From: Diadema antillarum
Taxonomy: Eukaryota
Direction of reading: 5' to 3'
NCBI RefSeq assembly: GCF_040938485.1
Contig: NW_027271016.1
Location: forward strand, 1,844,436 to 1,908,435
Length of the DNA stretch: 64,000 nt
Shown: in pieces, positions 1 to 64,000 of the stretch
How positions within the stretch are numbered: position 1 is the first letter of the stretch
How the letters are laid out: each line of letters opens with the position of its first letter
Notes under the pieces: generated by a model
The model's database searches: none
Told to the model about the DNA's origin: nothing
Seen by the model: the letters and a program-made list of their open reading frames with translations, nothing else
Position numbers and translations under genes: made by a program

Positions 1-145
1 TGGAACAGGTGTCTCGCACATGCGCAGATCATATTTGTTTAATTCTTTTTCTTCTTTTTTAAATAGGGGTATCACGGTAATAGTGTCGCAGATCTGAACT
101 GCCTAAATGTCAATTATTATTGGAAAATTGATCATGGAAAATAGG

Positions 146-222
146 ATCCATCGGGATTCGAACCCGAGACCTCCGGATGCTAGCCCGGTGCTCTAACGAC
201 TGAGCTATAGAAAGCCCTAGTT
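146..222 (-). pseudogene. tRNA-Ala(AGC)-like sequence: tRNA pseudogene or tRNA-derived SINE head
   Basis: Minus-strand read GGGCTTTCTATAGCTCAGTCGTTAGAGCACCGGGCTAGCATCCGGAGGTCTCGGGTTCGAATCCCGATGGATCC. It has a canonical D-arm (TAGCTCAGT..TAGAGC), a 7-nt anticodon loop CTAGCAT (AGC) and a perfect T-arm TCGGG-TTCGAAT-CCCGA. The 5' GGGCTTT cannot pair with the 3' TGGATCC, and the anticodon stem is imperfect, so it is unlikely to be a functional tRNA. Confidence 0.5.
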
Positions 223-725
223 CAGTGTTCATCCTAGAAACCCTAGATTCTCAATGCTCGGATGGTCAGAAGCTATAGCAGTGTATGTACTCATCACGTG
301 GTTTGCGGTTGCTTTCAATTAGTATATCAGATGGTCTGATCCACTTCTTTTGTTGGGGAATTAATCTTCTTCTTCTTCTTCTTAATCTCGTATAGTGCAT
401 TCACTCGAGATCCTGCACTATACTATCTTTTGTCAACACAACAGACTTAGCAATTGGAGCAGCAAATTACATGAAAAAATCAACAAACAATTATAGAATC
501 GAGATGAGAGGCAAATTTCCTCACTAGATGCTTTGTGCTATTCACACAACATTCACATACATGACACAGCTTTCACATGAATTGAAGTTTCCATGTCCTT
601 GTATGTAGACCATGTCTCGAAAGGCAATTTATTGATGTTTGTATGATACCTCTGGCGTCACCTGTGCTTTTAAGTCTGTCGCAGGATGATATCGGTATTA
701 AAATCATTCACATCTACAAGTATGT

Positions 726-1012
726 ACGTGTATATCATGATTATTACGACAATGTGTAAAGGTGTATTGTATAATTTATGAGTTCATTCTGTATAGGTAG
801 ATGCCCAATTTCAAATCAGCATACAGTATATCATGATTATTATGATAATGCGTAAAGGTGTATTATATAATTCATGAGTTCATTCTGTATAGGTAGATGC
901 CCAATTTCAAATCAGCATACAGTATATCATGATTACTACGATAATGCGTATTGTATATAATTGATGAGTGTACACCATAGGTAGATGCCCGATTTCAAAT
1001 TAGCATTATAGA
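726..1012. repeat. Tandem repeat, ~100-bp unit x3 (gtatatcatgattattacgacaatg...gatgcccaatttcaaatcagcatacag)
   Basis: Three near-identical units starting near 726, 821 and 924, seen directly in the sequence. Confidence 0.8.
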
Positions 1013-1365
1013 TAACATTGATTGATAGATCACCTTATTGTCCGCGATGGAAATTCTTCGTACATTGGATATGCAACAAACATACTTAAAATACATTGCA
1101 AGTACACCCAGAGATCTTGCACAAAGCGCAAATGTAAATGTAACATTGACATACAACATCACGTACACCATAACGTAATACATTATAACCCGACTTTTAC
1201 AACTAAAACAAAAACTTTTTATATCTTTCTACACAATCACTATAATAGGGTATATATACATGATTGCATTTTGTAAATAAAAATCATTAAGCGATACGTA
1301 GTGGAATCACAATAGTCATATTCGATTTCTTTGATTTTCTCTTTTTTTGGTTTTTCCCTCTTCAG

Positions 1366-1556
1366 CGAACGGGTTGCGTCTAGTGCTGGACCTAGAAACG
1401 CCCGAGTACACGCCTTCCAATGATCTGGACGGCGGAGCCTCTGATGCCGGTTTCCGGGTGATGCTCCACTATCCGACTGAACCTCCGTATCCGAAGGAGC
1501 TCGGTTTCTCTGTTGCCCCTGGCATGCACACGACGGTTGCCATGCGATACGAACAT
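1366..1556 (+). CDS. ASIC/ENaC-degenerin family channel, internal exon (palm beta-strands)
   Basis: Acceptor ttccctcttcag|CG and donor CAT|gtacgg. The translation ..GLRLVLDLETPEYTPSNDLDGGASDAGFRVMLHYPTEPPYPKELGFSVAPGMHTTVAMRYEH aligns to the ASIC1 segment [51 protein letters not shown]. It starts in phase 1 and ends in phase 0. Confidence 0.8.
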
Positions 1557-1578
1557 GTACGGGAATCCCTAGCGGTGT

Positions 1579-1660
1579 CTTTTGTTCAATTCAATTCAAT
1601 TTAATTCAATTCAATTCAATTTGATTTAATTTAATTTGATTTAATTCAATTCAATTAAAT
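1579..1660. repeat. (TTCAA/TTTAA)n-like pentamer microsatellite
   Basis: ttcaattcaatttaattcaattcaattcaatttgatttaatttaatttgatttaattcaattcaattaaat. Confidence 0.8.
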
Positions 1661-3569
1661 GTTAGTTCCAATATATCACATTTTTGCCGATATAGTCACA
1701 AAAGAATATAATGCAAAAAATCTGTTCAAAATTTTTCGTTTGTACGCTCAATAATAAGGGCTTGCGAATTTGAAAGTGACGTTGTTTGTTTATTCATCTT
1801 TATGTCTTCTTCATGATGACATGAAACTGATAGCGATGTGTTGGATGCATGATTTTGTTTTTTTACCATTGATGTTTGTTGTTGTTTTTTTTAACATTGA
1901 AGTTTTGACTTGAAAATAGTGACTGTGAAATTCCTCTCGCAACATTTATTGTAAGCAAAATGTTTTTTTTTTTCTGGATTTTATTGATCAGATCGAAAAA
2001 CATCGTACTTTTTCACAGGTCATATGACAAATACATTTTTGACATCACAAAACAAAAGTTTGATAGCATTCAATGACAGTAAAACTACCAGGCGTCTGAT
2101 CCTTTTTTGGACTATTGTCTCTAACACACGTTAACACCAATAATTCTAGAATCGTATACACAGAAAACGAGGGGAAAAAAGAAAAAGAAAAAATAGCCTT
2201 CAGTGGAAACACTAAATATTACCAAAGACCAGACAAAACAAACCAAAGGCGCAAGAACACACACTACAATCTTTAAAAAAAAAAGAAAAGAAAAGAAAAA
2301 CCAAATCAAAGGTATTATTCACCTAGCTCATTTAGGCACTCTCCGTAACTTCCTTTCTACGATAACATACTATACACCCAGCCCTGGGCTGAAGATGCGA
2401 AGTCTCCTGTCCCTTCTCCTGGCAGGGGGGGGGGGGGGGGGGCGGTATTCGACGCTGCAATCTTTGAAGTGATAATGCAGGACAGAACAATTGTTTCATA
2501 AACATAAACTACAGTGTATGCCATGACAAGAGAGAGAGAGAGAGAGGGAGAGGAGGGAGGGAGGGAATTAGAAAAAGGAGTATAAACCGCGGTGAGGAAG
2601 AAAGGACCATCAGAGCAAGGGAAAGGAAGAAGAAAGTGGGAAGGGCATTTGACTTTCTATAAAGATATAATTTGTTTTATATCCCTCATGTAAAGCTTCT
2701 TGCCATAGGATTGTACAGAGCACGAACATGGTGTAGTTTTACTAGCTAGCTACAAGCAGCTGGATGCGGTGCAATTGGTTACTAGCCAGCGGGATATAGT
2801 ACTTTTGGGAATCCACGATTTGCACCCATCGTGATCGTGTGATCGATATCTACATTTCTCACTTAAGAATGTACGCAGTGCGCGTAGTAGCGATACTTTT
2901 GAGCGACAGTCCTGTGGCTTGTAGCTAGCTAGCTAGCGCTAAGAGAGCGCGCGGTGTGATGTGCGACAGCATTACAGAAATCTGTGTGGTGCGATGGCGT
3001 GGCCGCGTCGGTCGGTGTGTAACGTGTGGACGTGAGATACGTGATCAATGCATTCAGCTCAATTGACAAAGTGACTGCTTCCAGTAACGGAAGAATGATC
3101 GCAGGAGGACACCATATCAGGTACGAATTAGGAATAAACTAAAACCGATTTTGAAGATGATCTGGGTAACGAAGCCGCTTTAGGCCTACTTCTAACGTAG
3201 TCCTGGACCTCGATCTTTCGGAGTTTTGCACGCTGTAGTGTAGCTCGTGTGTAGGAATCAACAACAGCGCAGCGGTGTCGTTCGCTACGCGCTGCACGCA
3301 CTGCTGCTGCACTGCTACATCCTAACGTTAGATTTATCGTTCACGAAACCTGCACACTTTTCCAAAAGGGAACCGTCATTACTCTAGTAAAATGCTCGAG
3401 AGGGATATAAAACAAATATCGACTGCTTTCTTTCGGGCCATGGTAAAACTATTTGACCTCGGTGCAAATAGTTTTACCATCTCCCTCTGCAGCAGTCGAT
3501 ATTTGTATACTATTTTCCTCCACTTTGCCCCATGCAAATCAAATTTATTTTTGCTTTTTGGCTATTTCT

Positions 3570-5265
3570 TCTTCAATCAAACTATATATATTTTTTTTAC
3601 ATATTGCACAAAATGTTGCCTTTGAGGACATAAACTTTGATACTTACAACTTAAAATAAATTGTTTACCTAATAATATTATGAAATTGTATGAAAAAACA
3701 AAATCGTTCCTCGGATGTATAACACCATATAACACCTTTTGACATGAAAACAATTGCAAGGAATCAATTTTACTTTTTTCCTCTTTAACCAATGATTCCC
3801 AGAATACTGACACCTTCCGACAATTAAAAAACAGATGTTCTATTGTCTCCGGTTCACTTTTACAAAAGGAACATCTTGAGTCATCTTTTCTCCCTATTCG
3901 AACAAGCCACGAATTAACGGGGATCAAATTATTCAGTATCTTATATTGCGTTATTCTTAATTTTGTCAAACTGGCAGGTAATTTGAAAAGAGATTGAACA
4001 TCTTCAAGTCCAATGTCATACATAACGTCAAAACGATCAAAAACACTAGATTTTCCAGGGTTATTCAAGTGCAAATATATATTGTATAAATGCTTTGTTG
4101 TTACGTTATGTAATTCCAACCATCTACCCTGAACCCAGATTAAAGGAATAATACTCAGGGGTTTAATAAAGGGGTGATAGTTTTGACGAAGAAAAAAAGC
4201 TTCCACTCACTTGGCATCTTCTTGAAGCAATCAAGAAGAGTGAAATACTGAGTAAACTGTAAACCTTTACCCTTACAATCCTTCCAACGCAGAGGTCGGC
4301 CGTACTCATCTAACATATCAGTACCTTCAAAAAACCTTTCTCTACTATGTTTATTAAACATAGACTTCCCGTGAAACAAAATGTATTTATTATTCCAGAT
4401 TATTTGATTGGGTATGCTTAATTCTCTGTTCTGAAGGAGGGACCACGTTTCTAATACCTCTAAAAACCACCGTGAAACATTAATCTTTAACTTTGAAACA
4501 TCAAAGTTGCAGAAGAACAAAAATTCTCCTCCTACAGATGCTAACAAATTCAAACAAATGGATTTCCATCCTTTTGAACATGACCCAAATAACCTCTGCA
4601 CCCATTTTATTTTTTGAGCTTGCATCATTGACTTTAAACAGCACATTTTCAAACCTCCCTCCTCATAATCTTTTACTAAAACATCGCGCCTTATTCTATC
4701 TGGGCCTCTCCAAATAAATTCATAAATAACTTTATTCACGTCATGTATAAAAGAATCTGGCACTGAAACTATACTTGCGATATATAGCAACTGAGATAAA
4801 GCATAAGTCTTAACAATCTGAATTTTCCCGTAGAGGGATAAATCTCTGAATCTCCACCTATGCAGTTGTGATTTAATATTCATCAAAATTCTTTGTAATT
4901 GCGCCTTCCGGTCGTGAAAAGAATACGAAATATCTATTCCTAAAACAGTGAGAACAGATACAAATTCTACATTCCTAAATTGTTGCACGTCCGTCTTAGG
5001 TGCAGTAGTAAACACCGATGGACCAATTCGCATCACTTTTGTCTTATCATAATTAATTGATAAAGACGAACAGATAGCAAAATCATCTAAAATCTTTGCA
5101 AGATTAAGAAAACATTGATCATTTGTTAAAAAAACTGTGATATCATCAGCATACATAGAAAGTTTTATTTCCTCCAGTACACTTAACTTAAGCAAAATGT
5201 TTGCTGCGTACCCAGTGCATTTCTTCTCATGTCTAAAACCCAACCAAGATTTATGAACCAATGTT
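3570..5265 (-). mobile_element. 5'-truncated non-LTR retrotransposon (LINE) ORF2 fragment: RT plus C-terminal Cys-rich domain, frameshifted
   Basis: ORF 4155..5261 (-) has RT motifs including YADDITVF. ORF 3577..4206 (-) in an overlapping frame has the C-terminal C..C...HLFFNC zinc-knuckle-like motif. It sits inside the 4-kb ASIC intron. Confidence 0.8.
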
Positions 5266-5641
5266 AGAGTTTAAAGACTGAAGAAAAAAAAGAGTACTAA
5301 ACAGAACAGATTGAAGTTGAAACGAAATGCCTTGTTCAAATTGACCTTCCTCTCATTCAGAGTAAAGATTATGTTTACAAAGCTTCCATTAAAATCAACA
5401 CAAATGAAAGTAATTTCACATAATGTTTACGTTCTTCATATTCAAATTAGATGAGGCGAATATGACCTTACCTCTCGGTGGTTTTTGAGGATATGAAGTT
5501 AATCAAATTAAATCCGTAAAGCGAAGGGAAAGGAAGTTCTATCTCGGCTTTCGGGAAGTCAATCGGAAGAGTATATTGTCTTCTTGTTGGTGATGCTGAT
5601 GCGTATGACGATAATAAACACATGTCTCCCTCATCGTTCAG

Positions 5642-5852
5642 ATCACGAGCTTGGCACCGCCGTTTTCTACCTGCGAGGATGAAGGTGCCGACATCATCAC
5701 CCATTTCGACCACTACTCGCTGCAGGCGTGTCGCATCGAGTGCGAGACGCAGGTGGTGCTCGCCGAGTGTGGCTGCCGCCTGCCCGAGCAACCCGGGGAC
5801 GAGGAGGTGTGCGGCCCGGCGGAGACGCATGAGTGTGCGCACTCCACGCTCA
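5642..5852 (+). CDS. ASIC/ENaC family channel exon (Cys-rich thumb region)
   Basis: Acceptor catcgttcag|ATC and donor CTCA|gtaagt. The translation ITSLAPPFSTCEDEGADIITHFDHYSLQACRIECETQVVLAECGCRLPEQPGDEEVCGPAETHECAHSTL matches the ASIC segment [36 protein letters not shown]..C. Its phase is consistent with the neighbouring exons. Confidence 0.85.
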
Positions 5853-6806
5853 GTAAGTTAAGGCTTAAAGGGGAGACCTCCTGATGATTTTTTTAGACTT
5901 TTACATCTGAACGACTATAAATTAGTTATATTGAGTACAAACTGTAATGAACGAGGTTGATGACAAGGCAGCCTCACCATAAGAATGCATGAGCTGGGAC
6001 TCAAGGAAGCAGAACAAAAGAAGAAGACATGCATAGATACATAGGTGAACTTGTTAAGCAATTGGTTTTGTAACGGAATTACACTGCTATATTTCTATGT
6101 GTGAGGCTCCTCTGTCATCAACACTGTTCAGTGTAATTTCTTGAAAAATTTTCAGAGCGTTGATTTCTCTGCACAAGGACCGCAATAAATTCCACAAATT
6201 TATGCATGCAGCTGTCGATTTATGTACTACCTGATGTGAAATTATGAAAATCGTCTGGAATGCCCTTTTAAAGAAGACCCCACGATTATTTTTAGATATT
6301 TGTATTAAAAAGAAGAAGAAGAGGAAGAAAAAGAACATGTATTCAGTGATCAAATTCAGGGTGACTGAGGTGAAAATAAGAATGTTTCAAAATTAAAAAA
6401 AAAATACAATGAACGAGGATGCATGACTGGATGCTAAAAGTCCAGTAGAACGAAAGAAAAGAGCATGCATATAGGCCTACAGTCTATACAGGTGAAATTT
6501 TTAAGCGAGTGGTATCGTAATGGAATTACGTTGCTACATTCCTGGAAAATGTGAGTCTCCTATGCAATCAATCTTGTTCAATGTGATATATCATGTTTTG
6601 TGTTTTTTTTTTTACGTAGCTATATACAACATGACGTCGAATTAAAGCAATTGTCTGTTCCCCTTTAAACATGGAGCTAGGATCTGAGTTCAGTGCAAAC
6701 CTAAATAAAAAAGCAAAATCCATTTAAGTTCCAATACAAAGAGAAATCGAGAAATTGTGAAAGCTAAAGGAACACATTTCACTATTTAGCATGAAACCTT
6801 GTCCCC

Positions 6807-6808
<2 letters not shown>

Positions 6809-6838
<30 letters not shown>
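6809..6838. repeat. (CT)n microsatellite
   Basis: ctctctctctctctctctctctctct, immediately upstream of the exon acceptor. Confidence 0.9.
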
Positions 6839-6843
<5 letters not shown>

Positions 6844-6870
6844 GATATGTGTTTTCTATTTGTGGTTCAG

Positions 6871-7036
6871 GACAATTTATAGCGGGAACGCTGGATACGG
6901 ACGAAACGTGCGAGTGCAAATCGCCGTGTATATTCGAGAACTACCCGTTCACGGCAACTCAGTCCAAATTGCGCTCTTCCTTTCTGGAGAAGCTGTACAG
7001 CAATTCGTCAAACAATTTCACTACAGAATACATTGA
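6871..7036 (+). CDS. ASIC/ENaC family channel exon
   Basis: Acceptor tgtggttcag|GA and donor ATTGA|gtaaga. The translation (R)QFIAGTLDTDETCECKSPCIFENYPFTATQSKLRSSFLEKLYSNSSNNFTTEYIE contains the C-x-C..PC signature of the family. Its splice phase joins the preceding exon. Confidence 0.8.
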
Positions 7037-7815
7037 GTAAGAGAACATTTCCTTGGAACGTTCACATATCTTTGTATAGAATGGGTCGTGATTTTCAGAG
7101 GCCACAAAAATCACAAATGTTGTTTTATGCCATACACTTTGAATGTTGTGTCATCTTAAATTGAAGATAATTGTCTGATTTTATGGTCGGAGCGGACGTC
7201 ATTTATAGTGTCATATCAATTTGTAGGAAAAATAGCGAATGTTGTTTAAAACGCCATACGTGAGAATTTCTTTTTTATTAAAAGATTTAAAAAATCTTAA
7301 AGAGAAAAAAAGACGCAAACAATTGCAACTTCAAATAAACATACTATCACGGTGGGTGTCCGTGTTTCAAGCGTAAGTTCAAACATTGTATACACACATA
7401 CACACACATTATGCGACACAATGTAATTAAATATCATATCAATAGGGCATGATCTTGAGTGCACATGCTGGATTATATGCACGACAAATTTAACGCATGA
7501 TAGCCCATGAAGTGCATTTCTATTTCATGAGGGCCGAAGGCCAGTGCAAAGTAAACAAGATGACTTATTCCAAGTTTTTAACACGGAATTACCAGTGCAA
7601 TACTAAAAAATATTATCATGACGTGCCATAGAACAAAATTAATGAATGCCAAGCATATACATAATAATTATATACCTAATTATGTATGCATGTATATCAT
7701 CAATGTGTTATTGTCCATTTGTATATACTATTATGTCTGTTGTATATGAGTATTAATAGAGACATATTAAATATAAATCGAGCTTTCATCTCAATTCTTC
7801 TTTCCAACCGTTCAG

Positions 7816-7907
7816 CAACAACATTGCAATAATAAGTTTCTACTACGAGGCCCTTAACTACGAGACCATTGAAATGCTGCCGGAGTACACGCTCCCTACT
7901 CTTCTAG
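7816..7907 (+). CDS. ASIC/ENaC family channel exon (pre-TM2)
   Basis: Acceptor ccgttcag|C and donor CTAG|gtaaga. The translation [31 protein letters not shown] aligns to the ASIC1 segment [30 protein letters not shown]. Confidence 0.85.
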
Positions 7908-9151
7908 GTAAGATAACTGTTAATCGTATTTATCAGTGTGTATTTCGATATGATCATCTTAACAACAACTGTATCAAGCAACAAAAACAGGGCAATTAAA
8001 CCCATCTAGGAAAGATTCCCGCTTTGAAAGATCGCTGCATACAGATACCCTTTTACCAACGGATACATGTAGGCCTACATTTATGAAGCATTTTAGGATA
8101 TACGTCACAGATACATAACTATTTATCGTGAAGTCATCCCTTGACTCTCTTCGTGCTACGTTAACATTCTGTCTGTAGGTATGTGTGAAATTTGTGAACA
8201 TTAATTTGACTCATAATTAAACATTTGCAGATGAAACAAAAACCCAGCATTGGTGCTTTACAATAGTTCTAAACTGTGAGTTAGAGATAGAAACAACCAC
8301 TGTAAAAATTTGAATCTGTGAAATCAATGGTAAGTATTGTTGAATATACAAAATGTGAACAATAGATATAGTAAAAATATTTCCAGACTAAACTGTCCAG
8401 AGTTACGGTTTCATGAGAAAAATACAGAGTTGATATCTCCTAATATTTTAGGCTTTATCGCGAAAATTTATATGTAAAATTATAAATACAGCATGTGCAT
8501 TAAATGTCATATCTTGAAAACGTTTAAAATCACTGTTCCCTAAGGTAAACAGGACCTAATCGATTTTACACGAAGTGCATATTAATACCAAAACGATTTC
8601 GTATATCAATTTGAACAATCTTTCAGAATCTTTACATGTTTGATTACTCAAAAGGTAGTGCTTAGATAGTGAAATGTCCCGGTGCTTTGGTCATTACGTC
8701 TAATGGATAAAGCAATGGTTCAAAATACAACACAATACAGACAAAAACTTGTCTTAGACAATTTTTTTATTAATTTTGCAGTTGTATGAAAAATAATGAC
8801 AAGTTTTATCCATTATCAAGAAAGGAACACCAACGAAGTATAAGTAAGGCCTTACGTTCTGAAGGAAAATTATGACATCTTTTCAACATCCACATTCTTG
8901 GAATAATCTAAAGTCATCTACCTCTTGCATAATTCAATTTGGGTCTAGCGACTCTCAAACAGCCAGATTGACTGAAGATTATCCCTTATGCATACTTTTA
9001 TATTTTGGTATACAACCACAATAGACTTTCAAAACGAAGCTGTCTTGTTACGCCAAAGTTAGCGGCCAACCTGAACCTTCTGTGATTGATCAAGTTGGTA
9101 AATGCAATTGGAAAATGTTAGCACTTCAGTAAATTGGAGAACCTTTTTGTT

Positions 9152-9180
9152 GTTGTTGTTGTTGTTGTTGTTGTAGTTGC
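9152..9180. repeat. (GTT)n microsatellite
   Basis: ttgttgttgttgttgttgttgttg in the last ASIC intron. Confidence 0.9.
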
Positions 9181-9354
9181 TTTTTTGTTTCAGGGTTTGA
9201 AACTTGAGAGAATACACTTTTGAATTTGATCTTGTTTCTTTCTTCCGGTACCTTGTACACTTTAGTCACTGATGATTGCTATAGCATCAAAAATCGTATG
9301 TCCTGAATATGATACCGTTTGCTAACACTGTCTTGTGTGTTCTGTTTAAAACAG

Positions 9355-9560
9355 CCGTGATTGGCGGCAACATGGGCTTGTTTCTCGGAGCGAGCGCACT
9401 GACGGTGGTCCAATTCGGCGAGTACATCGTCGACGAGATTAGCGGCTGGTGCGTGTGCGGGAAGAAGAAAAACAACGCGAAAGTCAACGGCGAAACCGCA
9501 AAAGTCGAGCCGGTACAAACCGTCAGCGCCAAGGACGCGTGGAGTGACGGAAACGTCTGA
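9355..9560 (+). CDS. ASIC/ENaC family channel terminal exon (TM2 plus C-tail, TGA stop at 9558..9560)
   Basis: Acceptor tttaaaacag|CC. The translation AVIGGNMGLFLGASALTVVQFGEYIVDEISGWCVCGKKKNNAKVNGETAKVEPVQTVSAKDAWSDGNV* matches the ASIC TM2 motif GGQMGLFIGASILTVLE. AATAAA-like signals lie downstream near 9760 and 9888. Confidence 0.85.
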
Positions 9561-11439
9561 GCGATCGTCTGCAAGGTTTTTTTTTGATCTTCTTGCAGCC
9601 AATGTGTATTGTTTGATCTTTTTCTGGAATGTACCCTACCGTGTGGACCATCATGTTTGTTATAAGCCACTTAATCAGCGTCTGGTTTGCAAGAGAAATA
9701 TTCTTAGAAGCCAAAGATGGACGAAATCTTCGTTTGATGTGAACAAACAATCAAAATAAAGCATTCCATAAGTTATATCATCAGACGGGATGTTCATTGT
9801 GAGATCATGGACTTGTATAATATGACTGTGTACTCGGTGGTATGGTTTGAGTAGTAATAACGTGCATACATAATTATACAAGTTTGAATAAATGTCCCTG
9901 TAACTAGCTGCAAAAGAATTGATCAGTACTCCTTGTCCCTCGTCACATCACGATTTATTTCCTCTAAACCAGTTGCAATTGGTATTCAGATGTCCCAGAG
10001 AATCTAGTTCGGATCTAGCTATCTCCCCGTAGACATTAAATCGGTGGAATGATGTTGCAGTAATGCATGAATAACGTTTAAATGATAACCTGGAGGTGTG
10101 TGCGTGTGGACGGGGATATGGCACAGACGGTATGCATATTACCTTCACGATGTATGTGAAGCACTTGAATTGACATGCTGAAGAGTATTTTGCATTTATT
10201 CTATTTGTTATTATTAATTTTTATCTCAGAAATCTGATATTATTTCGGTAAATCCTGCTTACTGATGCCAGGAATTCGCCGTGATGTATCTTAAAAGTGT
10301 CCAGTGTGCAAATGCTCTATAAGTTCTGTAAGCACAAGTGAAAAAACAATCAGGAAATCGATCTTTCGTGCTACCTTTTTTTTTTGGGGGGGGGGGGTGT
10401 ACGTTGATTTTAATTCAGCATCCTTCAACCGCGTTCATTTTGTCATAATTGCTGTCGTATAATCATGTGACATTTGATAATAAATTGAATTTTCCAGTTC
10501 ATAAACCACGTAACATTAATTGTAAACAATTTGACACGCATCAATCTAAGCTTCCAGGGTACAGTGTCGATAAAATGAACATCTATTATGTCTGTTATGT
10601 GATGGAATATGTGTCCGAAAGACGTATACACATTGTACTCGTCGACTCCGGATCAAATTATGCAATTGGTAATAATGACTTCATTTTTGCTCATTTCTGC
10701 ATAGGGGGAGAAGATATCTCTTTACAATATGCTATCAAAAGTCACCTAGGCTCGTAGCTTATAAAATCGGCTGAACAGTGATCATTTTCCATACATAAAT
10801 GACTTCTCTACAAAGTTATATATACCTCAACGCCAGCATGCATTCTCGACAGACTTTCAAACACAGGCAAATTTAGCCAACTGATTGTCTAAAAACCCTA
10901 TACCGTTTGTTTGTTTTTTCTGCACGTTTATATACAAGTATTCATTCATATTATGTGCATAATGTCTATAAAAGTATTGTAAATACAATTTGAACCATTC
11001 GAGGAAATAATGTTTGTCATCATCATCATCATCATCATTCTGGTCTTCTATCTGTTCTCCGTTTCTTTTTCACAAACACTGATTACTCGGGGCTTACAGA
11101 CAAACAAGCTAGCTTTCATGTAGGTCCCGTCATACTTCTCTTTGATCAACCCCATTTCGATTTCGATTTTGACCAGTTATCATTACATGTAATTACTGTG
11201 TTATCACCATGTATATTGTTTGTTTTCTGCACATTGTTCACAAGGTAAAAGAACTTGTCTGGTTTCTGTTGTAATGTTCATAAATGAGAAGTATGAAAAT
11301 AAAATGAATTGAAAAATTGAATTGTTTTTGTCCGTTTTGGTCGTTTCCGTCCTTATGTCCTAGCGAAATCCAATCTCTTCTATCTTATCCAATCGACACA
11401 GTTATTCATGGTAACAGCTTAGCATGTACCGTAAAGCTT

Positions 11440-11760
11440 AAATGGAATAGTAATGGTGGAGGTGAGGATTGGAATTTTCACTTTTTGCGAGGTACCAAGA
11501 AATCACTTATGAAAAAGCACAGAGCATACCATTCTAAGAGGGATTCAAAGTTTATAGATGAAAAATCGATTTTCGAATGGCTAAGGCATCCAAAAACAGA
11601 GTAAAACAAAGCGATCGTAATGATAGGTGGGTCCCATCTTATATCAGGAACGCTCTTTCACATTTTTATAAGAGGTTTCTCATTATCTCATCGAAAACAA
11701 AATATTAGAAACCTTAAATTAGGTCTCAACTGAAATTATAACATTCCTTAAAGCATACCA
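11440..11760 (+). repeat. Copy A of an unnamed dispersed repeat family (second copy at 58190..58580)
   Basis: Shared blocks with 58190..58580 in the same orientation: ..ctttttgcgag.taccaagaaa.cactt.., ..catccaaaaaca.agtaaaacaaag.gatcgtaat.., ..ataagaggtttctcattatctca..aaa.tattagaaacct.aaat.aggtctc.ac.aaa. The spurious ORFs 11317..11604 and 58187..58384 share GGxExWxFxFLR for this reason. Confidence 0.7.
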
Positions 11761-12779
11761 AGAGGTTCAAACCATCATAAGACAAATGCAAAGATAAGAT
11801 ATACAAAACAGTATTAAAATCAGAACTGACTCTAAATTACAACAGAATAATGGATCACAATCGACCAATCCAATACACTAAAGATTTCACTTGATATTCA
11901 TCTGGTGATCGACAAGTAATTTAAGCATTCAATTTGTTGATTGGCGAATCCCTTCTAAATCCCCTCGATAAACATGCCTGATAGATTGTAACAGATTATT
12001 TGTTAGGTTTCATTCTATGGCTGAAGAAAATTTCACAGGCGTAAAATGATGCAAGGATCTGACTATCATCACATGATTATGGGATATTCTGACCCATTCC
12101 TTGCCATTCCACATCAGTTTGGTTACAGGGGTATGAATTCAATCGGCTAGTGGTGTCAAACGGCTAAGTTCTAAGTCAAAGTCCTTATGACGATGAGGAA
12201 AAGAAATCTTTATCATCCTAATTACGATCAATACATGAATCATAACATCACAACATTTAAAAAGCGAACCTATTTTGTCATTTTCTAAAGAGTACTCTCG
12301 AACTGACGGCAGTGTGAGCATACTAATAATTAAGATTGCGACGATTCTTATAAAGTTACCCTTAACTGGTCAGTATATATGACTAAACAAAAGTGAGAAA
12401 ATAAATGAAGAAAGGATTTTGTGATTTTTTTTCTTATATTCCATATGGGGTTTATGCTTGAATTGGTATATATACGTATATGGTAATCGTCTAAATCAAT
12501 CCATTAATTAGGGATTTTTAAAAATTTTTTTAGGCCTTACTATTATGACAAGCATATTAATAATAAAATGTAAGGGACAGTGGAATTTGTGCATTGTCGA
12601 CATTTAGGAGCCGATTGACTCAAGATCAAAATTTGTCAATTTTTTTTTCGAAATCTTCTTCTTCTTCTTCTGTTGTATGAAGTCTCCTGAATACTTTTTT
12701 AGATCAATGTACTGCTGTAAAGCTGCTATACATCGTATCTCAAAGCTGCCGTCACACACAAAAAAAAAATCTGAGGCAA

Positions 12780-13930
12780 ATGATTTGCGTGAGTTTTCAG
12801 GTTTGTCCGTGAGGCGACACACTTTTTCCAATTATTGCGTCTTTTCACTCACGCTTACTGAGTCACTTGACTCAGTAGTGAAACAGCTGAGTCAAACAGC
12901 TGAGTCAAATGACTCATTTGCGTGAGTCTTAAGTTTGTCCGTGTGGTGACACACTTTTGCCAAATATTGAGTCTTTTTACTCAGTAAAGTCACTAAATGA
13001 GTCAAGTGACTCAGTATGCTGAGTCAAGTGACTCACTGTGTGATAATCGAAACGCAAAATGATCGAAACGTCTCTTGTTCAGCATACTGATCCAGTCGCT
13101 GACCTACGCATGCAGCACGACCGTAGACGGAGTAGGGAATCAGATCCTATATCTTGTGGTAGCCTATCCCTAAAGCCAGGCTGACACTTGTACGACTTTT
13201 GGCCACGATTTTGTCGTGGCAAGTCGTGACCAACATTTTGAACAATTCAAAATTCTCGTCCCGACATGGCACGCAGGTCACGACGGGTCTACGCACACTT
13301 CATGCCAGTTTACGACTAGTTTGCGCACTGGCACGACTCGAGTCGTGACAATGCGTGCCACAGAATCGTGCAAGTGTCAGCCTGGCTTTACCTATTCCTA
13401 ACCTACTCTTAACTTATTCCTAATACCTAACTACACATCACGAGACAATGCTTCTAATATATACTCATGTCGTAAAATTGTATTCATGTATGTGGTTACT
13501 GTTTTGAAATAGATTTTCTATTCATTTATTCAAGACTTATCTTCTGATAACAGAGCTGAATATTTCATAAATTATATGAAATTATAAATATTTGAAAATT
13601 ATGCAAATTACCATCCGCGACAAAATCAGAAATACATTTCAGAAATTATTTTCTGAATAACAGTTAATTCTTTTGCTTGAAGTTATTACATGATAGATTA
13701 TAATCGTCTCATTGGACTCACATGTCTCATTTATAACAGTTACTGAGTCAAATAGAGATGATGCAATATGAGTCATCGATTTCGTGACTCATTATTGTAA
13801 TTCGGTGTGCGTCATTTTACTCGTTAGATTCGGTAAAACGAGTCTTTTTACTCAGAAGAACTTAAAAGATGTGTCACAACAGCAATGACTCAGTAGATTT
13901 GACCTAAAATGAGTCAACTGACTCGGGTAT
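12780..13930. mobile_element. Composite foldback-like element with TGAGTCA/TGACTCA-rich subrepeats flanking a central MITE
   Basis: There are two ~130-bp direct repeats at 12780..13030 (tttgcgtgagt.ttcaggtttgtccgtg.ggcgacacactttt.ccaa.tattg.gtcttttcactcag..). Related units with gagtctttttactcag recur at 13740..13930. At least 12 copies of TGAGTCA or TGACTCA occur, several as the perfect palindrome GAGTCAcTTGACTC. Confidence 0.6.
13178..13385. mobile_element. MITE-like element with ~15-bp terminal inverted repeats (CCAGGCTGACACTTG ... CAAGTGTCAGCCTGG)
   Basis: TIRs are read directly at both ends. Internal palindromes are present (cacgactcgagtcgtg). It lies between the two TGAGTCA repeat blocks. 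Confidence 0.65.
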
Positions 13931-14212
13931 TTTTTTTTTGTGCGTAACCATCCCACGGTGTCACGGCCTGGGTTGGTCAAGTTGATGGGAGATTTCCCAG
14001 TATAGGTCCAAGCCTGGCGCATTCTGACAGAAAGTAGACCGCAGTTTTTTTCGAAATGATAAAGATGTTGTTATGGTGTTACATGCTGCGACAGCTGCTG
14101 CGTGCACGAAGTTTGGGTGACGTCAAACACGGAAACACACTAGTATACGTGACATAACACAGTGAAATTCGCCCTACAAGAGATGTCTTTTTTTTAAGGT
14201 GATGGTAGAAAT

Positions 14213-14478
14213 TTAGCACTCGAGGACTACGTGCTGTTCTGCAGAAGGCAAGTCGTCTATAAGCCTCCGCGCCAATGCTACCAGCGGTGGCTCCAGGCTT
14301 TCCATCCACTGCTCTCCCTTTGCAAGACTCGCCGAGATCGTCGGCTCGAGATCGTGGAGCTCACCCAGCCTCCGCTGACGACGAATAGCGGTGATCAACT
14401 CGGCGAGGAAGAGCATGACCAACAGGGTAGCAACCAGTATCTTGTGAAGAGACTCATTTACCGCTGTGCTGTTATCAT
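14213..14478 (-). CDS. PARP4: PARP4 terminal coding exon (C-terminal MVP-interaction-like region, TAA stop at 14213..14215)
   Basis: Acceptor aacttttag|AT. The translation (N)DNSTAVNESLHKILVATLLVMLFLAELITAIRRQRRLGELHDLEPTISASLAKGEQWMESLEPPLVALARRLIDDLPSAEQHVVLEC* aligns to the human PARP4 C-terminus GRECLLDLIATMLVLQFIRTRLEKEG...AFEAIKQASEWVRRTEGQYP...LELGNDWDSATKQLLG. It starts in phase 1, joining the previous exon. Confidence 0.75.
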
Positions 14479-14563
14479 CTAAAAGTTAAAAAAAAAAGAT
14501 TATACATCATTTCCAGTAAAACTGACATTCTGTGTCGCGAGTCACAATTATCGCAGAGGCTTT

Positions 14564-14564
<1 letters not shown>

Positions 14565-14609
<45 letters not shown>

Positions 14610-14612
14610 GAA
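14565..14612. repeat. (CAA)n microsatellite
   Basis: caacaacaacaa x16. Confidence 0.9.
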
Positions 14613-14639
14613 GCACATTAGTACTCAAACAAATTATAT

Positions 14640-16160
14640 ATCAAATTGCTGGATCCACTTACTCACATATTCAACCTTTCCATACTGTCTGGAAAATGTC
14701 CCAATTCTTTAAAGATTGCTAAGGTAAACCCAGTGTTTAAGAAAGATGATTCTTGTCAAATTAGTAATTATAGACCAATTTCTATTCTTCCTAGTATTTC
14801 CAAAATTCTTGAAAAAATGATATATGATAGGTTTTATAAATTTTTGCATGATCATGCAGTTTTGAATTTACATCAATATGGTTTCCGAAAGAATTATTCT
14901 ACAGATTTGGCTTTGGTCCAGTTGTATGATCAAATTACAAACGCAATGGCAAATAGAAAACATGTTATAGGAGTTTTTATGGATTTATCTAAGGCGTTTG
15001 ATACGTTACAACATGATATTTTACTTAAAAAGTTACAGTTTTATGGTGTTCGCGGTGTTGCACTCTCGTGGTTTAGGGACTATGTATCATGTAGACAGCA
15101 ATATGTTATACATGATGACATGTCGTCAAATATTTTACCGATAAAATGTGGTGTGCCCCAGGGCTCAATATTAGCCCCCCTTCTCTTTTTGTTATATATC
15201 AATGATATTGTTAATTCGTCGTCTATATTAACATTTATGTTATGCCGATAACACGAATATTTTTTATTCCCACGATAATATAGAAACGTTGGTATCTACA
15301 CTTAATGCAGAGTTACCAAATGTATCAAACTGGTTTAAGAATAATAAATTATCACTTAGTATTGATAAAACAAATTATATTTATTTTAAGCATATGAAAA
15401 CTCACACAGATGATCTTGTAGATAATATTAGGATTGATAATGTATTTCTTGAACGTAAAAGTTCTATTAAGTTTTTAGGCATTTTTATTGATTAAAACCT
15501 AACCTGGAATGAACATATACGTTATGTTACAACCTGTATTTCTAGAAATATAGGTGTTCTTTCAAAGATGAAAAGTTATCTTCCTGAACATACTCTTTTT
15601 ATGCTTTACAATATTCTTTAATCCTACCATATATTATGTATTGCAATCTAGTGTGGAGTACAAGTTCAAAAACTAAACTCAACCCTATTTATTTACTACA
15701 AAAGAAAGCCGTTCGCATCTGTACTGGATCACAATACTTAGCCCACACCAGTTCACTTTTTTATCAGTTAAAAACACTGAATATATTTGATATAAATACA
15801 TTACATTCTTTGCTTTTTATGTTTAAGTATTTGAACAACTTACTTCCAAACATTTTTCACGATTTCTTTAAACTGAATTATACCGTTCATTCATATCCCA
15901 CTCGTAATTCGCAAAATGTTCATTTAGTAAATCCCAGATTATTAATTGCACAAAAATCTATAAGACATGATGGACATGAATACACTCCCAGATTATGTTA
16001 AATCATGTAAAACTTTATATTCTTTCAAGGATAGATTGAAAACTACATTACTGTCAATTTACAATCTATGAATATAGCATTTGAATATTTATTTTGTTTG
16101 GTTTGATCACATTTCTTTTCCTGTAAATTGGATTTAAAACTACAATAAATATACGCAATG
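14640..16160 (+). mobile_element. Degenerate CR1/L2/Jockey-type LINE 3' portion (RT and C-terminal domain, frameshifted, internal stops)
   Basis: ORF 14646..15251 has RT blocks ..NYRPISILP.., GFRKNYST, FMDLSKAFDTLQH and GVPQGSILAPLLFLLYINDI. YADN(T) appears in a shifted frame at ~15241. ORFs 15289..15495 and 15636..16001 continue the C-terminal domain. It lies just downstream of the PARP4 stop. Confidence 0.8.
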
Positions 16161-16654
16161 TTTCTGTGTCTATCATTTCATTTCATTCCCATTATCTTCA
16201 GCATCACCACTATCACTTTCATCTTCATTATCACATTTTTCTTCATCATTACCCTGAAAACATCATCATACATCATCATCATCATATCTCACGTTACTCT
16301 TATTCGTATCTATGCACTAGGAATATAAAAAACATAATGTATTTACAGTGTTTAATATTTTGTAGTATTTCTCCATTCCGCAAACAATATAATGTTTTGT
16401 GTATTATGTAGATAGGTCCCTGGGGTGCCACGTGCTCAAGCTTTTGCTTATAGTGGCAGTCCTTCTTCCGCATAATTTCTCAGATAATTATTTGGAAAAT
16501 TGGTAATACGATTTATAATTTGTTAATGAAATTAATTTACACAACGATTTTCCTTCTTTGAATCATATACTTGTAATCTGCTTACTGATATTCCATGTGA
16601 TATTACTGAAAATAATTTTGATTTATGTATGAAATTGTGTTGGAAGAATAATAA

Positions 16655-16748
16655 ATCAAACAAACAAACAAACAACAACAACAACAACAACAACAATAAT
16701 GTCCGGAAACTTCTCCGGTTACATATGTACCCTATTCAATTTTGTGCT

Positions 16749-16785
<37 letters not shown>
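16655..16785. repeat. Compound microsatellite (CAAA)n(CAA)n ... (GT)n
   Basis: caaacaaacaaacaacaacaacaacaacaacaa, then tgtgtgtgtgtgtgtgtgtgtgtgtg. Confidence 0.9.
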
Positions 16786-16954
16786 TGGCTGGCAATCTCT
16801 GGACTACCTTTAACCATCTGCTTTGTGTGCCCGGGTTGATGAGGTTGAAAAAGCAATAATATTATGATTTTCCCTTTACCATCCAATAATAACGGACAAT
16901 GAATAGGTATAATACATAATCTGATAATAACGGGTAAAAACAGGAGATACTCAC

Positions 16955-17027
16955 TTATCTTTGAGACGAGTGTCTCGATGTTCCCCGAAAAGATCTCGTA
17001 GACTGCACTAAGTTCCCAGTATCCAGC
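16955..17027 (-). CDS. PARP4: PARP4 penultimate coding exon
   Basis: Acceptor tctttcttcag|GCT and donor ATAA|gtgagt. The translation AGYWELSAVYEIFSGNIETLVSKI aligns to the human segment TEDGFWKLTPELGLILNLNTNGLHSFLKQKG. It runs phase 0 to phase 1, consistent with both neighbours. Confidence 0.7.
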
Positions 17028-17107
17028 CTGAAGAAAGACAAAAGTCCATCAATGATATAGTATTGTTACTTTAATCATGGGCTGCACGTTGAGTAAACTA
17101 TTATCTA

Positions 17108-17162
17108 AAAACAAACAAACAAACAAACAAACAAACAAACAAACAAACAAACAAACAAACAA
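17108..17162. repeat. (CAAA)n microsatellite
   Basis: caaacaaacaaa x~13. Confidence 0.9.
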
Positions 17163-18509
17163 CATCCTCCTAAGAAATACATGACAAGGCCGGCTCCTGT
17201 ATAGGTATACAATGGCCCTTGCTTTAAGTGCAGATTGGCTTAGATAAAATCCTTAGCTTTGCACATACACACTGTCCTTAAAGCCTCTGGCAGAGAAAGG
17301 GTTAAATATGACCAAAAATACGCAATAAAGATGCATTTTTCATGATTTTCGTGCGTGGATGGATGCCATGTTTTTCTTTCATCTCTCTGCACCCCCCCCC
17401 CCCCCCCGGGGCAAAAGTATTTTGTGCCCCGTAGGATGAAAGCACGTTGCATTCACATGCAATGTGAAACTCATTGTCAAAGACCTGTTATGTTATTTCT
17501 ACATTATTGATAGTATGGGGAAGAAAGAAGGTACTAGTACGTCAGACAAATTAAACCAACAGAAATTGAATTTACCATACGGTAATTGCTGAAATCATAT
17601 CAATCCGACTTCAAGGGCAATGAGAATGATATTCTTTCCAGTCGAACCTCCCCCTCCCCCTCCCCCTCGATCTCTCTCTCCCGATCATCACATACATAGG
17701 AAACCCTGCATCACTAACCATCAAAAAAACTCGCTAGGCATGGATTTTTAGTTTAAAAACAGATTCCGAAAGAGCAACCCCAAGCTTTAAAATGATGCAT
17801 TACTGAATGCAAATAAACTCTCCTAACCTATCTAAATAATGGAAAGAAAGTACACATCCTGGAATGGAGCTTACTGAGATGGGAGACCTTGAATTTAAGG
17901 GTCTATTCAAGAGTTTTGATAATCTAACCAAGCCGTACTCTGTGTTACAAACCGCACAAAATACAGGGTGTAAAACCCCAAGGCAAGCACAATGAAGGGA
18001 TTATCAAATTAAGCTGAAAATTTTCTCACTCTTTTAACATATTCTACTCAATACCACTGTAAACTTTGAAAGCAGTAGCATTATCTTTTTGAAAGTTCTT
18101 AGAGTTGAAAGTAAAGAGCGTGTACGGGTTTCTATGAACTTACAAGGAGCCTCTGAAACATATCTTATCACATTTCTCAGTGGCGGATCCAGAGGGGTGG
18201 GATCCACCGGGCTTTTTAGTGAAGAAATAAAAAAAAAAATGGGGGGGGGGGGGTTGCGTGCGCCCCCTTTAATTTAAAAAAATATATGGAATTCCTGGAT
18301 CCGCCCCTGCTTCTACTAAAAAAAAAGTGTTCTAGAAAAACACAACTTAAAATTCGTTTCATGATCCCAAACTTCCACTTTATGTAAAATAAGGGTTCTC
18401 TTTAAGAAAATACATAAACTGAAAACTGACTAGGTTCATCCATTTCACCCATTTTGAGTCCTCACGTGGAATCTTGACATGCGACTTTTTGTGATGCATG
18501 CGGTCACAG

Positions 18510-18595
18510 AACCTCTCTCTCTCTCTCTCTTACACTCACACACGCATACACGTACACGCATACAAACACACACACACACACGCACACACACACTT
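18510..18595. repeat. (CT)n then (CA)n-rich microsatellite
   Basis: ctctctctctctctct..cacacacgcatacacgtacacgcatacaaacacacacacacacgcacacacacac. Confidence 0.85.
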
Positions 18596-18784
18596 TTTTT
18601 GATAATTCTTTATTCGAATTTCGTTCAATTTCATATCATAGAAACAGGAACGTTCACAGAAACAAAACATCATACAAAGACAAACTGCATTTCACACAAA
18701 CATTGTACACAATAACATCAATCTTACCCTAGGGACAAAATACAGTAACACCAACATTGCGCAAACTTATATCAAACTTACATT

Positions 18785-18794
18785 GTAACACACA

Positions 18795-18841
<47 letters not shown>

Positions 18842-18842
18842 T
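18785..18842. repeat. (CA)n microsatellite
   Basis: cacacacccacacacacacacacacacacacacacacacacacacacaca, adjacent to the donor of the large PARP4 exon. Confidence 0.9.
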
Positions 18843-18869
18843 CCATTCGTATCATCCAAAGGTTCTTAC

Positions 18870-20137
18870 ACTGCTCTGCCGGTGCAAAATCCTGGTGACG
18901 TCCTCGGCGCTCAGCTGCTTTCGGCGGACAGTGAAAGGAAACCAAAGCGCGGAGACCTCTCGCTCTGGCTTCCTCTTGGGTTCTTCCTCTCCTCTAGAGT
19001 AAGAATCTTCCAGAAGATATAAATCATCGGCGGCGGCTGCCTTATCATCCAAAGCAGCAAACATCATGTCTTCTGCCACTGTTACTCGTGAGGGCAATCC
19101 ACTCTCAGCTAGTTCTCGCGTAGGCTTCTCATACTCCTCAATGGGTTCCCAGTACTCCTCCTCATCATCCTCACTCTCCTCATAGTATGACATACCTCTT
19201 ATGCCTTGTGTTTCTAGAAGACCCCCAGCATACGGTACATCACCTATTCTATCACGGAGTAATTTTTCTCTTCTGCCTTCGTCATCTCGTTCTGCTACCA
19301 GCGAATGTGGTAGTTGTCTCCGTGTAGAAGAAGTTAATAGAGGCGGCGGCGGAGGCGGCGGCGCCGGCGGTGGCGGCGCTATCATCGCGGCGGGGATGTC
19401 ATCACCCCCCTCCGCTATGAAATATGTTGACTCATCAAATGCGGGGGGAGGGGGCGGTGTTGGTTGCTTGGTCGATCTCTTCATGAGTTGCTCCGGCTGT
19501 GGCGGTGGCAATCCACCTGCTGGTGTTGGCGCTGGTGGCACCGCCCCTGGTAATCGCCTTGGCTCTACATATCCGAGGTAACGGGACCCGTATCCGAGCG
19601 ATGGTACTGGTGGTGGTGGTGGTGGTGGCACCGCTCCTGCGTCTGATGTTCGTTTTCGTAAAGGAAGCCGGCTCGGCAAATCTAGCCCAGATTTGAGGCT
19701 CTTGTCAAAGGCGCTGAATTGCGCGGCGCTGTCAGGAAGGCGGTCGGATTTCTCCTCCAGATCGTGAAGTCTACTCCCTCTTTCACGCAGTTCACTGGCA
19801 TCAGTGGGGATATCTATATCGCGAAAACTCGCGGGAATTTCACGTTGCTTCTTTTTCATTGGCTTCGGCTTCCTTTTCTTTTTCTTTTTTGATTTCCAGA
19901 AAGAAAATGACGGCAGCCCCAGTGCGAATCCCCGTTTTATCACTGCCCGTTTACGTGTGTCCATCTTTAGACTATCGGTTTTCAAATAATCCCTCTCTAT
20001 ATCTATCGACATGTCAATCGCCATGGATCGAAGGCGAGCTATCTCGTCATCTAAGTCAGTAAGTGGTGTGGGAAGTGGTTTGGGCGTTGGTTTGGGCCGT
20101 GGTATCATAGGTGTCACTGGCACTTGAGTAGCCTCGT
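18870..20137 (-). CDS. PARP4: PARP4 large proline-rich exon (422 codons)
   Basis: Acceptor ccttattgcag|AC in phase 1 and donor AGT|gtaaga in phase 0. The continuous ORF (track 18852..20123) reads ..KKKKKRKPKPMKKKQREIP..PPPPPPPVPSLGYGSRY..PPPPAPPPPPPPLL..EESEDDEEEYWEP... It occupies the position of the large low-complexity P/S-rich exon of human PARP4 between the vWA tail and the MVP-binding C-terminus. Confidence 0.65.
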
Positions 20138-20529
20138 CTGCAATAAGGATGATGGTTACATTGGTTAAAAAATATGCTTGTTTCGTCCCACGTATTTCTG
20201 ATTTTCACGTCTGTTAAGACAATCATAGCATAGATTTATCAAATGACTAATGAATCACATTAATATCAAGGTTAATTCTATTGCATTAAAAGTTTTTTTA
20301 TATGTGGTGGCAAAGATGAGACGCCCTAATTGTTCACCCGAGCCACACCACAGTGATGCTTGTTCATAATCAGCCTTTCACATTTACATTATTGTTATCA
20401 ACAGAAAATGTTTTAAACATAGTTAATCACCTCAATTCTCTCCCTCTCTTTGTCTTTTTATAAACGGATAGTAAATAAAGAAGTATATGTATATACATAT
20501 ATGAATTAATATGTATATTACACATTTTA

Positions 20530-20603
20530 CACATTTACAATATATATATATATATATATATATACATTTAAATTCATACGTATATCACACATTTTATACA
20601 TAT

Positions 20604-20648
<45 letters not shown>

Positions 20649-20652
20649 CAAT
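20530..20652. repeat. (AT)n microsatellites inside a duplicated ~60-bp unit
   Basis: acaatatatatatatatatatatacatttaaattcatacgtatatcacacattt is repeated with long (at)n runs. Confidence 0.85.
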
Positions 20653-21349
20653 TTAGCACGATACCATGACTTCTATTAGAAATAAATTACTGATACACGT
20701 ACTATGTTTTGAAGAAACCTATCTCAAATAATAAATGAGCCCTTTCTGCAATGATACTGCATTCATGGGCCTGTTATTTTTTTTTCTCGTCAAAATCTGA
20801 AATAAAAATCGACCCTTTCCATAACTGGGCCATCCACTAATGGGGTCAATACCTGGACTTCCCGGATGCACAGCTTGTGGTTGACCCTTCGTCATGACGT
20901 CAGACAGTCTGCAAAAATGAATACCAACAGCATGTGATTACATGATTGCATAAGAAAATATACGATAGCAAAATAAGATGCAGAAATTGCGCAAGTTGAT
21001 AACCTTTAGATTTAACTACATTATACTACGAGGAGACTGTGTTGTTTTTTTCTCACTTTGATAGTCAGGGCCGAGAAACAATTGATTTAAAGGCTGACAA
21101 AACAAGAATTTCATCGTAAATTTTCCACAAATCGCAGTGAAAGTTCTTCATTGTAGTTGTGAAATTCTATCATTCTAAAAATAAGTAAACCAGTTGTAAA
21201 CACTAACATGAAACCAACCAACTTTGATCACTAAGAAAAGATAAACTGATAGGGTTATCACTTACTTCATGTTAGCGTAGTGTGTCTCTATTTTATCAAC
21301 AATACTGAAGCAGAACTGAATCATTCATTGGCCTTAGCGGAAATTAGAT

Positions 21350-21600
21350 GCCGATTGAAAATGACTTTTAAACATTTGAACGAATTTTACATGGACGCAC
21401 TAAACAAAATGAAATAAAAATTCTTTAAAGTCTACTTACACTTTAGAAAACTGCTTAGTTCTCTTTTGCAATCCCTGATGACGATTGAAAAGGACTTTTA
21501 AACATGTGAATGTACTTAATATGAACGCATTTGAAAGCGGTTTTGAAGTTTACTTACACTTTAGAAAACTGCTTAGTTCTGTTTTCCAGTCCCTCAGAAT
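21350..21600. repeat. Tandem repeat, ~125-bp unit x2
   Basis: gattgaaaa.gacttttaaacat.tgaa.g.a.tt.a.atg.acgca... tttacttacactttagaaaactgcttagttct.ttttc.a.tccct occurs twice in tandem. Confidence 0.8.
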
Positions 21601-22439
21601 CATCATCTAGTTTTCATGCGTTTCCATGAGATGTAATACCAGTCAAACACAAATCATAATAGAAAAACAACAACAACAACAGCTGTGAATTATCCACCCA
21701 AGGGGGTTATTCATTACTCTTGTAAACCTGCCTACATATAAATTGATAAACGTTGCTTCTAAAACTTTGGATTGAACTTAATAGCATTTATTTGATTTTA
21801 TCAAATTTCATTTGAAACATGATTTAACCTCAGGTTGATAATTAACCTAATGTTCATCCACCTAAAGATAAGGCATAATACAGTGTATACATTTTGCAAA
21901 TTATATCGTACAACAATTTGTAAGAAGTACAATACAAAGTACATGTACGAATGAATGTGATAGATAATGAGAGAAATAATGCATAATTTGCCATGATGAA
22001 AAAAGTAAATTATGGCGATGGGAAAAAAGTGATCTATCCTGAAAAGCGGAGCTTGTAAGACTTGGATTATGCACTCGAAAAACAACAAATGCCAATAACA
22101 TTTATATACATATCCTATTTGTGTACGTTTTTCACTTGGGTTGATTTAATTCAACATATTGATTTGGCAAATGACCATGCTAATGCTACAATTTCCATTT
22201 TTGTCTATTTGGGGGGTTTCATTTTACATCTGAGAAGATGGCTGAATAGCCCATGTTCAGCTGCACTAGCTGGTCTACCGTGAGATCCAATTGGATGTTT
22301 TCCAATAACCCAGTTATTTTGAACATTAATTTCACGTGTATATGTATATCTACATCTATTGTTGCATACGTTGTATTTTTTCCCCTTAAACTTTTATCAA
22401 CCAAAATGTGTTATTGAAAATGAAATCTCTTTTGATAAC

Positions 22440-22735
22440 TGGATTGAATTCATTTCAAATTGAACTCTCTAAAAAAATGAGTGAAAATATTCACTCTTAT
22501 AGGAGTGAATACAAAAAAGAGTGAATTTAGAGTGAAATTGGAGTGAATTTTGAGTGAAAATGCTTATTTTCACTGATTTTGGAGTGACCTCAGGGATCAC
22601 TCCAAGATTTAGGAGTGATCCCTGAGGTCACTCCAAAACGAGTGAAAATGAACATTTTCACTCAAAATTCACTCCAATTTCACTCTAAATTCACTCTTTT
22701 TTGTATTCACTCCTTTAAGGGTGAATATTTTCACT

Positions 22736-22791
<56 letters not shown>

Positions 22792-22800
22792 GAGAGAGAA
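22440..22800. mobile_element. Foldback (hairpin) element with GAGTGAA subrepeats, followed by a T58 homopolymer and (GA)n
   Basis: Left arm 22470..22605 (gagtgaaaatattcactcttataggagtgaatacaaaaaagagtgaatttagagtgaaattggagtgaattttgagtgaaaatg...) is the reverse complement of right arm 22612..22745. The centre ggagtgacctcagggatcactcc.aagatttag.ggagtgatccctgaggtcactcc is itself palindromic. A poly-T run spans 22737..22795. Confidence 0.8.
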
Positions 22801-23414
22801 CTAATGTGAGGCGGGCCACTTAATGTACCCTGCTTTTTGCGATGAATGAATCAAGCGGAATCTCTACGTGCATGAGTTGTGACTCTTTCACACACAGGGC
22901 CTCCATTTTATGTCCAATAACCTATTCAAGGGATAATATTTTGGCGTTTACTGGAGGGGGCCGTATGATTACACAGAACATTGCTCAATTAGACTTGGGA
23001 ATTGACCCTGTGTCATTTGGATCTGGAGACCCCTACCGACTGAGACATATCACCACCTTGAACAATGGAAATAAATGCACCAAGGATCAAACGAACGTGA
23101 AAATGGACACTTGGAGCTTTGCTACAGATGTGGGAGAGTTTGCCTTCAGGAATATCCTAAATAATAAAAGTGATGCGGAATCTTAAAAGGTAGTCTCAAC
23201 TGCGATAATATACATCATATTCCCCTCTTAAGCCTACGTTACAATCTCTGTAGGAGACTGGAAGGGTTTGTGCATGCTTGTCACAAACGAAGTTATATCG
23301 AATATAGCAACTTGATGATTTGCTGTGATTTCATTTGCGTATTGTGGCCTCATTGGCTCCTGGAAATGATTCTCTATTTCATCAATACAAGTTATACAAC
23401 ATGAAGTGTCTTAC

Positions 23415-23484
23415 CGCTCACAACTGGGGGCGTAGCTACAGCAGGTCGGAGCCACTCCATCGCCTGAACTGCGTCACCTTTGAC
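23415..23484 (-). CDS. PARP4: Putative small PARP4 exon (23 codons plus 1 nt)
   Basis: Strong acceptor cacgttacag|GTC and donor AGCG|gtaaga. The translation VKGDAVQAMEWLRPAVATPPVVS(D) starts in phase 0 and ends in phase 1. It supplies exactly the phase needed between the flanking exons (24664..24813 ends in phase 0; the large exon starts in phase 1). Similarity to human PARP4 is weak. Confidence 0.5.
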
Positions 23485-24099
23485 CTGTAACGTGAACTTA
23501 GAGATCGCCAGGCAGCACTGGTATCGAACAGAAATGGAGATTTACAACAGCATGAGGCAATGAAAGTGCAACGAATGACGCCATGTACGGTTTGAATGGA
23601 AAAGTAAGATAGGAAGATAAGAGAGGAGATGTGTGTAGATTACACAAAATCTCAGATTTTTGTGTTTAGCGTGTGACAATAATTAGAGAGGGGAAGGGGA
23701 TGGTGATACAGCAAACATTTATCTGCAAAACGTTATTTATAAACCTCAGGTCACTACGCATAGAGGTAAAGATAATCATATCCTTAAAACATGAATGGTG
23801 TTCAGAGCAGGATTTCGATAGAAATACTGCGTCTGTCTTATACCAGATATCGTATTCTATTTACCACTGATTATGGTAATAATAAAAGTAGAGCAAGAAT
23901 ATAAAATACAAATTCATTCAGCGTATTGACGTTGATTGTGATAATGACGTGGCAATAGGATTAATTGTAGTAGTAGCAGATCTCCTAGGGGCACCAGTGT
24001 AGCGATTATGATGTAAAAAATGATAGCAGTAACTTTGATGAAGATGATAACAATGACAAAGATGCTACATGTACGTACTACTACAACGGTCGCACGTTA

Positions 24100-24440
24100 C
24101 GAGACCGACACCCACGAGTCATACAGCTCACAAGTCATACAGCCCATGAGTTATACAGCTCACGTTTCATACAGCCCAATAGTTAGACACTATGCTAACA
24201 AGGCCCACGAGACCGACACATTAAGCCCCCTGCTGAATCTGTCGAACTCGTGGGTTGTTTTTACCTAGTGTCGAACTCATGGACTGTATGACTCGTGAGC
24301 TGTATGACTCATGGGCTGTATGACTCGCGAGCTGTATGACTCATGGACCTGTTTTCAGTGTCGAACTCGTGGGCTGTATGACTCGTGAGCTGTATGACTC
24401 ATGGACCTCTTTTCAATGTCGAACTCGTGGGCTGTATGAC
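24100..24440. mobile_element. Foldback element built from 16-bp subrepeats (gagtcatacagc / gctgtatgactc)
   Basis: Left block 24100..24200 contains cacgagtcatacagctcacaagtcatacagcccatgagttatacagctcacg. Right block 24240..24440 contains tandem ctgtatgactcgtgagctgtatgactcatgggctgtatgactcgcgag.. in inverted orientation. Confidence 0.7.
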
Positions 24441-24663
24441 CTCAACGGTTTACTGTTAATACTGATAAAAATAATTAATCAAATTTAAGATTACAACATT
24501 TCATTTCTTTGCCAATGTTTATCTTTATATGAAAAGTGAAAGAGAGATAAAGAGAAAAGGTGGAAGGAGAGAAAGATGGTTGGAAGAAGAAGGGAAGGAG
24601 GAAGGAAGAAGAGGTATGCACGGTCTTTCCCGGATGACTTTCACGAACAAGAAGAGTCCTCAC

Positions 24664-24813
24664 CGTATGAAACAGGTGGTGAAAGTTGGGAAGGTTGTCT
24701 CGAGCGGCGTTGAGGGCGCCATGATAACACTTCTCGGCAGACGCATAGGAGAAATGAGACTGCGCAGCCCTGGCGCGTTTCAACAGGCGGCCAATCATCC
24801 CCTCTGTTGATTC
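24664..24813 (-). CDS. PARP4: Putative PARP4 exon (50 codons)
   Basis: Acceptor ctacggacag|GAA and donor ACG|gtgagg. The translation ESTEGMIGRLLKRARAAQSHFSYASAEKCYHGALNAARDNLPNFHHLFHT runs phase 0 to phase 0, consistent with the upstream exon. It lies in the region corresponding to the basic RLSKRKHRKIPFSKRK segment of human PARP4, with weak similarity. Confidence 0.5.
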
Positions 24814-25746
24814 CTGTCCGTAGAAAGCCATCCCATAAGTATCGTATAAAGTTCCAGACGATTCAAAGTGGGTGCAAAGAATACAAAAGTAGTGTAAAAG
24901 CGTCTGTTGTCAACGCCAGTTTACTTTACCATTGATTACACGCAGTTCCAGTTCTGTTTCAGTTTAGTTTATTTCACATTTCTCAAAAATTAACGATACA
25001 TTATGCTTAAATACAAAACATGCACAAAAATACGTCTCACAAAAATATACTCGGAATATTGTACATTGACGGCCATTTTGCTGATGTTGCAGGTGCCAAA
25101 GAGATGAGAGAATAAAAAAATTTAAATCTACGAAAGGCTACAGTTTGTATTGCAGGTTTTCAAGGAAATGTGAGTTGATGCGTAGCAAAATACGTAGGTC
25201 GGAAATGATTTGAAACTGACCAAAAGGAATATTCATAGGAAAAATGCATTACATTGTCATGAATATTCACAAGAAAAGCGGTGTTACATTGTGCCTTGAA
25301 AAAAAAGAATCAATACTGACGTGATACGACGAACTCTCTTCTCGATAATAGAAATGTTCCGATAAAAAAATTACAAAAGTCAAAACCTCTACAATGTGGC
25401 AACTGAGAGCACAATATAGTGTCTGCATCAACATCATTATAAATTTTTGATATTATTCTTTTCTTCCTTATGGTCTTCTCCCCACTGTATACAAACAATA
25501 TAATATTTCCCAGAAAGGAGAAAAGGAAGTATAAGCCGTAGTTTCATGAAACACATTAGTTATTAGTCGGTAGCGATGTAAGCGCTTCATTATTGCAAAC
25601 AGCAACATCGCCAGTTTGCCCCCCCCCCAAAAAAAAAAAAAAAAAAAAATCCCCATCGTCAACAACAGCATCATCACTGCTATCAGTAACCAATTTTTTT
25701 CGTCTTTTTGTCCTCGTCGCAAACGTGGAGTTACCCCCTCACTTAC

Positions 25747-25854
25747 CGCTTGTACATCGGCCACTTCCTGCCAGGGCAGTGACGTTAGGTCATCGCTGCT
25801 GATCATGTGTATTAGCTCAGCAACGTTAGGGGGTTCCCCTCTCTCCTGCTTCTC
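25747..25854 (-). CDS. PARP4: PARP4 exon (36 codons)
   Basis: Acceptor cctccag|GAG and donor GCG|gtaagt. The translation EKQERGEPPNVAELIHMISSDDLTSLPWQEVADVQA aligns to the human segment ENESPFPDIPKVSELIAKEDVDFLPYMSWQGEPQEAV. Confidence 0.7.
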
Positions 25855-26516
25855 CTGGAGGATGCGTGATAACAATCATTGATCGAGGTGAATGGAGGGG
25901 TTACAGTTCGTTATTCCGAAGGTTCGTTCATCCAAAAACGAAATAAAGTTCGTAATTCTGAAGGTTCGTTTACATGCACCTTTTATTTTTCTTCTTTTTT
26001 CCCTGAATTAAGCAACATTTGGAATGAAGGTGCCTTTTTATTTTCGGATTATTGAACCTTCGGCATTAACGAACAGCACCCGAATGAAGAAAGTTAAGTA
26101 AAAAAAAAAAGGAGAGCTATACACAATATGCTTGCATTAGTAAAAGAAGCCTCGTGTGAGTGATGATGACAAAATTGCAATCTTTTGCATCCAATAAAAA
26201 TATACCTAAATGAAAAAAAAAAGAAGTCATGAAAAAGTATCATTTTAATCCAAACGTGTTTATAGGTTTGGGTTGCCACAATTGTCATACACAGAAACTT
26301 TATTTTACTTCATCCACGAAAGAACTTATTTCGGTTGAAATAATGGTATTTCACCATTTGGCATTATTTGAAATTAATGAAATGACAGGACTCTTGTATC
26401 GTCTGTTTTGTTCTAAAAAAAAAATGTTCTCAAAGACTAAAACAGAACTGTATTCATAATCTCTCCAACTTTCAGACATATCGTATACGACTCGTCTAGA
26501 CTGGTGATAAGCTTAC

Positions 26517-26699
26517 ACTGTCTCGCTCCTCGACCGCAACAAAGCTGGTAAAGGGTGTGACTATCGATAGTGCGATACTGAGCTCGGTCAGAAATGGCTT
26601 GAGATCATACATGCGTGTCTCGTGGGCCATGTGATCGCGATCAAAGGATCCGATCTCCCACTCGCGAACGAGGGCTCGGGCTGCTAAACGGTGTATCAT
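26517..26699 (-). CDS. PARP4: PARP4 exon (61 codons, vWA-domain tail)
   Basis: Acceptor taattcag|ATG and donor AGT|gtaagc. The translation MIHRLAARALVREWEIGSFDRDHMAHETRMYDLKPFLTELSIALSIVTPFTSFVAVEERDS aligns to the human segment MIHKLAARALIRDYEDGILHENETSHEMKKQTLKSLIIKLSKENSLITQFTSFVAVEKRDE. Confidence 0.85.
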
Positions 26700-27389
26700 C
26701 TGAATTAATAAAACAAACAAACAAACAAACAAACAAAAAATGATACAAACACCCAGACTGCTTATTTCTAGATTGATAAAAAGCAATGGTCGTCGCATTG
26801 AATAGAATTAAATCAAATTCAATTGAATTGAATTTATTTCTCAAATCTCGCGACAAAACCAAATACAATACATATCAATGGACAAACAATATCAAATCAT
26901 CATAGTACAATTCAAATCATTAAAAAAAAGTGTATAGCTACAAAACTAAATACAATGATGTCAAGGTGGAGCGACAACACACTGTTATCTTTGAGTAAAC
27001 AACGATCCCAAAGCTTAGGTCCGTTAAAAAGTGAAATACATAAGATTATTGTTGTGTTATGATACTCAAATCTATTACCATCCCCTTCCAATATATTCCA
27101 AAATAATTTTGTAAAATATGGTGGATCTATATAAAAGAAATGCTTGTACGAACTATACGGTAGTTGGGGTGAATGCGTTTCATAATCATGAATGCATTGC
27201 TTTACAAGTGTACAGGAAAGTGCACGCGATTTCTTTTTAATAGTACATATAAATGGTATATTGAAAAGGTGTGATTATTCATGAGTAAATAAGGCTTGAT
27301 CTATCCTGTGCAACAAGAGTTAAGCAATCTCGCGAAGGAGTTAAATAATCGTGTATTTAGTATCCAGTTATTTACAGTCAGTTTCTTAC

Positions 27390-27470
27390 CAAACTGTCGT
27401 CGTGGTCGGCAGACGTCGAGCTTATGGTTTCGCTGATAGTTTTCCCGTCCATTTCAGCTGACACGCTCAC
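27390..27470 (-). CDS. PARP4: PARP4 exon (27 codons)
   Basis: Acceptor tcggcag|GTG and donor TTG|gtaaga. The translation VSVSAEMDGKTISETISSTSADHDDSL lies in the position of the human segment LCALIQEKEFRTMVSTTELQKTTGT. Phase is 0 to 0. Confidence 0.65.
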
Positions 27471-28590
27471 CTGCCGAGATTGACAAAAATACAGAGGGCA
27501 AATCTTTCAACAACGACAGATCACAATCATGCCCTCTAAAACTCCTACAAAATCCATTGACCCTCAAAAAGGCAAATAACATTACATTTACAGCCAATAT
27601 TTATATCATATTGTGTCTGACACAATGGTGTTTTACATTCACATCGGAAATCACGTTGCAAAAATGGCCGAGCTGATACACCGAACGCAGCTGGTGCAAT
27701 ACCCTAATATCTGCTGTACCCGATGTTAGATGTTTGCAACATCGTGATAGTTGCACTCTCTTGATTACGAATGGAAACACCACCAAAGCTGCACAAAGAG
27801 CACTCATTAATTAGCCTAGCAGATAAAATACTGAACGCTTATATAGCTCTCTGTTGATTCAAATGACTTAAGCCTAAGCATTAGAACAAAATATTGACAC
27901 ACATAATTCTCATGGTCTGACTAAACCATTCCTACCGGATATCAAAATTGCTAATGCGATGACGATTTGAATATTATCACAAAGTGCAGCACTCAAAAGA
28001 ACACAATAAGACTATTCGAGAAAATCCAGATTGCTGTGATCACCCTTTATCGTATAAATATACAAAATGTATTATTCCCGTGATTCCCGAGCATGCTCTG
28101 CTATTATGGACAGAATTTTGTGGGTTGGATAAAAAGGAAACATGGTTGAAAAAAGGCAATGGCTGTACGAAAAAAAAAAAACATGCTTACATTGTAACTG
28201 CGTTCAACCTCGTTATCCATTATTAACTTTTACCATTTTTAAAAGTACTGTATCTGTCCAAACCAGAACTCCGATTACACATTCTTAAAAGTCAATAAGT
28301 CTACACTACATGTAGTGGTGATGCAGAGGATTACAAGTCTGGATCAAGGTTTTGAGATATTTTATCCTGACTACGTGATTCATAAATGTACCTATGCTTG
28401 GTAGCATCAATATTGGCACTAATGTTTGAATGCTGTAGTCATCAAAGGATATCCAAACATTCTCCGTTCAGGCATCGTCTAGACCAGGGAGGTGAATCTC
28501 TCACCTCCCTGTCTAGACAGAGTTGCGAAAACATTTAAAAAAAAATGATGAGAGGGTATGCTCTGACGTCACAATGGTTATAATAGTTAC

Positions 28591-28803
28591 CTCTTCCGCC
28601 TTTGGTCCTGTCGAGAAAAGAATGACCTTCGACCCCGTGAAGACCGACGACACCTGGGCTGGTATCTGCAACAGCTCTGCCTTTCGCTGTCCCTTTTCTG
28701 CCCCTACTGCACCGCCATCTTGTCCAGCGGATTCCGAAGTCCGCCATTTTGTCTGAACGGAGGTTACGGCCGGTTGTCGGCATCGACGTATCTGTGCAGC
28801 AAC
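28591..28803 (-). CDS. PARP4: PARP4 exon (71 codons)
   Basis: Acceptor accatgaaag|GTT and donor GAG|gtaact. The translation VAAQIRRCRQPAVTSVQTKWRTSESAGQDGGAVGAEKGQRKAELLQIPAQVSSVFTGSKVILFSTGPKAEE aligns to the human segment IEDQMTRLCSPSCHSVSVKWQQLNPDVPEALQAPAQVPSLFLNDRLLVYGFIPHCTQ. Confidence 0.75.
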
Positions 28804-29596
28804 CTTTCATGGTCCCGGAAGCAAAAGCAAAAATCATCTCCCAATAATGAGCTTCTTTATCCAGGACAGCCTTGTAAGAACATTGCATCACTTTGAACTG
28901 AACTTATTTTAACTAAAATTAATTTTCAATTTGAGACAGACACACCAAGGTTAACATTAATGAAAATGTCAAAAAAAGGTATTGTTTTAAAGATTTCACA
29001 CTTTGTGAGATTTGAACCAAGACTGTATTGATAGTCCAGGGTCTTATCCACTGCACTGGGACATGTTTAAACTGCAAAGAATCTCAAGTAGAGTAATTCA
29101 TTTTCTGTCCGGAGCGACAATAATGTGACTGTAGAAATAGTAGAGGTTAGTAAGAGCGACAAAACATCCAAATCAGCTACTATATGGATGTCATTGGCCT
29201 ATAACAACACAATCCCTTATTAGCAGAGTGTTTCTGGTCAGAACGGGGCATCCCAAACCGTATCCACAGATATCAGTAATGCACTCCTCCCCCTATCTGT
29301 TTTCTAGTTGTCATGATAAAGTTACTGTACAGACAAAAAAAAAAGCGTGTTGAATACAAGCACTGGGTCGTTATCGCCAACATGTCATTTATTATCTGAC
29401 TCTTCGCTTACCACAGTCAGTGATGACAGTATCCAGAGGGCCTTGGAAAAAGACCAATGCGTATGCAAATGTTGCAATTTACTGCAGGGGTAAACAGAAT
29501 TCATTCTTATGTGCGTCTTTATTTGTACGTTTCGAAACCAGCATGTAAAAAACAACAACCAAAAAATCATGTTGCTTGCAGTAGTTCTCGCCATAC

Positions 29597-29696
29597 CTTG
29601 CCTTCCCATTTTGACTTGAATTTCCCTTCGAACAAGTCAAAGGCCCCTCCAGTGACGTCTGCTAAGGCACGTAATAGGTGACGATTCCCCGTTGAA
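29597..29696 (-). CDS. PARP4: PARP4 exon (vWA-domain end)
   Basis: Acceptor ctctgttacag|T and donor AAG|gtatgg. The translation (S)STGNRHLLRALADVTGGAFDLFEGKFKSKWEGK aligns to the human segment GSTANRHVLRILSQCGAGVFEYFNAKSKHSWRKQ. Confidence 0.85.
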
Positions 29697-29820
29697 CTGT
29701 AACAGAGGAAGAAAGTGAAACAAAGAGAAAACAGAGTGAACGACTGTAAAGGGGGATGATAGAGATCGAGAGGAAGGGTGGTGGAATTGCTCCGAGAGAA
29801 GGAAAGCAGTGGATCCTCAC

Positions 29821-30091
29821 CTCACGCCAAACGTGAAAATCCTGTTCTCGTGTCGATGTTCGGCAGCGACGAGCAACGTGAACTTCTCGTTCGTCAGATG
29901 ACCGTCCGACACGAGGAAGACGTTACGCGTCCTGTTCTTCGCCGGCGGCAGCAGCGAGAGAGAACGCAGAGGGCGCCACGCTTCCGATCCGCCGCCGCCC
30001 ACAGATGACGAACTCCTTTCTATGAAGTCCACGGCCTCGTCAATCTGGTAGCGATGGTTGCGCATGACGCTCGGGAAAACCTCGGTAAAGT
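29821..30091 (-). CDS. PARP4: PARP4 exon (vWA domain)
   Basis: Acceptor tactttgacag|AC and donor GTGAG|gtgagg. The translation (D)FTEVFPSVMRNHRYQIDEAVDFIERSSSSVGGGGSEAWRPLRSLSLLPPAKNRTRNVFLVSDGHLTNEKFTLLVAAEHRHENRIFTFGV aligns to the human segment ..YLSLLYPARGSRNILLVSDGHLQDESLTLQLVKRSRPHTRLFACGIG. Confidence 0.85.
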
Positions 30092-30509
30092 CTGTCAAAG
30101 TAGGAGACGTGGTAATACAAGATGAATACATTATAGGCCTATATGAATCAACAAGGCAGAGGAATATAAGTTTACCACCTTTGAATCAATGAAAACCTAT
30201 ACCAACTACCAACACATAGTGCTATGTTGGATCTACATATGTACTGAAAATGCCACTGTTATCACTTAACACTTTCAAGTTGCAGCTCACAGAATACTTG
30301 AGTTTGGTACCTAGCTTTAACCAGCCTATTGCTGAGATTCAAACGTATCATTCACAATCATTTGATCACCTTGTTGAAACAAAAGATATCGCTTATCTTT
30401 TTTTAACCGGAAATTTTATCTTTGAGTCTTACAAAATCATTTGTATCTATCTATTAAATCCTTGTCTTTAACACCATGTCGATCACCAGGCAGTGGAATG
30501 AAGACATAC

Positions 30510-30699
30510 CTGTACCGAATGCAATCACATTGAATTGGCTTTGGCTCGGCAACATCTCAAGGATCAGTTTGCTCAGCTTCTTGGCGTCCTCCTTCGGCTG
30601 CCCTTTCATAGACGTGGAACAATCAAGGAGCAGAACTACTTCCGGGTCAACAATGGGCACGAACGTCGGAAACTCGGGATAAAAGACTGCCATGCTGGC
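30510..30699 (-). CDS. PARP4: PARP4 exon (vWA domain MIDAS region)
   Basis: Acceptor tttccacag|GCC and donor ACAG|gtatgt. The translation ASMAVFYPEFPTFVPIVDPEVVLLLDCSTSMKGQPKEDAKKLSKLILEMLPSQSQFNVIAFGT aligns to the human segment ..ESEVIICLDCSSSMEGVTFLQAKQIALHALSLVGEKQKVNIIQFGTG, including the DxSxS metal-site motif. Confidence 0.85.
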
Positions 30700-31260
30700 C
30701 TGTGGAAATAAAACGATCATTATGAAGATAAGCCATTACAATTAACACTTTGATGCAAAGCACTTTCATTCAAGAAGCACTGCTGCCTTTTATTTACGAA
30801 TTATTCGTCAAACACTGTCGTGAGTTTCGGCTTTGAAATTGCTTTATTAGCTAAAACTAATTAACAACTCTAGAGAGAAAATAGGACTATGAACCGCTGA
30901 CGGTTGGCAGGCAAGAAAGGAAAAGAACTGGACTGAGGGATAGAAAGTGCAGGCTTCAGTCCTTGAATTTATCTTAGAACTTAGACGATTCATGTCAAAT
31001 CTCTCGGAAGGAATATTCCCTTTCTGCTTTCTCACACCATTCATCATTGTAACGATCTTTTGAATGCATGTAATGTTTCTCAAAAAGTAATTGATAAAGA
31101 ATATGCTTTCAAGCATTGTTTGGGTTTGTAGGTAAACTACAGTAGGAATCATGCGACTATTATCAGTGATGATGTGCATGAGAATTTTGACACAAAGTTT
31201 GTTATGAGAAGAACCAAAGTTCGCAAATGGATACGATCGAACTCTGGCCAAGGAACTTAC

Positions 31261-31395
31261 GTAAGAATCTCGGTTCGGGTCGTATTCTTGCCACATGCGA
31301 GGCCGGTGCGGATCAGCCACGCCCACAAGTAATTGAAAACCATCGCCTAACTTAACGGAGTCCTGTAGAGTGACAGTTGCTTTGCTCCCTCCAAT
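31261..31395 (-). CDS. PARP4: PARP4 exon (45 codons, between VIT and vWA)
   Basis: Acceptor tttttttcttcag|ATT and donor TAC|gtaagt. The translation IGGSKATVTLQDSVKLGDGFQLLVGVADPHRPRMWQEYDPNRDSY aligns to the human segment EGSSLDSSGFSLHIGLSAAYLPRMWVEKHPEKESEAC. Confidence 0.85.
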
Positions 31396-31789
31396 CTGAA
31401 GAAAAAAATAGATTAGCGGTTAGAATATCACGGCCCTCTTGCATAAAGTCCCTCTTCTAACATTTGAATTAGAACTGCACACCGTAGCAAATAATCATCA
31501 CTACAACCGAAAGGTCGTTCCTGAAATGGATTTCTTAGTCACATCGATTGAAACAACAATAACAGCAGCAGCAGTAGCAGCAGCAACAACAACAACAACT
31601 GCTAAATGTACCCAAATTTATCGAGATGGGATGAGCTTCAGTTTTCCCTTCCCCCATCCCAACCCTCATGGATCAACCGATATCATTGATAGGCCCCGTA
31701 AATGGTCTGAAGTTCACCTGTTTCTCGGTCCAGAGTAATTTGTCTTAATCTGACGTTGCTAACGATAACATCAAGCAATCTTGGTGACG

Positions 31790-31935
31790 AGAGACGTCGT
31801 CAATATCACGAGGAGTAAACAACCATCATTAAAGCCATAGTGACGTCATTAATATCGCCAGGAGTAAACAATCATCATTAAAGCCATAGTGACGTCATCA
31901 AAGAGTAAACAATCATCATTAAAGCCATAGTTTGA
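31790..31935. repeat. ~52-bp tandem repeat x3, each unit carrying a TGACGTCA palindrome
   Basis: The unit ..ggagtaaacaa.catcattaaagccatagtgacgtcat.aa.at.. occurs three times (31795, 31847, 31899). TGACGTCA is the consensus CRE palindrome. Confidence 0.8.
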
Positions 31936-32089
31936 AGTGGAAATGAAGGTGCGAACACGTCGCTTCTAGGGCTGAACATGTTCTAATGACTGATTCCATT
32001 GACGATGTGTCGGGCGAGTCGGCCCTTTGCCACGCATTTCAACATAATAACCCATAATTCACAATTTTTCTGTTCTCGGGTCTGTTTAT

Positions 32090-32092
<3 letters not shown>

Positions 32093-32172
<80 letters not shown>
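32093..32172. repeat. (GT)n microsatellite (~38 units)
   Basis: gtgtgtgt... spanning 80 bp. Confidence 0.95.
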
Positions 32173-32296
32173 GGGGGTGGGGACATACGTAGTGAATGCT
32201 ATGCAGAGTAACCATGCAGGGGCTTGGTTTTGAAAAGAAAGGAAATAACTACATGTATTGTGTTTCGAGTCACGTCTTGATTTCGATTTGGAATAC

Positions 32297-32378
32297 CTTA
32301 GCCTTGATTTGATGTGTTGGCGACTCCAGGCGTTGAATATCCGACGCCATCTTGATACTGAGTTGTAGAGATTCCTTC
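32297..32378 (-). CDS. PARP4: PARP4 small exon (1 nt plus 27 codons)
   Basis: Acceptor ctccaaacgcag|G and donor AAG|gtattc. The translation (R)KESLQLSIKMASDIQRLESPTHQIKAK aligns to the human segment KQSFSLTMSIEMPYVIEFIFSDTHELKQK. Its phase joins VIT exon 33269..33480 (ends in phase 2) to exon 31261..31395 (starts in phase 0). Confidence 0.8.
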
Positions 32379-32929
32379 CTGCGTTTGGAGTTTCGTTATG
32401 AAAATAATTCTAACATGTTACAGGAGTCTCGTTTACCTGGAGCAGTGTCTTCAATGTCACATCGCTACATCTTTACGTCGTTACAACGGTACATCTCCTT
32501 TCCTTAAGCGCCTTGCTATTAAGTGCCTAGACGTTGCCAGATGTCCATTTTTTACAACTGGGTCGAGAGGGGCTTTGGCATAACGTGCTGACTGAGGGCA
32601 CAAGTACGAATAGGATTTTATTAGATAATACTTGGTCTTCTCGTTCCAGTTTCATCATCATGTACATAACTCTAACATATAGATTTTGATTCTAAGGCAT
32701 CACTTTTACTGTATGGAAAAAATGTTAAACATACAAATCATTTTTTTGACAATAATATCAATGACAATAATAACCACGATGATAATCATCATCAATTTAA
32801 TAATTACGATGATTATGATAATAACAATATTACTACTATTACTACTACTACTAGTCTTCTACTACTTGTATTGCTACTGATGATGATGATGATAATTGTT
32901 ATTGTTATTTATTATTATTATTATCATTG

Positions 32930-32966
32930 TTATTATTACAGTATTATTATTACAGTATTATTATTA

Positions 32967-33042
<76 letters not shown>

Positions 33043-33052
33043 AAATCTCATG
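32930..33052. repeat. (ATT)n microsatellite (>35 units)
   Basis: attattattatt... The spurious poly-Ile and poly-Leu ORFs 32871..33142 arise from it. Confidence 0.95.
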
Positions 33053-33268
33053 CTGACCACTCGTGAAACAACAGGCTGTCACTTCTGTAATCATGAGCGA
33101 ATAGATCAAGAAGACAGTTTATTTTATCTTATTTTATCTTAGCACGGAACATGCTTCAGCAAATGGCTGTTCTTCAGCTGGTCCGTGACAGACGTGTGTT
33201 TGCTATTGGTTATGTTCAGAGCTGGAACTTGGCAAGACTGTTCAAGGAATAACGTAAAGTGTATTCAC

Positions 33269-33480
33269 CTCTCATTCTCCCGCCCACTCACTCCGGAAAC
33301 CGCCTGCTGGTCAGCGGTCAGCTGACTGCCTTGGATCTCCTTTCGTATCCACGGGGCCACGCTACCGAGCAGGGAGAAGACCGCGTGATCGTCCTCCGCC
33401 CCGAGCTCGGTGACGTACGTGATCTGGATGACCACGGTGGCGAGGGAGGGCAGGTTGCCGATGCTCACGGAGAAGACGTT
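33269..33480 (-). CDS. PARP4: PARP4 exon (VIT domain, second part)
   Basis: Acceptor tatggacag|AAC and donor GAGAG|gtgaat. The translation NVFSVSIGNLPSLATVVIQITYVTELGAEDDHAVFSLLGSVAPWIRKEIQGSQLTADQQAVSGVSGRENE aligns to the human segment DVFTVSVGNLPPKAKVLIKITYITELSILGTVGVFFMPATVAPWQQDKALNENLQD. Confidence 0.85.
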
Positions 33481-34074
33481 CTGTCCATACAGTGATCGAA
33501 TGAGAGCTTAAATTTACTATTCATCTTATTGTGTGTTCTCAAAACATTACCCCTGGATAGAAGAACGCCACTAGCCTATATACAAAGCAACTTCTATGAA
33601 CATGATGAAGAGAAAATTCTGATAATTTGCACTTTCTCTCTCTCTCCCTCTCGATCTCCCTTCCCCTGTCTTTCTCTCTGTATATGTATGTATAGAGAGG
33701 GAGATAGACAAAAGACTAAAAGACAGGAGTCATTATCATAAACGCAAGAATGGAATTGCAGTATATCATTCAAATATACTATGTGACAATAAATAATTGC
33801 TTTACTTTGTAACATTTCAGAAAGTAGAAAGCAGCGCGCGATGTCAGAATTGCTTTGTGATGTCACAATTATTTTGAGACATCCTTTGACGAATAATGCA
33901 AGATTTGGAAAATGTCGTCATAAACGGTGACGTCATTTTGCAAAAATGGCATACCATGGGGTGCCAAACAGGCCAACATTCTGAAATAGTTTAAATCCAT
34001 ATAATTGCTTAAAGCTCTGTCAACTAATCACGACAGCATTGATTTTCATCCAAAATATTATCAACAATACTAAC

Positions 34075-34275
34075 CGACGCTTCCTCTTGCATCAAGTAAG
34101 CCCCATGACCAGCTCGGACTGCAGCCTGGAATTCCTCTTTTGCCCGTTCTTTGGTCTTCACCTGACCGATCACGTGTTTCCCGTTAATGTAAGCTTCGAA
34201 GCCGCAGACGGCCGCCCGGTCGTCGAGCGGGAACACGTAACGGGCTTCCGAAACGTCACCGTCGGACTTCGTGCT
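34075..34275 (-). CDS. PARP4: PARP4 exon (VIT domain, first part; 67 codons)
   Basis: Acceptor gtgtaccag|AGC and donor TCG|gttagt. The translation STKSDGDVSEARYVFPLDDRAAVCGFEAYINGKHVIGQVKTKERAKEEFQAAVRAGHGAYLMQEEAS aligns to the human segment ..AKYIFPLDDKAAVCGFEAFINGKHIVGEIKEKEEAQQEYLEAVTQGHGAYLMSQDA. Confidence 0.9.
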
Positions 34276-34594
34276 CTGGTACACTTGTAAGACTGTTATC
34301 TGTAGCCGGACAAGGGGGAAATGACAATATCTCTTAGCCTACACACTGAACTGCTCTCGCATTGCTGCCACTTGTCAATTCGATACAATACATTATTGGT
34401 AATGCTGACTAGACGCACGTGCCTTTCTTATAAACAGATGATTAGGATACGGTTATTTTTCTCTCTCTTCTTCTTCTTCTTCCTCCTCCTCCTCCTCCTT
34501 CTCATTCTTTTTCTTCTCTTTATCTTCCTTTCGCGTTTTTGTTATTCTCCTTTATTTTTTCTTTCCTTCTTCTATCTCATCATCCTGGGTATAC

Positions 34595-34728
34595 CTTGGC
34601 CGCAAGATCAGTTATGTGTCCACGAATGTGAACTTCTCGCAGGTCTACGCACTCTCGTCCATTAGCCGCTACGAGTCCGGCGTCTATTTGGCTGACGGGG
34701 TCCCTGCAGCCTTGTACGTCCAGGAGAT
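34595..34728 (-). CDS. PARP4: PARP4 exon (linker between catalytic and VIT domains)
   Basis: Acceptor ttactttccag|AT and donor AAG|gtatac. The translation (D)LLDVQGCRDPVSQIDAGLVAANGRECVDLREVHIRGHITDLAAK aligns to the human segment ..GLQDASGNLVPLEDVHIKGRIIDTVAQV. It starts in phase 1, joining exon 35607..35754. Confidence 0.8.
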
Positions 34729-35199
34729 CTGGAAAGTAATGAAAGACATTGAATGTTTTAGTTGTCCACCTTCTACTTTTTCCTCCTCGGATCTTTTCTC
34801 TCATTCTCTCTTTCTCTGATCCCTTCAATCAGAGAGAAAATAACATTTATTAGGAATGTGTTATGATGTGTATTTCGTGTTGATAGCCAGTGAATTTATA
34901 CAATTATCGTTACTTTCTCATTCCCCCATTTCCGCGAAATTTTCATCTTCATCTTCTTCTCAGTTTCATCATTGTCTCCTCATTACCTGTTGCTTTTGCG
35001 TGTTGTGTTTTTCCAAACTTTTCCTCTTCAGACCGTGTACAAAGGGTAGGTTTTATTTCAGTTTTACTCATCAGCATAATGGTATGATACATGAGAAGGC
35101 AAGGAGTGCGAGCAAGTGTATTCATGTGTATAATATGCGTATATGGATAAGCTCGTGTGTGCTTGTGTATGTTTGTATGCACAAGTGGTGTGTGTATGT

Positions 35200-35255
35200 A
35201 CGTGTGTGTGTGTGTGTGTGTGTGTGCGTGTGTGCGTGTGTGTGCGTGTGTATTC
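35200..35255. repeat. (GT)n microsatellite with GC interruptions
   Basis: gtgtgtgtgtgtgtgtgtgtgtgcgtgtgtgcgtgtgtgtgcgtgtgt. Confidence 0.9.
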
Positions 35256-35486
35256 GTAAATGCAAGTTGGTGAGTTCTTTATAGTTGGAACAATGTATTT
35301 ATATGTGTTCAATGGATATGAATTTCTAATTGTTGTGAAACTCACGTAAACTCACATACAATTCAACCTCTTGTTGCCACGCATGATTAATACAGATCAT
35401 TATATTTATTTATCTATCTATTTCTTCACCTTCCTTTTGTTTTTTCCTTCTTCTCTACCTCCTCTTCCTCCTCCTCATCCTCCTTC

Positions 35487-35500
35487 CCATCATCATCATC

Positions 35501-35532
<32 letters not shown>

Positions 35533-35550
35533 CATCATCATCTATCATCA
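35487..35550. repeat. (CAT)n microsatellite
   Basis: catcatcatcatcatcatcatcaccatcatcatcat... The spurious poly-His ORF 35371..35814 arises from it. Confidence 0.9.
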
Positions 35551-35606
35551 TCATCAGTATATTCATATCTAATCTCAGCAACATTTGAAAGCTTAGTGCA
35601 ACATAC

Positions 35607-35754
35607 CAATCTTCTCGTACGGTTCTTCATCTTCCACGTCATCTTCTTCTTGAAAGTCGAAACCGTCCACCATATCATCGTCCCCTTCGATGCTGAACTC
35701 GACGAGATATCGGATGCACTGCTGCCCGGTGGAATACACAACGTACTCGTCCTC
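35607..35754 (-). CDS. PARP4: PARP4 exon (end of PARP catalytic domain)
   Basis: Acceptor ccgttctttgcag|GAG and donor ATTG|gtatgt. The translation EDEYVVYSTGQQCIRYLVEFSIEGDDDMVDGFDFQEEDDVEDEEPYEKI aligns to the human segment EDDEFVVYKTNQVKMKYIIKFSMPGDQIKDFHPSDHTELEEYRPEF. Confidence 0.85.
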
Positions 35755-36260
35755 CTGCAAAGAACGGGAAAAAAATCCGTATACATGGTAAAAGCGATAT
35801 TTTCCCGTTTGTAGTGCACTTGCAAATATGCAGTACAGACGACTCTGAGACAGTATGGGTAATGGAAGTCTGTTATCATACTTTGTAGTTGTATTGTTCC
35901 TTTGGCATGACTTTAATGTTGCCTGCTTTGAATTTGGGTAACATGATATCTGCCCCTGTATGATAGCAGTGGGTTCAAATTCAAGTATAGATATATCAAT
36001 GTATTACAGTATTCGGGATCGTAGCATAGAAAATGGCGTACACATAAATACTTCACTAGTTGGTACTTTGCATGTTCAGTATATTCACTCATTTATCATG
36101 CACTGATGTAGGCTCTACAATGTATGCATGATATATTATGCATGTATGTGTGTGTGTATGTATACATGTATTTCGATCAATTCATGTTCGTCACCACATT
36201 GTAAATGCCTTTCCGATAAATAGCATTAGAACGTGAGAAATCATTCTAAAACTATTTTTA

Positions 36261-36445
36261 CTGTAAATTCTGAAGGTCTATCCACTGCCGCCCGCACTCC
36301 ATGCGTGCTGTTGTATCCCTCCGGAGCTTCTTTCAATGTCATGTCCACTTCATAGCAGTCTTTGACGGATCCTAGCGCCACTTTGTTGACGAACATCATC
36401 CGAGTTCTCGAGAAGTAGCCATTTTTGCAGTACTGGATGCAAGTG
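36261..36445 (-). CDS. PARP4: PARP4 exon (PARP catalytic domain)
   Basis: Acceptor ttccttgtag|C and donor ACA|gtaaaa. The translation (S)TCIQYCKNGYFSRTRMMFVNKVALGSVKDCYEVDMTLKEAPEGYNSTHGVRAAVDRPSEFT aligns to the human segment TSIKYSHPGETDGTRLLLICDVALGKCMDLHEKDFSLTEAPPGYDSVHGVSQTASVTTDF. Confidence 0.85.
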
Positions 36446-36894
36446 CTACAAGGAATTCAATCACAAATGTTCATGGACATCAGGGGGCATTTCATGAAGC
36501 ATTTTGTCCGACAAAGTTGTCGGACAAATTTGCTCTCAGCCACTCACATGCAAGGATCTTAATAGCTTGTAACAGTATGTCGGAAAAATATCCGACCAAA
36601 ACGTTTCATGAAAGGCCCCTCCCCCGATGATAAAGTATATTCAGCGGTGACACAACAGTTGATTCTGCGACAATACAATGTTCCGGTCTTATTTTCTCCA
36701 AGGACTAAAGATTAGGGTTAGGGTTGTGATAAAGTTCTACAACTGTAGGTTTAGTTTGATATGAGGGTTAGGATTAGGGTTAGGGTTAGGGTTATGTTGG
36801 TAGGAAGAATTCAATTTTAGCATACCGTGCAGAAATATCATGGGAGTATATCTCGCAGGAGCAAATGTCACGGAACCATTTTCAACTCATTTTT

Positions 36895-37045
36895 AGTGAC
36901 CCTAAAGCCCGCCGCACACTATTCGACTCACGACTAGACAGACTTTGGATCTGAAATAAACAAGCGTGTTTATGGTGAGGCTATTGTGATTTATTTCGGA
37001 TCCAAAGTCTGTCAGTCGTATAGTCGTGAGTTGTATAGTGTGTGG
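36895..37045. mobile_element. Short foldback/MITE-like palindrome (~55-bp arms)
   Basis: agcccgccgcacactattcgactcacgactagacagactttggatctgaaataaa is the reverse complement of tttatttcggatccaaagtctgtcagtcgtatagtcgtgagttgtatagtgtgtggcgggct. Confidence 0.7.
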
Positions 37046-37702
37046 CGGGCTAATATGAACTTTAACGAGACGTCGCGTCGTTGTAAAGCGCTAGTAAAGG
37101 ATATTTACCCTGACGGTCATGGACTATAGTGTGAGTGACATCTTGACGGTTAAAAAAATTGAATATTCAAAGTAAAAAGTAAAATGGAAGTCAATTTCAG
37201 TTTATTCTGTTCTTACTGTATTAAAAGTGTAGGTCAAGCACAGATATATTACGTGACATTTCTAAATTAATCTTCGTGCCATTTATGAAGGGCTCAGTAA
37301 TGTGAGTCGATAACTATCTTGATTTCCAACAATAGTCTACCACTGATTGATATTCCAGACAATAGATTTCAGCAGCCGATGTTCATAACGGATTGTATTG
37401 TTAAACTGTATTGAACATAGAACATTCTTGATGAACATCTGCTACAATCTGATTTGATAACTATCTTTTCAACGATGCCCCATCACTAATCATCATTCAA
37501 GACAGTTGATTTCAGCAGACTATCATAACGAATAAAATTGTTTGCTGTGTTGAATATAAAACATTCTTTACGAAGAAGTGTTGATTCCCCGGAGCTCCAT
37601 TTAAATGCTTCCCCGTCATCGTGTTGCGGTAAGCTTTGGGTTAAATGACAGGTGTGAAATGGGCAAAGGACGAAGATAGTAAATGAGGGAAGAGACTCCA
37701 AC

Positions 37703-37801
37703 CTCGTCCTGTCTCCAAAGTAAAGACCAGCTCCGAGCAGTCCTTCGTCTCGCCTCGATCCGTCGAACATTTCCACAACGATTTTCGGCATAAGCAAGCC
37801 C
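37703..37801 (-). CDS. PARP4: PARP4 exon (PARP catalytic, NAD-binding G-x-G-x-YF motif)
   Basis: Acceptor ccactgcag|G and donor ACGAG|gttgga. The translation (R)GLLMPKIVVEMFDGSRRDEGLLGAGLYFGDRT aligns to the human segment CRGLLLPKVVEDRGVQRTDVGNLGSGIYFSDSL. Confidence 0.85.
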
Positions 37802-37837
37802 CTGCAGTGGAACAAACATAACCACGGACATCAACAC

Positions 37838-37852
37838 ACCGATGGACGCACG

Positions 37853-37878
<26 letters not shown>
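37838..37878. repeat. (GT)n/(CA)n microsatellite
   Basis: cacacacacacacacacacacacgcacacacac. Confidence 0.9.
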
Positions 37879-37884
<6 letters not shown>

Positions 37885-38579
37885 CACTTATTTCTTTATA
37901 CAATGTACTTGTAGAAGAGTAGGAAACCAATAAATTGGGGTGCAACTCAGATGAGATCAGATCGGATCAGAACTACGATGCCATGGCGACTAGAAAGTGC
38001 CATGTTTGTTTGTTTTTTATTAACGCAATATTAGAGAGACCAGTGAATTGATATCGATAATTAGGTTTTTACAGAAGAATGTTGGTACATAAGCATTCAC
38101 AATGAACATAATGATAATTTGCGATGATGATATTCACCACTTTCATCACCACCATCATTACCATAATAAAATAACAGCCATTACCACGGCAAAAGAAGAA
38201 GAAAAAAAGTATATGAGAATTCAGTTACTTTCAATTCAACCTATGCGCCTTCCTTTGTCATAAATTTCTCCAAAGTAATGTAGGGTGAAAACAAAATGGT
38301 ATGGGGTATAACAAACAACAGTTGCTTTCTTTATCAACAGTTATCGTATTTCTAACACCGTCAAAATAATTATCTAGATTTTTACATATTGTTGGACCAA
38401 CATATTTGGGATAGATAAACCAGCGCCATCATAGTGACTTCAAGTATATTTCTAGAAAACATACTGTGAAACTTGCATTGTGATACCCTTGATAAAAATT
38501 AAGATATCGTTTTTGGTGGACGTTACTCTCTGTAGCCAATATCAAAATTGAAATGTATTCCCTTATTTAGATGTAGGCA

Positions 38580-38582
<3 letters not shown>

Positions 38583-38627
<45 letters not shown>

Positions 38628-38652
38628 TTATTTATTTATTTATTTATTTATA
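38583..38652. repeat. (AT)n then (TTTA)n microsatellite
   Basis: tatatatatatata... then tttatttatttatttattta. Confidence 0.9.
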
Positions 38653-38680
38653 TCTGTCACATATTTTTTGAAATTCTGAC

Positions 38681-38818
38681 CTTGATAGGATGCCAAGGAT
38701 GCTGGCTGGCTTGGAGGCGTGGAAGAGCAGTCTGTCGTTGCCTATCCCACGGTCGAATCCCTCCTCTTCGGGCGGCCTACTCACCGCGTAGATGCGAAGT
38801 GTGTTGATGGTCGTTGCC
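38681..38818 (-). CDS. PARP4: PARP4 exon (PARP catalytic, HGS-motif region)
   Basis: Acceptor cgttttatag|G and donor TCAAG|gtcaga. The translation (R)ATTINTLRIYAVSRPPEEEGFDRGIGNDRLLFHASKPASILGILS aligns to the human segment VDVLQIFRVGRVNETTEFLSKLGNVRPLLHGSPVQNIVGILC. Confidence 0.85.
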
Positions 38819-39673
38819 CTATAAAACGAAGGAAGGATATTCAAAAATAAAAAGGACGGATGACTTATTTGGAACGAATGGAGTAAAAATGGACTAAAAA
38901 TAAAACTCCTCAGAATGGCACAATGAATGTTGACAAAGAAGATGGGTATAGTTCATACGTCGGTCGGAAGTAAGTTGAACTTGATATATTCGGTGAAAGT
39001 TAAGGAGAGCATGGTATGTTATGGTATGGTATGGTTTATTAAATGAAATGTTCTCGCAGCCAAAAGGCTGAATTGCAACATTTGTTCACACAATACATAG
39101 TTGATTAAAAAAGAATGTATTTACAATTTTCGCAATTTCACAGAGAACGCAATTAACGGCAAGGAATTCTGTACCGGAATCTATTTCTGGCGATAACAAA
39201 TAGTGCGTTCTTCTGGAGTATTGGGTTTAGGAAGACAGCTCTACACCGTGTCCTGACTGCACACTAGCATCATATAGTTACGTAACATCCGGATACTGAG
39301 GCTATTGTTTGGAGCCATAACCACTTTCAGTTTCATTTGGCACGACAGAATCTTCAACAAATGAAAACATACAAAGTGCATAGGAAGTCCGTCTGTCACT
39401 GATATATTGTACGTCTATTTGCTAAAAAAAAAAAAAAAAAAAAAGTTGAATTGTCATTTGGCTCCAATATAGGCCTAACAGCTTTACACTTGTATTTGCA
39501 CCTGTTTGACTTATAACTGGCAAAATTTCTTGAACAAAACGTAATGGAAAATGTGTTTCACTGTTACCCAAACATTTCATTGTATCCTCAATTTGTTGGA
39601 GATGAAATAAAACAACTTGAAACTTGAACTTGAGGGTACATTGTTGGCGGAAGCATACTACTGGAGAGTTTAC

Positions 39674-39834
39674 CGAGGAACTGTGGAAAGCACAAGATCT
39701 CTAATCTTCTCGTGCTCCGGATGACCCGGTTCCAGGAACCGGATGTAGCATCTCAGCGCCTTGTACTTGGCCTGCGTCGTCGGCTGCTGCCGCCAGCCAG
39801 TTTCCTCGCTGATGTACACGATATCCCGGATCAT
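39674..39834 (-). CDS. PARP4: PARP4 exon (PARP regulatory/helical domain end)
   Basis: Acceptor gcggttttag|ATG and donor CCTCG|gtaaac. The translation MIRDIVYISEETGWRQQPTTQAKYKALRCYIRFLEPGHPEHEKIRDLVLSTVP aligns to the human segment LIRDMVNVCETNLSKPNPPSLAKYRALRCKIEHVEQNTEEFLRVRKEVLQN. Confidence 0.85.
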
Positions 39835-41653
39835 CTAAAACCGCATCCGTACATCGAAATTCACATTATTAGTCATTTTGTTTCCCTCTTGTGAAACAAC
39901 AGTATAATACGGATCATGAGACTGTTCTGAAACTGTCGTGCACACTACCAAGATTATGCTTCACTAACTAATCATACGTGGTTGTGTTCACAAAGATATC
40001 CCCACTAGTTTTTGATTGAGTTTTGGTAGATATACGAGTATTTACATTTCACGTATGTACTTGCACGGAGATGAATACTCACTCATATAAATTTTGCAGC
40101 ATTGCCGGAAACGTATTTCGGCTTTTACGTATCAAATATGACTTTCGGAGAAGGTGTGAAGGACGCCTCTGCTGGATTGTCAACCAAAAACCTAATTTCG
40201 GGGGTTTTTTTTGTGTGTGTGTGCATTATGCACGACAAACTGAAAAGATGTAAGAAGATGACATCACTGGGTAAACTAAAACTTTCCTTTGAGGTTGCGC
40301 CCAAATTAACATGCGGCGAAAACATTTTCATGCGAAACTTTCCTTTACATCGGTATTTCATATCCGATGTTGAGGACACTTCTAGCAATCTTCTCCTCTG
40401 GCATTAAACTATTTATCAGTAATCAATCTAAGCCTTCTGATTTTATTTTTTGCTTAACAGTATGTATTACCCCAATGTCAAGAGAAATAAACTTATGAAA
40501 ATAAGTATTTCATTTCATTTTATTGTTTCTGTATGGCACAATATAATCAACTCTGATCACTTTCAGAAATAAACATATGATTCATAATAATTCATGGCTG
40601 ATTTTGCACATGACAGGTAATCAAATCTTAGTGACAAAGAACAAAGACATAATGATAATAAACAAAAAGTCAAGGTACCATACAGGAGGATCCCCAGTAA
40701 GCCGAGCTTGATATCGGGGCCTCATACACAGATAAATGAATAAACAGTTTCAACCAACTGTCGGTTCACTTAACTACAACAAGACAAACTAGTTTTACAC
40801 AACAAAAACAGTTACATAACAAAACATACACGGACATGTACGCAGGTGATGCTAAGAAAGAAAAATAAAGAAGAAGGGGACAGCGATAATGAAAGATGGT
40901 GAGAAAGAACAGGAGACAGAGAGAAATAGAAAGACCCTCGTTCACTGTACAATAACACACTGTGCAAATACAACACTATTGCAGGTGCATACACCCTGTT
41001 GCCAGGTAACGGCTGGGTGTAGCAACGTACGGACCAGTTACATCTGTATATAAAAACAGAGAAACATTCCATGGCATGCCTACAACAGAAGGCAGAGTAC
41101 AACATAGAATGAAGATGCTTCAAGTAACAAAAGAAATTCATGTTCTGGATATGTTAATTAAGTCACTGATATTTAGCAACAAGCATATGTTTAACAAATC
41201 TTTTGAAGGAACCAATCGTGCGAATTGCACGGGACTGAGATGGTAAAGAATTCCATACGTCTGGGCCAGTGTGCCGAATTGATTTTTTAGCTAAACAAGT
41301 TCTGGGATTTATAAGATGAATATTGGAGGCATTTCTTGTAGGGCAGGAGTGGATTTGTTTATTGAGTTGGAAAATATTCTATTGTGCTGGAAACTGTTCG
41401 CTAAGTCTCGAGTGTATTCAAGATGGGTGTAGTTTCAGTATTAAATCAAAACATGACACTAAGATGTGCATTTTGTGTGCGCATATATATCTCTTGTGTA
41501 TGAATAGGTGTGGATTGTTGTAAAAAACAAATTACAATTGCAAAACAAACTACAATTTGCTGCGTCTCCTTTCAGAGCATTATAAGATGAAAAGAAAACT
41601 TGCCAATACTTCTAGATTGATTCCCAGTTTTCCCCCAATGCTTTCCCGCTAAC

Positions 41654-41923
41654 CTGACAGAGATCCAGTTTGAGAGCCACGTTGCTCTTGCGCAGCAGCG
41701 AACTGCGCATTTCCTCCTTGTGCGGTATTAAGTCGTAGAATTCCTTTTCCAGCTCTTCCAGTTTCTCCTCCTCCTCCTCCTCTTCGCGGTCTGCATCCGA
41801 GGATTCTTCTCTCCCTTGTAGGTCCTCGTCATCCTCGTCGTCCCCTTCTTTTCTCTCATCGTATGGACGTCGTCGCTGCAGAAGGTGCCAAAGCTGATGA
41901 AGGATGGCTTCGGCCTTGGCAAC
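41654..41923 (-). CDS. PARP4: PARP4 exon (PARP helical domain, 90 codons)
   Basis: Acceptor cttcttcctag|GTT and donor CAG|gttagc. The translation VAKAEAILHQLWHLLQRRRPYDERKEGDDEDDEDLQGREESSDADREEEEEEKLEELEKEFYDLIPHKEEMRSSLLRKSNVALKLDLCQ aligns to the human segment VSKAEGILLLVKAALKNGETAEQLQKMMTEFYRLIPHKGTMPKEVNLGLLAKKADLCQ. An acidic insertion is present. Confidence 0.85.
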
Positions 41924-42134
41924 CTAGGAAGAAGGGTTGCCAATTTTGTGAAGTAGCGCGAAATTATAGCAGTGAAGAGGATTATCTGCATCCACACGAG
42001 GAGCGATTTCAGGATGCGTTTATTGTAATGAGAACCAACCCGCTTTCTTTTGAAGCTGATCGACATCATACACTGACAACAAAAGAAAATGTCCACTTTT
42101 TAGAACAGTTCCTTTAATCAGCTTCCTTTTTATT

Positions 42135-42145
42135 CATTCATCTAT

Positions 42146-42204
<59 letters not shown>

Positions 42205-42208
42205 CATT
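42135..42208. repeat. (TTTA)n microsatellite (~16 units)
   Basis: atttatttatttatttattt... Confidence 0.95.
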
Positions 42209-42331
42209 TCGAAAGGAGGATTTCGAGCAAGACTCCTTGGGTGTCTGTGTCCGCATTAATTATTTCATTATAACGGGGCCCCGTAACATTTTTTTTTTTT
42301 TAAATTAAGCTGGGGGTGGGTGGGAGTAGTG

Positions 42332-42337
<6 letters not shown>

Positions 42338-42386
<49 letters not shown>

Positions 42387-42388
42387 GG
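42338..42388. repeat. (CT)n microsatellite
   Basis: ctctctctctctctctctctctctttctctctctctctctct, flanked by a C9 run. Confidence 0.9.
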
Positions 42389-42484
42389 GGATCCCCTCGA
42401 CAGTCATTGGTTTTGCTCATTTTTTGTCGGCTTCAACTTATCTTTTGAGCCATTATGTGCATGGGTGCCACCAATGTCATTTAC

Positions 42485-42628
42485 CTGACCCGGAAGTATG
42501 GTCTCAACCCTGACCGAGAGATTTTCGCGGAGAGTTCCCATGGCCTCTTTCCAGACGTTGTCTACGAGTTGGGCCACCTCGTCCGATAGCGACTCTGAAG
42601 GCGAGTAAGTTTCCCGGTACAACAAGGT
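42485..42628 (-). CDS. PARP4: PARP4 exon (48 codons)
   Basis: Acceptor cccatatag|ACC and donor CAG|gtaaat. The translation TLLYRETYSPSESLSDEVAQLVDNVWKEAMGTLRENLSVRVETILPGQ aligns to the human segment ALLLEEVMNSSTLSQEVSDLVEMIWAEALGHLEHMLLKPVNRISLNDV. Confidence 0.8.
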
Positions 42629-43381
42629 CTATATGGGTATCAAAGTGAAAATTATGATGCTATTAGTTTTCCATCAACCTATCGTTGCACTATTAAAAGT
42701 GTATCCGTTGAGGATATCCAGACCCAACACAGGGACGAAAGGAAGTTTAGTGAATAGGAAAAAAATCGTTTGTTGCACTAAATGAAGGGTAAGTCTGTAT
42801 TCTCGTTATATTGCAAGATGGATTACAAAAGATCACGCATAAATGCAAAGAAAAAAGTCGATCAGGATTCAGCAGCATAACAACAAAAACAGCTACGAAT
42901 CTAAATGGAAACATCTGGCACATAAACATATTCCCATTTTATTATCAACCAGTGTCCAGGGTTCTGCGTTGTAATGGGCTGGTCTAGGCAGACATTAAAA
43001 ACTGAGAATGATTTTCCCTGACGAGCTAGTATAAGTAACAAGTTTTTCAATTAACATTTATTATATTTACTGAATATATTCATGTTAACAATTGGAATTG
43101 TATTTGCATGTATTAACACAGGTAAGCTTATTGACTGAATAGTAACTTTCGAGTCTCTATACTGGAGTCTCTACTCATTGCTGGATTGATAATAACTCAC
43201 GTGTCTTTGCAGGTCGTATAATTATACCATTACGTGAATACACGTATAATTCTTATCATAATGTGGTTAATGGCTACAGTATAAATGTATAATTATATAA
43301 TATCCCACGTATATGATGATCATGCGTATGTGTGTCTGCGTGTGATGTGTATTCGCTTCCATATCTTTGCTAATCGCACAC

Positions 43382-43459
43382 ATTAACAAGAGACTTTTCC
43401 GAAGTGTCATTTGGGTGAAGTTCAAAGTACATGTCCACGCTCTCCATGAACAAAGTAAT
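43382..43459 (-). CDS. PARP4: PARP4 exon (26 codons)
   Basis: Acceptor tttcttttcagtcgacctaag|ATT and donor AAT|gtgtgc. The translation ITLFMESVDMYFELHPNDTSEKSLVN aligns to the human segment GFLLREHFTPEATQLASEQLQA. It is phase 0 to 0. An alternative acceptor 9 nt upstream (ttttcag|TCG) would break the frame. Confidence 0.65.
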
Positions 43460-43743
43460 CTTAGGTCGACTGAAAAGAAACAAAACCAAACAAAACGAAG
43501 CAAAACAAAATAGAGTCAAACGAAACAAATAAAATGAAGGAAAGTTTCTTTAAATCTGTTTTGAATTGAAAAAAAAAGTGTAGTGCAACTATACACATTG
43601 ACTTGTATTGATTCACAAAACCTGGATTGTTGCTCATTTTCCCAAAAGAATATCTAAATACGTGTCATATAATTTCCTATAATATTTCTACTATTTCCCT
43701 TTAGAGTGCTTGGTACGCCCACAAATAAGAAACAACAACCAAC

Positions 43744-43747
<4 letters not shown>

Positions 43748-43788
<41 letters not shown>

Positions 43789-43790
43789 CT
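43748..43790. repeat. (CA)n microsatellite
   Basis: acacacacacacacacacacacacacacacacacacacac. Confidence 0.95.
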
Positions 43791-45903
43791 TTCAGACCAA
43801 CATTCCGCCAGTGATATCATTACGTGATTGTGTCAATCACTGCTGAAGTACTTACATGATTATCGAAAGACATTTGAATGCACCTTCCCCTATAAACCGC
43901 CCATAACTTGCATGTTTCCCTGCATTGGCTTCTGTTAATCACATTAGTAACGTGGAAACATGCAAGTTATGCTCAGTCTATGGGAAGGTGAATTCTACTG
44001 TCTTTTGTTAATCATGCAATGATTGACAGATGACGTCACTCCTATAGAAGAATCTTGGTAGGGAATTAGGGTTTTCGAAAGTTTATCTCCGGTAATCTGA
44101 AGAAAAACAGTAGACAAATTATTTCTAAATATATGGCACGTAATAAGATATGTATTGGCCACGTAGGTGATGTTGAGGGTATCATTAATCAACGCAAATC
44201 GCCACCCATTTGCATTACATAGTTCCTTTAAGAAGGTCTTATTTTGTTGTTTTCAGTTTTGTTCGTTTTTGTATATGTGATGAAGTTATGCCCCACGTTC
44301 TCTTACACTTCATTTTTTTTTCTCTCCAAATGTCCTCTTTTGAAATGCTTTCAAAACAAAAAAGAAAAATTCATGTCCATTTCACCAAGTTGTTGGATAA
44401 TATAGTGCAGTAATAACCTCGCCGAAGTGAATCTAAAGGGGGAAGGTGTTGGAGTTGGTAAATCATCAACCAAAGACATAATTATTATTATAATGAAGTT
44501 CCTATTTGCGTTCAAACCAACGTGAGATACTAATAATTACAGGACGTCATCACTTCACTTTGTATGTGCACGTGGGTGCGATTACGACCAACATCCCTGT
44601 TTAGTGAGAACCTGCGAAGCCTTTTAAATGAATCCGATTAATTGCTTGTAATCCACGCGTTATATTTTATACCCTTTTAATCAAAGTTATACAGAGTGAC
44701 AGTGCAGTTTTAGGAGCGGCATTTGAGGATGTACATAATTATCAGTGGCCAATTCAAGTAGCATATCATTTTCAAAGTTTTCAATGATTACACTTAGACT
44801 TTGCTTTTATTTGTTCGTTTTCTTTATCTTTTATTTTTTTGGAGGGAGCAGATTCCTGAACAAGAAGACAATCGCAGAAGGAAAAACAAATTGAGGAAAC
44901 ACAGAAAGAGATTTTTTATGTTTCATTTTTTCAAACTGTGCAAGGAATAGTCACTTTTCAATACGTTATTTTGGTCTCATGGTACTTTCCTTGCAGTCCT
45001 TGACAGTAATGGTCTCGAATAGCTCCACTTTATATAGTAAAGATCACTGTCAGAATTGAATCAGAAGTGCATGCTTTGTTTACATTCAACAAAATACAAA
45101 AATAAATGAAACTAATGTAGCAACAAACGTCTGGAATTTCGTAAATGGCAGGATTGTTTCCCAATTAATGTGCACGTTTAATTCATAAAGCGCATAAGAC
45201 CATACCACACACCATTATCTCTTTCATGGGCAGGTAGGCCCTTATTTTGCTTGGATTGAGAAGTGTTTCGAAATATTAACGATATAGGAATGACCTATAC
45301 TGTACTATCTGATTATTGTAGCTGATTATTTGTCATAAGTTGATTTAAATCATGATTTATATCACGATAGGTTGCGGGTTCGCTCATCAAGGGCTCATTG
45401 AATAATAAAGTACAAATAACCCCTAAGAACTTATTTTTAATGAGTTAACCACTAAAGATGACCCCTGTCTTATGACACGTGTTTTCCTTGAACTTAAAAT
45501 CATGATGAAAACGGGGCGTTTTCTTCCTCGTCTTTTGAGGATTAAATACTATATTCTGAGCAATTGATGGCCTGTGGTGGGCAATTGATTAGCAAGGATA
45601 TATGGTACACGCATTATTAGTGTGATTATAAAGAGTAGTTGTTAAAATTATCATTAACATGATCATAATCGATATCATCATTATTGTTATATTGTATCAT
45701 TGCAATCAGCTTCGTTGTCGACTATTGTCATCAACATACTTTTGTATAATGGTTAATATCGTTTTCAATATGACTATTACAGCTGGTTGTCTCTGTTGTT
45801 GTTTTCGTTGGCTTGCTGTCATTGTTGTTTTTGTTTTTGTAGTTGTTGATGTTGATGTTTATGTTGTTGTTGTTATCATTGCGATTTCTTTTACGCGCCC
45901 CAC

Positions 45904-46071
45904 CTTTCTGAGAGCCTCGGATCCGATCCATCTCGAACTGATCTCACCCGATATGGGCTGCATCGGAACGTCTGCGTCCGTGGCCCGCCTCTTGTAGATG
46001 TCCTCGTAGATGCGGAGGGCTTCCTCGGCCGTGGCCGCATAGTGGCACTCGCGCTCCCCGCTCTCCTCGTT
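45904..46071 (-). CDS. PARP4: PARP4 exon 2 (56 codons, region after BRCT)
   Basis: Acceptor catgttcactggcag|AAC and donor AAG|gtgggg. The translation NEESGERECHYAATAEEALRIYEDIYKRRATDADVPMQPISGEISSRWIGSEALRK aligns to the human segment ETRRQFAIKKTSEDASEYFENYIEELKKQGF. An earlier possible donor TCGG|gtgaga at 45948 would break the phase with the next exon, so the longer form is preferred. Confidence 0.65.
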
Positions 46072-46417
46072 CTGCCAGTGAACATGCACACACAGAAATA
46101 AACAAATAAACAAGAGTGTTTCCAAGGTGACGGGATATTATTTGACTTTAATAAGGGGAATCGCGCTGACCGACGAATGTTGGTTTTTCGCCACTCGATC
46201 ACTCACCCCACCCCCATTATTTGTCACCCAACTCATGTTTGACGGCCCTATTACTACCACGAGGGCGATATTAGAGGGATTGGGGGGTCATGATAGGGCT
46301 AGGCTCATGTCTACAGACGTGCCAACTATATAAGGATAGTGATTCATAACTTCCCCTTTATTTGTAAAAGGATAGTTCATCATACAAATGCGTTGCCTTT
46401 CATATAAACACGCACAG

Positions 46418-46472
46418 CACACGCACACACACACACACAAACACACACACAAACACACACACACACACAAGC
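46418..46472. repeat. (CA)n microsatellite
   Basis: cacacgcacacacacacacacaaacacacacacaaacacacacacacacacaa. Confidence 0.9.
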
Positions 46473-46989
46473 CAATTAAAGCTTAAGTTCGGGATGTAGA
46501 TAATAAGTTTAATCTAAAGTATAAGAGCGATACACAGCTTGTGTAAACATTCTTCAGTCACAGTGCAATGTTGCTGCACTGCAGTACATGTAATAAGGAC
46601 CTTTATGACCTGCTGCGTTAACTGTGAACAAAACATGTAAGAAAACCCTCAATATCTTCTTGCAGGGTATCAACATTGATTCTTCAAAACAAAATATCTA
46701 TTTCCCCATTCTCGTAATTAATGTAGAAGAACGCTCTGTGGCGAAAAGACAGGACCTATTTTTACAATCAACCAAGTAATTGAACAGCGAAGGTGGCATA
46801 AATGCGGTATAATTGCCGATAAATGACATTTCTTCTTTTACATTAGCAAGTAGCCTAATCACAGCTTATATTGCTTGTACTCAGTGCTCAAGATTGGCAA
46901 TATTCCTAAACATGAAACAATAAACAAGTCACTACCGATATGATCTTCACCAAGAAGTTTGCGTAATTTTATGAGTACAGCGCGCACTT

Positions 46990-47302
46990 TAAATGAGTCA
47001 TGTCCGGTTCAACTTCCAACGAACAGAGAAAGCAATTACTATATACCGTAGCACTTGCAGTCGATGTCAGATGCGTGACGACTTTAAAGGGGAAGTCACT
47101 GACTGTAGAAATGACGTCGGCACTTCCGTCACAATCATCTCCCGACGGTTGGGGGGCAACAGAGGAAGACGAGCTCGTGGCTGATGCTGACGAAACATTT
47201 CGCTGAATCTCGACGGTAAACAGGCGAGTGTTCCCCGGAGCTGACGAGTGTGTTTCCTTTGAGAAGGAAAATGTCAGAGAGTGCATGTATTATTGACTTC
47301 AT
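46990..47302 (-). CDS. PARP4: PARP4 5' coding region (BRCT domain; ATG at 47300..47302 on the minus strand). Internal structure unresolved
   Basis: Minus-strand ATG gives MKSIIHALSDIFLLKGNTLVSSGEHSPVYRRDSAKCFVSISHELVFL, which aligns to the human segment MVMGIFANCIFCLKVKYLP..GGKFSFSLNPQCTHIILDNADVL. A second frame downstream gives ..SADVISTVSDFPFKVVTHLTSTASATVYSNCFLCSLEVEPD, which aligns to ..ADVLSQYQLNSIQKNHVHIANPDFIWKSIREKRLLDV. The two pieces are offset by one frame, so a micro-intron, a real frameshift or an assembly error lies between them. Confidence 0.4.
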
Positions 47303-60354: not shown

Positions 60355-63300
60355 ATGGGACCAAAGTGACACACCCATTCAAGCAGACACACCCATTCAA
60401 ACACATCTCAAGATGGAATGTGATGCTGAACGTTGTGATTCATCACATGCAGGCAGTGCAGTAGCCAATGCAACTCCTGGTGGAAGCTTGCCAGCGGCAG
60501 TCACTATACAGCATATGGAAGTAGATAGCAATTCTTGTCAGGTTTCCCATGGTTCAGGGACTGACTTGGAGAAGGATGGAACATCATTTGCTTCAGAAGT
60601 TGAGCAGGATAGAAATGTAGTGCCAGAATGCAATGTCCCAGACAAAAGGGAAAGCCAGACAGCAACTGTCGAGGAGCAGGATCAAGTAGGGTCTGGGCAT
60701 TCAAACTCTGCTCTATTGGACACTGTTGAAGAGGGAATGGACACAGGAGGTGATTTTCCCAGTCTGTCTCATGAAAACAGTGAACAAACAGTTTGCGATA
60801 CAGAGAGAAATCTTGCAATTTCAAGTAGTGTTGAGGAAGCCACAGAGCAAATGGAGGTAAGTTCCACTTCCATTGGAGAGCAACCAACATGTTTGCAGCT
60901 GACCACAGCTGATGGATGTTCTGAGATAACAGTGACTGCAGAGGCAAAGCTTGTTAGTGAAGAAACAGCAACTGATGTGGTAGTGAGTGTTTCACCTGGT
61001 AAAGAAACTGGAATGGCGAAAAGTGTGCTCGTAGAAAGCTCATTGTTAAGTTCCTGTTTGAAGGTGAAAGGACATGGAGGTTTGGATACTGCAACTGAGT
61101 CTCTCAAAGGAGCAAGCAGTGTTCCACCAGCAGAACTTGCAGAACAAGAAGTCGAGAACTTGCAGCCAGGTGATGATGGGTCTGCAGAATGCATATCTTC
61201 TGCCAGGAGTGTTGATACTTGTAAGGTAGTGACGGACAAGATCCAAAGCATAAACAACTCAAATAAAGAAAGAGTGCTGCATGACCCAAACTTTGACGGG
61301 GAGTGCAGTTCAGCAGAGAAAGCAAGTGGTGCTACTTCATACACAGCTCAGACAATACATCCTTCCCAGGCCAATGGAGGAAAGAGTGATAAACTTGTAG
61401 AGCACACAGAGTGTCCAAAAGAAAGAGAAGCAAGTGATGAGGAAGTATCATGTGAAACACCCCAGAACCTTGATATGGCGCATGAACCATTGGTTATACC
61501 AACAAACACGAGTGCTGGAGCAAATGTTTTTGCAACCGAGAATGTTGGCCCTTGCTCAGAACTACCAAGCTTGAGATTAGTGAGCTCATTTGAAAAACCA
61601 TGTGTGTCAAACATTTATGAAGCAGGACCATCACAGGCCTTACTTGTGCCAGAGACAGACTTGCAAAATGATCATAAACCACATACATCGATAGAGATGG
61701 AAGCTACAAAACCGCAAGGGGTGGAAAATAGTTGTGAACTTGATACTCAATGCAGGGGAGCTATTGTCCCCAATAATGCAACAAAAGAAAAGTCTTTCAG
61801 TGCAAACCCATTAAGATCAGATACTGCAGTTATTGCTAATGATACCATCCCAGAAAAAGATGAAAGCGTGTCTGAAACTGCACTGGCCTGGAAAGGAGAA
61901 AAACAAGAAACACCAAAGACTGTAGAATCAGGGGAAAATACAGTGAAAACTGATCTTGTCGCCAGTGAAAACATGGACATAGAAGAATGCCCCAACAACA
62001 GAAAAGAATATGCCCCAGAGGTAGCTGCTGGTAATTGTGGGAGAGGATATACTACAAGTGGCAATCAGGTAGATGAAAGTTACTTGGCAAAAATGGAAGT
62101 GACTGAGTCAGAGAAGGATGATTATATCATCGATGTGAGTCAAGAAATGGGGGAGAGATCAATTCAAGAGGTACCAGCGGTTAGCAGTTCTGCACCAGGT
62201 AAACAGAATATGGTGGAGGTTTCAGTCAGTGAAAAGGATATGACTGACACAGCATTAGAGAATATGTGCTGTAACTCTTTTGAAAAAGAAATTGATAAGG
62301 AAGAAACAAAGGACATTGACTCAGAGAATAATAAAGCTGCCACCCCTACTCTAATCCCTGACATTCCACACAGTGCTGACAAGATATGTGAAGAATCAAA
62401 CGAAGACATTCCACTGCAAGAGAAAATGGATAGCCTGCCACTCAGTTCCAAAGTTGCTGGCTCACCAGAAATAATTCCACCTGGTTGTGCATCATCTACT
62501 CCCACCCCACCAGAACTGCAAAGGGACATGCAAGATGAGAGATTGCATGGGGATGAATTTGCCCCAGGAGCATTGATAGAGTCACCAGACAAACCTGAGG
62601 GAGAGTCACAGGAGATGGAACAGAGCCCATCCTGTCCAGAAGCTGATGGTACAGGATTTGCAGAAGGAACATCAAATGGTGCAGGATTTATAGAAGGAAC
62701 ATCAGATGGCACAGAAAAAACTGAGTCAGCGCACACAGGATGGAGTGCAGGAAATGAAAATGAAAGATGTCCAGAAATGCCAACATCCAGAGTTTTAAGC
62801 ACTCCAAACAGCCCACCCTCAGAACTCCAAAGAACCTCTACAGGAGACAAGACAGTGGAGGAAGTTAAAACAATGAATTATGACACATGCACCGATTTGC
62901 CTAGCGTAGCAGCCCCGGCAGGGGACAGAGATGTGGAGTCACGATCACATCCCGATCCTCCTGTCCTAGCTCCAGAGACGATAAGAGGTGGAACATCTTC
63001 TTCCTGTGAAATTTCGGCTGATGAACCAATGGAATGCACTCCTGGCTTGCAGGACAGCACACCAGAAGAGGCTCCTGAAGACTCTCCTGATGAAGTAACA
63101 ATACCACGGCTAGAAGCAGAAACAAAAAAGACTCAGAATGACTCTCCTGAGGATAGTAAAATCGTAAATGATGATACAGAAATGCTGGAACAATGTGCAA
63201 GGGATGGAACAGCAGTAGCAGTACATGAACCTGTATTGAGCCAAAGTGGTGCAGAAAGAATTCAAAGGGATCAAGACAATGCAGCTCAGCATTATGAGAG

Positions 63301-64000
63301 TGTCAGTTCAGTGCCTGAAATGGTCAGTGAGAGTCAAGAGAGGGTCGAGCCAAGCAGTAAAATCATAACTACACAGTTCACCGGAAGCTCCGAGCGCCAG
63401 AGTGAAACATTGCCCAAGTCAAAATTATCTGAAATGATGACAAGAGAGGATATAGAGCAAGAGATGGAGCTATCTCATGAAGAAATCCCTTCACAATTGG
63501 TGGATGTTTCAAAGAAAGATGTGGACAATGATAATAGTCAAAATTCTGAAAATGAAGTCTCAGATTTTGAGGCAGTTAGGCCTGGAGAAAGAATTGCTGA
63601 AAACCTTGGAAACACAACTGTGCTTTCTGCTCAACAAGAGGAGATGCAACTTAGTTCTGAAATATCTGATGAGACAAGAAAGGTGGATGAACAGAGTATT
63701 AGCAATAAAATTGATATTTGTGAAGACAAGTCTCAAACATTAGATGCTGTAACAGAAAATGAGAATGATGAAGACAGAGCTGAGCAAGGAGAAAAGTTTG
63801 ACTCCTCATCCAATCTGTCAAAGCATCCTGTTAGTGATGGTGATGTTGCATTCTTAACTTGTGTAGAAGTTGAACATCCTAGTGATGTTGACGAAGAAAT
63901 GCAATCTTGGACAGAGACTTGTGAAAGCAAACCTCAAGTGTCAGAAACTGCAACAGAAAATGAGAATGATCAAAATAGAGATGAGCAAGTAGAAAAGTTG
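60355..64000 (+). CDS. Very large coding exon (at least 1215 codons, open at the window end) of an unidentified gene encoding an acidic Ser/Glu/Thr/Asp-rich low-complexity protein
   Basis: Strong acceptor tttttttctttctttcatcatcag|ATGGGACC at 60353..60354. A single frame then runs without a stop from 60355 to 64000: ..WDQSDTPIQADTPIQTHLKMECDAERCDSSHAGSAVANATPGGSLPAAVTIQHMEVDSNSCQVSHGSGTDLEKDGTSFASEVEQDRNVVPECNVPDKRESQTATVEEQDQVGSG ... TENENDEDRAEQGEKFDSSSNLSKHPVSDGDVAFLTCVEVEHPSDVDEEMQSWTETCESKPQVSETATENENDQNRDEQVEKL. The last ~250 nt show the start of a tandem protein repeat. The supplied ORF track lists only antisense ORFs here (60504..63930, minus), as expected for a purine-rich sense strand, and lacks this frame because it has no in-window stop. 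Confidence 0.75.

Follow-up and report, generated by a model that had tools for sequence, protein, structure and literature searches.

A cluster of AP-1-type heptamers beside a PARP4-like gene of Diadema antillarum, probably the remains of a palindrome-rich DNA transposon

Introduction

The subterminal AAACGG hexamers of Ac/Ds are transposase-binding repeats, as are the 12-bp TnpA motifs of En/Spm, which occur in direct and inverted orientation, and non-autonomous derivatives of both systems keep only the motif-bearing ends. Foldback-like transposons, among them Drosophila FB, Galileo (P superfamily), Tetris, and TU of Strongylocentrotus purpuratus, are non-coding and modular, with ends that bear tandem subrepeats around a unique middle. 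[quoted passage not shown] Foldback elements have also been described in a sea urchin, as cited in PMC4079207 (Liebermann et al. 1983). Near the ends of piggyBac, palindrome-like internal repeats of 17 to 19 bp are bound by the C-terminal zinc finger domain of the transposase (PMC5861402). Mobile elements have been linked to AP-1 as well; the human endogenous retrovirus LTR18A is reported to be an AP-1-dependent enhancer by MPRA (PMC9712623). LTR10 elements are reported to act as enhancers in colorectal cancer (PMC466953).

In the sea urchin Diadema antillarum, 30% of the genome is unclassified repeat (bioRxiv 10.64898/2026.05.24.727502). Here, we analyzed a cluster of AP-1/TRE-type heptamers (TGAGTCA/TGACTCA) in a 64-kb stretch of D. 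antillarum DNA, hereafter the window, to which all positions refer. We propose that the block harboring the cluster is probably a decayed non-autonomous cut-and-paste transposon, in which the palindromes would once have acted as multimeric transposase-binding sites. The cluster is most likely an ordinary kind of sequence, namely, a motif for protein binding that is repeated within an old transposon without coding capacity.

Results and Discussion

The heptamers lie in a sharply bounded block closed by inverted repeats

Between positions 12859 and 13916 (1058 bp) we found 14 exact heptamers, all with the TGA(G/C)TCA consensus of an AP-1/TRE module, whereas ~0.18 would be expected (Poisson P of ~4e-22, a value that overstates independence, since the copies arose via internal duplication). 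The initial annotation had counted at least 12, which proved to be an undercount. The whole window contains 27 exact copies compared to 11.0 +/- 3.6 in dinucleotide shuffles, none of which reached 27, and the density outside the block (13 per 62.9 kb) is that of chance. The clustered heptamers are confined to a block of ~1.2 kb with sharp boundaries, from 12751/12757 to 13942/13948 (Table 1).

At either end, the block is delimited by CAC-A10-T, a perfect inverted repeat of 14 nt that is the sole such pair in the 64 kb and can be extended to 20 nt with 90% complementarity. CAC followed by at least nine A residues occurs just twice in the window and at least nine T residues followed by GTG just once, with the heptamer cluster lying between the two members of this pair. 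Terminal inverted repeats are therefore present at both ends, as in a non-autonomous class II (TIR) transposon. Neither of the candidate boundary pairs (12751/13948 and 12757/13942) is flanked by an exact duplication of four or more bases. The best candidate is a possible degenerate 7-bp target-site duplication (Table 1), whose bases can alternatively be read, equally well, as the outer part of the 20-nt imperfect inverted repeat.

The sequences outside the block are unrelated to each other in either orientation, with best local scores of 22 and 26 (shuffles, 19.9 +/- 2.4; maximum, 28); a larger element with outer ends was therefore rejected. The possibility that the A10 and T10 runs are the poly(A) tails of two inverted retroposons was also discarded, since their orientation is wrong for the block body and the flanks have no similarity.

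Table 1. Features of the heptamer block and the adjoining gene end, in window coordinates
Feature	Position	Strand	Remarks
Left terminal inverted repeat, GTCACACAC-A10-T	12751..12770	+	Perfect core CAC-A10-T, 12757-12770
Possible degenerate 7-bp target-site duplication	CGTCACA 12750..12756 / CGTAACC 13943-13949		5/7 match, direct reading
Left subterminal unit L1, ~132 bp	12783..12915	+	Heptamers 12859, 12868, 12888, 12901, 12910; unit HMM E=5.7e-45
Left subterminal unit L2, tandem copy of L1	12916..13045	+	Heptamers 12998, 13007, 13020, 13029; unit HMM E=2.5e-40
Middle domain, first part, non-coding	13046..13162	.	No other copy in the window
Nested hAT-like MITE	13171-13390 (with flanks, 13163..13398)	.	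Inverted ends start TAAAGCCAGGCTGACACTTG
Middle domain, second part, AT-rich, non-coding	13399..13699	.	Contains minus-strand AATAAA, 13530-13525
Right subterminal region	13700..13928	.	Heptamers 13744, 13769, 13785, 13886, 13910; near-copy TGACTCG at 13919
Right terminal inverted repeat, A-T10-GTGCGTAAC	13929..13948	-	Perfect core A-T10-GTG, 13929-13942
Final coding exon of the PARP4-like gene with its stop codon (14213-14215)	14213..14482	-	Polypyrimidine tract and AG acceptor precede the exon

Tandem units on the left, degenerate copies on the right

The left arm consists of two tandem units, L1 and L2, which are 86 to 88% identical across their first ~70 bp. Within L1, a 13-bp tandem duplication, AGTCAAACAGCTG, is repeated 2.5 times at 12877-12909 (TRF period 13, 95% matches). 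The right subterminal region contains the motifs of the left units in a more degenerate form and in both orientations, including degenerate palindromes at 13715, 13809, and 13840, and the unit HMM matches it at 13839-13924 on the plus strand (E=1.2e-5) and on the minus strand (E=0.029). An alignment of L1, L2, and two right-arm segments gave a mean column identity of 58%. The two arms, of 230 to 290 bp each, are separated by ~430 bp of unique, unrelated, non-coding sequence. No open reading frame longer than 61 aa was found anywhere in the element, the longest (61 aa) being located in the nested MITE; exact look-ups of the open reading frames overlapping the element returned no record, and control exon open reading frames were equally absent. 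The middle region was also considered as an insertion flanked by the 7-mer ATAATCG; this was rejected and the 7-mer treated as chance, since the region has no inverted ends.

When the arms were compared with each other, the alignment score was 100 in direct and 75 in inverted orientation, and the predicted fold pairs 150 bases of the left arm with others of the same arm and 27 with the right arm. The block had been described initially as foldback-like. This description holds for the tandem subrepeats (~132 bp, two copies; 13 bp, 2.5 copies) and for the non-coding middle, but not for the long, mutually folding inverted arms. In foldback elements of the FB/TU/Galileo/Tetris type such arms make up much of the element, whereas the strictly inverted part of the block amounts to just 14 to 20 nt, and its arms are not clean mirror images, align directly as well or better, and fold on themselves. 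They are also far shorter than those of Galileo or Tetris (0.5 to 1.7 kb), and the best candidate target duplication matches at 5/7 positions, in contrast to the 7- to 10-bp duplications of foldback elements.

The same properties of the arms bear on an alternative history, in which the block was never mobile and is a complex repeat specific to this locus. A palindromic seed would have been amplified by slippage, unequal exchange, and local inversion into a small palindrome-rich minisatellite, and the terminal A10/T10 match would be part of a local rearrangement. Tandem duplication is visibly ongoing in the block, the direct match of the right region to the left units is better than the inverted one, and each arm folds mostly on itself; the single copy in the window and the lack of an exact target duplication also fit. 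However, a perfect 14-nt inverted repeat lying exactly at both edges is unexpected from slippage. The unrelated, unique sequence of ~430 bp between the arms also speaks against this history, as do foldback or TIR elements with similar subrepeats elsewhere in the window and in unrelated eukaryote-like contigs (see below), and we consider an origin of this kind unlikely.

The heptamers are parts of a longer palindrome

Inspection of the sequences around the heptamers revealed that they are parts of a longer repeated palindrome with the consensus AC-TGAGTCA-NN-TGACTCA-GT. The back-to-back perfect palindromes noted in the initial annotation were recovered as five perfect GAGTCA-NN-TGACTC sequences (12860, 12902, 12999, 13021, and 13911). 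Another five copies carry two mismatches (12608, 12969, 13715, 13809, and 13840), the first of which lies outside the inverted repeat. The positions flanking the heptamer (-2/-1 and +9 to +16) are 57 to 86% conserved, and the minimal core common to the palindromic repeats is GAGT-N6-ACTC rather than the AP-1 heptamer; this core occurs eight times in the window (0.52 expected), with seven of the eight copies inside the block. The stretch most conserved between the arms is GAGTCTTTTTACTCAG, which is identical at 16/16 positions between its copies in L2 (12969-12984) and in the right region (13840-13855) and contains no AP-1 site. Overall, in the comparison among copies within the element, the heptamers are not selectively conserved over their surroundings, and the conserved unit extends past them.

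These observations are relevant to the reading in which the block is a transposon-borne or exapted AP-1/bZIP platform, whose 14 TREs would be bound by Jun/Fos-type factors. As an enhancer, the block would then respond to stress or injury and act on either the PARP4-like or the ASIC-like gene, or on the two together. An exact TGAGTCA can in principle be bound by AP-1, and 14 exact consensus heptamers are packed in 1.06 kb. The extended form GCTGAGTCA, typical of NF-E2/Maf sites, is present at 12886, 12899, and 13018, and a downstream enhancer could well lie where the block does, with the 3' ends of two convergent genes on either side. Human precedents exist for transposon-derived AP-1-dependent enhancers, as reported for LTR18A (PMC9712623), which resembles the block in being a mobile element with consensus AP-1 sites near genes. 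LTR18A is a retroviral LTR with few sites and measured activity, whereas the block is a probable DNA-transposon relic with 14 sites that are palindrome halves. Against a platform, the conserved unit is the longer palindrome, with no AP-1 site in its best-conserved copies; internal duplication in the recent past, and not independent gain, produced the sites; the arms have decayed (to the 58% mean column identity given above); and a MITE interrupts the block, with no constraint apparent. Taken together, we regard the platform reading as very unlikely.

A hAT-like MITE is nested in the block

MITEs of the hAT type have 8-bp target-site duplications and ends beginning with YARNG. The element nested between the two parts of the middle domain agrees with this type, with ends that begin with TAAAG, a 25-nt inverted repeat at 96%, and flanks that carry a candidate 8-bp duplication, CCTATCCC (13163-13170) and CCTATTCC (13391-13398). 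The flanks match at 7/8 positions in direct reading, and the duplication is probable rather than certain, since the flank is CCTAT-rich. Folded as single-stranded DNA, the MITE reaches -69.1 kcal/mol (z = -11.7), and a single copy is present within the window. The initial annotation was right that the MITE exists; its limits, placed at 13178-13385, are corrected to 13171-13390.

A probable non-autonomous transposon with putative subterminal binding sites

Under the transposon proposal, the block would be an old non-autonomous class II element of ~0.96 kb, or 1.19 kb with the later-inserted MITE. The block ends in the CAC-A10-T terminal inverted repeat, with a palindrome-packed subterminal region of 230 to 290 bp inside each end, and the palindrome copy number was raised by the ~132-bp and 13-bp internal tandem duplications. 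The motifs are found at both ends and in both orientations, an arrangement that appears similar to that of subterminal binding-site arrays. The palindromes may have provided multiple sites for a dimeric domain with which the family's transposase, or an accessory protein, bound DNA, and clusters of weak, short sites near the ends could have conferred specificity on the enzyme and helped to pair both ends, with analogues in Galileo, piggyBac, Ac/Ds, and En/Spm. Since the AP-1/TRE heptamer is contained in either half of the CA-NN-TG version, the heptamers would be a by-product of the palindrome rather than the outcome of selection toward bZIP binding. With its arms diverged, no clean target duplication, and the MITE interrupting it, the element now appears dead. 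Of the two possibilities raised in the initial annotation, a bZIP-binding platform or simply transposon architecture, the latter is supported by the longer palindrome, the tandem duplications, the 14-nt terminal inverted repeat, and the tolerated MITE insertion.

Several observations count against the transposon proposal. The 64 kb contain one copy, which lacks a clean target duplication, and the direct alignment of its arms is no worse than the inverted one, as could equally be expected of a local tandem array. Beyond the proposed left end lies another palindrome, of degenerate form (12608-12621), and the end signatures of piggyBac, Transib/CACTA, and hAT are absent. A second copy was not found in the window by BLASTN (word size 9) or nhmmer, and no homologue emerged from pattern scans of metagenome, viral, and prokaryotic collections.

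The likeness to Ac/Ds and En/Spm lies in the short terminal inverted repeats and in the ~200 to 300 bp at each end with many motif copies, which are oriented both ways and in part paired tail to tail; the differences concern the motif, the sequence of the ends, and the kingdom of the host. The block end starts with CAC and not with CACTA or YARNG, and neither the 8-bp target duplication of hAT nor the 3-bp duplication of CACTA elements was seen at the boundaries. Assignment of the host element to hAT was rejected on these end and duplication signatures. Transib and CMC elements have target duplications of 5 bp and 2 to 4 bp, respectively, beside a CAC terminus. The flanks of the block read TCACA/CGTAA and ACA/CGT at 12757/13942 and CGTCA/TAACC at 12755/13944; with no exact duplication at the boundaries, Transib and CACTA-Mirage-Chapaev were also rejected. 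Similarity to piggyBac was limited to a short motif. The piggyBac internal repeat TGaGTcAAaTTgACGAC (PMC5861402) is close to TGAGTCAAATGACTCA at 12901-12916 of the block, and TGCGT, the target of the piggyBac zinc finger, occurs at least five times in it. Membership was rejected because no TTAA or CCC...GGG termini are present at 12751/12757 or 13942/13948.

As it stands, the element is one more unclassified repeat and matters little in itself. It does carry a caution for motif scans, as a dense cluster of perfect transcription factor motifs can be a by-product of the palindromic binding sites of a transposon.

Similar palindromes occur in unrelated repeats

Two other heptamer clusters of the window were considered as copies of the element and rejected. 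The cluster at 62104-62728 is an acidic coding exon. The cluster at 24305-24401 belongs to a second, unrelated foldback located 10 kb away (24110-24440), which is built of 16-bp subrepeats containing GACTC[A/G].

The double-palindrome pattern was found at seven loci of the metagenome collection, with no homology beyond the motif, and at least four eukaryote-like metagenome contigs (L001, L002, L003, and L006) contain arrays of 15 to 25 heptamers in 13- to 22-bp subrepeats. The pattern was also present at one viral locus and three bacterial loci, and at one of the latter, from Dyella (L009), the palindromes belong to a repeat array; viral contigs gave no match to the conserved unit pattern GTTTGTCCGTGNGGNGACACAC. 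As the TGAGTCA-NN-TGACTCA palindrome recurs in repeat arrays of bacterial and bacteria-like (metagenomic) DNA, and AP-1 is absent from bacteria, the motif alone does not name its binding protein.

Two unrelated elements in one 64-kb window, together with the eukaryote-like contigs, suggest a further reading, in which selection, rather than coincidence, accounts for the recurrence of TGAGTCA subrepeats in a class of eukaryotic foldback/TIR transposons. We give this generalization a very low probability. If it were true, either a widespread transposase domain would recognize a TRE-like palindrome or the elements would recruit host AP-1. Since AP-1 is activated by stress and injury, such recruitment would couple the transcription or mobilization of the elements to stress, and the Diadema copy would incidentally be a stress-responsive platform beside the PARP4-like gene. 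If host AP-1 binds these arrays, this would also be a case, among invertebrates, in which DNA transposons spread sites that respond to stress, here next to the vault poly(ADP-ribose) polymerase gene of a species whose conservation is of concern.

The block lies downstream of a PARP4-like gene

The gap between the two convergent genes, estimated initially at 4.6 kb, measures 4.65 kb, and both of its annotated edges agreed with our results. On the plus strand, a C-terminal ASC match (Pfam PF00858; 9309-9560; weak, with 22 bits versus a cut-off of 23.6) places the end of the ASIC-like C-terminal exon at 9560. On the minus strand, the PARP4-like stop codon annotated at 14213 was confirmed by protein match, since the exon at 14216-14482 corresponds to the C terminus of an annotated PARP4-like protein of D. 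antillarum (XP_071477881.1/XP_071487843.1). XP_071477881.1 is encoded by a second PARP4-like copy, probably on the alternative haplotype.

The right end of the block lies 265 nt past this stop codon, and the single minus-strand AATAAA within 2.2 kb downstream of the stop is found in the second part of the middle domain (Table 1). If this AATAAA is used, the right arm would lie inside the PARP4-like 3' untranslated region, and a block partly within it, as the initial annotation had suggested, is plausible. An RNA-level role has been considered for such a location, in which hairpins of the right arm would affect mRNA stability or feed a small-RNA pathway. The right arm is 265 to 513 nt past the stop and upstream of the sole minus-strand AATAAA, and its minus-strand RNA is predicted to fold at -61.1 kcal/mol compared to -45.3 kcal/mol in shuffles (z = -4.2), an excess, however, that is expected of any palindrome-rich repeat. 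A weak Rfam match to the mir-580 hairpin (12839-12935), the only result of the Rfam scan, scored 28.8 bits against a gathering score of 83, on both strands, and lies in the left arm, outside the putative untranslated region. Moreover, the left arm, which has most of the heptamers, would not be transcribed with the PARP4-like gene. We therefore consider a function at the RNA level very improbable.

The PARP4-like gene itself is represented by 29 collinear tblastn matches from 48159 down to 14216 and has PARP, VIT, and VWA domains. Its last exon is 99% identical to residues 1740 to 1813 of the PARP4-like protein P0011. One large exon query was 100% identical to part of P0017, and the VIT exon query matched exon fragments at 53 to 65% identity.

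The heptamer is part of a longer palindrome

The cluster of AP-1-type heptamers (TGAGTCA/TGACTCA) reported in the initial annotation is real and was placed correctly, its count of about 12 being slightly low. By exact search, 14 copies were found between 12859 and 13916, where ~0.18 would be expected (Poisson P ~4e-22, a value that overstates independence because the copies arose through duplication). The 64 kb as a whole held 27 heptamers, compared with 11.0 ± 3.6 in dinucleotide-preserving shuffles, none of which reached 27, and the 13 copies in the 62.9 kb beyond the block correspond to chance density. Five pairs are arranged as perfect GAGTCA-NN-TGACTC palindromes (at 12860, 12902, 12999, 13021 and 13911), and five further sites match this arrangement with two mismatches, one of them (12608) beyond the block limits. 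This degenerate copy, GAGCCGATTGACTC (12608-12621, inside GAGCCGATTGACTCA at 12608-12622), lies ~130 bp outside the left end proposed here; it could be due to chance, or to an original element or an adjacent fragment that once reached further left.

When the 14 sites were oriented and stacked, conservation reached past the heptamer, with the consensus AC-TGAGTCA-NN-TGACTCA-G. The feature common to all palindromes is GAGT-N6-ACTC, seven of whose eight occurrences in the window fall inside the element (0.52 expected). Two of these copies read GAGTCTTTTTACTC and lack the AP-1 heptamer; together with the next AG, they provide the longest exact match between the left and right arms (16/16, at 12969 and 13840). 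Given the extended conservation and the AP-1-free best-matching copies, the heptamer is not the conserved unit but one variant of the interior of a longer palindrome.

Anatomy of the element

The features of the element are collected in the table. CAC followed by at least nine A occurs twice in the window and at least nine T followed by GTG once; this rarity, and the exact bracketing of the heptamer cluster, indicate that the CAC-A10-T inverted pair is not a chance occurrence. A flank comparison found no similarity between the sequences outside the two ends, in direct or inverted orientation, which rules out two inverted retroposon tails as their source. No clean target duplication was found at either candidate boundary (best, 5/7, CGTCACA/CGTAACC), and no homologue turned up in scans of metagenome, viral and prokaryotic sequence collections. 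Membership in piggyBac, Transib/CACTA or hAT was rejected, their signatures being absent.

Coordinates of the element, its nested insertion and the motif arrays found elsewhere
Feature	Position	Strand or source	Details
Left terminal inverted repeat, CAC-A10-T	12757-12770	+	Exact reverse complement at right end; 20 nt at 90% when extended
Left subterminal region, two tandem ~132-bp units	12783-12915, 12916-13045		86-88% identity over first 70 bp
13-bp tandem duplication	Within 12783-12915		Inside first left unit
Middle between arms			~430 bp; unique, AT-rich, non-coding
hAT-like MITE	13171-13390		220 bp; interrupts the middle; 25-nt inverted ends at 96%, starting TAAAG
Right subterminal region	13700-13928		Left-region motifs, more degenerate
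Right terminal inverted repeat	13929-13942		Exact reverse complement of CAC-A10-T
TGAGTCA-NN-TGACTCA array	L009 3160-3400	Dyella jiangningensis (bacterium)	In ~55-bp repeats
TGAGTCA-NN-TGACTCA array	L005 744-1040	Prokaryotic-looking metagenome contig	Repeated palindrome
TGAGTCA-NN-TGACTCA array	L007 3775-3895	Prokaryotic-looking metagenome contig	Five iteron-like copies
Heptamer arrays	L001, L002, L003, L006	Eukaryote-like metagenome contigs	Ga0335396_10137232, Ga0209390_10081777, Ga0105053_10242838, Ga0335396_10190885, respectively

The element had been called foldback-like, a term that applies in a loose sense only. In inverted orientation, the left and right regions do align significantly better than shuffles (score of 65 versus 17.7 ± 6.6), but the full arms align better directly (100 versus 75 inverted), and a profile HMM of the unit matched the right arm with an E value of 1.2e-5 on the plus strand and 0.029 on the minus strand. 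When the element minus the MITE was folded as a single strand, 150 left-arm bases paired inside the left arm and just 27 with the right arm. The element is better described as having a short, genuine terminal inverted repeat and subterminal arrays rich in palindromes, with motifs in either orientation. The direct similarity of the arms, the single copy in the window and the absent target duplication would also fit a purely local repeat. We regard this explanation as unlikely: the terminal inverted repeat, which has no second pair in the window, and the unrelated sequence of the middle speak against it.

The nested MITE bears a hAT-type signature, with a probable 8-bp target duplication, CCTATCCC/CCTATTCC (13163-13398 including flanks), a call somewhat weakened by the CCTAT-rich flank. 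It folds into a very strong hairpin (z = -11.7), and no second copy was found within the 64-kb window.

Probable transposon architecture and the palindromes as putative transposase sites

Taken together, the short inverted ends, the few hundred base pairs at each end crowded with one short motif in both orientations, the lack of coding capacity, the internal duplications and the later insertion that was tolerated make up the anatomy typical of non-autonomous cut-and-paste DNA transposons. The subterminal repeats of Ac/Ds and En/Spm are textbook cases of transposase-binding motifs. Such motifs are transposase-binding sites in the systems studied so far. In Galileo, the THAP domain binds sites within the tandem repeats that make up the long ends, and the authors of that work argued that enzyme specificity comes from many short sites (PMC3688188). 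The piggyBac transposase recognises internal repeats that are palindromic, one of them reading TGaGTcAAaTTgACGAC (PMC5861402). From this anatomy and these precedents, we infer that the GAGT-N6-ACTC palindromes are putative binding sites of the family's transposase, and would once have been contacted by a dimeric DNA-binding domain of that enzyme.

Of the two readings first offered, a transposon-borne bZIP platform or simply transposon architecture, the evidence supports the second, and nothing in the sequence favours the first. Every exact TRE is a potential site for an AP-1 enhancer, and transposon-borne AP-1 enhancers are documented in humans (PMC9712623); still, such a function for these candidate sites appears improbable.

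The same motif in other DNA

The TGAGTCA-NN-TGACTCA palindrome also occurs in repeat arrays of prokaryotic-looking DNA, in two metagenome contigs and a Dyella genome, so the motif alone is no indication of a bZIP protein. These arrays resemble operator, iteron or REP-type repeats. The four eukaryote-like metagenome contigs carry arrays of 15 to 25 heptamers in 13- to 22-bp subrepeats such as ATGAGTCATGTCACACACATGA, arranged as inverted arms in L001 and L003 and as tandem arrays with palindromic pairs in L002 and L006; no homology to the element was found past the motif. A second, unrelated foldback repeat lies 10 kb from the element, inside a PARP4-like intron (24110-24440), with 115-nt arms of 82% complementarity, a 5-nt loop and 16-bp subrepeats, CTGTATGACTC[A/G]TG[A/G]G, three of which contain an exact TGACTCA. 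This recurrence of TGAGTCA-bearing subrepeats, in the nearby foldback and in several eukaryote-like contigs, is the one lead that merits following up.

Neighbouring genes and window content

The PARP4 stop proposed initially was confirmed at 14213-14215, and the protein matches show that the window is sea urchin DNA. A polypyrimidine tract and an AG acceptor precede the terminal minus-strand exon (14216-14482), which shares 99% identity with the C terminus of the 1813-aa XP_071477881.1, [quoted passage not shown]. This protein and its cluster mate XP_071487843.1 (1835 aa) each gave 29 collinear tblastn matches, from 48159 down to 14216, the latter being closer to the window, with many matches at 100%. 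The gene, with PARP, VIT and VWA domains, is complete at 14213-48159 on the minus strand. The two annotated copies (73 to 100% identity per match; contigs of 2.47 and 4.25 Mb) are probably both haplotypes of an unpurged 1.73-Gb assembly. The draft assembly of this species has 1.73 Gb, 84.4% duplicated BUSCOs, 38.5% GC and 42.85% total repeats, with 29.96% unclassified (bioRxiv 10.64898/2026.05.24.727502).

An RNA-level role of the element in the PARP4-like 3' UTR is very improbable, considering that its basis is position and fold energies only and that any palindromic repeat would yield such energies. A sub-threshold match to the Rfam mir-580 precursor (12839-12935, both strands; 28.8 bits, the gathering score being 83) most likely reflects nothing more than the palindromes in the left arm.

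The plus-strand exon ending at 9560 weakly matched the ASC channel profile at its C-terminal end. Homologous-protein searches with 18852-20123 (minus strand) and 60413-64000 (plus strand) gave no hit, none of the 8000 candidates collected for each having scored, although the former matches residues 1301-1723 of P0017, a PARP4-like protein of this species, at 100% identity. The Pro-rich, low-complexity words of the former probably saturated the candidate list, so negatives from this search on low-complexity queries are uninformative. The plus-strand stretch 60314-64000, stop-free for at least 1229 codons and running past the window end, is acidic and Ser/Thr-rich, contains four chance heptamers and presumably represents one giant exon encoding a disordered protein. 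LINE reverse-transcriptase fragments lie in the last PARP4-like intron, directly upstream of the terminal exon (RVT_1, 14646-16001, plus strand), and within the ASIC-like gene region (RVT_1 and zf-RVT, 3577-5261, minus strand).

Follow-up and report, generated by a model that had tools for sequence, protein, structure and literature searches.

In human PARP4, the vault PARP, the BRCT domain occupies the N-terminal residues 1-94. This domain is the main vault-RNA-binding module of the protein (PMC10711553, PMC12212138), and the WGR domain of human PARP4 is degenerate, with F-L-L in place of W-G-R (PMC10711553). K1618 of the human protein forms a salt bridge with D214 of MVP, and conservation restricted to vertebrates is reported for the MVP residues in contact with PARP4 (PMC12280208). 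Purified vaults of S. purpuratus carry bands of ~200 kDa, and VPARP homologues have been seen in the genome of this species (PMC550661).

Here we analysed a window of 64,000 nucleotides from Diadema antillarum. It very probably contains, at 14213-49790 on the minus strand, a PARP4-like (vault PARP) gene with 30 coding exons and an intact product of 1835 aa. The protein starts with a putative WGR-like region (about aa 10-155) and continues with a helical regulatory domain, an ART domain (H380-Y420-E490), a VIT domain and a vWA domain in which a MIDAS motif is present. Next come roughly 400 aa that are Pro-rich and of low complexity, and the C-terminus is formed by a domain of some 120 aa with weak similarity to human MINT. 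By analogy with the human enzyme, the protein may mono-ADP-ribosylate its targets with NAD+, and its C-terminal domain may dock it on MVP inside the vault shell.

Gene structure and catalogue status

On the minus strand, the coding model begins with the ATG at 49790, ends with the TAA at 14215-14213 and consists of 30 exons. All 29 introns, which are 124-3275 nt long, are of the GT-AG type and have consistent phases, and the predicted product has a mass of 204 kDa. The translation of this model is identical, residue for residue, to RefSeq XP_071487843.1, for which the NCBI product name is PARP4-like, so the gene is already catalogued. It is an ordinary and already known gene. As a discovery it carries little weight, since the RefSeq entry exists and sea urchin VPARP homologues had been described in 2005 (PMC550661). 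Useful outcomes are the corrected exon map, with its exon number, start and strand, a warning about phase agreement and the BRCT-less start of three echinoid gene models.

The model was obtained by de novo splice-graph prediction and subsequent manual curation against alignments of human and Lytechinus homologues. In the de novo model of 27 exons, three acceptors (38893, 34822 and 29743) lay upstream of their true positions and one donor (31141) lay downstream of its own; these boundaries were corrected by hand against the alignments. Exon 26 was missed by the de novo run, and exons 1, 26 and 27 were placed by way of the RefSeq protein. A search for exon 1 that combined ATG, donor and codon-usage scoring did not find it; the true exon is only 29 nt long. 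Compared with human PARP4, the curated model gave a single unbroken alignment (E = 6.1e-187), whereas the uncurated draft aligned in four pieces (E = 3.8e-158).

The agreement of splice phases, which the earlier note on this DNA had regarded as strong internal evidence for its exon chain, does hold, but its value was overrated because it is blind to the loss of phase-neutral exons. Exons 26 and 27 together measure 105 nt (49 + 56) and can both be skipped without a change of phase, so phase agreement cannot reveal their loss. A poly-Asp exon at 35541-35459 proposed by the de novo run was false, since intron 11 has a (GAT)n microsatellite there, yet it was phase-compatible. Caution is needed with pairwise phase agreement, as a false first exon also escapes it.

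Homologue searches with the C-terminal 716 aa gave no matches, and a catalytic/VIT query returned only fragments of at most 581 aa, among which the identical RefSeq protein was not present. When the last exon alone was used, XP_071477881.1 was recovered. This D. antillarum PARP4-like protein is encoded on another contig. At 98.4% identity, it differs by 29 substitutions and by 22 gap columns, which stem from indels of 21 aa and 1 aa. The difference of 21 aa was considered as a retained or spliced intron and rejected, because the 63 nt have no GT-AG flanks in this copy.

The introns hold two foldbacks, at 22471-22744 and 24112-24346, and many microsatellites and short tandem repeats. These foldbacks and microsatellites had been described before; the intronic satellites reported with them were not found there, as the one true satellite, with 7 copies of 274 bp at 51890-53825, is located upstream of the coding exons. 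An Rfam scan of the introns found no vault RNA and no other RNA gene.

The N-terminal region

Exon 1 (49762-49790, 29 nt) encodes MAAVKKNLL plus two nucleotides, is followed directly by a GTAAGT donor, and its peptide was matched exactly. Upstream of the ATG at 49790 an in-frame stop lies 12 codons away with no intervening ATG. The WGR-like region begins in exon 2 (48091-48148, 58 nt; acceptor ttccag, donor CAG followed by gtaaaa), which matches residues 23-39 of the PARP4-like protein of L. pictus. It continues in exon 3 (47047-47256, 210 nt; FPFKVVTHLTS), which is WGR-like by BLASTP to human PARP4, and in exon 4 (45904-46071, 168 nt; tblastn with homologues), which would contribute the C-terminal strand and helix.

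The exon with FPFKVVTHL had been taken for a BRCT exon. In our BLASTP alignment, urchin residues 83-211 align to human PARP4 181-301 (E = 9e-09), with THLTS opposite SHFLL. As FPFKVVTHL aligns to human 181-192, the stretch that holds F-L-L, we assigned this exon to the WGR-like region and not to a BRCT domain. Pfam WGR gave no match on the N-terminal region. An AlphaFold model of the N-terminal homologue, built with a 5-row alignment (mean pLDDT 43.5), was used solely as a hint for Foldseek, where the top 13 hits were WGR chains of PARP1/PARP2 with E-values of 6e-3 to 7e-2.

No BRCT domain was detected by Pfam at E ≤ 10, whether the query was the N-terminal 203 aa or the entire protein. Alignment of the urchin N-terminus to human residues 1-100 was no better than shuffles (z = -0.49), and phmmer also found nothing. 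Upstream of the gene, the minus-strand open stretches of at least 40 aa in 49791-60300 contained no Pfam family, and tblastn with the human BRCT gave chance matches only. The three echinoid gene models, from Diadema and two Lytechinus species, all begin at the WGR-like region and have no BRCT. In this respect the three models differ from vertebrate PARP4, and the difference can be put to the test.

The catalytic, VIT and vWA core

Urchin residues 253-1175 are collinear with human PARP4 312-1213 in the single phmmer stretch mentioned above. The best match among solved structures was full-length human PARP4 with 627 bits, compared to 56 bits for PARP2 in the forward search; the next-best families in phmmer against solved structures were PARP2 (1.2e-14) and ITIH4 (1.2e-08). 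By its collinear HD-ART-VIT-vWA order and its C-terminal tail, the predicted protein is a PARP4 (vault PARP) homologue.

Exon 5 (42485-42628, 144 nt) encodes a predicted linker helix and the start of the helical (regulatory) domain, which continues in exon 6 (41654-41923, 270 nt) with the motif EFYDLIPHK (41743) and an acidic insert. The helical domain ends and the ART starts in exon 7 (39674-39834, 161 nt). The remaining ART exons are exon 8 (38681-38818, 138 nt), with the putative catalytic His380 in F-H-A-S (38721-38719), exon 9 (37703-37801, 99 nt), with Tyr420 in GAGLYF, exon 10 (36262-36445, 184 nt) and exon 11 (35607-35754, 148 nt), with Glu490 in EDEYVVY. H380, Y420 and E490 align to the H-Y-E triad motifs of the human protein. 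The G-x-G-LYF motif named in the earlier note is thus present as G-A-G-LYF together with Y420.

The VIT domain starts in exon 12 (34595-34728, 134 nt), has its core, YVFPLDDRAAVCGFEAYINGK (34239), in exon 13 (34075-34299, 225 nt) and ends in exon 14 (33269-33480, 212 nt). Exon 15 (32297-32378, 82 nt) aligned to human PARP4 790-808 and is followed by exon 16 (31261-31395, 135 nt). The vWA domain spans exon 17 (30510-30699, 190 nt), exon 18 (29821-30091, 271 nt) and exon 19 (29597-29696, 100 nt), where it ends; exon 17 carries the D-x-S-x-S MIDAS as D825-C-S827-T-S829 (DCSTS, 30624).

These assignments agree with the profile searches. For the PARP catalytic domain Pfam PF00644 gave 78.5 bits (cutoff 26.7), for VIT PF08487 gave 111 bits (aa 566-678) and VIT_2 PF13757 39.4 bits, and for vWA VWA_3 PF13768 gave 65.9, VWA PF00092 37.4 and VWA_2 PF13519 31.2 bits, all above cutoff. 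Of the Pfam run proposed in the earlier note, PARP, VIT and vWA were therefore recovered, but PARP_reg stayed below threshold (19.2 bits, cutoff 26.8) and BRCT was absent. The helical domain and ART (urchin 252-513) matched the human PARP4 HD+ART crystal construct 8sx1 in phmmer with E = 1.1e-58.

The C-terminal domain and possible vault docking

Beyond the vWA domain lie exon 20 (28591-28803, 213 nt), exon 21 (27390-27470, 81 nt), exon 22 (26517-26699, 183 nt), which contains FTSFVAVEERD (26552), and exon 23 (25747-25854, 108 nt), in which the phmmer alignment to human PARP4 ends at human 1213. They are followed by exon 24 (24664-24813, 150 nt), exon 25 (23415-23517, 103 nt) and the two short exons found through the RefSeq protein, exon 26 (21558-21606, 49 nt; DDDSEGLENRTKQFSK) and exon 27 (20853-20908, 56 nt; LSDVMTKGQPQAVHPGSP). 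Exon 28 (18870-20137, 1268 nt) is Pro-rich and of acidic low complexity, and at its end the MINT-like domain begins; apart from a chance-level Synaptobrevin match it contains no Pfam family. The MINT-like domain continues in exon 29 (16955-17027, 73 nt; AGYWELSAVYEIFSGNIETLVSKI), placed by BLASTP against human 1574-1636, and ends in exon 30 (14213-14478, 266 nt including the TAA) with LVATLLVMLF (14437).

The C-terminal domain weakly resembles the MVP-docking (MINT) domain of human PARP4. BLASTP against human 1574-1636 found 27% identity across 64 aa (E = 0.001), and in a local alignment against human 1521-1724 (z = 3.8) only 5 of 1000 shuffles reached the observed score. With phmmer against human PARP4 no significant C-terminal stretch was obtained. 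Of the human contact residues, R1689 is matched by R, while S1614 has T and Q1682 has P opposite and K1618 faces a gap, in an alignment that at 27% identity is unreliable. The predicted mass of 204 kDa compares with the ~200-kDa bands that co-purify with S. purpuratus vaults (PMC550661). From homology, we infer that the protein may be called a vault-particle PARP.

Alternative explanations

The earlier note had described a complete PARP4 ortholog of about 27 exons within 14213-47302, with its ATG at 47302, an N-terminal BRCT and a catalytic HGS motif. That the gene is an intact PARP4 homologue was borne out, as were most internal exons, the chain of GT/AG-bounded exons, the TAA ending at 14213 and all long quoted motifs: EFYDLIPHK, YVFPLDDRAAVCGFEAYINGK, DCSTS, FTSFVAVEERD and LVATLLVMLF are exact, on the minus strand and each inside an exon of our model. 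Taken as written, however, the proposal is almost certainly wrong. The ATG at 47302 is intronic, as it falls within intron 2 and precedes the exon 3 acceptor at 47256 by 46 nt, and the two coding exons further 5′ (49790-49762 and 48148-48091) are needed for the exact RefSeq protein, so that the gene is not complete within these limits and has 30 coding exons. HGS does not occur in the protein, where the motif is F-H-A-S with H380, and for a BRCT neither the permissive Pfam search nor the comparison with human 1-100 gave any signal beyond chance. Stop codons within exons, named there as evidence against the model, were absent from all 30. The open exons also bear on whether we are dealing with a pseudogene or with a redundant copy from a haplotig instead of a functional gene. 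The near-identical XP_071477881.1 (98.4%) on another contig would fit such a reading, but splice sites are canonical throughout, there is no frameshift and the 63-nt indel is in frame and lacks flanking GT-AG. Moreover, allelic haplotigs of a species with high heterozygosity could diverge to this degree, and this would make neither copy a pseudogene. We consider a pseudogene or redundant copy very improbable and an intact PARP4-like gene the better explanation.

A true PARP4 homologue could still lie in the cytoplasm or be bound otherwise, without docking on the vault through the vertebrate MINT-MVP interface. The C-terminal domains resemble each other weakly, no urchin residue is aligned with human K1618, the basic stretch that lies between helices 4 and 5 of human MINT corresponds to the loop SKINDNSTAVNES, the vault-RNA-binding BRCT of human PARP4 is not detectable, and the MVP side of the contact is reported to be conserved only in vertebrates (PMC12280208). 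On the other hand, the domain is found where collinearity predicts it and its score exceeds that of shuffles (z = 3.8), the mass matches the ~200-kDa vault bands of S. purpuratus (PMC550661), and 27% identity does not allow reliable conclusions on single residues. Absence of this docking is possible but rather unlikely in our view, and we favour a vault PARP homologue with a putative MINT-like docking domain. A broader proposal, that echinoid PARP4 lacks both the RNA-binding BRCT and a basic docking patch of the K1618 type and that vaults recruit it differently or not at all, is doubtful, and we put it forward as speculation. If true, it would bear on the proposed late, vertebrate origin of vault occupancy by PARP4 (PMC12280208).

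Comparison with known systems

Compared with the Diadema protein, the PARP4-like protein of Lytechinus pictus and LOC121412086 of L. variegatus agree with it in N-terminal layout, as they begin shortly ahead of the WGR-like region and have no BRCT. Both are ~60% identical to the Diadema protein; with 491 and 212 aa, respectively, their gene models are truncated. PARP1, PARP2 and PARP3 share the WGR-HD-ART core, in the urchin with a putative WGR (PARP2, E = 1.2e-14), but have no VIT, vWA or MINT domain, and their W-G-R corresponds to L-T-S at the aligned urchin positions. With ITIH4 (PDB 9c4f) the VIT and vWA module is shared (E = 1.2e-08). ITIH heavy chains, however, are secreted and do not have the PARP catalytic region; the PARP domain of the urchin protein, together with an ITIH4 match of just this strength, rules out that it belongs to the ITIH proteins.

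Among solved relatives, the closest is human PARP4 (UniProt Q9UKK3; PDB 11jf, 9bw6, 9bw7, 8sx1). Compared to it, the urchin protein has no detectable BRCT and has H-A-S where the human protein has H-G-S. Its helical domain carries an acidic insert, its Pro-rich exon is longer, and its MINT-like domain is ~27% identical over 64 aa, with the counterpart of K1618 not aligned. Nevertheless, both proteins have in common the H-Y-E triad, the D-x-S-x-S MIDAS and the FTSFVAVE motif, and they share the collinear order WGR-HD-ART-VIT-vWA, in which the urchin WGR is putative, followed by a disordered region and a C-terminal helical tail.

A minus-strand PARP4 gene with 30 coding exons

Each of the five long motifs quoted in an earlier note was found exactly once in a six-frame search of the window, always on the minus strand. 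Their positions are 41743 (EFYDLIPHK), 34239 (VIT motif), 30624 (DCSTS), 26552 (FTSFVAVEERD) and 14437 (LVATLLVMLF). The PARP4 gene therefore reads towards decreasing coordinates, and tblastn with PARP4-like fragments gave collinear minus-strand matches from ~47.2 to 28.6 kb. A draft model was created with a splice-graph dynamic program that combined AG/GT candidates, open frames, generic splice-site matrices and codon log-odds trained on the codons with tblastn support. The 1902-aa product of this 27-exon draft matched full-length human PARP4 (PDB 11jf_P) in four pieces (phmmer against PDB sequences, E = 3.8e-158), and the gaps between these pieces revealed wrong exon boundaries. Upon inspection of the junctions at base level, four acceptors and two donors were shifted. 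A poly-Asp exon in intron 11 (35459-35556), which had been accepted de novo since this (GAT/CAT)n microsatellite is open, phase-compatible and bounded by GT-AG, was ruled out as a pseudo-exon; it is missing from both the RefSeq protein and the human alignment. An upstream exon (48148-48091), matching residues 23-39 of the Lytechinus pictus PARP4-like protein, was added; as it is entered in phase 2, another coding exon was needed further upstream. Scoring of ATG-to-donor candidates did not recover exon 1. Using XP_071477881.1, a second PARP4-like protein of D. antillarum, as tblastn query, three further minus-strand exons were placed: exon 1 (49790-49762, encoding MAAVKKNLL plus 2 nt and followed by a GTAAGT donor), exon 26 (21606-21558) and exon 27 (20908-20853).

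The final model comprises 30 exons with 5508 nt of coding sequence over a span of 35,578 bp, from the ATG at 49790 to the TAA at 14213. All 29 introns (124-3275 nt) are GT-AG, and the translation is 1835 aa long with a predicted mass of 204.3 kDa. An in-frame stop lies 12 codons 5′ of the ATG, with no other ATG in between. The translation is identical to XP_071487843.1 of D. antillarum (Echinoidea, Diadematoida); the PARP4 homologue is thus an intact, ordinary gene for which an annotation already exists. The identification as PARP4 in the earlier note was right in substance, but the gene has three exons more than the ~27 proposed, and the ATG at 47302 taken as its start is intronic, lying within intron 2 at 46 nt 5′ of the exon-3 acceptor. 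The splice phases do agree throughout; this is weaker evidence than had been claimed, since exons 26 and 27 together measure 105 nt and their omission keeps all phases. Indeed, an intermediate model lacking both stayed phase-consistent.

A second copy differs by an in-frame indel

In an exhaustive HMMER search, the last exon alone retrieved XP_071477881.1, with 99% identity over that exon, and this protein shares one protein cluster with XP_071487843.1. It is encoded on another contig, is 1813 aa long and 98.4% identical, with 21 aa (GRREKLLRDRIGDVPYAGGLL) and a single Lys missing. The 21-aa difference maps to ~19277-19215 in exon 28. Alternative splicing was considered, but the 63 nt have no GT-AG flanks in the window copy, and the difference is therefore a genuine in-frame indel, either between haplotigs or between recent duplicates.

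Repeats and neighbouring features

The introns harbour many microsatellites and short tandem repeats, all of those found being intronic, as well as two foldbacks, both described as near-perfect hairpins: one in intron 25 (22471-22744; 133-nt arms, 95% complementary, 8-nt loop) and one in intron 24 (24112-24346; 115-nt arms, 82% complementary, with 16/32-bp tandem units). These agree with the repeats previously reported for the introns, but the only real satellite (51890-53825; 7.0 copies of 274 bp, 91% matches) sits ~2.1 kb upstream of the ATG. Its units recurrently gave spurious 'MNATEPGRAERA...' first-exon candidates. Rfam detected no RNA genes within the PARP4 gene.

On the plus strand, exons of a DEG/ENaC-type channel (1335-1601, 5618-5881 and 9285-9557) match Pfam ASC (PF00858) with 47.8, 43.3 and 21.8 bits, the third just below the 23.6 cutoff. 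The channel gene and PARP4 are on opposite strands, and the channel gene points towards the PARP4 3′ end. A minus-strand remnant of a non-LTR retrotransposon (3580-5270; zf-RVT 42.7 bits, RVT_1 26.2 bits, just below cutoff) separates the first channel exon from the second and is therefore probably intronic. A minus-strand tRNA match at 147-211 (Rfam 43.3 bits, E = 7e-06), not called by ARAGORN, may be a tRNA-derived SINE or pseudo-tRNA. An uninterrupted plus-strand frame (60314-64000, 1229 aa) continues past the window end; it is acidic, Ser/Thr-rich and without a Pfam family, and probably belongs, as a giant exon, to a neighbouring gene transcribed away from PARP4.

The catalytic, VIT and vWA regions are conserved

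As anticipated, Pfam recognised the PARP, VIT and VWA families in the assembled protein, all above their cutoffs (VIT 111 bits, PARP 78.5, VWA_3 65.9, VIT_2 39.4, VWA 37.4 and VWA_2 31.2), whereas PARP_reg remained below (19.2 against 26.8 bits) and BRCT was not found. In phmmer searches, residues 253-1175 aligned in a single stretch with human PARP4 312-1213 (E = 6.1e-187), and the human helical and ADP-ribosyltransferase domain construct 8sx1 matched with E = 1.1e-58, compared to 1.2e-14 for PARP2 and 1.2e-08 for ITIH4. The H-Y-E triad corresponds to H380, Y420 and E490. The catalytic His lies in F-H-A-S; the HGS motif mentioned previously does not occur in the protein. The MIDAS motif is D825-x-S-x-S829.

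A provisional WGR-like assignment for the N-terminus

A BRCT domain, also part of the earlier reading, was not found by any of four approaches. Pfam gave none in residues 1-203 at E ≤ 10; phmmer aligned these residues among PDB sequences only to human PARP4 206-282; the N-terminus scored no better than shuffles against human PARP4 1-100 (z = -0.49; human sequence identical to 11jf_P); and no Pfam family was found in minus-strand open stretches of at least 40 aa between the ATG and 60.3 kb. With BLASTP, residues 83-211 aligned with human 181-301 (E = 9e-09), placing FPFKVVTHLTS opposite CPFLISSHFLL. The latter includes F-L-L, found in place of W-G-R in the WGR domain of human PARP4 (PMC10711553). 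When the N-terminal homologue of L. variegatus was modelled with AlphaFold, with the window exons in the alignment, confidence was low (pLDDT 43.5); the model's best 13 PDB matches in Foldseek were all PARP1/PARP2 WGR chains, with BRCT absent from the matches. We provisionally assign the supposed BRCT exon to a WGR-like domain. The L. pictus and L. variegatus PARP4-like models start just ahead of this region, as in Diadema, and we conclude that a recognisable BRCT is missing from echinoid PARP4-like proteins.

The C-terminus and vault docking

For the last 716 aa, a word-indexed protein search found no homologue, a search that listed only proteins of up to 581 aa and also missed the identical 1835-aa RefSeq entry. 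Using phmmer, no match of this stretch to human PARP4 was obtained. BLASTP against human 1521-1724 (checked against PDB) gave an alignment at the expected collinear position (E = 0.001, 27% identity over 64 aa), and a local alignment reached z = 3.8, with 5 of 1000 shuffles attaining its score. Among the human residues contacting MVP (PMC12280208), this weak alignment pairs R1689 with R, S1614 with T and Q1682 with P, while K1618 falls in a gap. Membership in the MINT (MVP-interaction domain) family is thus plausible but unproven.

The only point of mild novelty is that the BRCT is missing and the region for MVP docking is poorly conserved. On the MVP side, conservation of the PARP4-contacting residues is restricted to vertebrates (PMC12280208). 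We infer that the urchin homologue would reside in vaults; in S. purpuratus, purified vaults contain ~200 kDa bands and the genome encodes "clear sequence homologs" of VPARP (Stewart et al. 2005; PMC550661).

What the first reader, a model, noticed from the sequence alone, without database searches (positions are those of the whole stretch)
22440..22800. Near-perfect ~135-bp-arm hairpin with GAGTGAA subrepeats, abutting a T58 run and (GA)n
This is an unusually clean palindrome: the arms are reverse complements over more than 130 bp, built from about 12 GAGTGAA units. The centre is itself a 23-bp palindrome. A 58-nt poly-T tract and a (GA)n run follow immediately. The architecture (inverted arms made of short tandem subrepeats) matches classic foldback transposons, and it resembles the element at 24100..24440 (16-bp gctgtatgactc units). 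Long hairpins with adjacent poly-T are fragile or recombinogenic sites and could be polymerase-III-like terminator plus hairpin structures.
Basis: seen in the sequence. Interest (0 to 1): 0.5.

Follow-up and report, generated by a model that had tools for sequence, protein, structure and literature searches.

The report
Palindromic hairpin transposon copy (MITE)
The long hairpin is one copy of a small, non-coding, fully palindromic mobile-DNA family found many times in related animal-like genomes, and the poly-T and GA runs are overgrown parts of its right end, so it is an ordinary repeat and not a special gene or terminator.

Summary
The palindrome is real. The arms are 22471-22603 and 22612-22744: 133 nt, 6 mismatches, an 8-nt loop, DNA fold -142 kcal/mol, z = -26.8. 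The T run is 51 nt, not 58. It lies inside the right arm: CTCTCT-A7 on the left pairs with T7-AGAGAG on the far side of the run.

I translated the arm and searched 1.84 billion proteins. This recovered spurious ORFs that read through other copies. Ten further full or partial copies turned up in ENA assemblies ERZ26222911 and ERZ17093956. They are 79-87% identical to the window copy over its whole length. They share the termini TACTCT[C/G]TAAA...TTTA[G/C]AGAGTA, the central sub-palindrome and the GAGTGAA arrays.

Two of the nine other copies tested have abutting 9-10-bp target-site duplications (9/10 and 8/9 matches). The window copy has none. GAGTGA cores are nearly invariant (96/108 columns, against 105/172 for spacers). 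The two arms co-vary: 17 pairs changed on both sides.

Verdict: a foldback-type, non-autonomous DNA transposon (MITE), probably Mutator/foldback-like. The T51 and (GA)5 runs are private slippage expansions. There is no support for a Pol III unit, a viral ITR or a locally made palindrome. Ordinary; low interest.

The parts
22463..22470 (+). Left terminus, AACTCTCT (family consensus TACTCTCT)
   Evidence: Aligns with the conserved left end TACTCT[C/G]T of copies A, B, C, F and G. Position 1 is A here instead of T.
22471..22603 (+). Left arm of the palindrome. It contains the A7 run, 7 exact GAGTGAA/TTCACTC units and 3 degenerate units.
   Evidence: IR I1, 133 nt, 95% complementary; 6 mismatches; motif positions.
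22519..22558 (+). Tandem array of 4 GAGTGAA units at an 11-bp period (putative protein-binding sites)
   Evidence: TRF period 11, 3.7 copies; family D2. The unit number varies between copies while the GAGTGA cores stay invariant.
22581..22603 (+). Inner 23-nt sub-palindrome GGAGTGACCTCAGGGATCACTCC (left copy)
   Evidence: D6, I25. It is among the most conserved blocks in the family alignment. Its translation, GVTSGIT / IPEVTPK, is what recovered the other copies.
22604..22611 (.). Asymmetric 8-nt loop AAGATTTA at the centre of symmetry
   Evidence: The length and sequence of this spacer differ between copies.
22612..22744 (+). Right arm of the palindrome (mirror of 22471-22603), including the mirrored sub-palindrome 22612-22634
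22657..22697 (-). Mirrored tandem array of 4 TTCACTC units at an 11-bp period
   Evidence: TRF period 11; family D4
22738..22788 (+). T51 run: a private expansion of the subterminal T tract of the right end (T6-T11 in other copies; A7 on the left of this copy)
   Evidence: Run length. Its position inside the IR is shown by I16 and by the family alignment columns 297-348. No second TTTTTTAGAGAG occurs elsewhere in the window.
22789..22800 (+). Right terminus, AGAGAG(AGAG)AA (family consensus AGAGAGTA), with (GA) expanded from 3 to 5 units
   Evidence: Alignment A2; flank printout

Best explanation
Window 22463-22800 is one copy of a multi-copy, non-coding, almost fully palindromic DNA transposon family, that is, a foldback-type MITE.

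Shown:
- The whole element, ends included, is homologous to at least ten other full or partial copies on independent contigs.
- All copies share the termini TACTCT[C/G]TAAA...TTTA[G/C]AGAGTA.
- Two of the nine other copies tested are bracketed by 9-10-bp direct repeats of flanking DNA.
- The GAGTGA cores are far better conserved than the spacers between them.
- The two arms change together across subfamilies.

Inferred:
- The element is moved in trans by a cut-and-paste transposase that makes 9-10-bp staggered cuts. This size is typical of Mutator-like and foldback elements.
- The transposase binds the GAGTGAA sites. These occur in both orientations and as an 11-bp-phased array (about one helical turn) in each end.
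- The arms are kept symmetric by intrastrand hairpin formation followed by mismatch correction or gene conversion.
- The T51 and (GA)5 tracts arose by replication slippage of the short subterminal T tract and the terminal AGAGAG in this copy only.

At this locus the element is most likely an old, immobile insertion in non-coding DNA. It has mutated terminal bases and no recognisable TSD. Its only likely local effect is hairpin or cruciform proneness.
For: Recovery of other copies:
- A profile of the two arm translations hit 12 proteins at E <= 0.001. Eleven of them (P0130-P0140) carry the arm motifs, that is, they are ORFs read through other copies.
- Their contigs contain homologous palindromes.
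- blastn gives 79-88% identity to the window element over about 300 bp.
- nhmmer gives E-values from 1e-98 to 1e-14 for the nine clear copies and 3e-06 for the weakest.

Family features:
- Alignment A2 shows conserved ends, a conserved central sub-palindrome and conserved arrays. The window copy is 79-87% identical to the others.
- TSDs: copy A has TTTTGTATCC / TTTTGTATCA (9/10). Copy H has TACTGAAAG / TACTGAAAT (8/9). Both abut the termini directly. By my own calculation the chance of each is about 1e-4 or less.
- Motif columns are 96/108 invariant against 105/172 for spacers (Fisher p = 2.8e-7).
- Covariation: 93.5% of cells are paired. 17 pairs changed on both sides, against 8.0 +/- 1.8 in shuffles and 0-2 in slid controls.
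- The subterminal A/T run varies in every copy: A7/T51, A9/T10, A12/T7, A5/T11.
- There is no coding capacity in or near the element.
- About 4 extra copies lie in the ~58 kb flanking the 5 ascertained copies. This implies high copy number in that genome.
Against: - The window copy has no TSD at any length from 2 to 12 bp. The only shared flank word is GAACT, which overlaps the low-complexity ends.
- Seven of the nine other copies also lack a long TSD. The 9-10-bp figure therefore rests on two insertions.
- No autonomous partner or transposase was found within +/- 8 kb in the window or in ~69 kb of related loci. The superfamily assignment is an inference from TSD length alone.
- Only one copy lies in the 64-kb window. 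The source genome itself could not be searched.
- All other copies come from unnamed ENA assemblies, most of them at low coverage.
- Both terminal dinucleotides of the window copy are AA instead of TA.
Confidence: 0.8

Rival explanations
1. It belongs to the same mobile family, but that family is a Tc1/mariner-derived (Stowaway-like) MITE that duplicates only a TA target. On this view the outermost TA...TA of every copy is the TSD and not part of the inverted repeat.
For: Eight of the nine other copies tested are bounded by TA on both sides. Seven of the nine have no longer TSD. In the window copy both flanking dinucleotides are AA. That is a direct repeat, not an inverted one, which is what a 2-bp TSD at a non-TA site would look like.
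Against: Copies A and H have 9/10 and 8/9 matching flanks that abut TACTCT...AGAGTA directly. Two such matches among ten copies are not expected by chance. Nor are they explained by a TA duplication. The ends do not resemble the usual CAGT-type Tc1/mariner ends (my own knowledge, not tested).
Confidence: 0.15
2. It is a unique, locally generated palindrome. It could have arisen by inverted duplication through fold-back priming or template switching of a segment carrying an 11-bp minisatellite. It would be comparable to human PATRRs and would not be a transposon.
For: The window copy has no TSD, there is no second copy in 64 kb, and the flanks have no empty-site counterpart. Long near-perfect palindromes of this kind exist as single loci (PMC7999016).
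Against: Homologous elements with the same outer boundaries sit in unrelated flanking DNA on at least six other contigs. AT content is 67%, not above 90% (PMC7999016). The centre holds two mirrored sub-palindromes around an asymmetric loop, not a single priming hairpin.
Confidence: 0.02
3. It is a transcribed hairpin-RNA gene (hpRNA, miRNA-like or Pol III-type unit) whose T run acts as a terminator.
For: The hairpin is very stable and is followed on the + strand by a long T run. MITE-derived hairpins are known sources of small RNAs in other organisms (PMC3086885, PMC8862332; abstracts only).
Against: No tRNA, SINE or Pol III-type RNA was found. Rfam hits reach 23-46 bits against gathering scores of 41-211. 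The T run is homologous to a T6-T11 tract inside the inverted repeat of every copy, and its mirror is A7. No expression data are available.
Confidence: 0.03
4. The T51 run is the poly(A) tail of a retroposon on the minus strand that inserted next to the hairpin. Alternatively, its length is an assembly error.
For: LINE fragments are common in the window. Homopolymer lengths are error-prone in long-read assemblies (general knowledge).
Against: The 6 nt after the run (AGAGAG) complete the inverted repeat with CTCTCT on the left. They also align with the family terminus. No displaced copy of the terminus exists further right. Nor is there a TSD for a retroposon: the nearest TTCACTC-like word, at 36080, is a chance 15-mer. 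The exact length of 51 cannot be verified without reads.
Confidence: 0.05

Closest known systems
Foldback transposons (Drosophila FB, sea-urchin TU, Tetris, Galileo)
   Same: The inverted repeats make up nearly the whole element and contain short tandem subrepeats. The element is non-coding. TSDs fall in the 7-10-bp range (Tetris 8-10 bp, Galileo 7 bp; PMC4079207, PMC3573991; here 9-10 bp in two copies). The number of subrepeats varies between copies. Copies without matching TSDs are known from recombinant Galileo elements (PMC3573991).
   Different: This element is much smaller: about 250-300 bp, against roughly a kilobase and upwards. It has only 2-4 tandem 11-bp units per arm. It has no middle domain, only a loop of 8 to about 12 nt. 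No transposase partner is known. There is no sequence similarity to any described element that I could test.
Hairpin-forming MITEs of animal and plant genomes (general class)
   Same: It is small, AT-leaning, non-coding and multi-copy. It has conserved ends and target-site duplications, and it folds into a single long hairpin.
   Different: Most MITEs have short TIRs around an unrelated core. Here complementarity runs from end to end, and the arms co-vary across subfamilies.
Human palindromic AT-rich repeats (PATRRs)
   Same: It is a near-perfect palindrome a few hundred bp long that should extrude as a hairpin or cruciform. It therefore works like a potential fragile site (PMC7999016).
   Different: PATRRs are above 90% AT, are single loci and share no homology with one another (PMC7999016). 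This element is 67% AT and belongs to a dispersed homologous family.
Subterminal repeat regions of cut-and-paste transposons (e.g. Ac/Ds AAACGG hexamers, En/Spm 12-bp motifs; from my own knowledge)
   Same: Many copies of one short motif lie in both orientations within about 130 bp of each end. The motif is conserved while the spacers drift.
   Different: Binding of a transposase to GAGTGAA is inferred, not shown. The superfamily is unknown.

Membership tests
[quoted passage not shown] | Small size and no coding capacity | tested here: met
   The element is 338 bp including T51, or about 290 bp without the expansion. It holds only short spurious ORFs with no Pfam hit.
[quoted passage not shown] | Terminal inverted repeats with family-conserved ends | tested here: met
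   CTCTCTA7 / T7AGAGAG in the window. TACTCT[C/G]TAAA...TTTA[G/C]AGAGTA in copies A, B, C, F, G, H and J.
[quoted passage not shown] | Many dispersed homologous copies in different flanking DNA | tested here: met
   Ten further full or partial copies lie on six contigs of ERZ26222911 and ERZ17093956. In the source genome only the 64-kb window could be searched, and it holds 1 copy.
[quoted passage not shown] | Target-site duplication flanking the copy | tested here: inconclusive
   The window copy has none for k = 2-12. In the family, copy A shows 9/10 and copy H shows 8/9, while seven other copies show none.
Foldback elements (FB/TU/Tetris/Galileo type) | Long inverted repeats that carry internal tandem repeats | tested here: met
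   Each 133-nt arm carries a 4 x 11-bp array. The unit number varies among copies. The scale is far smaller than in the classic elements (PMC4079207).
Foldback elements (FB/TU/Tetris/Galileo type) | Middle domain between the inverted repeats | tested here: not met
   Only an 8-nt loop separates the arms. Related copies have up to about 12 nt.
Foldback elements (FB/TU/Tetris/Galileo type) | TSD of 8-10 bp and mobilisation by a Mutator-like (or P-like) transposase | tested here: inconclusive
   The TSD size fits in two copies (PMC4079207). No transposase was found in the window or in the related loci. A partner cannot be searched for with these tools.
Tc1/mariner-derived (Stowaway-like) MITE | TA target-site duplication | tested here: inconclusive
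   TA bounds eight of the nine other copies tested, but TA is self-complementary and cannot be told apart from the TIR. The window copy has AA/AA. Copies A and H have longer TSDs outside the TA.
PATRR-like unique palindrome | Above 90% AT, single locus, no homology to other loci | tested here: not met
   AT content is 67%. Homologous copies exist elsewhere. The definition is from PMC7999016.
Pol III transcription unit with T-run terminator | A recognisable Pol III-type RNA gene (tRNA-like A/B boxes or a known family) upstream of the T run | tested here: not met
   ARAGORN finds none. Rfam at gathering score finds none here. Relaxed Rfam gives only generic hairpin hits far below threshold. The T run is part of the TIR.
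Viral hairpin terminus (parvovirus-type ITR) or integrated virus end | Adjacent replication or capsid genes, or similarity to viral contigs | tested here: not met
   ORFs of 60 aa or more between 19.7 and 30.7 kb have no viral, helicase or integrase domain. Specific patterns gave 0 hits in IMG/VR.

The most novel reading that the evidence does not exclude
The palindrome may be an active requirement of the family and not a passive by-product. Three findings point that way. Both arms change together across subfamilies (17 doubly changed pairs). The GAGTGA cores are invariant. Symmetry runs from end to end. Together these would mean that the hairpin or cruciform form is itself the transposition substrate, or that one arm is re-copied from the other at each cycle. 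Such a hairpin-templated mode has not been described for eukaryotic cut-and-paste MITEs. Alternatively, the family could be kept as a source of hairpin-derived small RNAs.
Probability: 0.08. Interest if true: 0.6.

Novelty: new member of a known kind. Interest (0 to 1): 0.2.

Why it matters
For annotation, it means this striking structure should be masked as a repeat. It should not be followed up as a gene, a terminator or a unique fragile site. The family is a tidy example of a fully palindromic MITE. It has a conserved 7-mer in phased arrays, co-evolving arms and a hypervariable subterminal homopolymer. That could serve to identify its transposase and to study how palindromic elements keep their symmetry. 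A 133-bp-arm palindrome next to a T51 tract is also a place where assemblies and replication can go wrong, so the local sequence, especially the run length, deserves caution.

Tried and rejected
1. Other copies in the window: blastn and nhmmer found none. The flanks 20500-25500 have no second copy, so no empty site is available.

2. Metagenome scan with GAGTGAAN4GAGTGAAN4GAGTGAA. The 120 loci returned match only the 11-bp array and nothing else of the element. Several are bacterial-looking GGGGAGTGAAA arrays or iteron-like arrays.

3. Viral scans gave 9 array-only hits, then 0 and 0. GTDB genome scans gave 0 hits and then 2 chance bacterial hits.

4. Word-indexed protein search with the arm translation: no candidates. 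The exhaustive profile search then succeeded.

5. Exact-protein look-ups of neighbouring ORFs, aimed at finding the same locus in other assemblies: none on record. The 423-aa proline-rich ORF has no homologue.

6. Organism identification failed. One NCBI record (GCA_949826985.1) is only 53% identical. The LINE at 14608-15862 is 95.6% identical to an ENA contig of ERZ17293316.

7. Literature searches for the motif and for the end sequences returned only unrelated primers and similar matches.

8. Retroposon-tail origin of T51: rejected.

9. Helitron-like reading of the CTAA|T right flank: considered from the sequence and dropped once the family ends were defined.

10. Search for a transposase in related loci: only host-like domains were found, such as Peptidase_M1. 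One call failed because the gene coordinates given for some loci do not translate.

11. P0129, the top hit of the profile search, is an unrelated tandem-repeat ORF.

Full report
**Setting.**
The window looks like a eukaryotic, metazoan-type genome.
- GC content is about 0.38, and there are dozens of microsatellites and a 274-bp satellite.
- It contains LINE reverse-transcriptase fragments.
- It contains VWA-domain exons at 29.8-30.7 kb on the minus strand.
- It contains an interstitial (TTAGGG)-type repeat.

The organism could not be named. One LINE copy is 95.6% identical to a contig of ENA assembly ERZ17293316.

**The observation.**
- The inverted repeat is real and far beyond chance. The arms are 22471-22603 and 22612-22744: 133 nt, 95% complementary, with an 8-nt spacer. 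A direct count gives 6 mismatches.
- As single-stranded DNA the region folds into one hairpin of -142 kcal/mol. Shuffles average -33 +/- 4, so z = -26.8.
- GAGTGAA occurs 23 times in the window against about 10 expected, and 14 of these lie inside the element.
- Each arm holds 7 exact and 3 degenerate units, in both orientations. Four of them form an 11-bp-period tandem array.
- Units in opposite orientation form small sub-palindromes inside each arm. The innermost is the 23-nt GGAGTGACCTCAGGGATCACTCC. It is present once per arm on either side of an asymmetric loop, AAGATTTA.
- The T run is 51 nt, not 58.
- The inverted repeat continues across the run. CTCTCTAAAAAAA (22465-22477) pairs perfectly with TTTTTTTAGAGAG (22782-22794) (I16). 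That 12-mer occurs nowhere else in the window. The poly-T and the GA run are therefore parts of the right arm.

**Finding relatives.**
- Searches of the window, of viral and prokaryotic collections, and one metagenome scan with a motif-array pattern gave only pattern-driven, unrelated hits.
- The useful step was to translate the one open frame that runs through an arm (43 aa). I aligned the two arm versions (A1) and ran the profile against 1.84 billion representative proteins.
- Twelve proteins scored E <= 0.001. Eleven of them contain the same peptide signatures: FGVTSGIT, VIPEVTPKRVK, SLQIHSKFTL and IHSLKSEH.HS. They are gene-caller ORFs read through other copies of the same DNA element. The twelfth, P0129, is an unrelated tandem-repeat ORF.
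- Their contigs were retrieved. They hold homologous palindromes:
  - L135 2919-3215 and 1929-2195
  - L136 2632-2918 and 5170-5481
  - L138 3312-3561
  - L139 6811-6974 and 7135-7373
  - L140 3664-3915 and 9115-9347
  - L137, a right arm only
- The window copy is 79-87% identical to the full copies over its whole length.
- Beyond the five copies that led to the contigs, about four more lie in roughly 58 kb of flanking DNA. The family is therefore abundant in that genome.

**Family anatomy (alignment A2).**
- All copies end in TACTCT[C/G]TAAA...TTTA[G/C]AGAGTA. The window copy has AACTCTCT on the left and AGAGAG(AGAG)AA on the right.
- All full copies are palindromic, with 89.5-97% of positions paired.
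- The GAGTGA cores are nearly invariant (96/108 columns), while spacers vary (105/172 invariant; Fisher p = 2.8e-7).
- The number of 11-bp units differs between copies.
- The subterminal homopolymer differs in every copy: A9/T10, A12/T7, A5/T11, and AAACAAAAAA/TTTTTTGTTT. The A7/T51 of the window copy is the extreme of a family-wide unstable tract.
- The arms co-evolve. On the hairpin structure, 93.5% of cells are standard pairs. Seventeen pairs changed on both sides, against 8.0 +/- 1.8 in shuffles and 0-2 when partners are slid. The covariation score is 0.083 against about 0.015.
- The doubly changed pairs lie mainly in spacers. One example is GAGTGAA-AATA-TTCACTC in the window against -TATG- in copies A to C, mirrored in the other arm in each case.

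**Mobility.**
- With the ends defined by the family, copy A is flanked by TTTTGTATCC | TTTTGTATCA (9/10). Copy H is flanked by TACTGAAAG | TACTGAAAT (8/9). Both repeats abut the termini directly.
- By my own calculation, each match has a chance probability of about 1e-4 or less. These are genuine target-site duplications of 9-10 bp.
- That size matches the 8-10 bp reported for the foldback element Tetris and its proposed link to the Mutator superfamily (PMC4079207).
- Seven other copies and the window copy show no long TSD.
- Copies without matching TSDs are documented for the foldback-like Galileo, where they are attributed to recombination between copies (PMC3573991). That is a possible explanation here, not a demonstrated one.
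- A rival reading treats the terminal TA as the TSD (Tc1/mariner type). It remains possible, but it does not explain copies A and H.
- No transposase was found near the element, nor in about 69 kb of related loci.

**Mechanism proposed.**
- Shown: the element is a dispersed, homologous, non-coding palindromic family with conserved ends. At least two insertions have 9-10-bp TSDs.
- Inferred:
  - It is mobilised in trans by a cut-and-paste transposase that recognises the GAGTGAA sites. The 11-bp phasing puts sites on one face of the helix.
  - Arm symmetry is maintained by intrastrand pairing with mismatch correction or conversion.
  - The T51 and (GA)5 tracts arose by slippage in this copy.
  - This copy is now inert. 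Its terminal bases are mutated, it has no TSD, and its arms are 4.5% diverged.

**Rivals rejected.**
- A locally made, unique palindrome (PATRR-like). This is contradicted by the copies in unrelated flanks and by 67% AT, against the more than 90% that defines PATRRs (PMC7999016).
- A Pol III unit or hairpin-RNA gene. This has no support.
- A viral ITR. There are no viral genes or viral matches.
- A retroposon tail. The terminus follows the T run directly.
- The resemblance to the element at 24100-24440 is architectural only.

**Verdict.**
The element is a previously unlabelled member of a well-known class. I could not check whether it already has a Repbase or Dfam name. Interest is low. The co-varying arms and the conserved phased 7-mer are the only features worth a specialist's second look.

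Noticed in passing
window 24084-24449: A second, unrelated foldback-like palindrome built from 16-bp GCTGTATGACTC-type subrepeats. Its arms are 24112-24226 / 24232-24346, 82% complementary, and the fold z-score is -13. A 58-bp unit is duplicated on the right side. The element is bracketed by a 7-bp direct repeat, CAACGGT (24084-24090 and 24443-24449), which may be a TSD. It has no copy in the related loci.
   Followed up: partly
window ~57003-57239: A third whole-length palindrome (AATCTTCAGC...GCTGAAGATT) with a fold z-score of -20.7 and no clear TSD. Three unrelated hairpin elements in 64 kb suggest a genome rich in such repeats.
   Followed up: partly
L140 9018-9130: A right-end fragment of a family copy (ending ...TTTTTAGAGAGTA) is followed by exactly 9 bp (AATCAGCTG) and then by the left end of a full copy (TACTCTCTAAAAA...). 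This tail-to-head junction has a spacer of TSD length.
   Followed up: no
L023 719-834; L051 628-747; L058 3842-3992; L095 900-1030: Bacterial-looking metagenome contigs carry intergenic arrays of GGGGAGTGAAA 11-mers in inverted pairs. L095 carries an iteron-like TTCACTCAAAT array. These show the same 7-mer at the same 11-bp phase but are unrelated to the window element.
   Followed up: no
window 51890-53825: A 274-bp satellite with 7 copies and 91% matches.
   Followed up: no
window 60314-64000 (+): An open frame of at least 1229 codons that runs off the window end. It is acidic and Ser/Glu-rich and has no Pfam domain. It is probably a giant exon.
   Followed up: partly
window 18852-20123 (-): A 423-aa proline-rich ORF in a GC-rich island (GC 0.46). 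It has no homologue among 5.8 billion proteins and no exact record.
   Followed up: partly
window 29820-30735 (-): Two ORF segments with VWA-domain signatures (VWA_3, E = 9e-10). They are exons of a host gene about 7 kb from the hairpin.
   Followed up: no
window 147-211 (-): A tRNA-like Rfam match (43 bits) that ARAGORN does not call. It may be a tRNA-derived SINE head or a pseudogene.
   Followed up: no
window 3577-5261 (-), 14608-15862 (+), 36764-36794: LINE RT and zf-RVT fragments. One is 95.6% identical to ENA contig ERZ17293316 NODE_496817. There is also an interstitial (AGGGTT)5 telomere-type repeat.
   Followed up: partly

What the first reader, a model, noticed from the sequence alone, without database searches (positions are those of the whole stretch)
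60355..64000. Giant purine-rich exon of an unidentified acidic low-complexity protein, absent from the ORF track
A 3.6-kb stop-free frame begins exactly at a textbook acceptor (polypyrimidine tract plus cag) and runs off the window. Composition is strongly E/D/S/T-rich with few hydrophobic residues. A tandem repeat of TENEND(E/Q)(D/N)R(A/D)EQ(G/V)EK(F/L) begins at the very end. Only antisense ORFs are listed by the six-frame track, so this frame is easy to miss. I could recognise no characterised domain by eye. Its upstream exons must lie in 47.3-60.3 kb (a repeat-rich, CpG-block-containing region) or beyond.
Basis: seen in the sequence. Interest (0 to 1): 0.7.

Follow-up and report, generated by a model that had tools for sequence, protein, structure and literature searches.

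The report
Giant exon of urchin zinc-finger gene
The long stop-free stretch is a real protein-coding exon, the first 3.6 kb of a roughly 7.7-kb exon of a sea-urchin (Diadema antillarum) gene that RefSeq already lists as an "uncharacterized protein"; the protein has a huge acidic, probably unstructured region and seven DNA-binding-type zinc fingers at its end, so the finding is genuine but fairly ordinary.

Summary
The stop-free frame starts at 60356, not 60355. Base 60355 is the third base of a codon split by the intron.

- **Coding:** 1215 codons have no stop (chance about 4e-35). Period-3 signal is 54 against about 1 in the flanks.
- **Identity:** the translation is 100% identical (1215/1215) to residues 12-1226 of XP_071487844.1, "uncharacterized protein [Diadema antillarum]", 2610 aa.
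- **Orthologue:** the D. setosum gene (XP_072174271.1) shows the full architecture: a giant exon of about 7.7 kb, one intron, a short last exon, about 2300 acidic residues and then 7 C2H2 zinc fingers.
- **Selection:** dN/dS is 0.55 (0.40-0.72). All four exon indels are multiples of 3.
- **Disorder:** AlphaFold pLDDT is 32. Pfam and PDB give no match.
- **Spread:** only the Diadema orthologue's cluster matches among 1.84 billion representative proteins.
- **Repeat:** the TENEND motif heads a 67-69-aa unit, with 3 copies in D. antillarum and 4 in D. setosum.
- **Start codon:** the conserved start is probably ATG 60413, because D. setosum has an in-frame TAA upstream of it.

Most likely this is a nuclear zinc-finger DNA-binding protein with a fast-evolving acidic disordered arm. 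That function is inferred. Interest is low.

The parts
56088..56097 (.). GCGCATGCGC palindrome about 45 nt upstream of the exon-1 ATG. It may be a core-promoter element of the NRF1/P3A2-site type.
   Evidence: The sequence is read. It sits in a block (GCTGAGCTACCTGCCTAYAGCGCATGCGCATGTACT) that is nearly identical in D. setosum, inside a region that is 85% identical overall. The assignment to NRF1/P3A2 rests on my own knowledge of that consensus and was not tested.
56140..56171 (+). Coding part of exon 1 as annotated: ATG AAA ATA CGG AGG AAA TTC AGA CAT ATG CC gives MKIRRKFRHM plus two bases of a Pro codon. The transcription start site and the 5' end of the exon are unknown.
   Evidence: Splicing 56140-56171 to 60355 reproduces the N-terminus of XP_071487844.1. 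The 32 nt plus the donor are 100% identical in D. setosum. The ATG context gtgtgtATGaa is weak.
56172..60354 (+). Intron 1 (4183 nt). It starts with donor GTAAGT (56172-56177) and ends with a pyrimidine tract plus cag (about 60322-60354). It contains a foldback palindrome (56933-57291) and dispersed repeats.
   Evidence: The alignable part 59492-60354 diverges from D. setosum by K=0.126 and has indels of 1, 15, 10, 3, 2, 7, 2, 1 and 4 nt, which are not constrained to multiples of three.
60355..64000 (+). First 3646 nt of giant exon 2, which runs off the window. By comparison with D. setosum the whole exon is about 7.7 kb. It encodes the acidic Glu/Ser/Thr/Asp-rich, disorder-like region.
   Evidence: Open frame from 60356. 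100% identical to XP_071487844.1 aa 12-1226. dN/dS 0.55, with indels of 54, 3, 30 and 3 nt only. AlphaFold pLDDT 31.8. D. setosum exon extent is L001 about 9655-17356.
60413..60415 (+). Conserved in-frame ATG in a strong context (ctcaagATGga; MECDAERC...). It is probably the ancestral or main start codon.
   Evidence: D. setosum has an in-frame TAA 12 nt upstream of the equivalent ATG. The same exon1-exon2 splice there gives only a 25-codon upstream ORF (MKIRRKFRHMPWNRSDTPIQVDTPI*). The D. setosum frame is open from this ATG onward.
62646..62714 (+). Small in-frame 30-nt (10-aa) tandem repeat, 2.3 copies (GTGFAEGTSN / GAGFIEGTSD ...). One copy is absent in D. setosum.
   Evidence: Tandem Repeats Finder. 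A 10-codon gap in D. setosum falls exactly here.
63668..64000 (+). Start of the 67-69-aa tandem repeat array: partial unit 63668-63751, full unit 1 at 63752-63952, and unit 2 from 63953, cut by the window end.
   Evidence: TENEN occurs at aa 1133 and 1200 of the frame. The units align across both species, with 3 units in D. antillarum and 4 in D. setosum. Window 63713-64000 matches three staggered places in L001 at 71-72% identity.
59500..64000 (.). CpG-depleted domain (CpG observed/expected 0.06-0.29, TpG/CpA excess 1.3-1.75). The decline starts at about 58 kb. The rest of the window is at about 0.9.
   Evidence: The depletion covers the last 0.85 kb of the intron as well as the exon. The D. 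setosum orthologous locus is depleted from about 8 to 24 kb of L001. Reading this as germline gene-body methylation is an inference from established knowledge of invertebrate mosaic methylation.

Best explanation
The region is the 5' part of exon 2 of a Diadema antillarum protein-coding gene already present in RefSeq (XP_071487844.1; allelic copy XP_071477890.1; 'uncharacterized protein', 2610 aa).

Shown here:
- A short exon 1 (56140-56171) is spliced across a 4.2-kb intron to the acceptor at 60354/60355.
- The giant exon is about 7.7 kb in the sister species and encodes nearly the whole protein.
- The protein has about 2300 residues of acidic (pI 4.3), Glu/Ser/Thr/Asp-rich sequence with no detectable fold.
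- After that come a basic, Cys-rich segment and seven C2H2 zinc fingers. The last four are joined by canonical TGEKP-type linkers.

Inferred:
- The protein is nuclear and binds DNA through the C-terminal fingers.
- The giant acidic disordered arm acts as a flexible interaction or activation platform: an acid-blob type of transactivation, binding of histones or other basic proteins, possibly tuned by phosphorylation of its many Ser/Thr-Asp/Glu sites.
- Because such an arm works through composition and short motifs rather than a fold, it tolerates rapid substitution, in-frame indels and repeat copy-number change, while selection keeps the frame open.
- Translation most likely starts at the conserved, strong-context ATG at 60413. 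The exon-1 ATG then acts as an upstream ORF (as in D. setosum) or, in D. antillarum, gives an optional 30-residue N-terminal extension.
- The gene body appears germline-methylated, which in invertebrates goes with broad, germline-inclusive expression.
For: Identity:
- 1215/1215 identity to P0122 aa 12-1226.
- The N-terminus is reproduced by the 56171|60355 splice.

Coding:
- No stop in 1215 codons (p about 4e-35) and period-3 signal 53.6.
- dN/dS 0.55, bootstrap 0.40-0.72, with dS 0.104 against intron K 0.126.
- Exon indels are all multiples of 3, unlike the intron indels.
- The frame is intact over 2576 codons in D. setosum and in both D. antillarum haplotypes, which differ at 4 of 2610 residues.

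Architecture:
- Pfam finds C2H2 fingers in the orthologue (zf-C2H2_4 6e-16, zf-C2H2 7e-14, zf-H2C2_2 3e-13).
- Seven CX2CX12HX3-5H motifs.
- The closest solved structures are the DNA-bound finger arrays of ZNF568, PRDM9 and CTCF.
- The C-terminal 270 aa have pI 9.3, against 4.3 for the rest.

Disorder:
- No Pfam family and no PDB relative.
- AlphaFold mean pLDDT 31.8 with no helices.
- GRAVY -0.80.

Start codon:
- In-frame TAA in D. setosum and the Kozak contexts.

Methylation proxy:
-.
Against: - No transcript data could be examined. The splice junction rests on a computational RefSeq (Gnomon) model plus perfect conservation of exon 1 and its donor, and a retained polypyrimidine tract and AG (cag to tag) at the acceptor.
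- The zinc fingers, the basis of the functional inference, lie outside the window and were seen only in the database protein.
- Nuclear localisation, DNA binding and any activation or chromatin role are untested.
- dN/dS of 0.55 is weak constraint, so much of the arm may be close to neutral spacer.
- AlphaFold was run without an alignment, which gives poor models in general.
- RefSeq annotates the exon-1 ATG as the start in D. antillarum, so 60355-60412 may really be coding in this species.
Confidence: 0.85

Rival explanations
1. The exon encodes a secreted acidic matrix or mucin-like protein, for example a biomineralisation protein of the urchin skeleton or spines, or a Ser/Thr-rich glycoprotein, rather than a nuclear factor.
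For: The composition (21% Asp+Glu, 20% Ser+Thr, pI 4.2) resembles acidic skeletal-matrix proteins and mucin domains. The organism is a long-spined urchin. The sequence contains tandem repeats.
Against: Neither candidate N-terminus (MKIRRKFRHMPWDQSD... or MECDAERCDSSHAGS...) has a hydrophobic signal-peptide core (judged by eye). The protein ends in seven C2H2 fingers with TGEKP linkers and basic KRK clusters, which is an intracellular, nucleic-acid-binding architecture. Pro is only 6% and most of the sequence is non-repetitive, unlike mucins.
Confidence: 0.04
2. The open frame is not translated. It would be a compositional accident of a purine-rich exon of a non-coding RNA, or a decaying pseudogene.
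For: Purine-rich sequence is poor in TAA/TAG/TGA in some frames. The antisense frames here also carry ORFs of 150-230 aa. dN/dS is fairly high (0.55). No homologue exists outside Diadema for the first 1200 aa.
Against: Local composition predicts a stop every 16 codons or so (p=0.063), and the other five frames have 27-132 stops. Period-3 power is 50 times background. dN/dS is significantly below 1. All indels against D. setosum are in-frame, whereas the adjacent intron has 1-, 2-, 4-, 7- and 10-nt indels. The frame stays open for more than 2500 codons in two species and two haplotypes, and runs into well conserved zinc fingers (91-97% identity).
Confidence: 0.02
3. The window part is coding from the exon-1 ATG, exactly as RefSeq annotates. 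The 30 N-terminal residues (MKIRRKFRHMPWDQSDTPIQADTPIQTHLK) are then a genuine part of the D. antillarum protein rather than 5'UTR or an upstream ORF.
For: In D. antillarum the frame is open from 56140 across the splice into the main ORF, and RefSeq chose this start for both haplotypes. Exon 1 is 100% conserved in D. setosum.
Against: In D. setosum the same splice hits TAA after 25 codons, so the extension is not conserved as protein. The exon-1 ATG has a weak context (T at -3, A at +4), while ATG 60413 has A at -3 and G at +4. Divergence of 60355-60412 (K=0.11) is at the intron level.
Confidence: 0.3

Closest known systems
XP_071487844.1 / XP_071477890.1, 'uncharacterized protein' of Diadema antillarum (RefSeq), and the orthologue XP_072174271.1 of Diadema setosum
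   Same: It is the same gene. The window translation is identical to residues 12-1226 of XP_071487844.1. The D. setosum orthologue is 85% identical over 2538 aligned residues, and the flanking DNA is colinear.
   Different: Nothing differs for D. antillarum. The D. setosum RefSeq model starts at an internal ATG inside a species-specific 54-nt insertion, although its frame is open 95 codons further upstream to the conserved MECDAERC start. D. setosum also has 4 rather than 3 of the 67-69-aa units.
Very large C2H2 zinc-finger proteins encoded mostly by one giant exon, such as vertebrate ZNF407, ZNF292 and ZNF462. The gene structures of these are from my own knowledge.
   Same: They are over 2000 aa, most of the protein comes from one multi-kilobase exon, long low-complexity stretches are combined with C2H2 fingers, and they are presumed nuclear DNA-binding proteins. 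A fish ZNF407 was one of only four hits to the full-length D. setosum orthologue used as query (E=1.9e-15).
   Different: The similarity is confined to the fingers (28% identity over 8% of the query), so orthology is not shown. Those proteins spread many fingers along the chain. Here all seven sit in the last 230 residues, behind one uninterrupted acidic arm of about 2300 aa.
Acidic transcriptional activation domains and acidic histone-binding disordered regions (VP16/Gcn4-type 'acid blobs', nucleoplasmin/nucleolin acidic tracts, prothymosin-alpha). This comparison is from my own knowledge.
   Same: Strong net negative charge, few hydrophobic residues, no fold, and function thought to depend on composition and short motifs. 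That would explain fast sequence turnover with a preserved frame.
   Different: Those regions are tens to a few hundred residues long. This one is about 2300. No activation or histone-binding assay exists, and no shared sequence motif was found (Pfam 0 hits; PDB 0 hits).
Homologue P0002 (567-aa ORF on a 2.2-kb Logan contig from run SRR6173504; organism unknown)
   Same: Its C-terminal module is 56% identical: KTCRxGNCSCKxCxEAKR, KRKxMPxNxFKKLxISFTPT, the 3+4 finger layout, and the last residues (H/S)I(A/G)GISFDD.
   Different: The three-finger block is duplicated, and no long acidic arm is visible. However, the contig is short and has a stop 8 codons from its 5' end next to an internal repeat, so it may be truncated or misassembled. 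The source organism could not be identified.

Membership tests
Spliceosomal internal coding exon of an annotated eukaryotic gene | 3' splice site: a polypyrimidine tract followed by AG immediately upstream of the exon | tested here: met
   25 of 30 pyrimidines, then cag at 60352-60354. The AG is kept in D. setosum (tag). The junction is the one used by RefSeq XP_071487844.1.
Spliceosomal internal coding exon of an annotated eukaryotic gene | An upstream exon with a GT donor in a compatible phase | tested here: met
   56140-56171 ends with CC, followed by GTAAGT. CC|A restores a Pro codon and the annotated N-terminus.
Spliceosomal internal coding exon of an annotated eukaryotic gene | Evidence of selection on the reading frame (dN/dS below 1, in-frame indels) | tested here: met
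   dN/dS 0.55 (0.40-0.72). Exon indels are 54, 3, 30 and 3 nt, against intron indels of 1, 15, 10, 3, 2, 7, 2, 1 and 4 nt.
Spliceosomal internal coding exon of an annotated eukaryotic gene | Transcript evidence for the junction and a 3' donor at the exon end | not testable with these tools
   No RNA-seq access. The exon end lies beyond the window. In D. setosum the exon ends near L001 17356 and is followed by a 1.3-kb intron.
C2H2 (Krueppel-type) zinc-finger proteins, Pfam PF00096/PF13894/PF13465 | CX2-4CX12HX3-5H motifs recognised by the Pfam models above their cut-offs | tested here: met
   Met for the complete protein, not for the window. In the D. setosum orthologue P0001, zf-C2H2_4 scores 58 bits (cut-off 27), zf-C2H2 51.9 (25.2) and zf-H2C2_2 49.7 (40). 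Seven motifs lie at aa 2383-2602 of P0122. The window part itself has no Pfam hit.
C2H2 (Krueppel-type) zinc-finger proteins, Pfam PF00096/PF13894/PF13465 | Tandem fingers joined by TGEKP-like linkers, the hallmark of DNA-binding arrays | tested here: met
   HTGELPYPC, HTGEKPFVC and HTGYKPYIC link fingers 4-7. The best PDB relatives are the DNA-bound arrays of ZNF568, PRDM9 and CTCF (E 3e-78 to 1e-39).
C2H2 (Krueppel-type) zinc-finger proteins, Pfam PF00096/PF13894/PF13465 | Sequence-specific DNA binding and nuclear localisation | not testable with these tools
   This needs experiments. Only basic KRK/RKPRKR clusters were seen by eye.
Intrinsically disordered acidic region | Low hydrophobicity, high net charge, and no predicted secondary or tertiary structure | tested here: met
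   GRAVY -0.80, 252 D+E against 90 K+R, pI 4.2. AlphaFold mean pLDDT 31.8, with 1195 of 1196 residues below 50 and no helices (single-sequence mode, so supportive rather than conclusive). No Pfam or PDB relatives.
Secreted acidic biomineralisation or mucin-type proteins | N-terminal signal peptide | tested here: not met
   Neither MKIRRKFRHMPWDQSDTPIQ... nor MECDAERCDSSHAGSAVANATPGG... has a hydrophobic core. This was judged by inspection; no signal-peptide predictor was available.
Germline gene-body methylation (invertebrate mosaic methylation) | CpG depletion with TpG/CpA excess, confined to the transcribed body and sparing the 5' end | tested here: met
   CpG observed/expected is 0.06-0.29 with TpG/CpA at 1.3-1.75 from 59.5 kb on. 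Around exon 1 and in the rest of the window it is about 0.9-1.2. The same pattern is seen in D. setosum. This is a sequence proxy only; methylation itself was not measured.

The most novel reading that the evidence does not exclude
The acidic arm of about 2300 residues may be a young innovation of the Diadema or diadematoid lineage, grown by repeat expansion and in-frame insertion onto an older, conserved seven-finger DNA-binding module. Three observations do not exclude this:
- The only relative outside the genus (P0002) shows the finger module without a comparable arm.
- The first 1200 residues match only the Diadema orthologue's cluster (representative P0001) among 1.84 billion representative proteins.
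- The two Diadema species already differ by 18-, 10-, 27- and 69-codon indels.

In addition, a single TAA/CAA difference switches the exon-1 reading frame between a regulatory upstream ORF (D. setosum) and an N-terminal extension of the protein (D. antillarum).
Probability: 0.2. Interest if true: 0.4.

Novelty: already known. Interest (0 to 1): 0.2.

Why it matters
The practical value is for the scan. The case shows that a six-frame ORF track which drops ORFs running off the window can hide the largest coding feature in it. It also shows that period-3 signal, a splice acceptor and CpG depletion together flag a real exon.

Biologically, the gene is catalogued but unstudied. It is a clean example of a multi-kilobase single exon encoding an acidic disordered arm that evolves quickly (dN/dS about 0.55, with in-frame indels and a change in repeat copy number) while remaining attached to a conserved zinc-finger array. 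If the arm proved to be lineage-specific, the gene would be a useful case for how long disordered regions grow.

Two small annotation points also follow. The D. setosum RefSeq model is probably truncated at the N-terminus. The annotated start codon in D. antillarum may really belong to an upstream ORF.

Tried and rejected
- **Frame from 60355:** The correct frame is 60356.
- **Homology with the window exon:** Pfam, PDB sequences and the search for homologous proteins all gave nothing. The last result was misleading. The tool also failed to list the 100%-identical parent protein of my query, and every hit there was under 690 aa. It therefore seems to disfavour much longer subjects; this is my inference, not documented behaviour. 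The exhaustive search of protein representatives found the D. setosum orthologue, and a full-length query then found the D. antillarum protein.
- **Upstream exon search:** a codon-usage scan trained on the giant exon found no upstream coding exon. The real exon 1 has only 32 coding nt, too short for that method.
- **Internal repeats:** self-BLAST found only short k-mer repeats, so most of the window part is non-repetitive.
- **The look-up of encoding contigs for P0122:** no record, so the rest of the D. antillarum gene could not be read as DNA. dN/dS is therefore limited to the window part.
- **Source of SRR6173504:** no paper mentions the run.
- **Bacterial promoter/terminator scan near exon 1:** irrelevant for a eukaryote and uninformative.
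- **Readings considered and rejected:** a secreted matrix or mucin protein, and a non-coding or pseudogene reading (see rival explanations).
- **Fold search:** not run, because a model with pLDDT 32 gives meaningless matches.
Full report

The sequence 60200-64000 was read and translated in the three forward frames.
- The frame that starts at 60356 has none: 1215 sense codons to the end of the window.
- The nearest upstream in-frame stop is TAG at 60311-60313.
- The acceptor is as described. A 30-nt stretch with 25 pyrimidines is followed by cag at 60352-60354. Base 60355 is the last base of a codon split by the intron.

Chance does not explain the open frame.
- Local base composition predicts a stop in 6.3% of codons, giving about 4e-35 for 1215 stop-free codons.
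- The five other frames of the same stretch carry 27-132 stops.
- Period-3 spectral power is 53.6 times the mean, against 0.3-1.7 in five non-coding stretches of equal length.
- First codon positions are 40% G.

- 59.9% purine on the sense strand.
- Glu 13.3, Ser 12.0, Thr 7.8 and Asp 7.5%.
- pI 4.2, and 252 acidic against 90 basic residues.

The ORF is missing from the six-frame list only because that list omits ORFs running off the window. Only antisense ORFs appear there.

**2. What organism and what gene?**

The window has 39% G+C and CpG observed/expected of about 0.9. It carries LINE reverse-transcriptase fragments and many microsatellites. That pattern suggested an invertebrate.

Identification took several searches.
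- Pfam, PDB and the word-indexed protein search found nothing for the exon.
- The exhaustive HMMER search of 1.84 billion cluster representatives found exactly one protein. P0001 is 2543 aa and aligns over query residues 111-1200. It is XP_072174271.1, 'uncharacterized protein [Diadema setosum]'.
- Using that protein as a full-length query recovered P0122, which is XP_071487844.1, 'uncharacterized protein [Diadema antillarum]', 2610 aa.
- The window translation is identical to residues 12-1226 of P0122 at 1215 of 1215 positions.

The window is therefore D. antillarum DNA, and the exon is already part of a RefSeq gene model.

A second RefSeq protein, XP_071477890.1, sits on another contig and differs at 4 of 2610 residues. 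The D. antillarum assembly is 1.73 Gb, against 0.886 Gb for D. setosum (abstracts listed). The two proteins are therefore most simply two haplotypes.

**3. Gene structure**

The first 11 residues of the RefSeq protein are MKIRRKFRHMP.
- The window contains ATGAAAATACGGAGGAAATTCAGACATATGCC at 56140-56171, followed by GTAAGT.
- Joining 56171 to 60355 gives ...CAT ATG CC|A TGG GAC..., which is exactly the annotated N-terminus.
- Exon 1 and its donor are 100% identical in D. setosum, within a region that is 85% identical overall.
- A GCGCATGCGC palindrome about 45 nt upstream is also conserved.

The D. setosum locus L001 is colinear with window 53952-64000 and shows the rest of the gene.
- The giant exon runs from about L001 9655 to 17356, roughly 7.7 kb.
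- A 1.3-kb intron follows, then a last coding exon at 18699-18983.
- The window therefore holds a little under half of the exon.

**4. The start codon**

In D. setosum the stretch between the acceptor and the first ATG of the exon contains an in-frame TAA, where D. antillarum has CAA.
- The same exon 1-exon 2 splice in D. setosum yields only MKIRRKFRHMPWNRSDTPIQVDTPI*.
- That stop lies 12 nt upstream of ATG GAA TGC..., which encodes MECDAERC.
- This ATG is at window 60413. It is conserved and has a strong context (A at -3, G at +4).
- The exon-1 ATG has a weak context.
- Divergence of 60355-60412 is at the intron level.

I therefore think ATG 60413 is the ancestral and probably the main start. 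The exon-1 ATG would be an upstream ORF that happens to be fused in frame in D. antillarum. The RefSeq start cannot be excluded for this species, and I give it about 0.3.

The D. setosum RefSeq model itself starts at an ATG inside a species-specific 54-nt insertion. Its frame is open for 95 more codons, back to the conserved ATG. That model looks truncated at the N-terminus.

**5. Is the exon under selection?**

1185 codons were aligned between the window and D. setosum.
- Protein identity is 88%.
- Nei-Gojobori dS is 0.104 and dN is 0.057, so dN/dS is 0.55 with a bootstrap 95% interval of 0.40-0.72.
- The adjacent intron diverges by K=0.126.
- The four indels in the exon are 54, 3, 30 and 3 nt.
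- The nine indels in 860 nt of intron are 1, 15, 10, 3, 2, 7, 2, 1 and 4 nt.

Constraint on the amino-acid sequence is weak but real, and constraint on the reading frame is strong. Over the full proteins, identity is 85% (2168 of 2538). It ranges from 73-94% per 100-column block in the arm to 83-97% across the C-terminal zinc-finger blocks.

**6. What the protein looks like**

- Pfam finds only C2H2 zinc-finger families in the orthologue, all at the C-terminus.
- Pattern matching finds seven fingers in a 3+4 layout at residues 2383-2602 of the D. antillarum protein. The last four are joined by HTGE(K/L)P-type linkers.
- The closest solved structures are the DNA-bound finger arrays of ZNF568, PRDM9 and CTCF.
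- The last 270 residues have pI 9.3 and contain KRK-type clusters. The first 2340 residues have pI 4.3, with 20% Asp+Glu and 20% Ser+Thr.
- AlphaFold2 on the window part (1196 aa, no alignment) gives mean pLDDT 31.8, no residue above 70 and no helix. Single-sequence mode is weak evidence on its own. It agrees with the composition and with the absence of any family or structure match.

The TENEND motif heads a 67-69-aa unit.
- D. antillarum has three units and D. setosum has four. Column identity across the units averages 62%.
- The window holds a partial unit (63668-63751), one full unit (63752-63952) and the first 16 residues of the next.
- A smaller 10-aa repeat at 62646-62714 also varies in copy number between the species.

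**7. How it most likely works**

Shown: this is a spliced, selected coding exon that encodes a very long acidic segment with no detectable fold, fused to a canonical tandem C2H2 array.

Inferred:
- The protein is nuclear.
- The fingers tether it to DNA.
- The acidic arm serves as a flexible platform for activation or for binding basic partners such as histones. Such a function depends on charge and short motifs, which would explain fast substitution and free in-frame length change.
- The many Ser/Thr residues set among acidic residues would suit acidophilic kinases. This last point is speculative.

**8. Other readings**

- A secreted skeletal-matrix or mucin-like protein would fit the composition and the animal. 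It does not fit the lack of a signal peptide or the zinc-finger C-terminus.
- A non-coding or pseudogene reading is excluded by sections 1 and 5.

**9. Distribution**

- The first 1200 residues match only the Diadema orthologue's cluster among 1.84 billion representatives.
- The C-terminal module has one relative outside the genus, P0002. It is 56% identical and lies on a 2.2-kb Logan contig of unknown origin.
- P0002 has the same Cys-rich KTCRxGNCSCK segment, the same finger layout and the same last residues, (H/S)I(A/G)GISFDD. No long acidic arm is visible, but the contig may be incomplete.
- It therefore remains open whether the arm is old and fast-evolving or a recent expansion.

**10. CpG pattern**

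CpG observed/expected is about 0.9 over the window and 0.9-1.2 around exon 1.
- It falls from about 58 kb and is 0.06-0.29 from 59.5 kb to the window end. That stretch includes the last 0.85 kb of the intron.
- TpG/CpA excess there is 1.3-1.75.
- The D. setosum locus shows the same domain over its gene body.

This is the sequence footprint expected of germline gene-body methylation in an invertebrate with mosaic methylation. That reading rests on established knowledge, and methylation was not measured here. It argues independently that the region is a transcribed gene body.

**11. Verdict**

The feature is already catalogued in RefSeq as an uncharacterised protein, and it belongs to a familiar class: a large C2H2 zinc-finger protein with a giant exon and a long disordered region. 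Interest is low, at 0.2.

The residual points of interest are:
- the extreme length and rapid turnover of the acidic arm;
- its apparent restriction to Diadema at the sequence level;
- the switch between an upstream ORF and an N-terminal extension caused by one codon.

Noticed in passing
window 18852-20204, minus strand: A 450-codon stop-free frame (423-aa ORF from the first start) that is rich in proline runs (PPPPPPP) and acidic or basic patches. Period-3 signal is 8.6 and G+C is 52%. It ends in a stop codon and is preceded on its strand by ...ttaacag. It is probably the terminal coding exon of a neighbouring gene on the opposite strand. Pfam gives only a sub-threshold Synaptobrevin hit (E=0.009).
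   Followed up: partly
window 60355-60412 and L001 9658-9715: A single CAA (D. antillarum) versus TAA (D. setosum) difference decides how the exon-1 ATG reads. It is either fused in frame to the main ORF or opens a 25-codon upstream ORF that ends 12 nt before the conserved start.
   Followed up: yes
L001 9716-10000 (D. setosum, OZ188199.1): The RefSeq model XP_072174271.1 starts at an ATG inside a 54-nt species-specific in-frame insertion. The frame is open 95 codons further upstream, back to the conserved MECDAERC start. That model looks truncated at the N-terminus.
   Followed up: yes
window 56088-56097: GCGCATGCGC palindrome about 45 nt upstream of the exon-1 ATG, inside a block nearly identical in D. 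setosum. From memory it resembles an NRF1/P3A2-type promoter site. This was not tested.
   Followed up: partly
window 51890-53825: A 274-bp satellite-like tandem repeat, 7 copies, 91% matches, lying 2-4 kb upstream of exon 1.
   Followed up: no
window 56933-57291 (intron 1); also 55439-55529 and 58295-58491: Nested inverted repeats form a foldback palindrome of about 360 nt (arms 90-91% complementary), with two smaller hairpin-like inverted repeats nearby. They look like MITE or foldback transposon remnants.
   Followed up: partly
window 58201-58592 and 11442-11752; L001 18102-18490: A dispersed repeat family. The same element of about 390 nt occurs in intron 1 of the window, at 11.4 kb in the window, and in the last intron of the D. 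setosum gene (73-77% identity over the main matches).
   Followed up: no
window 14646-15251 (+), 15636-16001 (+), 3577-5261 (-): Fragments of LINE-type retrotransposons: RVT_1 at E=8e-26, and on the minus strand RVT_1 (weak) plus zf-RVT at E=9e-11.
   Followed up: partly
window 59036-59075 and 55013-55276: A G-run of about 30 nt in intron 1 and a (TATC)n microsatellite of 68 copies upstream of exon 1. The microsatellite produces the spurious 'SIYLSIYL' ORFs at 54949-55340.
   Followed up: no
whole window versus 58000-64000: There is a sharp boundary between a CpG-replete landscape (observed/expected about 0.9) and a CpG-depleted gene body (about 0.2). The boundary lies about 2-3 kb downstream of exon 1. 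The same pattern occurs in D. setosum (L001 8-24 kb).
   Followed up: partly
tool behaviour: the search for homologous proteins missed the identical or orthologous 2543-2610-aa proteins when queried with 1215-aa and 393-aa pieces; all hits were under 690 aa. It found them with a full-length query. A 'no homologue' result from that tool for a fragment of a very long protein is therefore unreliable.
   Followed up: partly
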